The translations under genes and the position numbers were made by a program. The notes beneath the pieces were generated by a model. The model saw only the letters and a program-made list of their open reading frames with translations, was not told the DNA's origin and made no database searches. A stretch of 61,746 bases of DNA, the filler included, from Malassezia furfur (Eukaryota), in NCBI GenBank assembly GCA_052055015.1. It is 2 parts of 2 records of this genome, joined end to end, with 100 filler letters (N's around TTAATTAATTAA, not from the genome) between each part and the next. Parts side by side here need not be neighbours in the genome. Positions count along the whole stretch, not along the records: positions 1 to 30,882 come from JBQJIT010000096.1; positions 30,983 to 61,746 come from JBQJIT010000097.1. One strand, written 5' to 3'. Below are positions 1 through 61,746 of the stretch, piece by piece (within the stretch, counting starts at the first letter, position 1; every line of letters begins with the position of its first letter).

Positions 1-1387
1 CGGCGGCGACAATGGCGGCGACGCGCGCGCCGCGGCCGCCGACGCACGTGCGGCGCCCGACGCGTTCGCCACGACGCGCTGCACGTCGAGCAAAAGACCG
101 GTCGTGCCGTGGCACACGAGGTCCGATGTGCCTTCGGCGTGCAGGCCCACAACGGGCAGGCCGGACGCGAGCGCCTCGAGGACGACCTGCCCGAACGTCT
201 CGGTGAACGACGGGAACGCAAAGATGCTGCTGCTCGCGAACATGGACGCGAGGCGCTTGCCCTTCTGGTGCCCCATGAACGCGGCATCCAAGCCGTAGCG
301 CGCGCACAGCCGCGTCAGTTCGCCGCGCGCCGGGCCGTCGCCGACGATAACGAGCTTTGCATTGTCGCGCACGCTCGCGGGGAGCAGGCGGAACGCCTCG
401 ATGAGCAGCCGGATGTTCTTCTCCCAGCTGATGCGCCCGACGTACAGCACAACGGCCTTGCTGTTGGCGTCCTGCGCGGCGCTGCGCGGGTCGGCGCTCG
501 CGACGACGGGCGGCGGCAGCGCAAACGGCATCGAGAGCGGCGGTAGGTCGCTCAGACTCTCGTACGCGGGCGGGGGGCTCAGGTAGGGCGACAGTGCGGG
601 GAGGCTCTCGGGCGTGTGGATAAACGTGTCGACCTCGTCGAGCTTGCGGCTGGCCGCCTGGTCGTACAGCGTGTCGAGCAGCGCCTGGCTCTTGGGCTTG
701 CAGTCCCAGCTCGCGCGCAGGTTCTCGTCGCGCGCGCCGGGGTTGAACAGGCCCGTGTCCACGCCGCGGCTCCAGATCTCCACGTTGCGGAAGCCCTTGT
801 CGTGGAGCATGTGGCGTGTCGACTCGCTCGGACAGAACACAATGTCGCATTGGTCGTGCTGCGCGCGGATCAGCTTCCACATGACATTCTCAATGAACGG
901 CAGGCCAAACAGCGATGCATACGTCGGCAGGTTGGTGTGGTACGACGACACGCACGGCACGTCGGGCAGAATCTTTTTGACGACCCACATCATCTGCACA
1001 CCGAGCCAGATCGGATCGACAAAGTGCACCACGTCCGGGCGGAACTGTTGCAGGCGACGGACGAAGCGCAGGCGCAAAAAGTTGAGCTTCAGGCCGGGAT
1101 ACACGAGCAGGGGGAACCCAAACGTGCCGACCACGGGATGGCCAGAGTACTCGGTGAGGCCCGTGTCCGGGCCGAGCACGAGCGCCTCGTTTCCCTCGGC
1201 ATGCAGGTGCTCTAGTAGGCGCGCAAGCGTACGCGTCACACCATCAATCTTCGGCAGGAAGTTTTCTGGGCGTCAGCGGGCGAGCAAGCGCACCTGTCAC
1301 GATCGCAACGCGGAGCTTCCGTCGCTTGCGGTCGGTCGGATAAGGATACGACACCGCCTGGAGGGCGACGTCCGTCTCAGAACGCAT
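1..1387 (-). CDS. GT4 (GT-B) glycosyltransferase, MgtA/PimB/SQD2-like; 3' end runs off the window; intron 1266-1293 (28 nt)
   Basis: Spliced reading gives RVAIVT|ENFLPKIDGVTRTL...SYHTNL...SRGVD...LYVGRISWEKN...IVGDGP...FPSFTETFGQVVLEALASGLPVV (GT4 E-x7-E motif). The frame is open to base 1. Confidence 0.85.
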
Positions 1388-1579
1388 CGTGGTGGGACTG
1401 GGCAAGTGAGCACCTCGCCAAATACGGAGAACCAAGGCACAATCAGGCAACACCGTGTGCCCCAACCGCCGTGCGCGAGCGAACGTGCGTGAATTAAATC
1501 AGCCTTGCCACAGCACGTGGGGGGCCGCACGTTCCCGCGGCCGCGGCACCTGGCGCGCGCGCGTCCCTCCACCCCCCCG

Positions 1580-3286
1580 ATGGATTTTACCGGGGCGTAC
1601 GCGCATGCGGGGAGCGAGACGGTGCGCTTCTCGCCGGGGTCGACGTTCCTCGCATACGTCGGCGGCGCGCACCGCAGCGAGGTGGTGGTGCGCGTGACAG
1701 GCACGCTGCAGGTCGTGCGCTCCTGGTCGCTCGCGTCCGCGCTCCAGTCGCTCACGTGGTCGCCCGATGGCCTTTTTTTGCTCGTGAGCGCGTACGGACG
1801 GCAGGGCGTGTCGTACGTCCTGCCCCTCGACCCAGACGCAGGCGTCACCGATGGGTCAGACGATAACCAGGGTTGGGTCGCGCGCATCGCCGGGGGGGTC
1901 GCCGGCATCGAACACGCACAGTGGGTGCCCATCTGGCGCGTGCCTTCGGTGATGCAGTTTACGCGCGACACCGGCGCCGTACTGTACTCGCTTGCCGACC
2001 AGGCATTCACCGCGTTTCCCCACACGGTCCTGCCCAAACGTACGCTCGCATGCACTTATGCAGTGTTTCCACACTCTTCCCCCGAAATATTTTGCCTCGT
2101 GCAGCGCGAGCGAACGCACGCAGCGCTCGCGCTCTACACTCCGGCATCCACCGACGCACCGTCGATGGATGAGCCGGTGGCCTGGACCCTGTACAAGGTA
2201 CGTGGCGCGCTGACGCAGGCCATCACGCTGCACACCACCGAGCCCATCGGTGTCGCTTGGAGCCCCGATGGCAAGCTCGTCGCCGTATGGGACTACGAGC
2301 TAGAGTACCGCGTGTGCCTCTACTCACTGGCGGGTACACACCTTGCGACGTTTGCCATTGATGCCGACAGCGATCGGCCCGCATCCGAGATTGCCGTCAT
2401 GCCCGACGAGGCACGTGCTGTGCTCGCCGAGCGTCCGCTCAGCGCCAGCCGCGCACGACGAACGCCGATGCGCGCATCGCGGTCCGGTACCTCCTGGCAG
2501 ACGGCAAGCACGTCGCGGCGCACAAGCCATGCGCTCTCGGCACGCATCGCCGGTGGGGGTCTGGGTGTGCGCACCGTCGCGTGGCATCCCCTGAGCACGT
2601 TTCTGGCCGTGGGCGGCTACGATGGTCGCATTCGCGTGCTGTCGAGCGAAGACTGGTCCGAGGCATTTGTGCTCAGCACGCACCGCGCAACCCTCGCTGC
2701 CCCGCACGTCTCAGCGGTGGTCTGGCGCGAGCCACGGCGGTGGTTCGAGGCGACGCAGGGGCAGGGGATCGTGTCGCTCGAGCGCGATGAGCTGCCGATC
2801 GACCCCCCGACGCCGCGCCAGGACGATCCACTCAAAAGCGGAGTGTGCTGGCTCGAATGGAACGGCGACGGCAGCATTCTCGCGGCACGCAACGAGGCGC
2901 TGCCCAGCACCGTATTTGTCTACACGTTTGAGGGCCTGGCGGAGCGCAGCATCGATGCACGCCTCTCGCTCCACGCGGTCCTCGTTCTTTCTTCCCCCAT
3001 CTACTCGCTCGCGTGGAAACCCGATCAGCACGGAACGCTGGCGATCGTGTCGGGCCAAAGTGCCGTATACCTCTACTCTACCCAAGGCACGGGCGAACAG
3101 TCCGCGGAGGCGATCGCGATCCCTAATGGTGCGTGGTCCACCACTCACGCAGAACATTTCAGCGCAACGCGGCTCACCTGGTCGCCCGACGGGCATGCGT
3201 TGTTGCTAGCTGACGCGACGTCGTTTTGCTGTGTTGTTCCGGCGGCACCCATTGATAGATCCATGTCCCCGCCGAAACTGGTATAG
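1580..3286 (+). CDS. WDR8: WD40-repeat protein, WDR8/WRAP73-like; probable in-frame introns 2040-2063, 2198-2218, 3129-3152
   Basis: MDFT...VRFSPGSTFLAY N-terminus, repeated WSPDG motifs, LGVRTVAWHP..FLAVGGYDGRIRVL, LAARNEALPSTVFVY. Three GT...CTNAY...CAG inserts of 21-24 nt. Confidence 0.75.
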   Translation: MDFTGAYAHAGSETVRFSPGSTFLAYVGGAHRSEVVVRVTGTLQVVRSWSLASALQSLTWSPDGLFLLVSAYGRQGVSYVLPLDPDAGVTDGSDDNQGWVARIAGGVAGIEHAQWVPIWRVPSVMQFTRDTGAVLYSLADQAFTAFPHTVLPKRTLACTYAVFPHSSPEIFCLVQRERTHAALALYTPASTDAPSMDEPVAWTLYKVRGALTQAITLHTTEPIGVAWSPDGKLVAVWDYELEYRVCLYSLAGTHLATFAIDADSDRPASEIAVMPDEARAVLAERPLSASRARRTPMRASRSGTSWQTASTSRRTSHALSARIAGGGLGVRTVAWHPLSTFLAVGGYDGRIRVLSSEDWSEAFVLSTHRATLAAPHVSAVVWREPRRWFEATQGQGIVSLERDELPIDPPTPRQDDPLKSGVCWLEWNGDGSILAARNEALPSTVFVYTFEGLAERSIDARLSLHAVLVLSSPIYSLAWKPDQHGTLAIVSGQSAVYLYSTQGTGEQSAEAIAIPNGAWSTTHAEHFSATRLTWSPDGHALLLADATSFCCVVPAAPIDRSMSPPKLV

Positions 3287-3289
3287 TCT

Positions 3290-3378
3290 GGGCGCGTGGT
3301 GGAGTGGTTACCACGTCCGCTTTGCATACGCAGAAGCGCACTAGCGGTAGGTCGCGGGTTCAAATCCCGTCGTGTCCA
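3290..3378 (+). tRNA. tRNA-Ala(UGC) with a ~16-nt intron (3327-3342)
   Basis: Acceptor stem GGGCGCG/CGTGTCC with the G3:U70 Ala identity pair, D arm GTGG-AGTGGTTA-CCAC, anticodon loop TT-TGC-A, T arm GCGGG-TTCAAAT-CCCGT, discriminator A. Confidence 0.92.
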
Positions 3379-3384
3379 TTTTTT
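3379..3384 (+). terminator. Pol III oligo-T terminator of tRNA-Ala
   Basis: TTTTTT immediately follows the discriminator base. Confidence 0.75.
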
Positions 3385-3422
3385 GACTTTTTGTCACGTG
3401 GTGGCCCTTGCCTTCTTTCACC

Positions 3423-5014
3423 ATGTACGCCGACCGAGAGGAGTCGTTACGTGGCCCGCCGGGCGCGGGCGCGCGCGGTGCGCCGAGGCATGACCTGGCA
3501 GAGCGTGAGCGTGAATTGCAGGAACAGCTCCGGCGCCGTGCGGTCGAGTCGCGGCGGCACGGCGGAGCGGATTCGGCGTCCCCGCGCTCGCCAGGACGTC
3601 ACGATAACCGCACGATGCGGCGACGTGGCGACGATTCTTATAGCGACGCCCACGCTCGTGACTATGGGCGCCGTGATGCACCGCCGCCGCGCGACCATTA
3701 TGGACGTGGCCGCTACGATGATTACCGCCGCGACGACTACCGCCGCGATGACTACCGCCGTGACGACTACCGTCGCGACTCATTCCGCCGGGATGATTCC
3801 CGCCGTGACACTGGTCGCCGCAGTGCGAGCCCGCCGGGCGCGCGCGATGGAAGCCGTGCGGACGACTACGAGGCACGCTCTGTGTTCTGCTCGCAGCTGC
3901 CGCCGCAGGTGGGCGAGCGCGACTTGGGTGAGTTCTTTGAGGAGTCGCTGGGGAAGGACACGGTTTCCTTTGTGCAGCTGGTATACGACTACCACCATGG
4001 AAACAACACGCACACGGCATTCGTGGAGCTCACCTCGCCCGAGCTGATGTACAAGGCGAATGCGCTGAATGGGCACACTATGTTTGGCCAGCCCATCACT
4101 GTCCAGAGCGCCGAGGGCGCGCGATACCATGCGACGTCGGACTTGTACCTGATTCCCAAGGAGGGGCACGCACGTGCGCCCAGCCCGCGCGCGCGCAGTG
4201 GCTCGGGTCACCCTCCGCCGCCGCAAGCCGGTACGTCGACGCGTCTCTATGTGGGCAACCTGCACTACGACATTGGATCCGAGCAGGTTCGTGCCGTGTT
4301 TGAGCCATTTGGTGAAATTGAGGAGGCCGAAGTGTACTACGACCATGCGACGGGCAAGAGCAAAGGGTTTGCGTTTGTGCAGTTCAAGAGCGCCGACGAT
4401 GCGCAGCGTGCAACGGAGCAGCTGAACGGGTTTGAGCTGGCCGGTCGCCAGATGCGTGTGAGCACCTCCAAGGCGCGAATTTCCGGTGGTGGCGGCCGCG
4501 AGCGCGGTGGTGCGCCGCTCACGACGCGCTTTGACGAAGGCGGTGGTGGCGGCGTCAACTCGGCAGACAAGCGCATTGCGCTGATGGAAAAGCTGGCGCG
4601 TACCGACCCGCAGTCGCAGGAACCGTACGTATGGGTATGCTGACACAGTGCGCGCCCCGCCTCGATTCCTCGTGCGACCAGCGCGGCGCTCTTGCTCAAG
4701 TACATGTTTGACCCTGCCAAGTACGTGCGCACAACAACTGACCATGCAGGGAAACGGGCGATTGGGCGAACGAGCTGCGCGACGATGTGCGCATGGAAGC
4801 CGAAAAGTATGGACCCGTCCGGCACGTGTTTGTCGAGAAGGATAGCCCCGACGGCGAGGTATACGTGTCGTTCGGCGATGCCGAGCATGCTCAGCAGGCG
4901 CGCAATGCACTCCATGGTCGCTACTTTGGCGGTCAACGCATCGAAGCCAACTTGTACGTATGCGGCGGCTCACCCAGCGTGCCAGAGGCGTTTGTCCAGG
5001 CGAAGCTCGGTTAG
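3423..5014 (+). CDS. RBM39/RBM23 (CC1/Rsd1)-like splicing factor: RD/RS-rich N-terminus, 2 RRMs and a UHM; introns 4625-4648, 4721-4749, 4954-4977
   Basis: RSVFCSQL, RLYVGNLHY..., GKSKGFAFVQF. The spliced C-terminus reads LLKYMFDPAKETGDWANELRDDVRMEAEKYG...GRYFGG (UHM). Confidence 0.85.
3717..3809 (+). repeat. Coding 15-nt tandem repeat (RRDDY)n in the RBM39-like gene
   Basis: About 6 degenerate GAYGAYTACCGYCGY units. Confidence 0.7.
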
Positions 5015-5044
5015 CACGTGATCAAAACGTTCCCTGCACAGACC

Positions 5045-6365
5045 ATGGCCACGCCGCCAGAGGCGACAAGCGCGTCCGGTTCCGGCGGGTTATGGATATG
5101 CGATGTGGCAGGATGCGGGAAGACGTATAGAAAAGAGTCTCGACTCATAGAACACCAACGGTCCCATACAGGAGAGGTACGTTGGATCTCCTCTTACGCA
5201 GCGGCCGTATCCCTGCTCCCACCCCGGATGTGGCGCGGCGTACATGCGCGCGACGCACCTCGCAGCGCACGCGCGGTCGCATATGGACCCAGCTGAGAAG
5301 CCATTTCCGTGCACATATGGATGCGACAAGGCGTTCTGGACCGCGCAGCATCTCCGCCGTCACATTGTGTCGTGCCATGCGAGCAACGAAGCGGTGCAAG
5401 GCATCACACCGCACGAGCTAGAAGAGATCGGTGGTGGCGCAACCTCGGGTTTATACCGGTGCACCGAATGCGAACGTCTTTTTCCCAAGCGCAAGCACCT
5501 CCGGCAGCACCTGCGAGAAGTTCACGCCGATCCCCAGGACTCCAACCCATTTCCCTGCACGCACCCAGGCTGCACGCGTCGATTCCCCACATATACCAAA
5601 CGCCAGCAACACCTGCGTGTCCACGACAAGACGCGATACATGTGTACGCAGCCGCACCGCGAGCTCGTTACCTTTTCGACCTGGCTCGAGCTCCAGAAGC
5701 ATGTGCGCGAGTGCCATCCGCCACAATGCCCCCGCCCCGAGTGTGCACAGAGCTTTGCAAGTCGCGAAAACCTGCGCAAACACATGCGGATACACGAACG
5801 AAACGATCGCGCTCGCAAGGGGCAGGTCGTCGATGACCATGCAGGCGCCGACGATGCGGCGTACAGCTCCGACGACGGGTCCATGGCGCCCGATCCAGAT
5901 GAAGCGGCGAGCTGGCGCTGTACGTGGAACGGGTGTAACCGCGTGCTGAGCAGCCCTTATGCACTCAAGGTGCATGTTGCGCGCGTCCATCGACAGGAGA
6001 AACCGTTTGTGTGTGACGCGTGTGGGCAGCGGTACGGCTACAAGCACCTGCTGCGCCAACACATGCGCCGCACACACGAGCAAGAGCTAACCACAGAGCT
6101 GGACGTATCGCTGCCGTACCTCGGACCGCTGCTGGCCACCGAGAAGCGGCGCCGCACGGTACGTGAGCGGATTTTGCCTTGCCCTTGGGACCAACTCGCG
6201 GGCGGTGGTGCGGAGGCCGCATGCTCTGCGCGCTTCTCGCGGCTGTACGACCTGCGCAGGCACATGGAGAGCGTGCATGCGTTGTGCGTGCGCGAAGATG
6301 AGCTGGCGCAGTTGTTCCCCGACGAGGTGGAGCAGCTGCCGAAAAAGCGGGGTAGATGTCGCTAG
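5045..6365 (+). CDS. PZF1: Transcription factor IIIA (about 10 C2H2 zinc fingers); intron 5177-5201 (25 nt)
   Basis: Tandem C2H2 fingers, HTGE|RPYPC after splicing, and the fungal TFIIIA-type motif FSTWLELQKHVRECHPPQC. Confidence 0.8.
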
Positions 6366-6375
6366 CTATTGTACA

Positions 6376-7869
6376 TTACACGACGGCCGTCAGGACCTGC
6401 AGACGGCACGCGAGCACGGCGAGTTCCCAGTGCGTATCGTGGAGGGTATGGAGGAGCTCGTGTTGCGCCTGCTCGAGCTTTTCGCGCGTGGCGCGCTGCA
6501 TCGGTGTCAGGATGGCGTAGTGTTGCGCCTGCTGCACCTGCTTGGCATTTTCCTCGGCGAGTGCGCTGCGCCGCGCTTCACCTTGAGCCAGCGCACGCAC
6601 CGCCACCTCGCTCGGCGCGCGTTCGGTGCAGTGGAGTGCTGCATCCAAATGGAGTTCGCTGCCGACGGTATGCAGCAGGGTGCACTGCCAGTGCAGGCCC
6701 GTTGTCACCGTGTCGTCCCAGTAGAGTCCGTTGGCAACGAGGCCGGCCACGTAGTTGATCGATGCGAGCCACGCGGGCGCGTCGGATTGCGGCCGGAGCC
6801 ACAGCCGCCGCCGTGCAAGGCTCAGGCACAGCGTGTCGTCGTCCTCGTAGCACATGGCATCGTTCAGCGGTGTCACCTCGTCGGGATGCAGCTCAAACGT
6901 GAGATCGAGACGGTTTGCGCGCGCATGCGCAATCTGCGACTCGAGCACGGGTATACTGTTGACATCGCGGAACCACAGTAACGACGTGCCGGTCAAGATC
7001 ACTCCAAACGGGTGCCAGCGGTTCCGTTCCCGACGGAGGACCGCGCTCATTTTGACCAGATGGGCGAGCGTGGGTTTGCGTTTCGGTGCGTACATGGAGA
7101 TCCTGGGCGCATACCATACGGACGCATGCAGCGCATGCATATCGTACTCTTCCATGTGCTGTACGGCACTCGCCGGGGCCGTATCAAGCGGTTCGGTCCC
7201 CAGGCGCAGCTGCACGAGCTCGCCCGAGACCACCAGCTTGTACATTGCATCCTGCTCACGCAGCGAAGATCGCCGCTTGGCCGGTGTTGCGTCGTACATA
7301 TGCGTGAATTCGACAAGAGTGACGTTATCAAACAGGTACTCGAGCACGGGACGCGGCATCTCGGTGGCTTCAGCGATGCGCACATAGTCGGCCTTGGACA
7401 TGGGCGTACGCACGCTGCGATTGAAGGTACTGGTGTGTAGGAGAACCAACGAGAAGGCGAGCAAGTACGCCTGGTGCTCGCTCATTACCTCGGGATTGCA
7501 CGCGACATAGGCTGCTGCGAAGACGCTCAGGACGCGATCGACCTGCTGGGCCTCGCTGGGGAGTCGCTCCCATGCAAGGAACAGGCGGAGCGCCATGTCG
7601 ATTGGGTACATACGGAACCGGAAGCGACCGACGTACGCACGTAATGCGGCTTGAAGAAACGGTGTCTCGCGACTGGCCAGCAGTGCGGCAGTGCGGCCCT
7701 GGAAATCGGGCTGCTGTGTCGTGTAGTGATACAATCGACGGCTGAAAGCCGCCGGGCTTTCACCCGGGTATGCCTGGATGGGTAGCTCACCCATGGGACC
7801 GCCGTCACCGACCACACGGTCTCCGCTTGCGTCCGACGCGGATGCCAAGACGCGCCTGGCGTCTGACAT
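6376..7869 (-). CDS. Sec7-domain ARF guanine exchange factor with a PH-like domain (Syt1-like)
   Basis: PIDMALRLFLAWERLPSEAQQVDRVLSVFAAAY...LAFSLVLLHTSTFN (Sec7 Glu finger), followed by WHPFGVILTGTSLLWF. Confidence 0.85.
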   Translation of the reverse strand: MSDARRVLASASDASGDRVVGDGGPMGELPIQAYPGESPAAFSRRLYHYTTQQPDFQGRTAALLASRETPFLQAALRAYVGRFRFRMYPIDMALRLFLAWERLPSEAQQVDRVLSVFAAAYVACNPEVMSEHQAYLLAFSLVLLHTSTFNRSVRTPMSKADYVRIAEATEMPRPVLEYLFDNVTLVEFTHMYDATPAKRRSSLREQDAMYKLVVSGELVQLRLGTEPLDTAPASAVQHMEEYDMHALHASVWYAPRISMYAPKRKPTLAHLVKMSAVLRRERNRWHPFGVILTGTSLLWFRDVNSIPVLESQIAHARANRLDLTFELHPDEVTPLNDAMCYEDDDTLCLSLARRRLWLRPQSDAPAWLASINYVAGLVANGLYWDDTVTTGLHWQCTLLHTVGSELHLDAALHCTERAPSEVAVRALAQGEARRSALAEENAKQVQQAQHYAILTPMQRATREKLEQAQHELLHTLHDTHWELAVLACRLQVLTAVV

Positions 7870-7911
7870 ACGAGTGGACACACCTGGGGTGACACGTGGA
7901 ATTGAAACTCG

Positions 7912-9312
7912 ATGTGGGCGCGGTGCGAAACGGGTGTAATGTGGGGTATGCGGCACGGCTGGTCCGCACTGCGTTGCATGGGTCGCGCACGGGCGCGCAT
8001 CCATGCTGCCGCACGTACACCGTCCTTCCGCACCCTAGCACCGCTGCGCGCGTTGGCCTCGCAGGCATCGCCAACGCCGACATTGTCCCACCCGACGACG
8101 GCTTCGTCTGACGGCTGGGTGCGTGTGACCTGGCCGAATGGCAAGAAGGGCGACTTCCATCCCCTATGGCTGCGCGACCACTGCCGCTGTCCAAACTGCT
8201 ACCACCCGGTCACCAAGCAGCGGCTCCTCGATACGTTTTCCATCCCTGCCGATGTTCAACCCAAACAGGTTGTCGCGCTTCCTGATGGTCTCCGTATCGT
8301 CTGGCCAGACCAACACACCTCGCTCTTCCCGTGGATCTGGCTCGAGCGTCAGGCTTATGAACCCAAAACGCGCTCGCGCGAGCTCACGTTCCAGACCAGC
8401 GGGTTGGGCCACGGCTCGGAAGCCTCCGAGAAGCAGCTGTGGGGCGCGGAGATAGCTTCCGTGCGTCCTACGGTCGAGTACGATGGGGTGATGCAGTCGG
8501 ACAGTGTCGTGCTGGACTGGCTAAACAACATCGACAAGTACGGCTTCAGCTTTGTGTCGGGCGTTCCCACCACGCCCGAGGCTACGGAAGCACTCGTGCG
8601 GAGGATTGCGTTTATCCGCGAGACGCATTACGGCGGATTTTGGGACTTTACATCGGATCTGGCGCATGGTGATACGGCGTACACAGACATTGCGCTGGGC
8701 GCACACACCGACACCACTTATTTTACCGACCCTGCGGGCCTGCAGCTGTTCCACCTACTGCACCACTACAGCCCCGCCCCGACCGACTTCGTCGACAAAT
8801 ACACTGGCGCACCCCTGGGTGGTAGCTCGCTCCTGGTGGACGGTTTTTATGCCGCGAAGCAGCTTTACGACCGGCACCCGGAGCTGTACGACATCTTGCG
8901 TACGGTGCGCTTCCGTGGCCACTCGGCAGGGGACGACTCGACGTTGATTGCCCCATTGCTGAACGGCTACTCGGTCTTTGAGCACGATCCAGTGACCGAT
9001 GCCCTGGTGATGATCCGGTACAACAACAGCGACCGCAGTGCCCTGCACGTTCCTCCAGACCAGCTCGAGGGCGTGTACGAAGCACTCCGGACGTGGAACG
9101 CAATCATCACAGACGCACAAACCGAGTACTGGTTCCCCTTGCAGCCTGGCGTGGCAATGATTTTCGACAACCACCGTGTCTTGCACGGGCGTTCGCAGTT
9201 TGTGGGGAGCCGCAGGTTGTGTGGTGCATACGTTCCGCACGATGACTACCGCAGCCGCCTGAGCGTATTGCGGCACGGCGCAAAACGCGATGTGTGGGAT
9301 GAGGGGTTGTAG
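7912..9312 (+). CDS. Trimethyllysine dioxygenase (carnitine biosynthesis; TauD/GBBH family), probable mitochondrial presequence; start ATG uncertain (7912/7939/7948/7978)
   Basis: WLRDHCRCPNC, IRETHYGGFWDF, DTAYT..LGAHTDTTYFTDPAGLQLFH, FDNHRVLHGRS. Confidence 0.9.
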   Translation: MWARCETGVMWGMRHGWSALRCMGRARARIHAAARTPSFRTLAPLRALASQASPTPTLSHPTTASSDGWVRVTWPNGKKGDFHPLWLRDHCRCPNCYHPVTKQRLLDTFSIPADVQPKQVVALPDGLRIVWPDQHTSLFPWIWLERQAYEPKTRSRELTFQTSGLGHGSEASEKQLWGAEIASVRPTVEYDGVMQSDSVVLDWLNNIDKYGFSFVSGVPTTPEATEALVRRIAFIRETHYGGFWDFTSDLAHGDTAYTDIALGAHTDTTYFTDPAGLQLFHLLHHYSPAPTDFVDKYTGAPLGGSSLLVDGFYAAKQLYDRHPELYDILRTVRFRGHSAGDDSTLIAPLLNGYSVFEHDPVTDALVMIRYNNSDRSALHVPPDQLEGVYEALRTWNAIITDAQTEYWFPLQPGVAMIFDNHRVLHGRSQFVGSRRLCGAYVPHDDYRSRLSVLRHGAKRDVWDEGL

Positions 9313-10071
9313 CTATGAATACGATTGAAGCCGGAGCGACTTGCGCGGTCGCTGGTTCGGCGACGAGCCGAGGAACGCGTCAGAGTCAGGGTCGTCTGTT
9401 GGTTAGCGCGCCTGGGGGTGGGGGGACACGAACGTACTTGCTTCCAGCGTGTACACCGACACGGTATCATCGCCGGATTCATGCACGCCATCAATGATAT
9501 AGGGGGGCATGCCCGAATGGCAGTGCAGCAACTGGAGACCGAGCCAGTCGAGATAGTCGTCGTCCTCACCCAGCAGCTCGTCTTCGTCGTCCTCTTCAAC
9601 ATCGCCTTCCGCATCGTCCTGTTGGTACGCAATCGACGACACATAGCCGCCAGGCAACACGCGGTACGACGCCGGCGACGAGTCGTAACCCAACGCCAGG
9701 TCCCGGAGCCACGTGCCCAGAGCCGAGCTCGGCGCACGGCCCGGAAGCCAGGTCGGACGCTCATCGTCGAACGGCTCCTCGCTGTCAGCAGAGTCGATAT
9801 GGTCTAGGAGGTATTGTGCTGCGAGAAGGCGTTCGTCCTCAATGTCGTGGCCAAGAACCGCGAGCAGGCGCCGGCCCATGGCGTCTGCAAACAGGTCGTG
9901 GTCCATCAGCCGGTCGATGTCGGCAATGATGGATGCGTCTTTTGTCGGTGGGTCATCGAGCATATAAAGAAGGGAAGAAAGACTCTCCCTCTCCGAAATC
10001 CGCGATGGCTGCACGTTCGACAGCGTCGAATCGGGCACGTCCGAGACTTCTTCGACAATGACCGTGACCAT
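9313..10071 (-). CDS. Acidic hypothetical protein; intron 9396-9437 (42 nt)
   Basis: Long open frame from MVTVIVEEV. A GTACGT...GCTAAC..CAG intron joins a short terminal exon ending RPRKSLRLQSYS*. Confidence 0.6.
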
Positions 10072-10328
10072 GGTGGCGAGCGGGAAACTGGTGGAGCTCG
10101 GAAAGGTGACACCTCCACATGCATGCCACACTTGGAAGGCCAACTGGCGCGCGGCCCCACAGACTATAGACGTGCACCTGTGAAGAAGGCAGGTAGCAGA
10201 GTACAGTGCAGCAGAGCATGCCATACATCGGCTAGCCATCCTTTTGCAGCGGCCATAGCCTTTGCACCGCCAAAGCCGTACCCGGGATGTGGACCGCCCA
10301 TCCGTGCGTGGAATTTCACCTCCACTCA

Positions 10329-11618
10329 ATGCCGAAGGCGCTCGTATGCTTCCCTGGTGCGCCATATACCGAGCAAGCCGCGCGTGCCGCGGCAGACACA
10401 GTGCTGGAGGGATGGGAGGTACATACCCCTAAGGAAGCACCCGGAGATGCTGATGCAACCCCGCCCGGGTACGACGCCTACATTGTCGATTACGACCTTC
10501 TTCCTTTTGATGATCTCGCCCTGCAAAATGCCCTGTGCAGCAGTTACTACATCCGCAAGGCCCTTATTCGTAAGCACCACCTTGCACAGGCCTTGCATAT
10601 GTTCGGTGTGAAGCGCGGCGTGCCCGTGGATGTGATACCACACACATGGACGCTGGACGTCCAATTTGCAGACGAGCTTGACGAGCTCTTGGCGGACGAC
10701 CTCTACGATGTGCGCGACGCGCTCGTTGCGAACGAGTCATCCAAAGACACTGCCTGGTTCATTCTGAAGCCAGGTATGGCGGATCAAGGCAACGGTATTC
10801 AACTCTTCTCTTCGCTCGAACGTCTGCAGCAGATATTCGAAGAGATGGAGGATGCAAGCGACGACGAAGACAACGAAGAGAGCACCTATGCAAGTCATTT
10901 GCGCCATTTCGTTATACAGCAATACTTGGTACCTCCCATGCTCGTGGCGCCGAGCGAGGGAGGCATGCGCAAGTTTCATTTGCGAGCATATGTGATTTGC
11001 GTCGGAGGCCTGGCCGTGTACCTCCACGACGATATGCTTGCCTTGTTTGCCTCGGTTCCCTACTCGACTCCTTCTGAGGATGGTGACTTGCAGGGTCACC
11101 TGAGCAATACGTGTCTGGGTGAGCGCGAAGCAAAGGCACGCGGCGTGCCAGTACTCCCCAACGTGTTCCGACTGCGCGATCTTCTCGGCAAAGAAATTAG
11201 CACGCCGGAGTCTTCCACTGGTACCATGTCGCAGGCGCATCTGGATGCGATCCACCGGGGGGCAGTCGCAGCGATCGGCACCGTCTTTGAGGCCGTTGCG
11301 CGTGAAGCTTCGGTGCACTGGCAAATGTGGCCCAACGCGTTTGAGATTTTCGGTGTAGATCTGATGGTGACGGCCGATCCCAGTTTGTCACCCGAGTCGC
11401 TGCATGTGTGGCTTCTGGAGATCAATGCAGTATGTCCGCATCTAACACAGCAACCCGACTTTAAGCAAAGCGGCGAAGCGCTGCGAAAAACCATTGAACA
11501 CGTGTTCCAACGGGCACTTCAACTGGGGGTGCTGCGTTCCGAGTCGCCATGGACAAAGGAAGAGAGTCGCGATGGCGTCACTTGTTGCTTTGCAGAAGAA
11601 ATGGTGAAGGATGCATGA
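10329..11618 (+). CDS. Tubulin-tyrosine ligase (TTL/ATP-grasp) family protein, Pby1-C-like; in-frame intron 11430-11450 (21 nt)
   Basis: SSYYIRKALIRKH, WFILKPGMADQGNGI, FVIQQY, RKFHLRAYV, FEIFGVD, WLLEINA|QPDF. Confidence 0.88.
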   Translation: MPKALVCFPGAPYTEQAARAAADTVLEGWEVHTPKEAPGDADATPPGYDAYIVDYDLLPFDDLALQNALCSSYYIRKALIRKHHLAQALHMFGVKRGVPVDVIPHTWTLDVQFADELDELLADDLYDVRDALVANESSKDTAWFILKPGMADQGNGIQLFSSLERLQQIFEEMEDASDDEDNEESTYASHLRHFVIQQYLVPPMLVAPSEGGMRKFHLRAYVICVGGLAVYLHDDMLALFASVPYSTPSEDGDLQGHLSNTCLGEREAKARGVPVLPNVFRLRDLLGKEISTPESSTGTMSQAHLDAIHRGAVAAIGTVFEAVAREASVHWQMWPNAFEIFGVDLMVTADPSLSPESLHVWLLEINAVCPHLTQQPDFKQSGEALRKTIEHVFQRALQLGVLRSESPWTKEESRDGVTCCFAEEMVKDA

Positions 11619-11620
11619 GC

Positions 11621-12425
11621 TTATTTTGGTGAATCTTCGGCAAGGATTGCATGGGTAGCCAAGGGGCTGGGATGCGCAGGCGCATTGGCCGCGTTGAGGC
11701 GCGACGATAAAGTTTCCAACTCGACGGTGTGGACAGGTGTGCTGTGTCTCGATGTAACACGACGTGTGCGTGAGCCACGCGATGCAGGGAGCGTCGACTC
11801 TGAGTCACTTCCCGCTGTACTCCCCGCCTCGCTGGCATACGGACTCGAACTTTTTCGTTTCTTGCCCAAAGTGTGGAGCCCCAGATGCTCCCATTCCGAC
11901 TTGGCCGCCGACTTTCGCGAAGATTCGCGCCTCGGTCCCGAAACAGAGCGTTTTTTGTTTTCTTCATTGCTGTCTTGGTCTGCGTCACGTCCACTGACGC
12001 TGCGGTCGTTTACAAGTGCATAGATTTCGGTGCGGGTAGCCCCTTCCAGTCGGCGCGTGCCCGCGAGCCAAGGCGTAGTGGTGATGATGTGCTCAACCGC
12101 TAATTCGGATGTTTCGTGTCCCCCTTTCTCTCGCTTCGGCTTTTCGGGGGACCGTACAGCTCGGAACTTGCGCAAGGTACGGCTATGCGACAGGCTCGGC
12201 GGCGCGACTGGCATGGGGCTTGGCGGGACGGAGGTGGTCTGTGCTCTGGACCACGTGCGCAATAAATTCGGCCGCACGCAAAGATTTTTCTTCTTCTTTA
12301 ATGTCTTTAACAACGTCTGGGCTTTAGAGTCACTCGCTCCCTGCGCTTGCGCACACCCCTGGGGATTGCGGGCGCTCGTCGAGACGGAGATGAAAGTGCC
12401 ATGCGGCTTGGCTGTTGTAGCTCAT
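11621..12425 (-). CDS. Hypothetical basic low-complexity protein; 5' exon structure uncertain
   Basis: A 230-codon open frame at 11621-12313 fills the space between TTL and NOP9. An ATG at 12425 could be joined by a GTGTGC...CAG intron. Confidence 0.4.
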
Positions 12426-12466
12426 GCTAGGACGTTAGCCCCGTGGCATAAATTTTATCTGCATAG

Positions 12467-14476
12467 CTATGGAATAGCCGAAAGGATGTCGGCCAGTTGC
12501 TGGTCTGCTTGTCCATCGTCGTGCTTAGATGGTTTGCCGAGCTTGCATGTCCGCAAGAATGCAAATACATTGGCTGACTCCGTGGGCGCCGGGGCAGTTG
12601 GAGGCGTGGATTGGCCTTTGGCCCACTCCTTCCACTCGCCATAACTCTTGCGATATACGCCCAGACGCAATTTGCGCACGAAGAACCGCCCATAGGCGGA
12701 CGCGAGCAGTTGTTTTTCATGCGAAACGGCCAGTTCAGCGATTTTATCTTTGGTGAAGCCGTCTGCCGCACTCCATACAGCGTCTGCGACACGACTGCCC
12801 CAGGCATCGTCAGACAACTCGATAAGAAGGGGAAGAAGCGAGCGAAGAAGCGAGCGGCGTTGAGCAAAAGTCGCCGTAGGGGCTGTCAGAGCACTGAGCA
12901 CGACATGGACGGCCGTAGCAGAACAGCACCATTCCTTCAGACTCTCGCTTTTCGTGAGGCTCGCAAACAGAAGGTCTTGACGAGGCGCGTGCAGCTGCGC
13001 CACGCGCTGAAGCAAAATGCTGCCCTGCGTCGTGAATTTATCGTCCTCTTTCCGCTTTTTCTTGTCTTTCCCTTCCACGACCGTGTGGGTGTAAGCTTTG
13101 AATGTGCGCATACTCAGCAAGACGGGCACAAACAGTGCGGCATCGCCATCCTCGGGGAATCGGAAGGCTGCAAGGACTGCACGCAGAACTTCCTCTTCGA
13201 GATGGTCCCCTTGTGCGCAGCGCTCCACAGCAGTTTGCAGTACGCCGAGCACTTGATTCTTTACCAGATGGTCGCCCGCTTGTTCAAGCTCTGCAATCGT
13301 CTTGCGGAAAGGCTCAGAATGCAGGGGCAAGAGACGGACGACGGTGGCAACGACAAAGTTGGCACAGGGGTGCCCACCGAGTTTAGATACGCGCCCGTCG
13401 ATGTAAATGTCGTAGAAACGGGCCAAAGTCGAAGCTGAGGCTCCACGCAGAGCACTCTCCAGGACGTGCGTTGCGACAGCGTCACGGATTGCCGATTCAA
13501 TGACGTCGCTGCGTTCGGTCTGCTTTCCAGATAGATCGCCGAGAACACGCGAGGTCAAAGAGTCTGAGCGTTCCGCCATGCTTTTCTTTCCATCACGCAG
13601 GCCGCTTTCGAGTTTGAGCAGAAGGCTAAGCGTCGGTGCGACGACGGCATTCGGGAGGAGCGAATAGAGCGTAGTGGGCGGCAGAGAAGCATGAAGGTCT
13701 TCATACAACTGGTAGACAAGAGGCAAGAAATTGTAAGGGACGTTGAGTGGCCCACTTTCAACTGGCTCCGAAGATGTATCCACCATCGCACGCTGGCGCT
13801 CTTTGGACCGGTACTTGGTGCTCCGCTTGGAACGGAGGTCTTCCAGAGACGTGATCGGTACACCAGTCAAAAGCCCCATAATGCTCCGCAGGACATGCGT
13901 CGCAAACGGATCAGACATCATCGTTTCGAGGGAAGGCTCGATTTCATGGAACATGGCTTCCACCAACTGAGGCAGGGTTCGTAGGTCGCCCTCAATGGTC
14001 TTCGGCGCCTGTTTCGTATGGTCCATGCTGTTCAACATTTTTTGTGCAGCAGAAAGCATGGACTGAAGGACGTGCGAGCCGTAGCGATGGGTTGCGAGGA
14101 CCACGTAACTGCCCGACATGCGATCGAAGAAAACACGGAGCGCCTTTTCCTTCATGATCCCCGCCATGTTCTCCAGTACGAGCGAACACGTCGGATCGGT
14201 CGCAAGCGACAGTTCATTCCCATCCATTTCTGTCAGTGCTGCCTTGAGCAGGAGCTCAGCCTCTTCACTGCCGGCGTCGGGGTCTTCGTTATGCAGAAGG
14301 TTGGTCAGAGTCGCATTCACCTCCTTGAAATACGCCTGCATTTCAGGAGCAACAAGCCCAAATGGCGTATTGGCTTCGCTCATGTTCACCCATTCTGGTT
14401 CTTCAGCAGGCGCCTCCTCGGGCTCCTGCCTGTGTTTGCTGCGCTTCGGCGCGCGACGTCGCTCCGCTTGGACCAT
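12467..14476 (-). CDS. NOP9: Nucleolar protein 9 (Pumilio repeats)
   Basis: PFGLV...YFK, LATDPTCSLVLE, LATHRYGSHVLQ, DPFATHVLR, RSKRS, HPCANFVV, GSRVADAVW. Confidence 0.9.
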   Translation of the reverse strand: MVQAERRRAPKRSKHRQEPEEAPAEEPEWVNMSEANTPFGLVAPEMQAYFKEVNATLTNLLHNEDPDAGSEEAELLLKAALTEMDGNELSLATDPTCSLVLENMAGIMKEKALRVFFDRMSGSYVVLATHRYGSHVLQSMLSAAQKMLNSMDHTKQAPKTIEGDLRTLPQLVEAMFHEIEPSLETMMSDPFATHVLRSIMGLLTGVPITSLEDLRSKRSTKYRSKERQRAMVDTSSEPVESGPLNVPYNFLPLVYQLYEDLHASLPPTTLYSLLPNAVVAPTLSLLLKLESGLRDGKKSMAERSDSLTSRVLGDLSGKQTERSDVIESAIRDAVATHVLESALRGASASTLARFYDIYIDGRVSKLGGHPCANFVVATVVRLLPLHSEPFRKTIAELEQAGDHLVKNQVLGVLQTAVERCAQGDHLEEEVLRAVLAAFRFPEDGDAALFVPVLLSMRTFKAYTHTVVEGKDKKKRKEDDKFTTQGSILLQRVAQLHAPRQDLLFASLTKSESLKEWCCSATAVHVVLSALTAPTATFAQRRSLLRSLLPLLIELSDDAWGSRVADAVWSAADGFTKDKIAELAVSHEKQLLASAYGRFFVRKLRLGVYRKSYGEWKEWAKGQSTPPTAPAPTESANVFAFLRTCKLGKPSKHDDGQADQQLADILSAIP

Positions 14477-14566
14477 TCCCAGCTGTGGAGGAGCGAAAAA
14501 AAGTGTCACGTGGACATGCTCAGATAAGACCGGCGGGGCCCGAATTAAGTTCCCCAGTCTGCTATC

Positions 14567-15844
14567 ATGTCGTCGAGTCATGGACGTGTGCTGCTTGCGT
14601 ACTCGGGTGGTTTGGACACCTCGACTATCCTTGCCTGGCTGATCGATGAGGGTTATGAAGTGATTGCATACCTCGCGAACGTCGGTCAGGAGGAGGACTT
14701 TGACGCCGTGCGCGAGAAGGCGCTCAAGTGCGGTGCGAAGGAGTTCATCGTCGAAGATCTGCGTCGCGAATTCGTCGAGGAGCTCATCTTCCCGGCCGTG
14801 CAGGCGAACGCCATTTACGAGGATGTGTACCTGCTGGGTACTTCCCTGGCCCGCCCTGTCATCGCCCGTGGCATGATCGAGACGGCGACGAAGAAGGGGT
14901 GTGAATACGTTTCGCACGGCTGCACCGGCAAGGGCAACGACCAGGTCCGCTTCGAGCTCGCGTTCTATGGTCTCAAGCCGGATATCAAGGTGATTGCGCC
15001 CTGGCGTCTGCCCAAGTTCTACGAGCGTTTCGCTGGCCGCAGTGCGTTGCTCGAATACGCCGAGTCGAAGGGCATTCCCGTCACGCAGACCAAGTCGAAG
15101 CCCTGGTCTACGGACGAGAACTTGTTCCACATCTCGTACGAGGCGGGTATCCTAGAGGACCCCAACACCACGCCACCGGACGACATGTGGAAGCTCACGC
15201 AGTCGCCGCAGAAGGCGCCTGACACGCCCGAGAAGATCACTATTGAGTTCAAGCAGGGCATTCCCGTCAAGGTGACGAAAACCGAGTCGGGTGAGAGCTA
15301 CACGGACTCGGTTGACGTGTTCCTGCAGCTCAATGCTCTTGCTCGCAAGCACGGCATTGGCCGTGTGGATATCGTGGAGAACCGCTTCATCGGTGTCAAG
15401 TCGCGTGGCTGCTACGAGTCGCCGGGTGCCACGATTCTGCGTGCGGCCCACATCGACCTCGAGGGCCTGACGCTGGACCGTGAGGTGCGCCGCCTGCGTG
15501 ACCAGATCGTGACGACCAAGTTCTCCGAGATCCTGTACTACGGCTTCTTCTTCTCGCCCGAGAGCAAGTATGTGCGTGGCTGCATCCCCCCCAGCCAAAC
15601 GACGGTGAACGGTGTGGTGAAGCTGAGCCTGTACAAGGGCAATGTTGTCATCGAGGGCCGCAGCTCGAACGAGTTGCTGTACGACGAGAAGTTCTCGTCC
15701 ATGGACGAGCTCGGTGGCTTCGAGCCCGAGAACACCTCGGGCTTCATCGCAGTGCATGCCATCCGTCTGCGCCGCTACGGTCTGGGCCAGGCCGAAAAGG
15801 GCAAGGCGGGCGCCGACACCAAGGCGGCCTATGCGCTCGAATAA
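14567..15844 (+). CDS. ARG1: Argininosuccinate synthase
   Basis: LAYSGGLDTS, YLLGTSLARP, HGCTGKGNDQVRFE, ENRFIGVKSRGCYE; strong codon bias. Confidence 0.98.
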   Translation: MSSSHGRVLLAYSGGLDTSTILAWLIDEGYEVIAYLANVGQEEDFDAVREKALKCGAKEFIVEDLRREFVEELIFPAVQANAIYEDVYLLGTSLARPVIARGMIETATKKGCEYVSHGCTGKGNDQVRFELAFYGLKPDIKVIAPWRLPKFYERFAGRSALLEYAESKGIPVTQTKSKPWSTDENLFHISYEAGILEDPNTTPPDDMWKLTQSPQKAPDTPEKITIEFKQGIPVKVTKTESGESYTDSVDVFLQLNALARKHGIGRVDIVENRFIGVKSRGCYESPGATILRAAHIDLEGLTLDREVRRLRDQIVTTKFSEILYYGFFFSPESKYVRGCIPPSQTTVNGVVKLSLYKGNVVIEGRSSNELLYDEKFSSMDELGGFEPENTSGFIAVHAIRLRRYGLGQAEKGKAGADTKAAYALE

Positions 15845-15889
15845 GTAGATGACATAAGCATATCGGATGTTTCGTGCGCCGCCGCTTTC

Positions 15890-16309
15890 ATGTTGCGTTC
15901 GCCAGGGGGCCTGCTTCGCGGTGTGCGCTACTACGTGTCTCGGAGCGTGATGTCCGTCGAAGACAGCATCCGCGCAAAGATCTCAGATGCCTTTGCGCCC
16001 TCGCACCTGTTTATCCGCAATGAGTACGTGCGTGTGGCTCATTCAGCTCGTCCAAGCACGCACACCACGCGGCGATGGCCGCTCAAAACGGTGGCAACGG
16101 CGAGACGCGTACGTCGACACACTCACCCAGACTTCTTCGTGGAAGTTGTCTCGGACCAGTTCCAAGGGAAGCCACAGATCGCGCGGCACCGTGCGGTGAA
16201 TGCACTGCTCGCGTCCGAATTCGAGCGCGGCGTCCACGCCTTGAGCCTGCGGCTCAAGACACCCGCCGAAATCGAGCGGGAGCGCACAGGGTGCTGTTCG
16301 TCGAGATAG
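15890..16309 (+). CDS. BolA-family protein (mitochondrial); introns 16024-16046 (23 nt) and 16109-16130 (22 nt)
   Basis: Splicing restores RNDSSKHAHH...GETHFFVEVVSDQFQGK..IARHRAV...GVHALSL. Confidence 0.88.
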   Translation: MLRSPGGLLRGVRYYVSRSVMSVEDSIRAKISDAFAPSHLFIRNEYVRVAHSARPSTHTTRRWPLKTVATARRVRRHTHPDFFVEVVSDQFQGKPQIARHRAVNALLASEFERGVHALSLRLKTPAEIERERTGCCSSR

Positions 16310-16318
16310 AAAGTTTAT

Positions 16319-17926
16319 CTAAACATGTTCTATTGCCATGCCTGTCCCCTCGCACCGAGTGCGTCCCAAGTCTTCCACAAAGCTGCGGCCCCACCACGAG
16401 GCGGTATGCCGCTTGACGTAGCGGAGCAGTTTCTCTGCGTTCTTCTCGCGCGTCTCCGAGTCCATGGTGAGCGCGGTGTGGATCGCGTCGGCGACCGCGA
16501 ACCGGTCCCAGGGGTTAACGATCAGCGAGCCGTTCAGCGACTGGGCAGCGCCAGCGAACTCGGAGAGGATCATGACGCCATTGCGGCCCTGCTGGCACGC
16601 GACGTACTCGTAGGAGACGAGGTTCATTCCGTCGCGTGTACTGGTGACGAGGCACACGTCACTCACAGCGTACAGCGCACACAGCTCGTCAAAGCTCACC
16701 GAGCGGTACAAAAGGTGAATGGGCAGGCTCTCCACGGTGCCAAAACGCCCGTTGATGCGGCCCACCATCTCATTGACGGTGGCGCGCAGGTTCTGGTACT
16801 CCTCAACATCTTGCCGAGACGGGACAGCAATCTGCACCAGCACGGCACGCCCGATCCACTCCGGATGGTCCTCGAAGAAGGTCTCGAGGCCCTGTAGCTT
16901 CTGGGGCAGCCCCTTGATGTAGTCGAGCCGGTCGATCCCGACAATGATCTTCACTCCCTCGAAGCGGCGCTTCAGCGCAGAGATGCGGTTCTGTACAGGT
17001 TCACGCAGGAGCGCCTCTTCGAATTGCTGCGGCTCAATGCCGATGGGGTAGGTCCGCACCTGGACGCGCCGCCCACAAAAGTCGGCGCCGTTGGGGAAGG
17101 TCGGTAGGCCCAGGATGCGCGAGCACGACGACAAAAAGTGGCGCACATAGTCGTACGTGTGGAATCCGATCAGGTCGCAATGTAGAATGCCGAGCAGGAT
17201 CTCGCGGCGGACGGGAAGGATGCTGGGTTAGGAGCGCGCAACGCACCGATACACTTCGCTGCTGGGGAAGGGGGTATGCAAGAAGAAACCAATGTGGATG
17301 TCCTTACGCCGCAGGCTTGTGCTGCCCCCGCTCGGCGCGTCGAGGAACATCATCGATTCCGACACAATGTCCGTGTATAGGTCTGATGTGAGGCCGAGCT
17401 TGGCACAGTCGCCTGGCACCATCACGTCAATGTCCGAGTCCTCGAGCAGGCCCGAGAGCATGAGCGGGAGCAGCATCAGGTGGTAGTCTTGAACCCAGAC
17501 GCGGTCTCCCGGGCGCAGGATCTGGCGCACGGTCGCAGCGAAGCACCGGTTCGCCTCGCGGTAGGCGATCCAATTCGCCTCGTCAAAGTTCATCTCGCCG
17601 GGGTGGTAGTGGAAGAGGGGCCAAAGGATCGAGTTGGAGAATCCGTTGTAGTGCCGCTCAGCCAGTTCCTCGGGAAGCCACACGGCCTTGCAGTTGTACT
17701 CTTCGCTGAGTGTCGTCTCGATGAACGGGAAACTGCTCGGGGGCACCGAAATGCCCGGCCAGCCGATCCACGTAAAGTCCATCGTCTTCTTTGTACCACG
17801 CAGCGCAGAAACGAGCCCACCGGGTGACTTGCTAAATGCAAAGCCGCCCGGTGCGGACGTGTCCTTCTTGATCGTCACCGGCAGTCGGTTCGACACGACC
17901 ACCAGCCGTTGGGTCGATTCGGGCAT
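16319..17926 (-). CDS. TPS1: Trehalose-6-phosphate synthase; intron 17223-17246 (24 nt)
   Basis: VVSNRLP, GGLVSAL, WIGWPG, LWPLFHY, WVQDYHL, FFLHTPFPSSEVYR|ILP, DRLDYIKG, RDGMNLV, LSEFAGAA. Confidence 0.96.
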
Positions 17927-18056
17927 TGTGGAGGCGGGACGCGGAGAACAGCGCCTCAGCGCGGGGGGCATCACCGCGCCCGGCACACGCCGTGATGGCC
18001 CATGCCGAGCTCAAACGGCGGCCGTCATGTGCAATGCAGACAGGTAGGGGATTCAT

Positions 18057-18958
18057 CTACTTCTCTTCTTTATTTTTCGGAAGACTCATGGGCAGGTCAT
18101 CGTCGTGCTGGACGAGGTCGTAATATTCATGCCGGCGGGGGTCGCTCATACGCTTCAACAGGTGCTTTTTCACACGGTCTTCGGGGCGTACAATGATGAC
18201 GGGGACGGGAGATTGCCAAATGAGGGACTTGCTGAGGTTGCCTAGCGGCGTGGTCCCCAGCATCTTTTCCAACGCGCTCACCTGCTTGCCGCGCGTGCCG
18301 ATGGTGAGGCTCTCTGGGCGGTACATAGTTACCAGGCGCAAGATAGACGACTTGATGGGGCCTGACAGGAACTCGACGGTGATGGAAATCTGGATGAGGG
18401 CATGCGACGTACCTTGCGTGTGTTTTCGTTCAACTCCACGATCGAGGAAAGCAGCGAGTGGGCGCCCTCGCGAGCCTTTTCCTGTGTGACCACTGCGTAA
18501 GCCATGCACACGCACCGTCCTGCTCGCTGTCCAGCACACGCACGGCGACGATCTCGTCCCCGTCGTCCACGAGATTCTCCATGATCCACTCCAGGGCACG
18601 TTCGCTGCGTAAGTTGGCAGAAGACAAACCTGCTCTCGGTGGCATCCACAGCGCACATAAACGTGCGCGTATGCTTTGTGCGCGAGTATCCGTGAGACTT
18701 GACTTGTAGCGTATAGGAGGCACTCCCACTCACGGTGTCTTCGGCATCGGGCATCGTATCGAAGCCGACGATCCGTTCGTACCCCTTCCAGATGGCATCG
18801 TCGTCCTTGGTTTGGCGCGAAAACAGCGACATGCGGTTCCGCCGTTTTCTACGCGAGACTTCTGGCGAGACATGGGCTTGGGGGTGCCGGGCCTGCATCG
18901 CCTGCACGTACTCGGTTGGCCCGAGGCGCGAGGGCGAAATTCGACCACTCCCGGACAT
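18057..18958 (-). CDS. Universal stress protein (USP) domain protein; introns 18605-18629, 18493-18515, 18390-18412
   Basis: RTFMCAVD...SERALEW...DGDEIVAVRV...LTIGTRG...LIWQSPVPVIIVRP. Confidence 0.82.
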
Positions 18959-18993
18959 GAAGGTGGAGGAAGGACTGTGGGGCCGCCTACTTT

Positions 18994-21191
18994 TTACAAA
19001 CCCAAGTTCATCGACAGCATCGGGTCACCCGGCCACGATGCGTTGGTGTTGGTGTTGGCCGACGCGCTTTGCGCCTGTCCAAGGAGGTTCTGTATGAGCG
19101 CAGACTGGGGGTCGATGGGCTGCTCTTGCATAGCCGGTCTGCCGAGCAGCTGCGACATGAGATCGCCCTGCGGCGCCGCTGGCATCGTCGGGGGATACGC
19201 ATTTGACGCGGTAGGCGCCATGTGGGTGGCCGCCAGAGGATCGGGCATGGGGAAGGTCGTAGGTTGTGCCGTAGGAGTGGGTATACTTTGGGGTTGCGGC
19301 ACCGAAATCATTCCGCGTGTGTTGGCCGACAGACTTCCGGACGGCTGCACGGCCAGCTGGTTCAGGGGGATTGGCGTCTGGAACACGAGCGCCAAAAGCT
19401 GTGGTGCGCCGCCCGAGCTGCGCGCCACCGAGGCGAGGAGCAGTCCGCAATTGGGCGCACCGTGCGGAATGTATGCCGCGCGTTGATTCTGTAGCAGCGT
19501 TGCGGCAAGCATGCGGTAGTTTTGCTCGTTGTTCTCGGCGCCACGGATAGCCATGTTGGGCGGAAAGGGCCGAAGAGACAAGAGCGCACACGGCACGCGC
19601 CGCGAGGTGATGAGCTGCTGCAGCACGTTGGGCGCCGCGGGCACAAATGCGCTGATGCTCATCAAGTTGGGCCATGGCAGAGCCAGCGAATGCTGCACCG
19701 CCTGGAAATGCATCGCAGACGCGACGACAAGGGTAAACATGTTGTCGTCGCTCTGGCCTGATGAGCCCCACTTGATGAGACCCTGCCAAAAGGCACGCGG
19801 CTTGGCATCGCTGGTCGCCGACGGGGCACCTGGAGCAGGCACGGCCGACGCTGCTGGTGGGGGCTTCGTCTGGCCCAGCATGCTGCTCGGTCCGCCTAAG
19901 TGGATGCTCGCCTCGCGTGCCTCCTTGTCGATGTTGATGAGCGACTGCAGGATCGAATCGAGATTCGGCTGCTTGCCGCTTTGGAGCAGCTCGGCCTGGC
20001 GCTTGATGGCGCTCTGCTGCACAAGTACTGGGTGAGTAGTTGGGGTACGTACGCTGCTGCCGGATCTGCTCGAGCATCTGGCCCTGCAGGTTGGTACCTG
20101 CGGCATGGTCGCCCCGGCCAGCCCGACTGGACCGTGCGTCCTGGACAGAGGCAATTTGTGTGAGGTTTTTCAGCATGGTCGATTGCTGCTGCTGGAGCAG
20201 CATCAGCTTGTTGAACAGCGCGGGGTCGGCTTTCGCCGTCGGCGGCATGGAGGCAGAGGTCATGGGCGAGTCAGTCGTACGTGTCCGCTTAGGCTTGGGT
20301 ATCGCGTCGCTTGATGTACGTGCCTCCTTCTGTAGCGCTTGCACCACTTCCGCACCGGTTACAAGAATCTCGACGTTGGCGGGCGGCTTCCACTGTGCGC
20401 CCAATAGTTCATGTACGTCGACATTCTTGTCCGCGGGGTGCGTGCAGAGCAACTCGTGGGCATTGCGCGCCGTCGACGAGCGTGCGCGCGCATTGCCTTC
20501 CCGCGCGCTCAGCACGGTCGCAATCGACACGGAACGCTGATTGAGGTCGGCGATCAGGTCGCGCACCGGCATGCGATCGAAGCGCGCATCGGCATTGACC
20601 ATGGGCATCTGCGACGTGATGCGGATGGGCGGTGCGTCGGTGGCGCGCTCGAGCGCAAAGACATGCACGACATGCTTGGCGAGGACAGGCGAGAAGTTGG
20701 CGCGGAGTGCCGCGCGTGCAAACGGCGCGATGTGCTTGGGCGGATCGCGTGCACGCAACATCTGTGTGAGTCGCCTCGCGTGCACACACCTCGAGGGCAG
20801 CCGCAAGGGCGTCGGCGAGCGGTGCCTCGGTCTCGCTCGGTGCGTCGAGCTGCAGACGCTGCGACGCCTCGCTCGATTGTAGCGACTCCTTGATCCGCGC
20901 GGAAAACCGCGTCGCGGGGAGAAATGGAATGCGCTCTATGCTCTCGTATGGCCGCACGAGTGCGTCCAGGTCGCCGCTCGGCTCTGAGCGGTACACGACC
21001 CCGCCGACCAGCAGCCGCGAGTCGCGCTGCAGCGCCGAGAGCGCGAAGAACAGCGGGCCAAGCGCGCCTTCGTCCAGCTCCTGCCACTGTGCACGTAGCG
21101 CTGCACTGTCGTGCACGAGGCAGACGAGAAGCACCTCGGGCATACGCTGCGCATCCTCTTGGACCACGGCCGGCGATGCACCCGCCGCCAT
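18994..21191 (-). CDS. Probable Mediator subunit MED25-like protein (N-terminal vWA-like domain, Q-rich linker, ACID/PTOV-like domain, P/Q tail); introns 20762-20789 and 20028-20052
   Basis: N-terminal VLLVCLVHDSAAL...W...L.P...GGVVY and LADALAAALE|ML...KHVVHV. C-terminal AFWQGLIKW...WPNLMSI...NYRMLAATL...AAYI...GLLL...LLALVF. Family assigned from pattern recall only. Confidence 0.55.
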
Positions 21192-21240
21192 CGTTCCTGG
21201 CACAGCTTAGTCAGCGGGTTCCCGTCTACTCCCATCCAAC

Positions 21241-22250
21241 ATGTGCTGTGGAACGAAAGCGCTCGCTGCAGTCGGCGCGGTGGTCTTGATCGCCGTTGCT
21301 GCGTACCTGCTCTACCTGGTACTTGAGATCCATGTCCTTCCTGGTATCCCGCTCACGACGTACGGTGCCAACACCAAGTCGCGCGGCTCCGGCAGCTGGG
21401 CGCTGGTGACCGGTGCGACGGACGGCATTGGCCGCTCATTTGCCGTGCAGCTGGCCAAGAACGGCTTCAATGTCGTGCTGGTAAGCCGTACCAAGGCGAA
21501 GCTCGAGGAGCTGAACCGCGAGATCCAGAGCAAGTACGTCGGCACCAAGACGGCCATCTACGCCATGGACTTCTCCGTGGCTTCGGCGGCCGAGTACGAG
21601 GGCCTCGGTAGCCTGATCAGCCACCTGGACGTCGCTGTGCTTGTGAACAACGTGGGCACGTCGCACGAGATGCCCGAGACGTTCATGGACATGGCCGAGT
21701 CGGAAATCGAGCGCATCACGAACATGAACGTGATTGTCACGCAGCGTGTCACGAAGCTCGTGGCGCCCAAGCTCGTGGCGCGCAAGCGCGGCCTGATCCT
21801 CAATCTCGGCTCGTTCACGGGCCAGTGGGGCACGCCCATGATGGCCACCTACGCGGGCTCCAAGGCGTTCCTGATCGGCTGGACGTATGCGCTCGGCGAG
21901 GAGATGCGCCGCGCGAACGTCGATGTGCAGCTGCTCAACACCTTCTTCGTGGTGAGCAGCATGTCCAAGATCCGCCGTGCCTCGCTGATGATTCCGTACC
22001 CCGACGACTACGTCAAGGCCGCGCTCGCGCGCATCGGCCGCTCGACGGGTGCGCTCGGCAGGCCCTTCACAATGACCCCCTGGCCCGCGCACGCGTGGCT
22101 TGACTGGGTGACGTCGCACCTGATGCCTGCCGGCCTGATGCTCAGCCGCTCCTATGGTACGTTTTGAGATGCACGACTGACCCAGACTACAACGTGAACA
22201 CGCGCAAGCGTGCTATCCGCAAGGCGGAGCAGCTTGCCAAAAAGCAGTAA
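21241..22250 (+). CDS. IFA38: Very-long-chain 3-oxoacyl-CoA reductase (SDR); intron 22157-22185 (29 nt)
   Basis: N-terminal transmembrane segment, [25 protein letters not shown] catalytic motif, [10 protein letters not shown]; spliced end ...[15 protein letters not shown]. Confidence 0.9.
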
Positions 22251-22428
22251 GTAGCCCAAGATGGGCAGCGGTGAATAGGTATGCCGATGCCATGGGCTCT
22301 TCTGTTGGCTACGTGACGAGCGTGTGTTGTGGGAAGGCCCGTCGTGAGTGTGGAGGCTAAGCCCGTGGCGCGAATTGGCCGAATTTGAGCCTCTGCTACC
22401 CGGCCTCTTCGGCTGGTCCGTGCGCAAT

Positions 22429-24650
22429 CTACGCCGCGGCGTTTTGCTGCTTCATCATCTGGGTCAGTGCATCGGCGTACCTCATCGGCGAGCGCATATA
22501 CCTTGCGGAACTGGTGTGCAAAGTGACTGGGATACAGGAAGGGGCGCAGATCGAAACGGTTGTCGTCGGGCGAGTACGACTCGGCATGGTACGACGGGGT
22601 GAGGGTGGTCATCTTGTGCCGGTTGCGTGCGTATTCGAAGAAGAAGAGCTTGATCTTGTCGGCGATCTGGATCGGCGTCATCCTCGGCGTCCACAGCGGG
22701 ACGATGCGCACAAACATTGAGTACGGTCCACACTTTTCCACCTTGCGCATGCGGCCCATCACCGAGAGCTCGTCGTAGGTCATACCCATGTCCGCCTCGT
22801 CGCTCTGGACGTACGTCTCGGTGATCGGCTCGAGCTCCGCCGTGGGCGGCGCCTCGAGGAACTCGTGCAGGATAGGCATGTCGAACGTCTCACACGCGTA
22901 CGCAATGAACCGCTTCAGGTCCGTCTTGGAGATGCTCCCGATCGGGTTCAGATCCGCGGACGAATTGTCGTACTTGGTCAGGTAGCCTCGCAGGCTCTCG
23001 TCGACGTTGGCGCTGCCGAGCACGAGCAGTCCGCCACTGCGTCCCTGCACCCAGGGTGCGAGCTGCGCAAAGAGGTACGCAAGCACCATGCGCGAGCGCG
23101 CCTGGATGTTTTGCAGCGCCAAATTCTCGGCCGGTGTTCCACCGTGCACCTTGAAGCGGGGCGTGCGCTTCGTCACCAGGTTGAACAGCGATAGAACCGC
23201 GTTGACCACCGAGTCGATGTCGAAGTTGTAGTGGTACGACCCGATCGTTTCGGCGAGCTGAGTGGCGCGCGCGCGCGTCTCCTTGCTTGAGTTGGTGGTG
23301 CCCATGTAGCAGGTGACAAACAGGCGGTGCGCAATGTCCTGCGGCGACGCGGGTACCCACGGCGCCTCGACTCCTGTGATGCGGCGCACATCTGCAAGCA
23401 CCTGCTCATTTCCCTCGGTGCACGCCTTGTGCACGATGCGGCACATGCTATACACGATCGTGGCGGTCGCACACGAGTCGATTCCGCCCGAGAGCGGCAG
23501 CATGAACCCCTGCGTGCGGGAGCGGCGCAGGTAGTCCCAGAGCCAGCACGCGGGCCCCTGGGCGATCTCCTGCTCGGGCATAGAGTAGCGCACCTCGGTC
23601 GGCGGCGTGGGCGCCTCGTCAAATGCACGCGTGCGCGAGAGGGTAATGTCGACGTCCACTCGCGCCGGGCCGCCGGGGAACACGCCGAGGTGTCCGCTCT
23701 GCATCCACGCGGCCTGCATCCCGCGGCTCTTGCCCGTGCGGTGTGCACGCACCTCGGCGAGGTCGACGGTCGCACTTACGACCTCGATGTCGTCGAGTGC
23801 AAACTGCGCGCCCTGGGCGACGATGGCGCCGTTCGCGGCGATCAGCGCGCACCCGTCGTAGTACAGGCGGTCGCCATCGCAGCCGCGCTGGTTTGCGTAG
23901 AGGTACACGCCGCCCGACTTGAGCGTCGCCTCCTTGATCAGCTCGACGCGGCGGTGCAACTTGCGCAGCTCGTGGTGGCTTCCGCTTGCGTTGAGGATGA
24001 TCTCGGCGCCGTGCAGCCCTTGGACGATGTGCGGGCTCGCCGACGTGAACAGCTCTTCACACAGCTCCACGCCCAGCACCGTGTCGTTGGTACAGATGAG
24101 TGCGTCGCCAAACGTCACTTTGCTCTGGCCCGTGACGTCGGTGATGCACGGCGGCAGGCGGTAGTCCTCGACGACGTGCGGGCGCATCCACGGCGTGAAC
24201 CAGCGCATCTCGCGGTAGTTCCCGTCGTTGGCGAGCCACATCTTCGGGCGCACATGCACGACGCGGCGGTTGGCGATCATCACACGGCAGTTGTACAGGA
24301 CCGAGTGGTGCAGGATCGGCATGCCGACATCGCACAGGATGTTGTCGGTGAGGTCCGAGCTCAGGAGCTCGGCCAGTACCTCCCAGCAGTGCATCTCGGT
24401 GTCATGCTCGAGGAAGTGGTCGTAACACTGGGTCAGCGCGCGTCGCAGCGTACTCCGTATCCCCTGCGTCAGTGCGTGCACCTACGAAATCTCCAGCTCA
24501 GGCCCAAGGCGCAGCGTGCATCCGCGCGCCTTGGCCGTGCGGATGGACGATGCGATCCGGTCGCGGTTGCCGTCAAAGTCCAGGGCCCACTGGTTCAGCG
24601 AGCAGGTCGCGACGGAGCTGCATCAGCACATCCACGTACACGAGCGCCAT
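22429..24650 (-). CDS. QNS1: Glutamine-dependent NAD+ synthetase; introns 24618-24639, 24464-24485, 24428-24453, 22459-22480
   Basis: Spliced [18 protein letters not shown]...[63 protein letters not shown]. Confidence 0.96.
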
Positions 24651-24667
24651 GGAGGGAGATGTGGAGG

Positions 24668-25687
24668 CTACTGGAGCCGCTGCAGTACGACGCTCTGCAC
24701 GGGCCGGCCGTCCTCGACGGGCTCGATGCGGTTGTCTATGATGTGCCAGGACTGGCGCTCGTTCCACTGTGCAAGCAGGGTATCCACGTCGCCGGGTTGG
24801 ATGCGCGCCGACGGCGGCGGCGAGTCGTAGGCGGCAAACGTAGCGGTATGCGGCACATCGATCTGCTCCGGCGCGTGCACAAAGTGGCTCAGCACCACAC
24901 GTGTACCTGGCGCCGTGCGCACCGGCAGTGCCTCAAGAAGCGGCTTGTGCCAGAACCGGATGAGCAGAATGAGCGCATAGGCCGCGTGTGGGAGCGGCGC
25001 ATCGGCGAACGCAAAGCGACGCCCGTCGAGCTGCACCTGACCGTCGTCGAGCACGCTCATGGGGAGGAGAGCATCGGCGTGCGCACCTGGGCCCTCTGTC
25101 AAGTTATTGTCGCGCAGAAGGAGTGCGGCACGGTCGAGCGCGGCGCGCCAGCGATCGACGGCGGTCGCGCGCCAGGCCGCTGATCGCCTGCACCCTTCGA
25201 CAAGAAGGTAGGTGACGTCGCGCCCTGCGCCGCATCCCATATCTAGAATGCATGCGTCGTGGGGAGGCATCCAGTCTCGCAGCACACGTTCGACCACGGG
25301 CGCGGGCGAAAAAAGCAGGTGCGGGTCGTGCGCCGTCGTCCATTCGTCCCGCTCGGCAGCCCAAGCACGCAGTTCGTCCCACGACAGCGCATAGCACGGG
25401 TGTGCGCATGGCGGTGCATCGCGAGCACCAATGCCCAGGATCGCGACAATGTCCCACCGCTCGGGCGGGACAAAGGCGCGAGCGACGTCTGCGAGTTCGT
25501 CGCCGTCGCACAGAACCAGGAACGGTACGCCGCGTTTGGGCAGGGTACTGAAGCGCGCCTTGAGCGATGCTAGGCGCGCGATGTGCACGGCATGCCGAAG
25601 GTGACCCGCTGAGACGTCGGCACGCAGGTCGAGGCACCGACGCTGCGCGCCGAGCGCCTCGTACGCCGCGAGCCGCGCCGTGGCCAT
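24668..25687 (-). CDS. Rhodanese-like N-terminal domain fused to a class I SAM-dependent methyltransferase
   Basis: CLDLR...GHLRHAVHI...LKARFSTLP (rhodanese-like), LLFSPAP, motif I ILDMGCGAGRD, AVDRW, LILLIRF. Confidence 0.7.
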   Translation of the reverse strand: MATARLAAYEALGAQRRCLDLRADVSAGHLRHAVHIARLASLKARFSTLPKRGVPFLVLCDGDELADVARAFVPPERWDIVAILGIGARDAPPCAHPCYALSWDELRAWAAERDEWTTAHDPHLLFSPAPVVERVLRDWMPPHDACILDMGCGAGRDVTYLLVEGCRRSAAWRATAVDRWRAALDRAALLLRDNNLTEGPGAHADALLPMSVLDDGQVQLDGRRFAFADAPLPHAAYALILLIRFWHKPLLEALPVRTAPGTRVVLSHFVHAPEQIDVPHTATFAAYDSPPPSARIQPGDVDTLLAQWNERQSWHIIDNRIEPVEDGRPVQSVVLQRLQ

Positions 25688-25731
25688 GTGGAGCTGAAGG
25701 CAAGGGAAAGAAAGGGCTATAAAATACACGG

Positions 25732-27636
25732 CTACCGAAGGCGATGGTTGTGCGGGGTGCGATGCCAGGGGCTCCGTGGTGTAGGCAGCTTGATGGAGCG
25801 CACAGAGGGAGGGACCTTGGAGGGTGTCTCGTGGGTAAGTGGTTTGGTGAGCGAGCTCCGAGGGCGTGCTCGGATGGACGGCGAGGCGTTGCGCTGGTCG
25901 TTCTCGTCGTTCAACTCTTCCTCCTCTTCGCGCTCGGACGAGGAGTGGAACGAGGCATCGGCGTGGCGCCGGCGCCGTGCGCTCCGTGCGATATTCACCG
26001 AGGGCGTGTCGAGGCCCGAATAGTTCATCAGGTAGCTCGACATGGACAAGTCGCCCGCGTTCTGCAAAAAGGCCGAGCCGCCCGCGCTCGGTGGCACACC
26101 CGCCATATCGCCGCGCAGCAAGCCGCCGATCGTGGGGGTGAGGCCAAGTGGCATCTTGGTGTACGGCGTGATGCCGCCCTGCATGGGCGTCATGCTCACA
26201 CCCGGGTACATTCCGCCAAAGTTGCCGCTGTTCTTCGACGCCGAATGCGGCGCAAGCCCAAGCGAGTGCGTGAGGTTGAGGTGCTGGGGACTCGAGAACT
26301 GGTCGCCCGTGCGCCCGTCGCGCTTCAGCGAGGGTGCCAGCGGGCTGCCCTGCAAGTCGCTGTATGCCAGGCGCGACTCGAACTTGCTCGCCGACGGAGG
26401 GAACACACGCGGCGACGGTTCCACACGCGAGAAGGACGCGAGTGCAGCACGGTCCAGCGCGCTGCGCTTGCTTAATGATGCGGGGGCCGCCGTGGTGCGT
26501 TTCATCGGCTCGTGTCCGGGCTCGGGACTGCGCGCGACCGGCGCCGCCGGCCATTCGCGCAGCGGTGTCGACTGCAGCAGGCGCATCGGCGACGCAATCT
26601 TCGATTCGGCCGGCGACTTGACCTGTTCGGCACGGTGCACGGGGACATTGAGGTCGCGCGACACCAGCGCAGGGCGCTTGGGCGTCGGGCGCACGGGCGT
26701 CGGCGGGGACGCGGCTTTGGCTTCTTCGGATGCAGGGGTCTCGGTCGGATTCTCCGACTCGGCGCGCCCGGCGCTCGCGGCGCGGCGCTCCTGCTCGCGC
26801 TTCTTGCGCGCCCACCGGCGCTTGCTCTCCAGCATGCGCTCGCGGCGCTCTTCGGCGTTGCGCGGGCGGTTCGCGTCGCGGTCCCAACGGGTCCGCCGCG
26901 GCTGGACGCTGAGAGGAATCGCATGCTTGTCTTGTAGATGGCGCCGCCAGATACTCCGCGCGTGCTTCCCCACATAGCGCTTTTCGCAGTGCGGACACAC
27001 AAACACGTTGGCATTTCCGCCGGCCTCGAGCTGCGCCTGGCGCGAGAGCGCCAGCAGCTCCTCCATGTTATGGTCACGTGGGTCTGGCTCCTCGGAGCGC
27101 AGGCGGTCCCAGGCCTCCTCGAGCGATGCATCGCGACGATCAGCGTCGAGTGGGAGCAGGCCCGATGTCTTCTCGTCGGGGCCGAAGCGGTAGGGTGCGC
27201 TGCCCATGGGAGGCATGTGCATCAACATCGGCATCTGGGCATGATCGACCATAGAATAGCCTGGGATCGGCATAAATGCGTACCCGTTCATGGCACCGCC
27301 GCCCATGCGCTGGAGGTGCTGCATGAGCTCGGGGTGCATGGGCATCCCGTAGGGGAGCATAGGCGCGGGCGGCGCGGAAAAGAATTGCGACGCAGCCGGT
27401 GCCGACGGAGCGTGTGGGTGGTGCGCGAAGAGCTGCGCATGCTCTGCGTCTGCACGGTACATGGAATAACGTGAAGGGGATCCGCTCGTGCGTTCTGCGG
27501 TACCCATGTCCCAATATGCTGCCGCGTTGGGACCCGAGATCCCGCCCGCTCCGGCCATCGGTGGGGCAGGCCACATCCACGGTTCACGCGGCGGAAGCGC
27601 GCCGCTGCTAGATTCTAACGCAGGGCTCGGCAGCAT
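25732..27636 (-). CDS. Putative transcription factor with a single C2H2-type finger and a basic helix; otherwise low complexity
   Basis: FVCPHCEKRYVGKHARSIWRRHLQDKH...RRTRWD...ERRERMLESKRRWARKKR in a long open frame. Confidence 0.7.
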   Translation of the reverse strand: MLPSPALESSSGALPPREPWMWPAPPMAGAGGISGPNAAAYWDMGTAERTSGSPSRYSMYRADAEHAQLFAHHPHAPSAPAASQFFSAPPAPMLPYGMPMHPELMQHLQRMGGGAMNGYAFMPIPGYSMVDHAQMPMLMHMPPMGSAPYRFGPDEKTSGLLPLDADRRDASLEEAWDRLRSEEPDPRDHNMEELLALSRQAQLEAGGNANVFVCPHCEKRYVGKHARSIWRRHLQDKHAIPLSVQPRRTRWDRDANRPRNAEERRERMLESKRRWARKKREQERRAASAGRAESENPTETPASEEAKAASPPTPVRPTPKRPALVSRDLNVPVHRAEQVKSPAESKIASPMRLLQSTPLREWPAAPVARSPEPGHEPMKRTTAAPASLSKRSALDRAALASFSRVEPSPRVFPPSASKFESRLAYSDLQGSPLAPSLKRDGRTGDQFSSPQHLNLTHSLGLAPHSASKNSGNFGGMYPGVSMTPMQGGITPYTKMPLGLTPTIGGLLRGDMAGVPPSAGGSAFLQNAGDLSMSSYLMNYSGLDTPSVNIARSARRRRHADASFHSSSEREEEEELNDENDQRNASPSIRARPRSSLTKPLTHETPSKVPPSVRSIKLPTPRSPWHRTPHNHRLR

Positions 27637-27846
27637 CTTGTGTGCACTAAGAGGGTTGCGACTTCGGCGTCCGAGTCCACAACAAGCCGTGCAAGTGAAC
27701 GCGGCCGCACCGGCTCTGGGGAGATTGCAGCTGCAAGAAGATGGAGGCCACGCCGATCCGCGCAACACAACACTCCTCTCGGCCGAGCTCAACAAACAAT
27801 ACGGGCAGACGCGTCGCGTAGGTCACGTGAATAACACTTTTTGTTG

Positions 27847-28667
27847 CTACGGGAGGAGCCAAAGCGTGGAGAGCGCGCCAACGAGTAACGTGCTCCCGAT
27901 GCCGATGACCAACGGCGAGCGGAGGGAGAGGGTCTGTGCACCATTGCACGAAGCACAGTTCCATTCTGCGTGTGAGCAAGGTAGAGACACGTACCAGCGA
28001 GGGGGGTATAGGCTTGAGGGAAATACATTGCAAATTCCACCGCGTTGTTCGGCGAGAAACGCCCGCCTCTGGCCGCGGCCGACGGGCCCTCCTCGTCGTA
28101 GATGACCAGTCGGTACTTGGCCGCGGCCAGGTCCGGTTGGCCATTGGCCTGTGCACTCAGGCGGTAGCCGTAGGGGTACCAGGTAACGCTTGTCGCATCG
28201 CCGGGGATGCCCTGGGGCGAAGGCGCAATGGGGTATGTGTACCCATTCTGCGAGCACGATGCCACCACATACAGGCGGTCTGGTTGTGTCTTGAGCGAAG
28301 TGAACGACCATCCGAAAGTGACAGTTTCGTGCGGCGCAATCTTGTAATAAGACTCGTCCGCGGTTTGCGCCGGCTGCGTGACGGTGAGCCCGCCCGCAGG
28401 GAGTCGATCATCATTGTCGCTGCTGCTGCTGCTACCGCTGCTGCTGCCCGACGCGGGGGCGGAAGTGCCGGCGTTTTGGCGCGGCGCGAGCGTCGGCGCG
28501 GCGCGACGGTAGACCGGCCAGGATGGCGTAGGCGTCACCGGCGCCTTTACGCCTGGTGTGACTACCGTCACCGGGCTCGCCTGGCCCATCGTCTCTTGCC
28601 GGTGTGCATGTACGGCGCATACGCTCACGAGCACCAGGCACCACGCGCACCCGAGCCACCGAAGCAT
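27847..28667 (-). CDS. Conserved fungal secreted, membrane- or GPI-anchored protein; intron 27966-27994 (29 nt)
   Basis: Signal peptide MLRWLGCAWCLVLVSVCAVHA, S/T-rich linker, TQP...YYKIA..VTFGWSFTSL domain, spliced end WNCASCNG followed by a hydrophobic tail. Confidence 0.7.
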
Positions 28668-28695
28668 GGTGTTGCACCGCAACCCCGGCGCGGGG

Positions 28696-28716
28696 TGCAC
28701 GTGGGCCCCACGTGCA
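28696..28716. promoter_or_regulatory. Palindromic double E-box in a divergent promoter
   Basis: TGCACGTGGG-C-CCCACGTGCA, a perfect 10-bp inverted repeat with two CACGTG cores. Confidence 0.55.
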
Positions 28717-28939
28717 TAGATGCTGCAGGTAGCTGCAGCAGCCTGTCATTTAATGCGGGATGCAGGTGTCCCCAGGCGAAAAATCTGCAGGTCGAGCGTC
28801 GGCGCGTGGCTGGCTGCACATCTACACACCCGCCGCGCCGCGCTTCCTATCCTCTCCGTATACACACCGACCCGTTTGCTGGGAGATTGTGCTAGTCACC
28901 CCCGCACGTCCGCCGTTTTGACGATACGGTGCCTTGACG

Positions 28940-30882
28940 ATGGGCATCTTTGGGAAGAAGCGGTCTGCCGAGAAGGACCGGCCCGGGTTTGTGTCGCGGA
29001 TTGTGTCGCATACGCGTTCGGAAAGCGAGCCCCATGAAGCGGTGTCGCTGGACGGCGTGCAGGCGCCCGTGCGTTCGGAGGGATTCCCCGCGGCGAACCT
29101 CGGCGCCTCCCCCATACCGATGCTAAGCCAGTCGATGCCGACGGACCAGGGCGCTCCGATGCGTGGGTCGCGTGACGATGGGCCACGGCCGACGTTTCAC
29201 GGCGGCGCGCCGAACCCCATGTACGCCGCGCGTCTTCCGCCCGACGCGTCGAACGCCGGGGCGACGACGGTTCCCGAGGGTGGCTCGCCTGCTGTGCAAA
29301 GTGCGCCGAGTGCCGGAGCATCGGTGGACGACCAGCTGACGAGCCAGGGCGGTGCGGGTGCTCCGAATACTTCGGCGAGCGTGCCGCCCGCGTCGGCGCC
29401 GGGCGCCGCGGCGCCTGGTGCGCCGTCGACGCCGGACCGTGCGCGGCAGCAGAACATTGTGTACCCTTGGGGCAAGAAGCAGATCACGATGAACCCTCCG
29501 CGGTTCCTCGACGAGAACCGCCGTGCACCGGCGGGAGTGCTGAGTCCGCCGCCCTTCCCGCGGTACGGCCATGCGACGAACCAGGCGACGAGCGCGAACA
29601 ACGAGGTGTACATCTTTGGTGGTTTGGTGCGCGACAGCGTGAAGAACGACATGTACATCATGGGTGTCGAGCCGATCCAGGTGCAGCGGTCGACGGGGAT
29701 GAAGATGGACGTGAGCCTGAATGCGACGCTGGTGCAGACGTCTGGCCAGGCGCCGCTGCCGCGCGTCGGGCACGCTGCGGTGCTGGTGTCCAACGTGTTT
29801 GTGCTGTGGGGTGGCGACACCAAGATCCGGGCGGAGGACAAGCAGGACGAGGCGCTCTACCTGCTCAACCTGAACAACCGCGAGTGGACGCGCGTCCTGG
29901 CGGGCTCCGACGTGGGTCCGGGCCCCGTGGGCCGCTACGGCCACACGCTCTCGATCGTCGGCTCAAACCTGCTCGTGTTTGGCGGGCAGGTGGAGACGAC
30001 CTTCTTCGACGAGCTGTGGCGCTTTGACCTGAACAGCCTCAAGGGCACGCCCACCTGGCAGCTTGTGCGGCCCACGGGCCCGGCCCCCGCGCGGCGGACG
30101 GGCCACTCGGCCGTGGTGTACCGCGACCGGCTGTACATCTTTGGCGGCACGGACGGCAACTATCACTACAACGACACGTGGTGCTTTGACCTCGCCACGC
30201 AGACATGGACCGAGCTCAAGTGCGTCGGGTACATCCCTGCGCCGCGCGAGGGCCACGCGGCGTGCATGGTGGACGACATCATGTACATCTTTGGTGGCCG
30301 CGGCGTCGATGGCAACGACCTCGGCGACCTGGCGAGCTTCAAGATCTCGAGCCACCGCTGGTTCATGTTTGCCCACATGGGCCCTGCTCCGTTCGGGCGC
30401 TCGGGCCACACTATGGTCACCACGCAGAACCGGATCCTCGTCGTGGGCGGCGAATCGTTCACGGGTGCGGCGCAGGACGACCCCACGACGCTGCATGTGC
30501 TTGACACGTCCAAGATCAAGTACCCTGCCAAGGCCGAGCGCTCCAACTCCAAGAGCGAGGAGAGCAGCTCGCAGCAGCCCGCGCCGAGCGTGCCGCCGAG
30601 CGAGCGCGCTTTGCCGTTCCTGCCTGGCACCGAGCCGACGCCGCCCGCCGTCCCGCAAGAGAAGCCGACGCGCATCTCTTCGCCGCCTGCAACGGCGCCG
30701 GTGGTGCCGCCGGTGGTGTCGCCGGTGGTGTCGCCGGTGGTGCCTCCCGCGCCTGCGGCGTCGGCGTCGCCGGCTACGGCGGCGTCTATCGCGGTGTCTT
30801 CGCCGCGGGTGGCGCCGGCCGCGACGTCGCCCGTCCCATCGGCGGCGCCCGCCGCAGCCGCCCCCCCCGCCAGCCCCAAGCC
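28940..30882 (+). CDS. KEL1: Kelch-repeat polarity protein (Tea1/Kel1-like), truncated by the assembly gap
   Basis: PFPRYGHA, IFGGLV, PRVGHA, GRYGHT, RRTGHS, PREGHA, GRSGHT kelch repeats, ending VLDTSKIKYP. Confidence 0.88.
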
Positions 30883-30982
30883 NNNNNNNNNNNNNNNNNN
30901 NNNNNNNNNNNNNNNNNNNNNNNNNNTTAATTAATTAANNNNNNNNNNNNNNNNNNNNNNNNNNNNNNNNNNNNNNNNNNNN
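30883..30982. other. Artificial scaffold spacer: N44-TTAATTAATTAA-N44
   Basis: Exactly 100 bp with a central 12-mer giving stops in all six frames; both flanking genes are cut. Confidence 0.95.
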
Positions 30983-32038
30983 TGCGAGGGTCCTTGTTCG
31001 AGTACACGACCTTCCACTCGTTCAGAATGAAAGGCGAGGGGGGGAGGGCGTCCAGGGGGTTCTTGGGCTTCTCCTCCTTCTGCGCAGGCGCGTTTTCACC
31101 AGCGGCAGCGCCAGCAGCGGCACCCGCAGCGGCACCCGCAGCAGCACCACCTGCGGTGGCGGCGGCGGCCTCCTTCTTGGGCGCCTCAGCCTTGGCGGGC
31201 TTCTCCTTCTTAGGGGGCGTGTACTTGCCGTCCTCAGCAGCAAACTTGGCATCCACGGGGACCACGCCGCCAAGCGCGCGCTGGTTGATCACGGTGGTGT
31301 AGTAACGCAGGACGTTAGGGTACTTCTCACGCGTGGCAGGGCCAAGGTAGTAGGAGTAGGCAAAGTACAGGGCGGTCACGGCCACCAGGTCGGCAGCAGT
31401 GACGTTGTGGCCCACCAGGTACGTGTTGCGGTGCAGGTGGTCCTCCATGATCTTAAGACCGCGGTGGATGTTGTCCCAGTTGGAGGTGTCGGCAAGCTTC
31501 GTGTAAGGAGTCTTGCCGCTGTACAGGGGGTAGAGGCCGATGGCGCCGTCCGTAACCATCGTGTCGACGATATTGATCCACTGCGTGACGAGCGCATGCG
31601 TCTTGTTGTCCGTACCAAGGAGCTTGGTGTTGTCAGACAGGCTCGAGACTGATATGTTAGTATGCAAGTCCGGATGATGCCAGGCAAGTAGGGCTCAGTA
31701 CAAAATACCACAACGTGCTAAGGCGCACAACCCTCGACATGGTTGATTAAGTCAGGGATAACTGAAATTTACGCATCCTGTACCCCACTTGCCCTGCATT
31801 TTTTTCACAACGTACTGTACTCGACAATGGCGCGGCTCTCGCTCAGCAGGAAGCCATCGGGGCCCTCGAAGGCGGGCACCTTGCCGGTCGGGAACTTGGC
31901 AAGGAATTCAGGCTTGTGCGTGTCAGCAACCGGGGCAGTCTCCACGACCTCGAGATCGAGGCCATTGACCTTGGCTGCTGCGACGGAGCGAAGCACCCGC
32001 GGGTTGGCGGACTGGCCGTAAAGTTTCCCAATGCTCAT
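30983..32038 (-). CDS. TEF4: Translation elongation factor eEF1B-gamma, 3' end truncated by the gap; intron 31649-31815 (167 nt)
   Basis: GST-like N-domain [45 protein letters not shown]-rich linker, [19 protein letters not shown]. Confidence 0.93.
31683..31793 (-). ncRNA. snR38: Intronic box C/D snoRNA, snR38-like (LSU rRNA Gm, yeast G2815 equivalent)
   Basis: Terminal stem GGCAAGTGGGG/CCCTACTTGCC, C-like box AGGATGC, guide CAGTTATCCCTG complementary to LSU CAGGGAUAACUG followed by D' CTTA, and D box CTGA. Yeast snR38 lies in the TEF4 intron. Confidence 0.85.
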
Positions 32039-32189
32039 TGTGGAAGATGGAATGCAGCCGAAGTTTTTCTGGTCGTTATTCTTTGCACGGCCGTTCCACG
32101 AGAGCCACGTGGGCGTAAATCCCAGAGTGATCGAGCCGACGCGTAGCCGCTCGGTGTGCAGGTGGTTTCTTGTCGTCGACGCACAGGTC

Positions 32190-33000
32190 ATGTCGCGCAG
32201 GTACGATTCGAGGACGACGACATTTTCGCCCGAAGGGCGTCTCTACCAGGTAGAGTATGCCATGGAGGCAATCTCGCACGCAGGCACTGTCTTGGGCATC
32301 CTTGCCAAGGACGGTGTCGTGCTCGCTGCGGAGAAGAAGGTCACAAGCAAGCTCCTCGAGCAGCACAAGAGCTCCGAAAAGGTGTTTCAGCTTAGTGGAA
32401 ATGTGATTGCCGGTGTGGCAGGCCTCACTGCTGATGCCAACTCGCTAGTCAACTACGGTCGCAACGCTGCACAAAAGTATCTGCTTTCGTATGACGACGA
32501 TATCCCCGTGGAGCAGCTGGTGCAGCGGTTGTGTGACATGAAGCAGGGCTACACCCAGTTCGGCGGTCTGCGTCCATTTGGTGTGTCTCTGCTGTATGCT
32601 GGATATGACCCGCACTACGAGTTCCAGCTATACCAATCTGACCCGTCCGGGAACTACTCTGGTTGGAAGGCCGTATGCATCGGCATGAACAACGGCACGG
32701 CCACCAGTCTGCTGAAGCAGGATTATAAAGACGACATGACGGTGCAAGATGCGCTCGGTCTCGCCGCGCGTGTGCTGAGCAAGACGATGGACACGACGTC
32801 GATGGAGGGCGACAAACGTACGTGACGAGGTTTTTTTTTTTTTTCTGACCCCAGTGGAATTCGCCGTCCTCACGCGCGATGCGCGGACAGAGAAGCTTGT
32901 CTCGCATATCTTGAGCGTCCCCGAGATTGACCGCATTCTGAAGCGGCAAAAGCTGGCCAAGACCGACGAATCGGGCGACGCCATGACCGTGGATGCATAG
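32190..33000 (+). CDS. PRE9: 20S proteasome subunit alpha-3; intron 32818-32864 (47 nt)
   Basis: [57 protein letters not shown]. Confidence 0.96.
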
Positions 33001-33033
33001 CTCGGTATTTTCATATTGCTATCGACATTTTGA

Positions 33034-33467
33034 TCACCGGCGAATTGCTGGTGGACGAGGGGGTGCACGGCCGCGCCGGGTCTGAGCTGATGGGTTAGCC
33101 AAAGAGGATACATACCGCGCATGATCGTCGCACGACCGCGAGCAGCGCCGATGCCGCGACCCTTCATGGCGTTAGGACCGACACGCTTGAACATCGGAGC
33201 TTGTTGGAGCATGTCAGGCACAACCATGAATCGAATCATGTTGCCCCGCACGTATACACTGTCGAGATGGCTCTGCTTGCCGTCGCGTCCGGTGACAGTA
33301 ATTTCTTTCATCGTGATGTTGAAGTTGTCCTCGGCTGCGTTAGTTCGGCCCTAGTACACACCATCAAAGAGACGTCCACGGTAGCTCGCGCCACCCTTGA
33401 GCTCGATAGTGATAAAGTGCCCCACCGCCTCATGGAGCAGTTTCACCGGGATGCCCACCGTTCCCAT
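33034..33467 (-). CDS. SMD3: snRNP Sm D3; introns 33335-33361 and 33087-33115
   Basis: GIPVKLLHEA.GH.ITIEL..G..YRG...AEDNFN...VYVRG..IRF..VPDML..APMF, RG-rich tail. Confidence 0.95.
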
Positions 33468-33689
33468 GGCGACCGGTGAGGAACGAGCAAAGCCACGTGA
33501 CCCCGATGACGCGGGCGGCGCGTGGCGTAAACAGCGCGGGCCCGTTGTGGGGCGCGCGCGCCGGTGGTCTAAGCGGATCGGCAACAGACACCCTCCCCCC
33601 CGCCAAAACCCTATAGCGCGGCTTGGCAAGCACACACCCACACACACGCGTGGTCCACTTAATTTATTTTTTGTGCATTCATTGACGCG

Positions 33690-34045
33690 ATGCCCAAGGA
33701 GCCTAAGCAGAAGGTTGCTACCAGCACACGCAAGACCAAGTCCAAGAAGGACCCCGCGGCGCCAAAGCGGCCGCTGAGCGCGTACATGTTCTTCAGCCAG
33801 GATTGGCGGGAGCGCGTCAAGTCGGAGAACCCCGATGCAGGCTTCGGTATGTGCATGGCACGCTGACCCCAGGTGACGTCGGTCGTCTGCTCGGTACCAA
33901 GTGGAAGGAGATGAGCGAGGACGAAAAGAAGCCGTACATCGACATGGCCAATCGCGATAAGGAGCGTGCCGAGGCCGAGAAGGCTGCTTATGCGGTACGT
34001 GTGCATACTGTGTACCCGCAATGCTGACCGCAGAACAAGGAGTAG
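33690..34045 (+). CDS. NHP6: HMG-box non-histone chromatin protein; introns 33847-33872 and 33995-34033
   Basis: [48 protein letters not shown]...KKPY. Confidence 0.93.
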
Positions 34046-34174
34046 GCGTATTTGTGTCTACCCGTGCCATTGCTATCTTTGCGCCTACCGTACGTCGAGC
34101 ACCGAGGCGTGCTTGCGCGGTTACCTCTCGAGCTGTGTATGTTTCCATAATTCGCGCATTCTTTGGGGCGATAT

Positions 34175-35250
34175 CTACTTCCCAAACATGCGGTCCAGCA
34201 GGTCCATGGACTGCTCATACTAGTGTAAGCCTGTTTTGTTCAACGTACCACCGTGAACACGATGCCACCGCTAAGCATCAGACGCGCGAGACGCGGCGTC
34301 GCGCCGCGCCAGAACGCGAAAATGCCCTCGTTGCGTAAGACCTTGCGCATACAGTCTAGTGTTCCGTTGTAGTTCTTGCGCGCCTCGAGCGATTGCATGC
34401 GCGTCTTGACGACACTGCGTTAGTTATTCGTGCGACATACTCAAGAGGCATGGTTGCGTCTGGCGTTAGTCGTAATACGTACAGACAGTCACAATTCCAG
34501 CGAGGGCACCAATCCCAAACGTGATCCCACCGGGGAGCGGCTGACCGGGGCGTGACGAGCCCTGGACAAAGTTGCGCAAAGTAGAATAGGTACCGAAGCG
34601 CACCGCACTGTTGGCGCCCTGGCGGAGCATGACGGGCACCAGGCCGCGATAGATGCCATGCAGGCCCTCATCACGTACAATCGCCATCGAGCCACTGATC
34701 AGGCCGGGCGGGTACTTGGGCATCGCGCGCTTCGCGTCGTCGATCAGCTTGGTCCTGCGGTCAGCGGGGGGACGACGCACTTGATCGTTTCACTAGGCGT
34801 GACTGCAAACACGGCCTCGGTCATGCCTGCTCCCAGTCCGGCAAGCAGGCTGCGCGGGCCAGACAGCTTTCCCTGCGTGAGCGGAGGTACCTACGTCCTG
34901 GTCCTTGAGCATGGACTTGAAATGATCGTACGACAAGAACCGCACGCCCGCCTTCGCATTAGCCAAGCACCTACCTTGAGCGCATTACCAGCAACCAGGG
35001 CACCGCATCCGCTATACAGGCCTGTGATGCCATGCTGCGCGACGGTTTCCTTGACAATGACGAGCGGATTCGGCGGCTGAGTTAGTGTATGACTCACCTT
35101 GGCGCCCGCCTTGGTCGCAAACTGCGACACCGTCTTGGTGTATTCAATCGGGTATGTGGCAAAACCCTCCACGGCACCGGCCAGCGTACCCGAAGCAAGC
35201 GAGAAGATGGAGTTCGTCTTTGCCAATGCGTTGCGCTCCTTGGCCGCCAT
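34175..35250 (-). CDS. CTP1: Mitochondrial citrate/tricarboxylate carrier; 7 introns (35077-35097, 34952-34974, 34873-34894, 34755-34780, 34460-34482, 34415-34440, 34220-34248)
   Basis: Three carrier repeats ([27 protein letters not shown]), [29 protein letters not shown]. Confidence 0.92.
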
Positions 35251-35289
35251 GATAATAGATTATCGAGCGCACACCTCCACCTGGGGACC

Positions 35290-38133
35290 CTAGGGCCTAT
35301 AGGATAGCTCAACGCTCGCTATGGTAGACGTCGAGAGATCAGGCAGTCCCTTGCTGGAGACCGACGGCAGTCGTCTGTCCACATCTCGGCGCACGGGATT
35401 CGGCGTCGAGGCCAACTCGACGCTGGGTGACCCCTGCTGAATCATGCGCTTCGCTGCTTCGCTCGAGACACGCCGCGCGCCGTTGGTGGATTTGGGCTGC
35501 AGCGCGCGCCGGTTAGGCGCATTGCGCTGCGCGAGCGTCTTCCAATGCGCCGTCGCATTCTGCGTACCGCGCTTGAGCATCTGCAGCTCCTGGTCTTTGG
35601 CAGAGAGCGCGAGCGAGAAGTGCATCGCCTCTTTCGTGAGGTTCTCTTTCTGCTTCTCGAGCTTGACCAGCTCCAACCCACGGTGCGCAACATCATGCTC
35701 CAGAGCATGAATGCGTTTCCGCTGGTTATGTATGGTCGCAGTGAGCTCGGCCTCGCTCTCTTGCTTTGCCTTGGACAGGCACAGTACCGCCTCGGCTCCT
35801 TCGTGTACCTGGTTCTCGAGCTCAGCGACGCGCTCCTCCAGCTGCGTCTGCAGCTCGAGCCGCTCAAGCTCTTGGTTGCGGAAAGATTCTTGTGCGGCCT
35901 GTGCATCAGCCTCAGCCTCGTCCAGCATGCGCTCAAGCTCGGCGACGTGCGCTTCCCATGCCTCGCTTTGCGGTTCGGCGGGCTTCGTGTGCAGCGTCTC
36001 AATCTCAGACTGAAGCGAGGCAATCACATCGTCCGCATCTTGTGTACGGCGCTCGAGCTCGACGTGGAGACGGTCGATCTCGGCACGCAGCGCTGCATCG
36101 CCTTCGCTCGCGGCCGCTGGTTGTGCCTGTGCACGGCGCACTTCGGCATCACGCAAGGCAGACTCGCGCGCCACGGCGACCGCATGCGCAATACGCCGCT
36201 CGACTTCCTCCTCAGAGACAGCATGGGCGCTGGGTTGAGCCGCCAACCGAATTTCGAGGTCCCGGCGCTCCATGTCGTGCTGCAGGTGCGCCTGTCTCAG
36301 TTCCGATTGCTCCTGCTCGATGCGGCGCCGCTCGTCTTGGAGCTGGACACGCTCGAGGTCTAGCTGGGCGCGTGCCTGGTTGAAATGCGCCTGCGCGGCC
36401 TCGTGGGCCTCCTGCTCGCGGACGAGCTCGGCGCGTGCTTCCTCCAGTGAGGCACGCTCAGTGTCGCGCGCGTCATCGTCGCGACCCGGCTCTATTGCCA
36501 GCATGGGCGTGGAGGGCAGCATTTGCAGTTGCTCCTCGAGCTGCACCGCGAGGCGCCGCAGCTCTTCGGCAACTGGGGCGTCCGATGTCGGCTGGTGATC
36601 CAGCAGGTTGGTGACGTGCGACTCGAAGGCGGCCAGACGTTCCTGGGCGTGGTGCAGGTTCGTTCGGAGAACCTGGTTCAGCCGATAGGAGCGCGCAAGT
36701 CGGTGCTGCAAAAAGATGGTCCGCTCTGTATGGGTGCGGTCGAGCTGCGCAACGGTCTCGAGCAGCTCGCGCGCATCGACGTTGCCGAGCGAATCGATGG
36801 AAACGAGCTTGTTGGTAAGCTCTTCCAGAGCATAAGGCACGAGCTCACCCGCCTCTTCCTCATCCAGCTCGTCCTTCTCAGTCAGGTAACTAAATTCATA
36901 GACCCCCGGCCAGCCATCTGCGTGTTTGGTCTTTCCCTCAGCCTCTGGCGAATGCAATCCACTGGCATCGGACCGCGGCGTTGCCCACGATGCAAAACTC
37001 GTCATGTAGCTTGCATCTCGATCCGGCGTTGTCCGACGGCTGTGGTGCAACGAGCTCAAACGAGAACCCGGCGTGCCAATACGCGAAAGGGACCGCGACG
37101 TGCTTGTCGGTGTCTGCGCAGCGGACGCAGCAACGCGTGGCTGTTCTTGAGCAGGGGGCGACGAGGCCGCCGCGGGGTGCGCGCGCATTGTAGGCGACGT
37201 GGTCGGTGACGTTGAAAGGCCTGTCTCTCGCTCGCGTAGCGTATCTTGTTGTGTAGAGGGGCTCACTGTAGGCAAGGGCACGGTCCTAGGTTCGACGTTG
37301 ATGTCGTCTTGCTTCTCGACCGCGCCAAGCGGTTCCTCAATCTGCGGCTGTGAAACAGGGGGCGGCGAGTGTGCCGGAGACGTCGATGTCCGTGTTGCAA
37401 AAGAAAAGCTTTGCCGGCTCAGGTTGGGCGGAGGCGATACGGGCGGTGTGGATGTCGATTGCGCAGCAACCGACACCGTTTCTGCCAGCGACTGTGCCGT
37501 CGGCGCGGGTGGCCGGAATGTCGGCGAAGATGTGGGCGCCTCGTGCTCGAAACTGTCTTCGTCTTCTGCCACCTCTGCGAGCCTGGGCGTCGGCGACGAC
37601 AGGGGCGACGTCGATGGGCTGCGTTTGTTCTCGGAGACATGCATTGTTGGATCCCCTGGGAGCGACGAGCTCAAGGGCGACGTAGGCTCTTGCTGAATCG
37701 TGCTCGGAACTGGCCGTGCTCTGACTGTGTCCGGTGCCGGCGCCGGCAGCGCCGGCTTGGCGCCCGGCGTCGTTGGCAGGAGCGGTTCCGAGGTGCTCTG
37801 TGCGAGGCCCGCCAGCGCATCGCCGACCTCGCGCTTGAGGAAGCTCTCAGTGAAACTCATTTCCATAGACATACTCTCCTGCAGGCTCGTGTGCTGCTCG
37901 TCCAAGTTGGACATGTCGGAGAGCTGCATGCTGGCGCTAGCGTCAGCGTCTTTGACAGGATAGATGCTGCTGCCCTGCGACGCGGAGAGCACACTTTCCT
38001 CGCCGGTTTCGTAGATGCGCATACCAAAGCGCACGCTGCTTCCTGTCCCTGGGGTGCGTGGAGAACGCAGAATGCCGGCCTGGCCTTCTGGCCGCGGCGT
38101 CTGCAGCGCGCCATCGCGCCCTGGACTGGCCAT
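35290..38133 (-). CDS. Large coiled-coil protein with an S/T/P-rich N-half; possible spindle-pole-body component
   Basis: 947-codon uninterrupted ORF, heptad-rich E/Q/R C-half, N-terminal GILRSPRTPGT...VRF motif. Confidence 0.7.
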   Translation of the reverse strand: MASPGRDGALQTPRPEGQAGILRSPRTPGTGSSVRFGMRIYETGEESVLSASQGSSIYPVKDADASASMQLSDMSNLDEQHTSLQESMSMEMSFTESFLKREVGDALAGLAQSTSEPLLPTTPGAKPALPAPAPDTVRARPVPSTIQQEPTSPLSSSLPGDPTMHVSENKRSPSTSPLSSPTPRLAEVAEDEDSFEHEAPTSSPTFRPPAPTAQSLAETVSVAAQSTSTPPVSPPPNLSRQSFSFATRTSTSPAHSPPPVSQPQIEEPLGAVEKQDDINVEPRTVPLPTVSPSTQQDTLRERETGLSTSPTTSPTMRAHPAAASSPPAQEQPRVAASAAQTPTSTSRSLSRIGTPGSRLSSLHHSRRTTPDRDASYMTSFASWATPRSDASGLHSPEAEGKTKHADGWPGVYEFSYLTEKDELDEEEAGELVPYALEELTNKLVSIDSLGNVDARELLETVAQLDRTHTERTIFLQHRLARSYRLNQVLRTNLHHAQERLAAFESHVTNLLDHQPTSDAPVAEELRRLAVQLEEQLQMLPSTPMLAIEPGRDDDARDTERASLEEARAELVREQEAHEAAQAHFNQARAQLDLERVQLQDERRRIEQEQSELRQAHLQHDMERRDLEIRLAAQPSAHAVSEEEVERRIAHAVAVARESALRDAEVRRAQAQPAAASEGDAALRAEIDRLHVELERRTQDADDVIASLQSEIETLHTKPAEPQSEAWEAHVAELERMLDEAEADAQAAQESFRNQELERLELQTQLEERVAELENQVHEGAEAVLCLSKAKQESEAELTATIHNQRKRIHALEHDVAHRGLELVKLEKQKENLTKEAMHFSLALSAKDQELQMLKRGTQNATAHWKTLAQRNAPNRRALQPKSTNGARRVSSEAAKRMIQQGSPSVELASTPNPVRRDVDRRLPSVSSKGLPDLSTSTIASVELSYRP

Positions 38134-38217
38134 AGGGGACGTGTTACTTGGACACGCGCACGCGTTTTGTCACGTGCCCTGCCCAAAAAAAAGCTTGCCG
38201 CGTTCCCTCGGACTGCC

Positions 38218-40723
38218 ATGTCGCGGCTCATCGTGAAAGGCCTCCCGCCGTATCTCACCGATGTGCGGCTGCGCGAGCACTTCGCGCAGAAGGGATCGGT
38301 GACGGATGCCAAGCTCATGAAGCGGCCGGACGGCACATCCCGCCGCTTCGGGTTCGTGGGCTATCGCAGTGAGGAGGAGGCGCAAGCGGCGAAGGACTAC
38401 TTTGACCGCACCTACATCGATACCGCACGCATCTCGGTCGCGATCGCAAAGAAGATTGGAGATGAGGAACTACAGAAGCGGAACGAGGCCAAGGCGAAGG
38501 CGCAGCCTGCGGCCACAAAAGAGCTCAAGGCAGAGAAGAAGCGGAAAGCTGAGCCAAGCTCTTCATCCGGTGCGTCGTTCGAAGAGTTTTTGTCGGTGAT
38601 GGCGCCCAAGCTCAAACGCAAGTCATGGCAGAACAACGAGGACCTGGAGGCGGCACAGCGTGCGCCTGCGGAGGAGAAGGAGCAGCCTGCCAAGAGGCCG
38701 AAGAAAAAGCGGGCCGAGGCGGAGGCAGCGCCGACACCGGCGCTGCCCGCTGCGCCGAGCGACCAAGCCGCAGCGGACGAACAGCTGAGTGACCTGGAGT
38801 ACATGCGGCGCCGTATGCGCCACACCGTTGCGGGTGGCGAAGAGCAGAAAGCGTTTGAGCAGTCCGACTCGGAGGCGGAGTCGGAGGCATCCGAGTCCGA
38901 CTCGGAGCCCGAAGAGGTCGCGCAGGAGAATGCGCGGCGGCGCGCCAAGCTGGAGGCAGAACAACGCAAGGAGGAGGAAAACGTCGATACCATTATGCAA
39001 TCCGGCCGCCTGTTTGTGCGCAACCTGCCATTTACGGCCACCGAGGAGGAGCTGGAGTCGTTCTTTTCAGCATACGGTTCTCTGGCACAGGTACGTACAC
39101 TGACGCGGCAGGTGGGTTGCGAGGATGACTCGCAGTATAGGGACAACCGAGGCATGGCCGATGCGGATGTCATACTGGGAAAAACGATAGTAGATATTTC
39201 TGAGGCAACCCACCGCCGCGCATGGTTATCGAGCAAGCTGACCCCAGGTGCACATTCCCCTTGACGCAGAGACCAAGGCGTCCAAGGGGCTTGCGTTTGT
39301 CAAGTACCACGACCCCGCGCACGCGCTGCTTGCCTACCGCGGCCGCAACGGCGCCATCTTCCAGGGCCGACTGCTCCACGTGCTGCCCGCTGTTGATCTG
39401 ACACCCAAGCCCGTGGCGCCTGCGACATTGAAGCAGAAGCGGCACGCGGCGCAGCGCGCCAACGCAGGCAAAGACTTCAACTGGAGCATGCTCTACATGA
39501 ACAGCGATGCCGTGGCAGCCTCGATTTCGGATCGCCTCGGCGTCGCCAAGAGCGACATCCTCAACCCCGAGGACGGCTCGACGAGTGCTGCCGTGCGCCT
39601 CGCGCTCGCCGAGACACGCATCATCCAAGAGACCAAGGAATTCTTCGCGCAGCATGGCATGAACCTTGAGGCATTTGAACGCGTCAAGGATCGCAGCGAC
39701 GATACCATCTTGGTCAAGAACATCCCGTACGGTACTACCGGCGAGGAGATCCGCGCGCTATTTGCCAACTACGGTGACGTGGCACGCGTGTTGATACCCC
39801 CTTCCAACACGATCGCTGTGGTGGAGATGCCCGTCGTGGGTGAGGCACGCACGGCGTTCCGTGCGCTGGCATACAAGCGGTTCAAGGACAGCGTCCTCTA
39901 CCTCGAGAAAGCGCCTGCGGCCTTTTTGCCTGACCACGGTGCCGGCCCGCGCGAGACCATCTCGGGTGTGCAAGGCATCGCGGCGCCCGAGTCGAGCCGC
40001 ACGCTGCTCACGCCCGATGAGCAAGGTGACGTGGCTGCGACGCTGTACATCAAGAACCTGAGCTTTGCCACCACCTCGGAACGCCTCGCCGATGCGTTCC
40101 GTGGCATGGACGACTTTGTGTTTGCACGCGTGCAGACCAAGCCGGACCCCAAGCACGCCGGCGCGCGCCTGAGCATGGGCTATGGGTTTGTCGGCTTCCG
40201 CACGCAGGAGCGCGCACAGGCGGCGCAGCGTGCGATGAACGGCTACCTGCTCGACGGCCACACACTGGCGGTGACGTTTGCTAAGCGCGGCCACGACGCT
40301 GATGATGCTCAGCCGCAGCGTGCGCCGAGCGCCAAAATGCTCGTGAAGAATGTGCCGTTTGAGGCCACCAAGAAGGACCTGCGCGAGTTGTTTGGTGCGC
40401 ACGGCCAGCTCAAGAGCGTGCGTCTGCCGCGCCAGGTGCATGGGCGCACGCGTGGCTTTGGGTTTGTCGAGTTTGTGTCGCGCCGCGAGGCGGAGACCGC
40501 GATGGCCGCGCTCAAGCACACGCACTTGCTTGGCCGGCACCTCGTGCTCGAGTGGGCGGGCGCCGAGGACCACGATGCGGCCGTTGCGGAGTTGCGCGAA
40601 AAGACGCGCAAGGCGTACGTCACCGACGCCGAGCGCTCGCACGTCACCGGCCAGCGCCAAAAGATCCGCATGGGCATGGAGCAGATCAACGACGCGCTGG
40701 CGCAGCCGTCCGACTCGGACTAG
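38218..40723 (+). CDS. MRD1: Multiple RNA-binding domain protein 1 (18S rRNA processing); intron 39091-39248 (158 nt)
   Basis: MSRLIVKGLP...SRRFGFVGY, GRLFVRNLPF, FQGRLLHVLP, NWSMLYMNSDAV, AAVRLALAET, LSMGYGFV, THLLGRHLVLEWA. Confidence 0.95.
39111..39214 (+). ncRNA. snR64: Intronic box C/D snoRNA, snR64-like (LSU rRNA Cm, yeast C2337 equivalent)
   Basis: Perfect 10-bp terminal stem GGTGGGTTGC/GCAACCCACC, C box AGGATGA (39122), guide ATAGGGACA plus D' CCGA complementary to LSU UGUCCCUAU, a second antisense GATAGTAGATA, and D box CTGA (39200). Confidence 0.82.
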
Positions 40724-40756
40724 TGTACGATAGAACCTGTACTTTACACTGCCCAT

Positions 40757-41325
40757 CTACGCATGCTCGGTTGCGAGCTCGTCGGCGATGCTGGGCGCCA
40801 GCGCCGGAAAGGCGGTCGAGAGTGCCGCACAGAGCTCGTCGCGGTATGCCTGCGTGAGTGAGGGCAACGTACGCGGATCGACGCATGCTGTCCAACCGAG
40901 TACTGGTTCTCGCTCGCGAGCCGGTTGATAAAGGTGCGGGTGTGGCTGTCGGGATTGCGTCCGGCGTCGACCAAACTGCGTGAGTGGTGCGTCGACGTAC
41001 TCGACGGCGTCCTTGGGGACGAGCGTATGGATGTGCCCCCTCATCACATCAATGTCGGCGAGACGGCGCACGGTGTGGTTGCTGTGTGAGCTACAGGCAC
41101 GACGTACACCGTGTCGCCGAGCCCCGCGCTGGGCTGCACGTCGGCAGCGCGCGACGCCAGTTCGTAGAGCACGTCGACGACCGCACGCGTGCGCGTCTCG
41201 AGATCGCGGCGCACGATCTCATCAATAGGTAGCGCCTTATCGCGCGTATGGGTGTCGTGCGGCGTGGCGCCTGCGCCGGCCGGCGGCGAAGGCGACGCCG
41301 ACGTCGGCGTCACGGGCGTGTCCAT
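40757..41325 (-). CDS. MED10: Mediator subunit 10; introns 41082-41107, 40976-41000, 40850-40872
   Basis: Spliced VPKDAVDLVDAGRNPDSHTRTFINRLASENQ matches the Med10/Nut2 core motif. Confidence 0.85.
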
Positions 41326-41370
41326 GCGTCGAAGGGCGGAGGCAAAGCCACGTGGCCACTATGTCCGGGG

Positions 41371-42933
41371 CTACGGCCAGTCCTCGTCGGAGTCTTCGAG
41401 CTCGCCGTCGGCGATTTCGTTGGCGAGCTCGCGTTCGCGCTCGCGCGCGGCCGTTGCCGAGGCGAGTTCGGCGCGGTGTGAGTCGAGCGAGTAGCGCATC
41501 GCCTTGACGCTGTCGTTGTGCAGCTGCATGCAGAACTGGATGCGCTGCTGGAGCTGCGCCTGCGGCTCGTTGGTTGCGTAGATATCCACCGCCTCGTTCG
41601 ACACCATGATCGCATTCTCGTGGTCGATCCGGGCATCAATCACGCCATCGCGGATCGCCTTGGCGATAACATACTCCGCGTCCTCCTCCGATTCGAGGTG
41701 CAGCTTGCGCGTGATGTCCGCAAGCGAGATGCGCGAGTAGGCGAGCGAGATGCGCCGGATACCCGTCTTGATGACGTTGTGGCGCAGACGCAGGATCAGC
41801 GAGATGGTCTTGTCGCGGCCAAACAGTTTTTCGTGCTTCTGCAGCGTGCTCTGGAAAAGCGACAAATCGCCCACACGCACCGCCTGCACGATCGGCAGGT
41901 AGGGCGCCAGAGCGCGGCGTAGCATCGGAATGCGGAACACGGAGCGCTCGGGCAGGTCGCCCATGAGCAGCTCGACAATGATCATAAACTTGTACGCCGC
42001 CTGCAAGAAGCCTGCGGCGAGCCACTTGGATGTCTCGGGCGCGTCCTTAGTCTGGCTCTTGGGCGCGAGCAGGCCTTGCTGCGGCGCACGGCGGATCGCC
42101 TGCTGCAGATGGGCGTGCGCGTCGGAGTAGTTCAGCTGGACGGCGCGGATGCGACCGACGTAGTAGTCGTAGCGCGCCACTTGCGGGTTCGACGCATGCG
42201 CACGCGGGAACGGTGCGCGCGCCACAAGCTTGTCCGCCTCGTCGTACATGTTGTTGTCCACAATAAAAATGCGGAGGAGGAGGTTGATCGCCGTGGCGTT
42301 CGTCTCGGCGTCGTGGCGCAACGCCGCCGTGCTCTGCACGCTCGCCAGCACAGCACGCAGCGACGTGTTGGGGTTCGGACTGAGCTCGTAGCAGCGCCCA
42401 TACATAAAGAGCAGCTTGCCGCCCAGCAGGTCGAGCGAACGGCGGTTGTATGCCAGCACCTGGTTGAGTGCACGCTCGCCGATCTCTTTGGCCTTGGCGG
42501 GGTCCTTGCGCTCGTCCAGTACGTACACCATCACAAGCAGTTGCAGATAGGCCGTGATCTCGGGCAGCGCCTCGGGGGCCACCGGGGCCGCCGACGGTGC
42601 TGGGCGTGGCGCCGGGGTGTCTTCCTCCATGGCGTCCGGCTTGCTGGCGTGCTTCTCGGCATAGGCATCGGGCAAGCACGCGAGTAGCTCCTCACGCGCC
42701 GCCGCCGCATCCTTCTCGCCGAGCGTCTCGCGCACGACGAGCGCGAGCACGTCGGCGTCGTGCCGCAGCTGCCGCCGCACGTACAGCAGCGAGCGCATCA
42801 CACGCGCCAAGTATCGCTGCTCGACGTGCGCCACGCTGCGCTGAATGAGCGCAATATTGTGGCGCAACAGCTCGAGGAACTGCGGCTTGCTTGATTCGTG
42901 CGCCGCCGCAGACGGTTGCTTCGCTTCGCCCAT
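41371..42933 (-). CDS. RPN3: 26S proteasome lid subunit Rpn3
   Basis: NRRSLD, TAALRHD, YYVGRIRAVQLNYS, VELLMGDLPER, LRLRHNVIKTG, KAIRDGVI, KAMRY. Confidence 0.96.
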   Translation of the reverse strand: MGEAKQPSAAAHESSKPQFLELLRHNIALIQRSVAHVEQRYLARVMRSLLYVRRQLRHDADVLALVVRETLGEKDAAAAREELLACLPDAYAEKHASKPDAMEEDTPAPRPAPSAAPVAPEALPEITAYLQLLVMVYVLDERKDPAKAKEIGERALNQVLAYNRRSLDLLGGKLLFMYGRCYELSPNPNTSLRAVLASVQSTAALRHDAETNATAINLLLRIFIVDNNMYDEADKLVARAPFPRAHASNPQVARYDYYVGRIRAVQLNYSDAHAHLQQAIRRAPQQGLLAPKSQTKDAPETSKWLAAGFLQAAYKFMIIVELLMGDLPERSVFRIPMLRRALAPYLPIVQAVRVGDLSLFQSTLQKHEKLFGRDKTISLILRLRHNVIKTGIRRISLAYSRISLADITRKLHLESEEDAEYVIAKAIRDGVIDARIDHENAIMVSNEAVDIYATNEPQAQLQQRIQFCMQLHNDSVKAMRYSLDSHRAELASATAARERERELANEIADGELEDSDEDWP

Positions 42934-43034
42934 CGTGACCGACGTCGCTGGCGAAGCGGGCGGCCGCGCGTCGGATGACTAAACAGGGCGGCACGGCGCC
43001 CAGTGGTACTGTACAACGAGTGTATATATCATGG

Positions 43035-44843
43035 CTACGGCGAGCCCTGCAGACTACCGAGCGACTCGCGGATCACGAGGTGCACCGAGGTGACCACCAC
43101 GATGTCGCGCAGCTCCTCGCGCGAGAATCCGCGCCCATCAAACCCAATCCCGGTGTTACGCAGATCAGGCAGCGGGCTCGGAAGCGACAAATGACACACC
43201 ACAAGCGGGTGGTGCGGCGCGGGCTTGAGCTGTCCAATGGGGATGCGCGTCGCCTCGTCGAGCACCAAAAAGCACGTCCAGGGACAGTACTGCAGCTCCG
43301 TGTCGGGCTCGCTCATGCCGTGCGCCTGGCGAGTCGGCGACGTGGCCGGCGAGCGCGACGCGCCGCGGTTCGGGCTCGCTGATCGTGAGCGCTCCTCGAT
43401 CGGAGGCAGCGGCGGCGCACGCAGTGAGTCGGGCGAGGTGCGTGGAGCGATTTCGCCGTCGGGCGTGGGCAGGGGCGAGGTAGTGGCTTTGGGCGACGTC
43501 GATCCGACGCTGCCGCGCACCCATTCAAATGCCGGCCGGATGGTGTGTGCCGGCGGTGCTGCGATCCCTTGGCCTTGGCGCGCGAAATCATTAAACTGGC
43601 GCCAGATGCGTGCCAGGATAGGGTTTGTGTCGGCCTCCGTCGCACTGGCCGCGCCAGGCTCGTCGTCCCGCGCCCACCGCTTGATTTCCCAGACGTAGGC
43701 ACGCGTCGTTTTGCCGCGGGAGACTCCGGCACCCGGAACGAGCTGCGGGATGGAGTGTGGTTGCAACGCGGTCGTATGTGTCGGTGCAGTGGACGACACC
43801 ATCGTGGGGGGCAGAGTATCGTGCGAGCTGGTTCGGTGCAGCGGCTCCATGGTCGCTGGAGCGGCGCTTCGAGACGTGGGGCGCATCGACTGCGTGCGCG
43901 TCAAACTGTGGGAATCTTCGCCCACGCTCGTGTTGCGCAGCTGGTTACCGATCTTGCGGATGCGCGAGAAAAACTTGCTGCGCAGGACTTTGCTGGGCTC
44001 GCCCGTCGAGGAAGTCGCGGCTGCTTTGTCGCTTCCCTCGTCGGATGCGCCGAGTGAATCGGAGCTGCCATGTGGATCATCCTGTACATCTGTGTGGGCG
44101 TGCACGGGTGCGCCATGTTGTGGTGTCTGGCGCCCGTGCGTGTACAGAACCTCTTGCGGCTGCAGCAGGCCAAAGCCCTCGATCTCGACACCCTTGCGTG
44201 TAAATTTGGCGACGTTTTGATCGGTACCGGCATCCACGATGTGGGTTGTGCGGATATTATGGTAGTCCAAATTGTAGAGGGGAATGGCCCGCCGCGCCGA
44301 TGCGCCGTTCGACGAGCTCGAGGACATATCCGAGCCGCCGGAGCGCGTCGACGACATCGAGTTCGAGCGGCGCAATTCGGTGACGGGCATCATGCTCGAG
44401 CCCGAATTGCTCCGGCTCCGCCCTTCACTATGACCCGCGTCACTGTTCGGGTTCGACCCGGCGCGGCCACGGCTCAGGAGCTGAATTTGCAGGTTGTAGG
44501 GGTGGTAGTGCTGCTTCTTCAGCGACGGCTGAACAATGATCAACTCCTCGGGCGGCGAGGCACGCCCGCGACGTTGCGGCAGCGTTGTCAGACCCAGCGC
44601 TGTGGGGGCTTCAGGGGCGGGCGGCGTACGCGGGACGTCGGGGCCCGAGTCCGACGTGTGACTCGCGCCGTTGTCCGAATGCGCGTCATGCGACTCTACG
44701 TCCGTCTCGAACGCACTCGGCTCCTCAACCAATTGGCTGCACGCTTCATCGTCACAGCCAATGGTGCCGGGCATACGCTTGGTCGGCTGGATCTTGCCCA
44801 TAGCCAGGGGCGGTGCGCACGGCGTGGAAACCACTTCCGCCAT
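43035..44843 (-). CDS. Hypothetical protein, S/T-rich, with apparently conserved blocks
   Basis: 602-codon ORF with blocks PYNLQIQL, IPLYNL..H.I....VDAGTDQNVAKF, YVWEIKRW, PWTCFL, LKPAPHHP, ELRDIVVVTSVHLVIRE. Confidence 0.7.
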   Translation of the reverse strand: MAEVVSTPCAPPLAMGKIQPTKRMPGTIGCDDEACSQLVEEPSAFETDVESHDAHSDNGASHTSDSGPDVPRTPPAPEAPTALGLTTLPQRRGRASPPEELIIVQPSLKKQHYHPYNLQIQLLSRGRAGSNPNSDAGHSEGRSRSNSGSSMMPVTELRRSNSMSSTRSGGSDMSSSSSNGASARRAIPLYNLDYHNIRTTHIVDAGTDQNVAKFTRKGVEIEGFGLLQPQEVLYTHGRQTPQHGAPVHAHTDVQDDPHGSSDSLGASDEGSDKAAATSSTGEPSKVLRSKFFSRIRKIGNQLRNTSVGEDSHSLTRTQSMRPTSRSAAPATMEPLHRTSSHDTLPPTMVSSTAPTHTTALQPHSIPQLVPGAGVSRGKTTRAYVWEIKRWARDDEPGAASATEADTNPILARIWRQFNDFARQGQGIAAPPAHTIRPAFEWVRGSVGSTSPKATTSPLPTPDGEIAPRTSPDSLRAPPLPPIEERSRSASPNRGASRSPATSPTRQAHGMSEPDTELQYCPWTCFLVLDEATRIPIGQLKPAPHHPLVVCHLSLPSPLPDLRNTGIGFDGRGFSREELRDIVVVTSVHLVIRESLGSLQGSP

Positions 44844-45315
44844 TGCCTAGATCGGCGTATTAATGTCTCGCGTAGAGATGAAGGGTAAAAACAAGGATGT
44901 GGGTCACTGAAAACGTTGCAGAAACCTCAAGACGCGAGGGCTTCAGTGGAACAGTGCTTCAAAAAAGAATTGGTACGATCCGCAGCCTTGGCACTGGCCC
45001 CGCCACCAACCGCAGCGGAATTAATCTTGATGTCTCCGCGGCGCGGTCTCCACGGAACCTACGCATCACATGATTGGGGCGCAGGAGGAGTCCAACCCGA
45101 TGAGGCGCCAATCGGACCAACAAAGCCACGTGGAGGAGGGCTAGGGCGCGGACATAATGTGTCCCCGAGCCGACCGAATCGCCTCGAAAGAGTAAGTTTC
45201 GTATTGGATTGTCCATCTAGCAATTTAGGTCATAGCCCAATGGCCATGCTGCAAGGCACGCATAGGCCATCGGGCGGTGATAATTTTTGTCCTGACCAAA
45301 TCTCCGCGGAATTCA

Positions 45316-46151
45316 CTACCTAGATGGGTGTGGGAAGGAGAGTCCGGCCACGCCGATCCCCCGCGGACCAAAATGCTGCATAAGTAGATTTCACGCACCT
45401 TTGCATAACACATACGGCACCACGTATTGGGCCACCCTTGCTCAGACAACTCCGCGGGGCCATCTTGGACCTTGCCCGGATCCAGGGATGCATGGCAACC
45501 ATCACACCGTAGGCACGCACGGTGCCATTTATGGCCCGCCGCTTGGCGCTGCTCCGCAAAATCTTTGTTAGTGATGGCCGTATACATACAAACAGGTTTG
45601 TGACATCTGGCACACAGCGGCGTCCCGCCAATGATGGGCGCGGACGGCGACGCAAGCTTCGTCGGCGCCACTTCGTCGCCCATCGTTGTCTCGGTGTGCG
45701 ACGAATCTGCACCGTAACTGCCCAAGCTCTGTCGGCTGAGGGAGGTCGGAATTGTTAAAGGCTCAGTACTGCCTGACGGTGTCATCGGCAGCGGTCTCCG
45801 GCCAGGCGAAGGAGTCGTGTGCACGCTGCGTGACGTCGATCCTGTACTCGTCTCGGTTCTGCGCGCCTCTGGTGACGCGTGATGAGGAATATCAATGTGT
45901 GTGCGTAGCGGTACAGCGGTACCAAATCTGTCTTTGCCCTGCCCCAGGTGGGTGCGGTGACAATTGTTGCAGAACGGCTCGCCATCGTGCTCGAGTAGCG
46001 ACACACTATCCAGTAACTTATTGCACACCACACATTTCAGGCACTGCTTGTGGTATGACTTAGACATGGGTCCTAGCACCTTTTCTGCCGCGTACACGCG
46101 GTCATTACATCGAGGACATCGCGGCGCTTCCACGAAGATGCGCGGCGCCAT
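45316..46151 (-). CDS. Two-LIM-domain cysteine-rich protein (CRP-like); introns 45563-45589 and 45376-45398
   Basis: CPRCNDRVYAAE...YHKQCLKCVVC...PFCNNC; CARCHKPVYFAE...WHRACLRC..C...WCRMCYAK|HFGPRG. Confidence 0.88.
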
Positions 46152-46189
46152 GGCCAAAACGCGCACGATGCCAACACTGCCAAGCCCAT

Positions 46190-46240
46190 CACGTGGTCGA
46201 TCGTCTGCGCACGACCCACCCTCACGTGGAGATCCACGTG
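46190..46240. promoter_or_regulatory. Cluster of three CACGTG E-boxes in the divergent LIM/PCT1 promoter
   Basis: CACGTG at 46190, 46223 and 46235; the same motif recurs in most promoters of the window. Confidence 0.55.
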
Positions 46241-46488
46241 CCGCTACCTGGTCTGTGGTCAGGACGGCCCGAAGCGTTCGTGGAGGCCGGCTTGGGCCCA
46301 GCCAGCGAATCCCTGGCCTCCACCACGGACGACTCTAATTCGGTGCACCGAGCGGGGTGTACTTGCTCTGTCGCCTCCGCCAGCGTACCAAGGTACGTGC
46401 CCTTTTTTTAATTCTTACCAGATTTTACGTGTCGACTTGTCGTTTTCCACGTACAGCACAGTTTTCTCTTTTACTTCCCCTGGTAACC

Positions 46489-47285
46489 ATGACTACTTCA
46501 TCTCATCTCCCAAAGGCATCCGTGCGTCAGAACGACGCTGGATCTCCGTCGTCCGCTGCCACGCCGACTCCTAATGAAGTCAAGGCACAATCGTATGACG
46601 TACTCATGGGCGCTCCGCGCTCCCACGAAAATGGACCTCCCATCGCGCCAATCGCCTCGGTTGAGTCGATCCGGGAATGGGTGCACGCGGCCATCTTCAA
46701 TCCCTCACCCCATCGCCCGTACCGCATCAACCCACCTCCGCAGGACCGGCCCGTGCGTATTTATGCGGATGGCGTGTATGACCTCTTTCACTACGCGTAC
46801 GTTTCACACCTTGCTGACGCAGGCACATGTTGCAGCTTCGCCAGGCCAAGCTTTCGTTCCCCTCTGTATACCTAATTGTGGGCGTTGTGTCTTCGGATCT
46901 ATGCGAGAAGCACAAAAATCGGCCTATGCTCGAGTCCAGTGAACGTTATGAGGCTTTGCGGAATTGCCGTTGGGTCGACGAAGTGCTCGAAGATGCACCG
47001 TGGGTCATTGAACCAGAACTCGTCAACAAACTAGCGATCGACTACGTGGCGCACGATGAGCTGCCTTATGCGATGGCCACCGGTGGACAATCGCAATCTC
47101 ACAGCGACGTGTACGACTGGCTGAAAAAGGAGGGACGGTTCCTACCCACGCGGCGCACCGAGGGGATCAGCACGAGCGAGCTCATGTCGCGCATCGTATC
47201 GATGTACCGCGAAGGCGATTTGGATGCCAAGCTCGAAAAGATGGGCGAAAGCAAGCTCACATCTACGTCCCCCTATAGCCCGTAA
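46489..47285 (+). CDS. PCT1: Choline-phosphate cytidylyltransferase; intron 46797-46822 (possible 5'UTR intron 46393-46421)
   Basis: [51 protein letters not shown]. Confidence 0.92.
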
Positions 47286-47295
47286 TACATGGTCA

Positions 47296-47938
47296 TTACT
47301 GTGATTCGTTTTCAGCGGAACGAGGAACATCGTCTGCACCGGAGAGAGGGTCTTGTGAGTCGTAAGGGTCGCGTGCCCCTTCGTTATGCGGCTTTTCCGA
47401 CGTAGCGTCGCGTGTCTCGCTCGGGTCCCGATCGTCCCTGCGGGGTGAGTCGCGTGGGTCGGTCTCGTCCCTGTACGGCTCAGGCGAGCGCGAGTCACGC
47501 CTGGGCGGCACATCCTGGTCGTTTGGCTCTGTTGGACGGTCGTTGTAGCGTTTCTCAGGACGCCGCGGCGAGGGCGATCGGCGCCCCCGCGGTGCTCCAC
47601 CTGTGCGCCAAACTGGCGAAGGTTTGTTCTTGAGTAAGCAATCGGGCGCGCACGTACTTTGGCATACTGGATATCAAGGCGATAGGAGCCGAGGCGAAGC
47701 CCATGCAGATCGTGGTACGCGTCCTCGGCGTCGCGGATATCGCCGTATTCCACAAACGCGTACGGTCGCGACCTAGGCGTCTTGGGCGCCGGGATATCGC
47801 AGCGTACGAGTGGCCCGATTCTGCATGAGAGGTGCGTACGTACCGCTCGAAATCGATCGCTAGCTCACTCGCAGTGATGCGCGGAGGAAAACCGGTCACA
47901 TATAAGGTCCGTGAAGAAATAGGTCGGCGCCCCGCCAT
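47296..47938 (-). CDS. SR-like single-RRM splicing factor (Srp1-like); introns 47821-47843 and 47629-47657
   Basis: TLYVTGF...[19 protein letters not shown]...PYAFVEY.D.RDAEDAY, followed by an RSPSP/RD-rich tail. Confidence 0.85.
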
Positions 47939-47990
47939 GGTCCGTGACAGAGCCGCCCGGCATGAATCCAAATTCTGGCCACGCGGCTAG

Positions 47991-48003
47991 CACGTGGCAC
48001 GTG
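47991..48003. promoter_or_regulatory. Tandem E-boxes at the centre of the 114-nt divergent SR-protein/NDUFA6 promoter
   Basis: CACGTG-G-CACGTG about 50 nt from each ATG. Confidence 0.55.
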
Positions 48004-48052
48004 ACTGGGCTTGAAGGAGGGCGCCGGCGACCAGACGATTACAAACGCGATC

Positions 48053-48540
48053 ATGACGACTATCCCGGCGCGCTTGGCGAGGGCCACCCAGGTCTCTTCG
48101 TCGCTGGCACACGCGCAGAGCCGCTCGCGCTCGCTCTATCGTGCGTTCTATCGTGCTGTACGTGGTGCTTGTTCTCTCACACCAGGCTCCCGAGATTTGT
48201 GCGCTCTACCCGCTTGATGTGCCGCCGGCCATGCTCCGGGCCAAGATGCGCACCATGTTCGAGCAGAACCGCCATGTGCGCGATGTCGCTGTGCTCGATG
48301 TATTGCTCCTGAAGGCGCAACAGGAGTACCAGGAGACTATGAATGCGTGGAAGCAGACGTCGCATGTCATGAAGTGGTTCACAGAGGAAGAGGTACGTAT
48401 GCCTAGCCCCTGACTGACGCAGGCGCCTCGTACGTTGTCCATCCATGCGCGACTAACCTACAGCCAAGCCCAAGGGCTTTTTGGAGAAGTTCTACGCAAC
48501 GCGCGACGAGGGCCGTGGCCCGACGCACGAGGGGCTTTAG
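48053..48540 (+). CDS. NDUFA6: Complex I accessory subunit B14 (LYR family); introns 48158-48185, 48393-48422, 48430-48463
   Basis: SLYRAFYRA|APEI..LY, FEQNRHV.D...D.LL.K..QEYQETMN.WKQ.SHVM, FLEKFY. Confidence 0.92.
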
Positions 48541-48607
48541 ACAGGGTGTCGGTATACAGCCTTTGCGGAATAGATTACACACTATGAATGCAACCACAGG
48601 TGCCATG

Positions 48608-49677
48608 TCACAAGAAGTACTGTGACGCAGTACTGCGCGCGGGGACCATGCGGTCCTGATCGGGTACTGCGTCGAAGATTTTGAAGTGCGACGCGCCGAA
48701 CCGAGTCGCGTTGTCCTCCTCCTTGGCGGCTTCGGTTGTTTCCTGCGCTTCCTTTTGCAAGTTTTCCGCATCAAGCAGATCGTCCACTTGGAAGACGGAC
48801 GCAACGTTTCCACATCGGTAGCAATAGTTCGGCGCGGACCATACCGTGACGATGTTTTTGTCGTGCATCATTTTGAACCCTTCTTGCACGAGCTGGTGCG
48901 CACGCGCAATGAGCTCCAAGTCGTTCAAGTGGTTAAACTCCTTCGTAACTTGCCGGCCAAAGAGCCAGCCAGCCCCGCGAGGGCTCACGCTCCACGTCTC
49001 GATGTCCTCGGGATCCGACCACATCAGGTCGCAGAACGGTCCTTCGTGCGGCACCTCTTGCATACGCATGATCGTACGAATCTGGTCAAGGGTGCGCAGC
49101 TCTGGGCTTAGGCCTCCATGGATACACAGCACACGGCCGTCGATAATCTAGATCAGCCACCGTACACGTACTGCTGCAATATTCAGGTATTCGAACACCT
49201 GGCAACAGCTCTTCCAGACAGCAGCACTGCCGTATTTCTGCATGCATTCGTCTGCGTCAGGAGACACACGTACCGTAGAAGCCGTACACCTGCGTGATCT
49301 GGCGACTTTCGTGGTTTCCTCGCAAAAGCGTAATCCGGTGCGGATATCGCGCCTTGAGTGCGAGAAGGAGCGACAGCGTCTCGAGTGAAAAGTAGCCTCG
49401 ATCGACAAAGTCGCCCTGGGTGTGAGTGTGCGCCACATACCATGAAGATATAGCCAGTATCTGGCAAGTCGCCGCCCACACGGAACAGTTCAAGAAGATC
49501 GTAAAACTGGCCGTGGATATCGCCACACACAGTCACCGGGCTGGATACCGGTTGAATATTGCTCTCTTCCATCATGATATTGCGCACCTGCTCGCAGAGG
49601 GACTTCATGTCCTCCTCGGGCAGGTACTTGCATTCGCGCAACTGGGCAATCCAGGAATCTGGGTTACCCACCGTCAT
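48608..49677 (-). CDS. SIT4: PP2A-like Ser/Thr phosphatase, PP6/Sit4/Ppe1 type; introns 49416-49440, 49252-49273, 49148-49171
   Basis: [53 protein letters not shown]-terminal YFL. Confidence 0.9.
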
Positions 49678-50041
49678 TGCTGCTAGTTTTGGACGCCGAC
49701 GAATGCGCCAATGCACCCACGCACGCTGTTCTCAATCAATTACAACCAACGGCGTCCAAGTACAAAAGTGCTGGACGGTCGGTGCACGGAACACGCAAGC
49801 GGATCTCCTCGCAGAGCCAGAACAAGAGATTGGCGCCGGTGCGCCGATGTTTTACGCGCGACGCATAATTCCTGCTCCACCCAAGGGACTGCGACCAACG
49901 GTACCGGCCGGGTGCCCCCCTATGTAGGTTCAACAGGGAGTTTCGTACTACGTAGCCAGTGTGTCGTATCCTGTCCTAATGCTTGCCCTGGCCCGGGAGC
50001 AAGGCACCACGGGGTGGAGGTTCTTGCTTCCTCACGCAACC

Positions 50042-50507
50042 ATGCTCCCAACAGGGCCGGCGTGGAAGCAAGCGGACCCTTCGCGCGAGCCGGGTGCGTC
50101 AACCCCTGTGTCGCGCACACAGCGCCTCCAGCGTCTCGAGAAGAACCCACCCATGGGCCCTGAGACGCCAGAAGAGCGACTGCGGCGCCTTGCTCGCCGC
50201 GTGGATACCTGGACGGAGTCGCGCAGCGACAAGTCTATCTGGCAGAGTTGGACGTGTACGTCTTCTTTTCTCATGCAGCGATTGCGCCCAAGACGCGCAT
50301 AACCTTGGGTCTAGGAGCAATCGGTATGCCTAAGTGCCTAATGCAGCCTTCTCGCTCGGCGGCTTGTACATTGCCGACTACTTGGAAAAACAATACCCCG
50401 CACGGAACAACCGCGGTGTTGTCCACGACGCAAGCCAACCCCAAATGCAAGGAAAAGGCGACTCGCCGCGCTTCTTTTCGATTAGTGTCGTAGACCACAA
50501 GCCATAA
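50042..50507 (+). CDS. Small hypothetical single-pass membrane protein; introns 50256-50278 and 50324-50346 (23 nt each)
   Basis: Two canonical micro-introns join a frame reading ...KSIWQSWTSIAPKTRITLGLGAIAFSLGGLYIADYLEKQYP...FFSISVVDHKP*. Confidence 0.7.
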
Positions 50508-50638
50508 CGCGCGGCGCGCGTTGGCGCCAACGCGCTTCCGCATGGCGATGTTGGCCCTCGCGCGTGGCGCGCTCGTTCGAGGAATTATGCACGGGAGGCT
50601 AAGTCCGGGTTGGGCCTGCAACGGCCTGTAACCTGACG

Positions 50639-52192
50639 ATGATGTTGAGCTCTGTGCTGAAGCGCTCGCCGCAGCTCTCTACTAAGGTATGGTTACAAAA
50701 CTCACACCAGGCTCTGAAGCAGCCGCTTACGCTCCCGCGTCTGCTGCCCATTGGTGCTGCGCCGCTGGCTCGTGGCTATGCCTCGAGCTCGGAGCCATAC
50801 GATGTCATTGTGATTGGTGGTGGCCCCGGTGGCTACGTGGCCGCGATCAAGGCCGCGCAGGGTGGTCTGAAGACTGCATGTGTTGAGAAGCGCGGTGCGC
50901 TTGGTGGTACCTGCTTGAACGTGGGCTGTATCCCTTCCAAGTCGTTGCTGAACAACTCGCACATCTTCCACCAGACGCAGCACGACCTCAAGAACCGCGG
51001 TATTGACGTCAGCGAGGTCAAGTTGAACCTGCCGCAGATGCTCAAGGCGAAGGAGAGCTCGGTCACTGCGCTCACCAAGGGTGTCGAGGGCCTGTTCAAG
51101 AAGAACAAGGTCGACTACCTCAAGGGCACAGCCAGCTTCGCGAGCCCTACGACGGTGGACGTGAAGCTGAACGATGGCGGTGAACAGCAGATTGAGGGCA
51201 AGAACATTATCATTGCGACTGGCTCTGAGGTGACGCCCTTCCCTGGTGTGGAGATCGACGAGGAGCAGATTATCAGCTCGACGGGTGCGCTCTCGCTCAA
51301 GGAGGTGCCTGAGAAGATGGTCGTGATCGGTGGTGGTGTGATCGGTCTGGAGCTCGGTAGCGTGTGGAGCCGTCTGGGCGCCAAGGTGACCGTGGTTGAG
51401 TTCCAGGACGCGATTGGTGGCCCCGGTCTGGACAGCGAGGTGAGCCAGCAGTTCAAGAAGCTGCTCGAGAAGCAGGGCATCCAGTTCAAGCTTGGCACTA
51501 AGGTGAACGGGATTGAGAAGCAGGATGGCAAAGTGATGGTCCGCACCGAGGGCAAAGACGGCAAGGAGCAGGACTACGACGCCAACGTTGTGCTCGTGTC
51601 CATCGGTCGCCGCCCGGTGACGAAGGGCTTGAACCTCGAGGCGATCGGCGTTGAGCTTGATAAGAAGGGCCGCGTGGTGGTGGACGATGAGTTCAACACG
51701 ACGTGCAAGGGTGTCAAGTGCATTGGTGACGCGACGTTCGGCCCTATGCTTGCGCACAAGGCCGAGGACGAGGGTATCGCCGTTGCTGAGATGCTCGCGA
51801 CCGGCTACGGCCACGTCAACTACGACGTGATCCCTGCGGTGATCTACACGCACCCCGAGATTGCGTGGGTCGGCAAGTCGGAGCAGGAGCTCAAGAACGA
51901 TGGCGTGCAGTACAAGGTGGGCAAGTTCCCCTTCCTGGCCAACTCGCGTGCTAAGACCAACGTCGACACCGACGGTTTTGTCAAGTTCCTCGTGGAGAAG
52001 GACACCGACAAGATTCTCGGCGTGTTCATCATCGGTCCGAACGCCGGCGAGATGATTGCCGAGGCTGGCCTGGCTATGGAGTACGGTGCGAGTGCAGAGG
52101 ATGTCGCGCGCACCTGCCACGCGCACCCGACGCTCTCGGAGGCCTTCAAGGAGGGTGCGATGGCCGCCTACTCGAAGCCGATTCACTTTTGA
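50639..52192 (+). CDS. LPD1: Dihydrolipoamide dehydrogenase (E3), mitochondrial; in-frame intron 50687-50710 (24 nt)
   Basis: [41 protein letters not shown]. Confidence 0.97.
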
Positions 52193-52252
52193 TTTCGTAG
52201 GTTTCCCCCGATAGGCGCCCGATACGTCTTCCTCTCCGCACCGTGGCCGACC

Positions 52253-53734
52253 ATGGGCCCTCCGTCATGGTGGACGGGGGTCTGCGTCACTATAGCCAGC
52301 AATGTGCTCATATCGCTTGCATTGAACTGCCAGAAGCTAGCGCACATGCGCCTAGATGCACAAGCGCAGAGCAATACGCCGCCCACTGAAGAGACGCGTC
52401 TGCTTACGTCGGCGTCGCCGCCGCCCTCCTATCTCCGAAGCAAGCTGTGGTGGACCGGCCTCGCGCTTATGGGGCTCGGCGAGTCGGGCAACTTTCTGTC
52501 CTATGGACTGGCACCTGCTTCACTCGTGGCTCCGCTTGGCGCCGTCTCGCTGCTGTCCAACGTGATCATCGCACCGGCCATGCTCCATGAGACCATCCAC
52601 GCGTTTGATCTTATCGGCATCTTTCTCGCCATTACCGGCGCAGTAGCGGTCGTGAGCAGCGCAGGTCCCTCCGGGAGCGAGCCACTCGATCCGCAGCGCC
52701 TGTGGGTGGCGCTTTCTCGTACCACCTTTGTCGTGTATACCTGTACGATGCTGGTCCTCGCTACGGCACTTATGGTCCTTTGCAGCACGTCCGTGGGGAA
52801 GCGCTCTGTGTTGGCACACGTTGGAACCTGCGCAGTATTTGGTGCTTTCACAGTGCTTGCAACCAAGGGCATCTCGTCCTTCCTAGTGCTGGACATGGAC
52901 GAGAGTCCTGCATGGATGCTGCACGAGCCACTTTTTTATGGGCTCGTCGCTGTGCTTGCCAGCACGGCTGTAGCGCAGCTTGCTTATCTGAATCGCGCAC
53001 TTCAATCGTTTGACTCACGCAAGGTGGTGCCGACCCAGTTTGTCCTGTTCACTGTGTCGACAATCGTGGGGTCCTCGATCCTGTACCACGACTTTGCTCG
53101 CGTGCACTGGAGCCAAATTATAGGTTTCACCATCGGCGTCCTCACCACCTTTCTCGGCGTGATTGTACTGACTTGTTCGCCTAGCACAGAGACCGGCGAG
53201 GGAGAGGTGCCGACCGGGGCGGAGACATCCGGGCCTATGGAGATCATCGTCGACCCAGCCTCTGATACATCCCAGGGTGTACCGACAGAAATTGTGAGTC
53301 CCAATGGACCCGCAAATGCAGCGTCCCTGTCACCCAAAATGGGTACACGGCGTCGTGCTTATACGTCGCCGGGGCCCGAAGAAGGACACATGCTGCTGCG
53401 ACCGCGTCAGCGGCTTGCGGATATGGCTGCATCGCTAGTGGAGCAGTCACAGTCGTTCCTGTCGTCTGGCCAGCCCATTCCTCGGCGCATCCGCTCGCGC
53501 CCCCCGCGTCCGCACACGTCCTCGTCTCTTACAGGCTCGATGGATGAAGATGGACACTTGCGTGCCCCGCTGGGGCATGCGTTCCTGGGGATCAGCCCCG
53601 GGCGCAACTTGCTGCTCATTCCTAACCAAGGAACCCCTTCGCTGTTGCCCCTGGACCTCCCTCGGCACCGCCTGGGGCACGCCCGGCGTGGGTCCGCGCT
53701 GGCCTCCCTTTTCCATTCCAATGCACAAGAATAG
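52253..53734 (+). CDS. NIPA-family magnesium transporter (DUF803)
   Basis: ISLALNCQKLAH, YLRSKLWWTG, GESGNFLSYGLAPASLVAPLG, YLNRALQSFDS..VVPTQFV; multiple transmembrane segments. Confidence 0.9.
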   Translation: MGPPSWWTGVCVTIASNVLISLALNCQKLAHMRLDAQAQSNTPPTEETRLLTSASPPPSYLRSKLWWTGLALMGLGESGNFLSYGLAPASLVAPLGAVSLLSNVIIAPAMLHETIHAFDLIGIFLAITGAVAVVSSAGPSGSEPLDPQRLWVALSRTTFVVYTCTMLVLATALMVLCSTSVGKRSVLAHVGTCAVFGAFTVLATKGISSFLVLDMDESPAWMLHEPLFYGLVAVLASTAVAQLAYLNRALQSFDSRKVVPTQFVLFTVSTIVGSSILYHDFARVHWSQIIGFTIGVLTTFLGVIVLTCSPSTETGEGEVPTGAETSGPMEIIVDPASDTSQGVPTEIVSPNGPANAASLSPKMGTRRRAYTSPGPEEGHMLLRPRQRLADMAASLVEQSQSFLSSGQPIPRRIRSRPPRPHTSSSLTGSMDEDGHLRAPLGHAFLGISPGRNLLLIPNQGTPSLLPLDLPRHRLGHARRGSALASLFHSNAQE

Positions 53735-53739
53735 TCTCA

Positions 53740-55670
53740 CTAGATACCCTCGTTTTCTACAATTTTGCGGCTTTGTTGCAAGACCTGAACTTGTGCGCCA
53801 CTGAACCGCTCGCTCTCACTTCGAACGCTCACCGTCTCGCGACCCCCTGCGCCTTGGCCCAGCAGAGCGCTACGTGGAGGCTGGCGCTGGAAGAATCGCG
53901 GCGGGACATTCACTGGTGTGCCCTGGTAGGGGCCCATGTAAGGCTGGGGTGCACCGGGCACATTCGACCAGCCAGGGGCATACATGGTACCACCCATAGG
54001 GGCATACGGATTGGATTCCATGTTGGGTGCAACGTAGGGGACACTGGGGAACATGTGCATTGATGTGTTGTACGGCGGAGCGTACATAGCTCCGTAATCA
54101 ACCGGGTACCCAACACCATGGGGCAAGAAATAGGTTCCGTTCGGCGACGCTTCGTAATAGGGCGACATAGACACTGAACCCATGTAACCATTCCCCATGG
54201 GTGTTGAACCGAAGTGCGCTGGCAGGGGACTCGGAACAAACCCCGCTGGGGACATGGGCGGCGGTATACTGAGGGCCCTGTGAGGTGACGGTGCCGTGGC
54301 TGATGCGCCTTCGGGGTGTACGGAATACGGTGTGGACAGACCGGCGTCTGCACCGGAATGTCCAAATGTTTTGGCACGGCGCGCCACATTCGGGGGTGTC
54401 TTGGGCCGGAGATCTTCACAAATTTGTGAAAATGGCAAGATGTTTGTGCGGAAGTTCAATTGACATCCCGGTGGATCAAAGCCGAAACGGGTGGGGTATA
54501 GTGCCGAGAGCACCTCGGGCGGATGACGCGGATCCGGCGACCAGTCGGGAAATTGGGGACCCAGCTCTGTTCCGACTGTAAGCCAGCCTCGCCTTAAATT
54601 GCGGTTCGTGCCGAAGAGTTCCAAACGGCGGGTCCCAAGACAAAAGTTTTCCGCAATGGTATAGAGCTCGTGTGGTTTTTTGAGCGGTGAAATGATATCC
54701 ATCCCCGCATTGATCGTCTCACCAGGCCACAGAATGACATCGGTGTCAATGTTACAATGCACAAAGAACGAGTCGGTGCTCCGCACAACCGTCCCCCGAA
54801 TGCCCATAAGGCAGTGCTGCACCGAATTTCGCAACAAAGATGTGGTGGACTCTGCCCTATCACCCTCTTTGCTCGTACGAATCCACACAATATCTTCACA
54901 ACGTCGATACCCCCATTTCTGCAACACTTCGCGCCCACGCTCCAGGCCGTCGTTGTTGCCAGAGCCCACCCAGAGAAAAATAAAACTGTCGTGGGATGCC
55001 AGTTGGGGAATGGGCAGCGCCGCAATCTCATCCCAAGACCACGTTGGCGTATTTGGCAGACTCGGCTCATCCCATTTGTACGATGCAAGCGGTGGGTCTA
55101 GCATAATCACATCGTAGGCCATGCCCGTGAGCTCAGATGGCAGAGAACGATGCACCCAATGCTTCAGATCGGTTTTGTGGTACGTCGGAGGGATAGCCGT
55201 ATGCTCGACAATCTCTGCTTTCGCATGAATGAGACGGCGTAGCTTGGGATGTCTGTATGAGATGCGTACGATACGTACTCGACAAAGCGCGTCTCGGGCG
55301 ATACGTTTTGGACCCAGGTGCCAGGAAGGACCGTGAGACCCGAGTCGACATAGTATTGGTTGTAGTCGTTGTAGACTAGTTCTGCCTCTTCTTCGAGTCG
55401 GTCCGAGTCCGCATCCATCTGCTTGTCATCTGCCGAAGCCACGACGGACGTGAGGCGAAGCGACGTGAGCGCATTCATAGCGTCTTGGACGCCGTCTTGC
55501 TTGTCTGCCAGTGCATGTACGCGCGACTTTCCAAGGCCAAGCTCGTACCATTGTGGATGATCCGCAGCATGGATGAACCCCCGCTCTTGCACGCCGGGCC
55601 GCAGGATCTCGAGGACGTCGGCATGCCGAGAACGGATCTCGTGCCTGAAACGCCCACGGTCTGGCGGCAT
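53740..55670 (-). CDS. METTL14: MT-A70 family m6A writer subunit, METTL14/Kar4-like; intron 55253-55278 (26 nt)
   Basis: NDYNQYYVDSG..P, RFVE|HPKLRRL...PPTY..TDL, DVIMLDPPL, FLWVG..GLERGR.VL.KWGYRRCEDIVW, HCLMGIRGTV.RSTD..FVHCNIDTD, ENFCLG.RRL.LFG. Confidence 0.88.
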
Positions 55671-55752
55671 CTGGGGTGGAGCAAGAAGTGGAGGGGGAGA
55701 GCGGGGCTAAGGGACGCGCTTGGGACGACTATTCACGAATGCTAGGGATCGA

Positions 55753-56313
55753 TCAATCAAACTTTTTGTCGGAAACTTCGGACTTGGCCTTGGCAAGCTC
55801 GTCAGAAAGACGGTTGTACTCCTTCTGTTGCTGGTCGACCTGCTTACGCAGCGTCTCGATCTCGATCTTGGACTGCTTGTCCGCAGCGCCACTGTCGATT
55901 GAGCTCGCAAGCTCCTCCTGCGCATTGATCAGGTCAAGCACAAGCGAGTGCGTGCGTGCCAGAATAAGGCTGAGGAAGAGCGTGAAGCCCGTAAGGTACA
56001 CGTTACGCTGGGCATAGAACTTCTTGGCGTGGTAGTTCGCCTCGGTGCGGTAGTCGGCAAAGCCCTTCTGGTCCTGGGGCGTGTGGGCCTCAACGCTGAC
56101 CTTCATCATACGCTGGAACGCGTCGATGAAGAGCACGGCAACGAAGATGAACGTGATACGCACGCTGTAGTTGATCTTGGCAACCACCTCGCTGGTGGCC
56201 AGGAACTGGAAGAGTTTGCGCCGGGCAGAGAATGGCAATGGCACAATGAGCACCATGAACATGGCCATCTCAAACACAAGCAGCGCAAACACGATCGAGT
56301 AGTACAGCGTCAT
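55753..56313 (-). CDS. YET3: BAP29/BAP31-family ER membrane protein
   Basis: MTLYYSIVF..L..EM..., LFIDA, KFYAQRNVYLTGFTLFLSL, coiled coil, C-terminal KKFD ER-retrieval signal. Confidence 0.9.
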   Translation of the reverse strand: MTLYYSIVFALLVFEMAMFMVLIVPLPFSARRKLFQFLATSEVVAKINYSVRITFIFVAVLFIDAFQRMMKVSVEAHTPQDQKGFADYRTEANYHAKKFYAQRNVYLTGFTLFLSLILARTHSLVLDLINAQEELASSIDSGAADKQSKIEIETLRKQVDQQQKEYNRLSDELAKAKSEVSDKKFD

Positions 56314-56496
56314 CGTTGAACGGGAGGAGGAACAGTTTGCCCGCCAGCAGCCCGAGTGGAGTCCGGCGGCGCCCTTTACGTCATGGGGCGGGCTGCAGGC
56401 ATCCACAGCCGACGGTGTAATTCCCCGATAGGGCCCGTGCAGCGGGGCCCGACGCAGTGACGCCCTTGCCCCAGTCAAAGAAAGCATTTTGCCTCG

Positions 56497-58035
56497 ATGA
56501 GTGATCGTAGCCATGCTTCCGCTCGCCCTGCGAGCAAAACGCTTTTGAACCTAGGCAATCTGCCGCCCAAGCAGATGAACTTTACGGCGGATGGAACGAG
56601 CGCGTCTTACCCCCGTACGGCGTCGCGCGTCGATCCCAACAATCCGCCGTGGCCTGCGTACCGTGGCTACCATGAGTACTCGTTTGCCCACGAGACGATG
56701 GGCAAGCGTCTGCCGACCATTCTTGGCAATGCCGTGAATGATGTGATCTTGACGCTGAACCAGCAGCACGACGAGGAGCAGATTACGGACCTACTCGCGT
56801 GTATGGACCGCATGAACGTATTGATGAAGGAACTGCAGGCCAACGAGCAGCTGCGTCCGATTGTTGATGACGAGGAAGGCGATGTTCCGCTGTGGAATAA
56901 GGCGATCGCCAAGTACTTCAAGGGCAAGGACTTTATGAACGCGCCGTGGCTGTTTGCTGAGGCGTACAAGTACCGTCGTCTGCACGAGTGCTTCTCGCTG
57001 TCCCGCTACTGGAAGAACTACGACGTCTTTTTCCGCCAGAAGTGTGATACATTTAGCCGTTCTGGCACGGCGGTGTTTGAGTTGTCGATGCGCTTTGCCA
57101 CGCCGCAGAAGCAGGATCCCAACCTGAGCCACGAAGAGGCGCAGCAGGTCAAGAAGCTCCTCTTCCTCGAGCTGACGCAGGTGTCGCTGTGGGGCAACGC
57201 CACCGACCTGTCGCTGCTGATCAACATGACTGAGGAGGACATCAAAAAGATTCAGTCGACCGGTGGCGAGCACCTTGCCTCCACGGAAAAGAACATTCTT
57301 GGCAACCACTTGAACCGTGTGTGGGACCTCGTGGCGAACATGAAGGGCGGGCGCATTGACATTGTGCTCGACAATGCCGGCTTTGAGCTGTACTGTGATT
57401 GCGTCTATGCTGACTGGCTCATCCAGTCGGGCATTGCCCGTGAGGTGCACTTCCACGGCAAGCGCATTCCGTGGTTCGTGTCGGATGTCACGCGCAAGGA
57501 CTGGAATTGGCTGCTGAACATGATGGTATACGGCTTCCTCTTCCCCGATGCGTCTGAGGCGGAGAACCAGTCGCTGCGCCAGCTCGGCAAGCGCTGGAAG
57601 CAGTACGTCGCCGAGGGCAAGTGGATCTACGAGCAGCACCCCTTCTGGTGCACCGGCTATACCTTCTGGTCGATCTCGACCGAGGCGCCCGACTTGTTCC
57701 ACTACCTGTGCGAGAGCGACCTGGTGATCTTCAAGGGCGACCTGAACCACCGCAAGCTTACCTACGACTGCCAGGCGCCGACGAACACGCCGTTCGACGT
57801 GGCGATTGGCCCGCTCGCCAACGAGGCTGGCGCGCCGCCAGTCGTTTCGCTGCGCACGATCAAGTCCGACGTGGTGGTGGATGTGCCGTTGGAGGTGTCG
57901 CAGCGCCTGGACTCGGACGAGCCTGGCTGGCGCATCTCGGGCAAATACGCCGTCGTACTACTCAGCGACGAGGACCGCAAGAAGCAACAGGATACACAGC
58001 AGGCTGGTGCAAATGCAGGGACCGCGGGCAATTAA
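56497..58035 (+). CDS. DUF89/ARMT1-family damage-control phosphatase
   Basis: SFAHETMGKRLPTIL, APWLFAEAYKYRRL, LWGNATDLS, DIVLDNAGFEL, PWFVSDV, IFKGDLNHRKL, LRTIKSD. Confidence 0.9.
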   Translation: MSDRSHASARPASKTLLNLGNLPPKQMNFTADGTSASYPRTASRVDPNNPPWPAYRGYHEYSFAHETMGKRLPTILGNAVNDVILTLNQQHDEEQITDLLACMDRMNVLMKELQANEQLRPIVDDEEGDVPLWNKAIAKYFKGKDFMNAPWLFAEAYKYRRLHECFSLSRYWKNYDVFFRQKCDTFSRSGTAVFELSMRFATPQKQDPNLSHEEAQQVKKLLFLELTQVSLWGNATDLSLLINMTEEDIKKIQSTGGEHLASTEKNILGNHLNRVWDLVANMKGGRIDIVLDNAGFELYCDCVYADWLIQSGIAREVHFHGKRIPWFVSDVTRKDWNWLLNMMVYGFLFPDASEAENQSLRQLGKRWKQYVAEGKWIYEQHPFWCTGYTFWSISTEAPDLFHYLCESDLVIFKGDLNHRKLTYDCQAPTNTPFDVAIGPLANEAGAPPVVSLRTIKSDVVVDVPLEVSQRLDSDEPGWRISGKYAVVLLSDEDRKKQQDTQQAGANAGTAGN

Positions 58036-58050
58036 ATAGATGGGACAGGT

Positions 58051-58988
58051 CTATTCCGTATGAAGTGGGTCGCAGTCCTTTTCCGAGACGTGCACCGTCA
58101 GCTCGGGGAGCTGGTCGCGCAGCAACGGTGCAAAGAGCGAGCGGAAGTAACGGCGCTCGGTGTTGCTGTGGTTCGTCAGGATGACCGAGATGCCCTGCGC
58201 GACGGCGGCGAGCACCTCGTGGTGCCCGAGTTCGCCCGTGACCCACACATCGGCGTCCTTGGCCTGGCGGAGTACACTGCCGCCGCTACCAGCGCACACG
58301 GCGACGCGGCGCATCGGTGTGTCTACCGACACGTCCTGGCCGAGCGCGACGTGCACGGCATCGATGGCAAAGTGCTCCTTGGCGCGTGCGATCAGCGTAC
58401 GGATGGGCACGGGGTCCTCGAGCGAAAAGACGCGTCCCATGCCCTCGGACTCGGTGCGGGCGTTGGGGATGGGCTCGATGGGCTGCGCCTTGGTGCCCTC
58501 GCGCACGGCCTGGTAGAGGGTGTCGTCGAGGAGCGGCTCCTTCTCCCATGCATGCTGGAGGCCTGCGACAATCCAGTCGTTGATGCCGCCGTCGATGGCG
58601 TCGAGGCACGTGTGGGGGCAGTAGATGCTGATGCCCGCGGCGACGAGGCGGAGGATGGAACGCTGCAGTGGCTGCGCGAGCGTCAGCGAGCGCACCGGGC
58701 TAAAGATGACCGGGTGGTAGATGATGGCGGTATTTACGTCCGGCAGTGCGAGCGCCTCCTCGGCGACGTCCGTGGTGAGGTCCACTGCGAGGAAGACACC
58801 GCGGCCGGTGCGGGGCACGGGCGATTCTGGGTGAGTGGGCGCGGATGCGTACGAGCGATCAGGCCGACATTGTCCCAGCTCCCAGCGAGGCGCGTGGGTG
58901 CTGCGTCAGACGTGCTGTCCTGCGTACCGATCAGCTGCAAAAAGTCGACGACGCGGCGCAGCGTCGGATCGCGTGCGAGATGGGCCAT
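58051..58988 (-). CDS. NIF3: NIF3 (NGG1-interacting factor 3) family protein; introns 58901-58927 and 58827-58852
   Basis: AP.RLA.SWDNVGL, DLT, IIYHPVIF, IYCPHTCLD, GINDW, GMGR, VAVCAGSGGS, TGELGHH, HSNTER, DCDPL. Confidence 0.93.
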
Positions 58989-59056
58989 CGTGCGCGGTCG
59001 CTCGGACCCATCATCACGTGCACGCGATTTTTCGGTGGCGCTTGTGGTGAGCGACG

Positions 59057-61746
59057 ATGCACGGCGGGGGCAGCGCGGCCGACGGCATGCGCCGCGTCGT
59101 GGAGGAGGCCGAGGCGGCTCGCAAGCGGCTCGGCGACCCGGTGAAGACGATCGAGGATAAGTGGATGCTGCTCCCCGCGTTCCTGCAGGTGAAGGGCCTG
59201 GTGAAGCAGCACATTGACTCGTTCAACTACTTTGTGGACGTCGACCTACACAACATCCTGCGCGCCAACGAGCGGGTGACGGTACGTGTGTGTGCGCTGA
59301 TGGCAGTCGGACATCGACCCCAAGTTCTACCTCAAGTACACCAACATCTCGGTCGGGCGCCCCGAACGTGCGGACCCTGACGCAATTGACCGGAGCATTA
59401 CGCCGCACGAGTGTCGTCTGCGCGACATTACGTATAGCGCGTTCATCTACGTGGACATCGAGTACACGCGCGGCGGCAAGATTGTGCGGCGGAAGAATGT
59501 GCCGATCGGGCGGCTGCCCATCATGCTGCGGAGCAACAAGTGCTGGCTCGCGGGCCAGGACGATGCGGCGCTCGCGCGCATGAACGAGTGCCCGCTGGAC
59601 CCCGGTGGGTACTTTGTGGTGAAAGGCACCGAAAAGGTGATTCTGGTGCAGGAGCAGCTGTCCAAGAACCGCATCATTGTCGAGGCGGACGCGCGCAAAG
59701 GCCTCGTGCAGGCGTCGGTCACCAGTTCGACGCACGAGCGCAAGTCGAAGTCGTACGTCTTGACGAAGCACGGCCTGATCTACGTCAAGCACAACTCGCT
59801 GCACGAGGACATCCCGATCGTGGTCGTGTTCCGTGCGCTCGGCATCCAGTCCGACCGTGAGATCCTGCAGCTGGCCGCGGGGCAGGACGAGACGTACGCG
59901 GAGCTGTTTGCGGTCAACCTGGAGAAGGCTGCCAAGCTCGAGGTGTTTACGCGGCGGCAGGCGCTCGAGTACATTGGCGCGCGCGTCAAGATTATGCGGC
60001 GCGGCGTCGGTCTGCGGCGCTCCGCCGTCGATGAGGCGCTCGATGTGCTCGCGACGGTGATCATGGCGCATGTGCCGGTGGACAACTTTGACTTCCGCAA
60101 CAAGGCGATCTACATCGCGGCCATGGTACGCCGCGTGCTTGTGTGTATGGTGGACGAGAGCAAGGTGGACGACCGCGACTACGTGGGCAACAAGCGTCTC
60201 GAGCTGGCCGGCCAGCTGCTCGCGCTGCTGTTTGAGGATCTGTTCAAAAAGTTCAACCACGACTTGAAGACGAACATCGACAAGGTGCTCAAGAAGCCGA
60301 ACCGCACCGCCGAGTTTGACGCGTACAACCAGTTCTTCTACCACGGCGACTACATCACCGCGGGCTTTGTGCGCGCGATCTCGACGGGCAACTGGAGCTT
60401 GAAGCGCTTCAAGATGGAGCGCGCGGGGGTGACGCACGTGCTGTCGCGCCTGAGCTACATCAGCGCGCTCGGCATGATGACGCGCATCAGCTCGCAGTTC
60501 GAAAAGACACGCAAGGTGTCGGGCCCGCGTGCGCTGCAGCCGAGCCAGTGGGGCGTGCTGTGCCCCTCGGACACGCCCGAGGGCGAGGCGTGTGGGCTGG
60601 TCAAGAACCTTGCGCTGATGACGCACATCACGACCGATGTCGACGAGGCGCCGATTGTCAAGCTGTGCTACACGCTCGGCCTCGAGGACATCAATTTGCT
60701 CACCGGCGCCGAGCTGTACCAGCCGTCGATGTACGTCGTGTACCTGAACGGCAACGTGCTCGGCGTGACGCGCACGCCGCAGCGCTTTGTTGCGCAGTTT
60801 CGGCGCGTGCGCCGCGGCGGACACGTGTCGGCGTTTGTGGGCATCTACACGAATGCGCACCAGCGCACCGTGCACATTGCGTCCGATGGCGGGCGTATCT
60901 GCCGCCCGATGATCATCGTCGAGCGCGGGCAGCCGCGCGTGCGCAGCGAGCACATGCACGCGCTGCAGGCGGGGCGCATGGTGTTTGACGATTTCCTGCG
61001 TGCGGGCCTCGTCGAGTACCTGGACGTGAACGAGGAGAACGACAGCAACATTGCGCTGTTTGAGCACAACATCCACGCCAACACGACGCACCTCGAGATC
61101 GAGTGCTTCACGATCCTCGGTGCGGTCGCCGGCCTGATCCCGTACCCGCACCACAACCAGTCGCCGCGCAACACGTACCAGTGCGCGATGGGCAAGCAGG
61201 CGATCGGTGCGATTGCGTACAACCAGCTGAACCGCATCGACACCCTGCTCTACCTCATGGTGTACCCGCAGCAGCCGATGGTCAAGACCAAGACCATCGA
61301 GCTGATTGGCTACGACAAGCTGCCCGCGGGCCAGAACGCGATGGTCGCGGTGATGAGCTACTCGGGCTACGACATCGAGGATGCGCTCGTGCTCAACAAG
61401 GCGTCGCTCGACCGCGGTTTTGGGCGCTGCCAGGTGATGCGCAAGCAGTCGACCGTGTTGCGCAAGTACGCCAACGGCACGTTTGACCGCCTCGCCGATG
61501 CGCCGCTCACCGATGCCGGCGAGCGCATGCGCCGCTTCGAGGCGCTCGAGCCAGACGGCATCGCGGGCGCGGGCGAGCGCCTCGAGCCGGGCGACGTGTT
61601 TGTCAACAAGCAGACACCCACGAATGCCAACGACAACAGCGCAGGCACCATGCTCGACACCACCGTGATGTACAAGAGCGCCCCGCTCTCCTACAAGGCG
61701 CCCGTCGAGGGCTACGTCGACCAGGTGCTCGTGAGCGACACCGACT
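59057..61746 (+). CDS. RET1: RNA polymerase III second-largest subunit (RPC2), runs off the window; intron 59282-59306 (25 nt)
   Basis: [95 protein letters not shown]. Confidence 0.96.

What the first reader, a model, noticed from the sequence alone, without database searches (positions are those of the whole stretch)
1266..59306. Window-wide miniature spliceosomal introns (21-30 nt) with no polypyrimidine tract
Seen: restoring conserved protein frames by hand needs about 59 introns, of which about 53 are 21-30 nt. The shortest are 21 nt (2198-2218, 11430-11450, 35077-35097). The architecture is GTRYGY, a short spacer, a CTNAY branch, 2-5 nt, then YAG, so the 5' splice site and branch point are only about 10-20 nt apart. 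Established: Malassezia are known for short introns, and the 20-30 nt class is otherwise typical of Paramecium, microsporidia and chlorarachniophyte nucleomorphs. It is well below the spacing a canonical yeast or human spliceosome needs. Inference: this fungus has a spliceosome adapted to very tight lariats, perhaps with altered U1/U2/SF3b/U2AF use, and would be a tractable model for it.
Basis: partly seen in the sequence, partly recalled or inferred. Interest (0 to 1): 0.8.

Follow-up and report, generated by a model that had tools for sequence, protein, structure and literature searches.

The report
Malassezia's known tiny spliceosomal introns
This stretch of a Malassezia yeast chromosome really is peppered with about fifty introns only 21-30 bases long, but such miniature introns are already documented for this genus, so the finding is real yet largely ordinary.

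Summary
The window is nuclear DNA of a Malassezia yeast; the best named relatives are M. obtusa, M. psittaci and M. yamatoensis. I curated 56 intron candidates. 49 are supported, and 44 of those 49 are 21-30 nt, with a median of 25. 20 are fixed to the residue by ortholog, Pfam or PDB collinearity, including all three claimed 21-nt introns. The architecture is GTACGT-like donor, a spacer of at least 6 nt, a CTNAY branch motif, 1-4 nt, then YAG. The branch A lies 5 nt from the 3' end in 33 of 49. There is no pyrimidine tract. The full motif occurs 67 times against 5.3 +/- 2.4 in shuffles.

The novelty does not hold. The curated, RNA-seq-backed M. sympodialis annotation has 5350 introns with a mean of 30 bp. 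M. restricta annotators set the minimum intron length to 15-20. Lack of a pyrimidine tract is usual in fungi, and an anchored branch-to-AG spacing is known from Yarrowia, Trichomonas and Giardia.

The inferred "adapted spliceosome" could not be tested. No genome and no RNA reads were available. No paper found addresses the mechanism in Malassezia.

The parts
1266..1293 (-). 28-nt intron, GT4 glycosyltransferase gene (class B)
   Evidence: Frame-shifting. It joins a 31-aa exon to the exon whose Glyco_transf_4 hit starts at residue 6. Motif.
2040..2063 (+). 24-nt intron, WRAP73/WDR8-like WD40 gene (class A; in frame, stop-free)
   Evidence: An 8-residue segment is absent from 4 of 5 NCBI-annotated Malassezia orthologs and all 5 Agaricomycete orthologs. 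M. nana's annotated protein retains a segment here.
2198..2218 (+). 21-nt intron, same gene (class A; in frame, stop-free)
   Evidence: Exact 7-residue gap in all 5 annotated Malassezia and 5 Agaricomycete orthologs.
3129..3152 (+). 24-nt intron, same gene (class A)
   Evidence: The 8 residues are absent from the orthologs, and the downstream exon is then collinear. The gene finder's 3129-3162 was wrong.
4625..4648 (+). 24-nt intron, triple-RRM protein gene (class C)
   Evidence: In-frame stop inside; strong motif.
4721..4749 (+). 29-nt intron, same gene (class B)
   Evidence: Frame-shifting. RRM_1 positions 13-69 start at residue 11 of the next exon.
4954..4977 (+). 24-nt intron, same gene (class C; in frame, stop-free)
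   Evidence: Motif only.
5177..5201 (+). 25-nt candidate at the start of a C2H2 zinc-finger ORF, 5202-6362 (uncertain)
   Evidence: Motif; zf-C2H2 hits in the ORF. The upstream exon was not defined.
9396..9437 (-). 42-nt intron, gene of unknown family (class C)
   Evidence: In-frame stop inside; strong motif.
11430..11450 (+). 21-nt intron, tubulin-tyrosine-ligase (PBY1-like) gene (class A; in frame, stop-free)
   Evidence: Exact 7-residue gap inside the conserved LLE.NA|QPDF block in 12 of 12 annotated orthologs aligned.
16024..16046 (+). 23-nt intron, BolA-like gene (class C)
   Evidence: Frame-shifting; motif.
16109..16130 (+). 22-nt intron, BolA-like gene (class B)
   Evidence: BolA profile 31-76 begins at residue 1 of the next exon.
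17223..17246 (-). 24-nt intron, trehalose-6-phosphate synthase (TPS1) gene (class B)
   Evidence: In-frame TAA inside. Glyco_transf_20 profile 2-165 lies upstream and 183-471 downstream.
18605..18656 (-). Intron of 52 nt, or 25 nt (18605-18629), in a Usp-like gene (uncertain donor)
   Evidence: Both donors keep the frame. Not resolved.
18493..18515 (-). 23-nt intron, Usp-like gene (class C)
   Evidence: Frame-shifting; motif.
18390..18412 (-). 23-nt intron, Usp-like gene (class C)
   Evidence: Frame-shifting; motif.
20762..20789 (-). 28-nt intron, gene of unknown family (class C)
   Evidence: Frame-shifting. It joins two high-scoring coding segments.
20028..20052 (-). 25-nt intron, same gene (class C)
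   Evidence: Frame-shifting. It joins two high-scoring coding segments.
22157..22185 (+). 29-nt intron, short-chain dehydrogenase gene (class C)
   Evidence: In-frame stop inside; motif.
24618..24639 (-). 22-nt intron, QNS1 (NAD synthase) gene (class A)
   Evidence: The spliced N-terminus is collinear with 5 orthologs.
24464..24485 (-). 22-nt intron, QNS1 (class A); flanks the 10-nt micro-exon 24454-24463
   Evidence: CN_hydrolase profile 2-43 | 49-255 with 5 residues between; collinear with orthologs.
24428..24453 (-). 26-nt intron, QNS1 (class A)
   Evidence: As above.
22459..22480 (-). 22-nt intron near the QNS1 C-terminus (class C)
   Evidence: Frame-shifting; motif. The C-termini of the orthologs vary, so the junction is not fixed by homology.
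27966..27994 (-). 29-nt intron, DUF7137 gene (class C)
   Evidence: Frame-shifting; motif.
31649..31815 (-). EF1-gamma-like gene: one 167-nt intron, or two of 54 and 80 nt (uncertain)
   Evidence: The gene finder gave 167 nt with a 200-nt limit and 54+80 nt with a 90-nt limit. Pfam does not decide.
32818..32854 (+). 37-nt intron with a T14 run, proteasome subunit gene (class C)
   Evidence: In-frame stop inside; motif. It is the only intron with a T tract.
33335..33361 (-). 27-nt intron, LSM/Sm-fold gene (class A)
   Evidence: LSM profile 1-25 | 30-65, with exactly 4 residues between.
33087..33115 (-). 29-nt (or 34-nt, 33082-33115) intron, LSM gene (acceptor uncertain)
   Evidence: Motif. The first-AG rule favours 29 nt. 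Not verified.
33847..33872 (+). 26-nt intron, HMG-box gene (class A)
   Evidence: HMG_box profile 1-26 | 30-68, with exactly 3 residues between.
33995..34033 (+). 39-nt intron, HMG-box gene (class C)
   Evidence: In-frame stop inside; motif.
35077..35097 (-). 21-nt intron, CTP1-like mitochondrial carrier gene (class A; in frame, stop-free; GTGAGT donor)
   Evidence: The 7-residue segment is missing in 11 of the 13 relatives aligned. P0146 is a read-through and P0162 carries its own longer insertion there. Same result in tblastn.
34952..34974 (-). 23-nt intron, CTP1 (class A; AAG acceptor)
   Evidence: Ortholog collinearity GNA.K|AGVRF.
34873..34894 (-). 22-nt intron, CTP1 (class A)
   Evidence: tblastn frame switch at the junction.
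34755..34780 (-). 26-nt intron, CTP1 (class A)
   Evidence: tblastn frame switch at the junction.
34460..34482 (-). 23-nt intron, CTP1 (class A); flanks the 19-nt micro-exon 34441-34459
   Evidence: The orthologs need 7 residues between the flanking exons.
34415..34440 (-). 26-nt intron, CTP1 (class A)
   Evidence: As above.
34220..34248 (-). 29-nt intron, CTP1 (class A; TAG acceptor)
   Evidence: The downstream reading 'YE...' matches the orthologs. The gene finder's 34211-34248 was wrong.
39091..39247 (+). 157-nt intron, multi-RRM protein gene (class A); its first 21 nt mimic a mini-intron
   Evidence: RRM_1 profile 1-25 ends 2 residues before the donor, and 30-70 starts at residue 3 after the acceptor. 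Sequence.
41082..41107 (-). 26-nt intron, Med10 gene (class C)
   Evidence: Frame-shifting; motif.
40976..41000 (-). 25-nt intron, Med10 gene (class B)
   Evidence: Med10 profile 63-94 fills the 34-aa exon between this intron and the next.
40850..40872 (-). 23-nt intron, Med10 gene (class B)
   Evidence: As above.
43379..43420 (-). 42-nt candidate, in frame and stop-free, gene of unknown family (uncertain)
   Evidence: Motif only, with a weak GTGCGC donor.
45376..45398 (-). 23-nt candidate inside a LIM-domain ORF, 45228-46334 (uncertain)
   Evidence: Motif; LIM hits. The effect on the frame was not resolved.
46797..46822 (+). 26-nt intron, cytidylyltransferase gene (class B)
   Evidence: CTP_transf_like profile 13-130 starts at residue 1 of the next exon.
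47821..47843 (-). 23-nt intron, small RRM protein gene missed by the gene finder (class B)
   Evidence: RRM_1 profile 22-69 starts at the first full codon after the acceptor.
48158..48185 (+). 28-nt intron, LYR-motif gene (class C)
   Evidence: Frame-shifting; motif.
48393..48422 (+). 30-nt intron, LYR gene (class C); implies a 7-nt micro-exon
   Evidence: In-frame stop; perfect motif. The micro-exon is unverified.
48430..48463 (+). 34-nt intron, LYR gene (class C)
   Evidence: Perfect motif.
49416..49440 (-). 25-nt intron, SIT4/PP2A-like phosphatase gene (class A)
   Evidence: The exons abut at residues 83|84 of human PP2A-C. The Pfam count agrees.
49252..49273 (-). 22-nt intron, SIT4 (class A, by residue count)
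   Evidence: PP2A-C residues 131-157 (27) equal the 26-aa exon plus one split codon. The 26-aa exon alone gave no PDB hit.
49148..49171 (-). 24-nt intron, SIT4 (class A, by residue count; TAG acceptor)
   Evidence: As above; the next exon starts at PP2A-C residue 158.
50687..50710 (+). 24-nt candidate in the presequence of the dihydrolipoamide dehydrogenase gene (uncertain)
   Evidence: Weak GTATGG donor; in frame and stop-free. Not testable by homology.
55253..55278 (-). 26-nt intron, MT-A70 methyltransferase gene (class C)
   Evidence: Frame-shifting; motif. The gene continues to 53743.
58901..58927 (-). 27-nt intron, NIF3 gene (class C; in frame, stop-free)
   Evidence: Motif.
58827..58852 (-). 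26-nt intron, NIF3 gene (class B)
   Evidence: DUF34_NIF3 profile 37-254 starts at residue 8 of the next exon.
59282..59306 (+). 25-nt intron, RNA polymerase second-largest-subunit gene (class B)
   Evidence: RNA_pol_Rpb2_1 profile 1-28 lies upstream and 40-202 downstream. The coding score is high on both sides.

Best explanation
These are ordinary U2-type (GT-AG) spliceosomal introns in the miniaturised form that is typical of the whole genus Malassezia. Each intron is little more than three packed signals. The first is a strong intronic 5' splice site, GTACGT or a close variant. The second, after a spacer of 6-15 nt, is a CTNAY branch motif. The third is the first YAG, which follows 1-4 nt after the branch motif. 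The branch adenosine is therefore usually 5 nt from the intron's end and 16-25 nt from its start.

Inferred mechanism. Recognition is by intron definition and rests almost wholly on the intronic sequence. The 3' site is probably taken as the first AG at a fixed short reach from the branch, as in the anchored branch-AG motifs of Yarrowia, Trichomonas and Giardia. The 21-nt floor equals 6 (donor) + 6 (minimum spacer) + 5 (branch motif) + 1 + 3 (YAG).

What is shown and what is not. The positions, lengths and motifs are shown, and so is the fact that removal restores collinearity with orthologs. Lariat formation, the order of U1/U2 binding and any change in spliceosome proteins are inferred, not shown.
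For: Organism. The best named hits are Malassezia species.

Junctions. 20 introns are fixed to the residue:
- WRAP73, 3 introns
- TTL, 1
- CTP1, 7
- QNS1, 3
- SIT4, 3
- LSM, 1, and HMG, 1
- multi-RRM gene, 1
Of these 20, 19 are 21-29 nt. A further 10 have the same Pfam domain continuing across a junction that shifts the frame or carries a stop. Another 19 have motif plus frame necessity only.

Statistics. The motif is enriched 67 against 5.3 +/- 2.4, and matches split 56 sense to 3 antisense.

Anatomy.

Genus-level precedent. M. sympodialis has 5350 curated introns with a mean of 30 bp, 99% with RNA-seq support. M. restricta was annotated with a minimum intron length of 15-20. A review speaks of 'very short introns'.

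Precedent for the 3' end. The source paper states that most fungi lack a pyrimidine tract, and that branch-AG spacing is anchored at 2 nt in Y. lipolytica and 4 nt in T. vaginalis and G. lamblia.
Against: There is no RNA evidence for this window.

Seven of the 49 introns are multiples of three without an in-frame stop. These could in principle be translated when retained. For two of them (4954-4977, 58901-58927) only the motif speaks for splicing.

Nineteen of the 49 rest on my own gene finder, which chose a wrong acceptor in 2 of the cases that could be checked against orthologs. It also invented 2 introns and split the 157-nt intron into two false short ones.

M. nana's annotated WRAP73 protein keeps a segment at the 2040-2063 site.

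The M. sympodialis paper gives a mean, not the mode. Its distribution figure could not be read as text.
Confidence: 0.93

Rival explanations
1. One reading: Malassezia has a structurally adapted spliceosome that makes very tight lariats possible. The changes would be altered or lost U1, U2/SF3b or U2AF parts, or trimmed branching factors. This adds to the best explanation rather than competing with it.
For: The spacing is far below what the canonical early complex is said to span. The human A complex is reported to occupy 79-125 nt, and the shortest human introns shown to be spliced are 43-56 nt. Here the branch A lies 16-25 nt from the 5' site in 44 of the 48 short introns, and no pyrimidine tract exists. 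For Stentor's 15-16-nt introns a published conjecture proposes steric-clash avoidance through non-conserved regions of branching factors (abstract).
Against: Nothing in the window bears on it. No snRNA gene is present and no genome is held. Stentor keeps all snRNAs and most proteins (abstract). Myxozoans with introns under 30 bp keep U2AF1/2 (passages). Tiny introns therefore do not by themselves imply losses. Fungi in general lack the pyrimidine tract.
Confidence: 0.25
2. Some of the in-frame, stop-free segments (7 of 49) are not introns. They would be short coding insertions that merely resemble the motif.
For: The whole WRAP73-like gene reads as one open frame, 1493-3283. ORF-based protein predictions from unnamed assemblies read straight through these segments (P0001-P0003, P0026-P0028). 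M. nana's annotated protein keeps a segment at one of the sites.
Against: For 5 of the 7, the segment is exactly absent from annotated orthologs inside conserved blocks, including non-Malassezia fungi. In close relatives the read-through peptides keep the letters that encode the splice signals (V at the start, L-T-Q at the end) while the middle varies. Full-motif matches are about 12 times more frequent than in shuffles.
Confidence: 0.05
3. The interruptions are artefacts or non-spliceosomal elements. They would be assembly frameshifts, pseudogenes, DNA-level eliminated sequences as in ciliates, or endonuclease-type (tRNA/HAC1-like) introns.
For: None beyond the small size.
Against: All 49 carry GT...AG with an extended donor and a CTNAY branch motif at a fixed place. 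They are strand-specific to the genes. They occur at the same sites in related species. The one tRNA intron in the window is of a different kind.
Confidence: 0.01

Closest known systems
Annotated introns of other Malassezia species (M. sympodialis curated annotation, PMC5389616; M. restricta re-annotation, PMC6473144)
   Same: Same genus by best protein hits. Same order of size: a mean of 30 bp over 5350 introns, 99% RNA-seq supported, and annotation with a minimum intron length of 15-20. Introns sit at the same sites in annotated orthologs.
   Different: This window comes from a different, GC-richer species (0.62); the closest named QNS1 is M. obtusa at 87%. The passages I read from those papers give no motif, branch spacing or length mode, so the explicit anatomy given here is not taken from them.
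Anchored branch-point-to-AG 3' ends of Yarrowia lipolytica, Trichomonas vaginalis and Giardia lamblia (Irimia and Roy 2008, PMC2483917)
   Same: A strong CTRAY-type branch consensus, no pyrimidine tract, and a branch site at a nearly fixed, very short distance from the terminal AG. The spacing is 2 nt in Yarrowia and 4 nt (ACAC) in Trichomonas and Giardia. Here it is A-C-N-C before AG in 33 of 49.
   Different: The Yarrowia introns listed in that paper are long; its table lists values of 204 and about 269 in what I take to be the median and mean length columns. Only the 3' end is compact there. Here the whole intron is compact. Malassezia was not in that survey (0 occurrences).
Ultra-short intron lineages: Paramecium and Nyctotherus (about 25 nt), Stentor (15-16 nt), microsporidia, dicyemids, myxozoans, chlorarachniophyte nucleomorphs
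   Same: A modal length under 30 nt, a narrow distribution, GT-AG ends, and an unresolved steric question about how the early spliceosome fits.
   Different: The introns here are GC-rich (0.58), whereas my recollection is that ciliate introns are AT-rich. They carry a near-invariant, explicit branch motif. They show no clear shortage of stop-free multiples of three (7 of 49). The shortage in Paramecium is also recalled, not read here. A 2026 survey of introns under 30 bp names ciliates, microsporidia and dicyemids but not Malassezia.

Membership tests
U2-type (major) GT-AG spliceosomal introns | GT at the 5' end and AG at the 3' end | tested here: met
   49 of 49 supported introns.
U2-type (major) GT-AG spliceosomal introns | Extended 5' splice site of the GTRNGT kind | tested here: met
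   GTACGT 29, GTACGC 5, GTGCGT 4, GTATGT 4, GTAGGT 3, GTGTGT 2, GTGCGC 1 and GTGAGT 1, out of 49.
U2-type (major) GT-AG spliceosomal introns | Branch motif CTRAY-like, upstream of the 3' site | tested here: met
   CTNAY in 49 of 49, with the A 5-8 nt from the 3' end. The branch nucleotide itself was not mapped.
U2-type (major) GT-AG spliceosomal introns | Removal restores the reading frame and collinearity with orthologs | tested here: met
   20 introns fixed to the residue.
U2-type (major) GT-AG spliceosomal introns | Excision from RNA as a lariat by the spliceosome | not testable with these tools
U2-type (major) GT-AG spliceosomal introns | Polypyrimidine tract between branch and 3' site (animal and plant type) | tested here: not met
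   Only 1-4 nt lie between the branch motif and YAG, and T is 0.06 of those bases. The source paper says most fungi lack the tract, so this does not exclude membership.
Malassezia genus-typical mini-introns | Host genome is a Malassezia | tested here: met
   The top named hits are Malassezia species in three genes.
Malassezia genus-typical mini-introns | Length near the published mean of 30 bp | tested here: met
   The median is 25 and 44 of 49 are 21-30 nt, against the mean of 30 bp in M. sympodialis.
Malassezia genus-typical mini-introns | RNA-seq support for the junctions | not testable with these tools
Anchored branch-AG 3' motif class (Yarrowia, Trichomonas, Giardia) | Near-fixed, very short branch-to-AG distance with a strong branch consensus and no pyrimidine tract | tested here: met
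   The A-to-3'-end distance is 5 nt in 33, 6 in 9, 7 in 6 and 8 in 1, out of 49. Definition taken.
Anchored branch-AG 3' motif class (Yarrowia, Trichomonas, Giardia) | Intron-poor genome | tested here: inconclusive
   The window holds about 49-56 introns in about 43 genes. M. sympodialis is treated as intron-poor in one study. Genome-wide density for this species is unknown.
Paramecium-type tiny introns | Shortage of introns that are multiples of three and lack an in-frame stop (recalled feature, not read here) | tested here: not met
   14 of 49 are multiples of three, and 7 of those are stop-free. The sample is small, and ascertainment is biased against such introns.

The most novel reading that the evidence does not exclude
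Malassezia may be the only easily cultured, transformable, free-living eukaryote in which most introns are GC-rich, 21-30 nt long and built from a fully explicit signal set: donor hexamer, a spacer of at least 6 nt, and a branch motif anchored 5 nt from the end. If so, its spliceosome must assemble on a 5'SS-to-branch spacer of 6-15 nt, which canonical U1 and U2 complexes cannot both occupy. That points either to real changes in early-acting or branching factors, or to a stepwise hand-off that has not been described. The 21-nt floor would then be a measurable steric limit. So would the apparent non-use of a look-alike with a 3-nt spacer at 39091-39111. I found no paper that treats this. A 2026 survey of introns under 30 bp does not list the genus.
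Probability: 0.25. Interest if true: 0.6.

Novelty: already known. Interest (0 to 1): 0.3.

Why it matters
For annotation, it matters in practice. Gene callers with a default minimum intron length, and ORF-based callers used on metagenomes, misread these genes. Several database proteins from unnamed assemblies carry 7-8-residue insertions that are translated introns.

For splicing biology, the genus is an under-used natural test of how small a lariat and how short a branch-to-AG reach the spliceosome tolerates. It also has genetic tools available (the review).

As a discovery in this window it adds little. The length class is already annotated, with RNA-seq support, in sister species.

Tried and rejected
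1. Whole genome: none is held. No genome-wide histogram or spliceosome inventory was therefore possible.

3. A gene finder that required only GT/AG with a flat penalty. It fused neighbouring genes through 100-290-nt false introns and was rejected. With motif scoring and a 200-nt limit it still fused genes. The 90-nt limit was used and then corrected by homology.

4. PDB alignment of the first CTP1 exon. The loop region of ADP/ATP carriers was too divergent to decide on the 21-nt intron. The question was settled with closer relatives.

5. The 26-aa SIT4 exon alone gave no PDB hit. Its junctions rest on the residue count between the flanking exons.

6. Rfam found only one tRNA and no snRNA.

7. 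The scan's earlier notes had nothing on this genome. The one note returned was on Ostreococcus and played no part.

8. The supplement of the M. sympodialis paper holds the length distribution only as a figure.

9. Rejected candidates: 35354-35394 and 54865-54938 are spurious, because the MT-A70 ORF runs on uninterrupted. 39091-39111 as a stand-alone 21-nt intron fails on RRM continuity.

Full report
**What the window is.** The 61,746-nt window has a GC content of about 0.62. It carries two short runs of N at 30883-30926 and 30939-30982. Protein searches with three of its genes put it in the basidiomycete yeast genus Malassezia. The closest named proteins are from M. obtusa (87%) and M. psittaci (83%) for the NAD synthase QNS1, and from M. 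yamatoensis for the WD40 and TTL genes. Everything below therefore rests on sequence, homology and the literature, not on RNA.

**Is the pattern there, and is it more than chance?** A strict pattern was defined as GT[AG][CT]G[TC], 3-25 nt, CT-N-A-[CT], 1-4 nt, [CT]AG.
- It matches 67 times on the two strands.
- In 200 dinucleotide-preserving shuffles it matches 5.34 +/- 2.45 times, with a maximum of 13.
- 56 of the 67 matches are sense to my gene models, 3 are antisense and 8 are intergenic. Nested alternative donors are counted separately.

**Gene models.** A gene finder that knew only GT...AG fused neighbouring genes through long false introns and was discarded. A self-trained version used a codon model plus donor, branch and acceptor weight matrices. 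Its length prior was flat over 15-90 nt, and its seeds were computed from the window itself. It gave 39 gene models and 56 introns, 42 of them 21-30 nt (table).

**Testing the junctions against independent evidence.**

(a) Pfam scans of 80 exon translations. Profile coordinates abut across junctions to the residue in these cases:
- QNS1: CN_hydrolase 2-43 | 49-255, with a 10-nt micro-exon supplying the 5 residues between.
- An LSM gene: 1-25 | 30-65, with 4 residues between.
- An HMG-box gene: 1-26 | 30-68, with 3 residues between.
- SIT4: Metallophos 2-25 | 38-71, with 12 residues between.

(b) WD40 (WRAP73/WDR8-like) gene. It reads as one open frame, so its three candidate introns (24, 21 and 24 nt) are in frame and stop-free. 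I aligned the read-through translation with 12 relatives.
- The 7 residues encoded by 2198-2218 are absent from all five NCBI-annotated Malassezia proteins and all five Agaricomycete proteins.
- The 8 residues of 2040-2063 are absent from nine of these ten; M. nana keeps a segment there.
- The 8 residues of 3129-3152 are absent as well, which shows that the gene finder's 3129-3162 was wrong.

(c) TTL gene. The 7 residues of 11430-11450 fall inside the conserved block LLE.NA|QPDF. They are absent from all 12 annotated orthologs aligned, from Malassezia to Trametes and Rhodotorula.

(d) Citrate-carrier gene (CTP1-like).
- A search of 1.8 billion representatives with the first exon found relatives.
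- The 7 residues of 35077-35097 are absent from 11 of the 13 relatives aligned. P0146 is a read-through. P0162 has its own longer insertion at that point.
- tblastn with three full-length relatives, plus direct reading, fixes seven introns of 21, 23, 22, 26, 23, 26 and 29 nt in a gene of about 1.1 kb. The gene includes a 19-nt micro-exon, one AAG acceptor and one TAG acceptor.

(e) QNS1. The computed spliced N-terminus is collinear with five orthologs.

(f) SIT4. In human PP2A-C numbering, exon 1 ends at residue 83 and exon 2 covers 84-130. Exon 4 starts at 158, and the 27 residues between equal the 26-aa third exon plus one split codon. The third exon alone found nothing.

(g) Multi-RRM gene. 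RRM_1 positions 1-25 end two residues before 39091, and positions 30-70 begin at the third residue after 39247. This is therefore a single 157-nt intron, not the 21-nt plus 58-nt pair that the length-limited gene finder produced.

(h) Genes with weak codon bias that the gene finder missed were recovered by Pfam: a C2H2 zinc-finger gene, a LIM gene, a small RRM gene and the rest of an MT-A70 gene. This added the 23-nt intron 47821-47843, where the RRM profile 22-69 starts at the first full codon after the acceptor. It also exposed two gene-finder introns as spurious.

**Curated result (with two SIT4 introns upgraded).** There are 56 candidates: 20 class A, 10 class B, 19 class C and 7 uncertain.

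| Class | Meaning |
|---|---|
| A | Junction fixed to the residue by homology |
| B | Same Pfam domain continues across a junction that shifts the frame or carries a stop |
| C | Motif plus frame necessity only |

- Of the 49 supported introns, 44 are 21-30 nt, 4 are 34-42 nt and 1 is 157 nt. The median is 25.
- Of the 20 class A introns, 19 are 21-29 nt.

**Anatomy.**
- Donor: GTACGT in 29 of 49. It fits GTRYGY in 45 of 49.
- Exon side: no consensus.
- Branch motif: CTNAY in 49 of 49 (CTGAC 17, CTCAC 13, CTAAC 8).
- Acceptor: CAG in 46, TAG in 2 and AAG in 1.
- Branch A to the 3' end: 5 nt in 33, 6 in 9, 7 in 6 and 8 in 1.
- Spacer between donor hexamer and branch pentamer: never below 6 nt, and 6-15 nt in 44 of the 48 short introns. 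The branch A then sits at position 16-25.
- The 21-nt minimum is exactly 6 + 6 + 5 + 1 + 3.
- Introns are not pyrimidine-rich (Y 0.52 against 0.49 for the window) and are GC-rich (0.58). The longest T run is 3 or less in 47 of 48.
- Fourteen of the 49 are multiples of three, and seven of those have no in-frame stop. There is thus no visible avoidance of 'invisible' retention, although the sample is small.

**How it most likely works.** The signals are those of ordinary U2-type introns, so the economical reading is canonical splicing of miniaturised introns.
- Recognition would be across the intron and would rest on intronic sequence.
- The 3' site would be taken as the first AG within a fixed short reach of the branch. 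In the two cases where orthologs decided between two AGs, the first was the one used.
- These steps are inferred. No RNA was seen.

**Comparison with what is known.**
- The length class is documented for the genus. Table 2 of the M. sympodialis proteogenomics paper lists 5350 introns in the curated annotation, with a mean of 30 bp and 99% RNA-seq support (passages and table read). Its distribution figure could not be read as text.
- The M. restricta re-annotation used minimum intron lengths of 20 and 15 (passage).
- A review says Malassezia genes contain 'very short introns' (passage).
- Irimia and Roy 2008 state that most fungi lack a pyrimidine tract. They also state that Y. lipolytica, T. 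vaginalis and G. lamblia anchor the branch 2 or 4 nt from the AG (passages). The spacing here, A-C-N-C before AG, equals the Trichomonas/Giardia value.
- The steric puzzle is real and open. The human A complex is said to span 79-125 nt, yet 43-56-nt introns are spliced (passages).
- For Stentor's 15-16-nt introns, all snRNAs and most proteins are present, and a steric-clash-avoidance conjecture has been published (abstract).
- A 2026 paper on introns under 30 bp names ciliates, microsporidia and dicyemids as the exceptions and does not mention Malassezia (passages).
- Five searches found no paper on the splice-signal anatomy or the splicing mechanism of Malassezia. This covers only the open-access library searched.

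**Verdict.**
- The phenomenon is already known at genus level.
- What is perhaps under-appreciated is how explicit and regular the Malassezia signal set is, and that the organism is tractable. That is the basis of the novel case, to which I give modest odds.

Noticed in passing
window 1493-3283 (+): The WRAP73-like gene is one uninterrupted open frame although it holds three introns (24, 21, 24 nt), all in frame and stop-free. ORF-style protein predictions from unnamed assemblies (P0001-P0003, P0026-P0028, P0146) read through such introns. They carry 7-12-residue insertions that typically start with V and end with L-T-Q or T-Q, which is the translated splice signals.
   Followed up: partly
window 39091-39111 (+), inside the 157-nt intron 39091-39247: The long intron opens with a complete mini-intron look-alike: donor hexamer, a 3-nt spacer, CTGAC, 4 nt, CAG. 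RRM continuity shows that the productive mRNA does not use it as a stand-alone intron. Its spacer is below the 6-nt minimum seen in all 48 supported short introns. This is a possible natural hint at a steric floor, from a single case.
   Followed up: partly
window 24454-24463 (-), 34441-34459 (-), 48423-48429 (+): Micro-exons of 10 nt (QNS1, supported by orthologs), 19 nt (CTP1, supported by orthologs) and 7 nt (LYR gene, unverified). Each lies between two mini-introns.
   Followed up: partly
window 3289-3379 (+): A tRNA-Ala (TGC) gene of 91 nt, presumably with a tRNA-type intron. It sits between two protein genes and is the only Rfam hit in the window.
   Followed up: no
window 32818-32854 (+): The only intron with a T tract (T14) among 48 short introns. 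It lies in a proteasome subunit gene.
   Followed up: no
window 50256-50278 and 50324-50346 (+); 46393-46421 (+): Further full-motif 23-29-nt modules lie outside my coding models. Two are upstream of the dihydrolipoamide dehydrogenase start and may be 5'-UTR introns or small unmodelled exons.
   Followed up: no
window 5151-6362 (+), 45228-46334 (-), 47145-47864 (-), 53743-55425 (-): Genes with weak codon bias were missed or truncated by a codon-usage-trained gene finder and recovered only by Pfam. They are a C2H2 zinc-finger gene, a LIM gene, a small RRM gene and an MT-A70 gene.
   Followed up: partly
window 30883-30926 and 30939-30982: Two 44-nt runs of N lie where the 3' ends of a Kelch-repeat gene (+) and an EF1-gamma-like gene (-) meet. 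The ends of both models are therefore unreliable.
   Followed up: no
window 34952-34974 (-): An ortholog-supported 23-nt intron with an AAG acceptor, the only non-YAG acceptor among the 49.
   Followed up: partly
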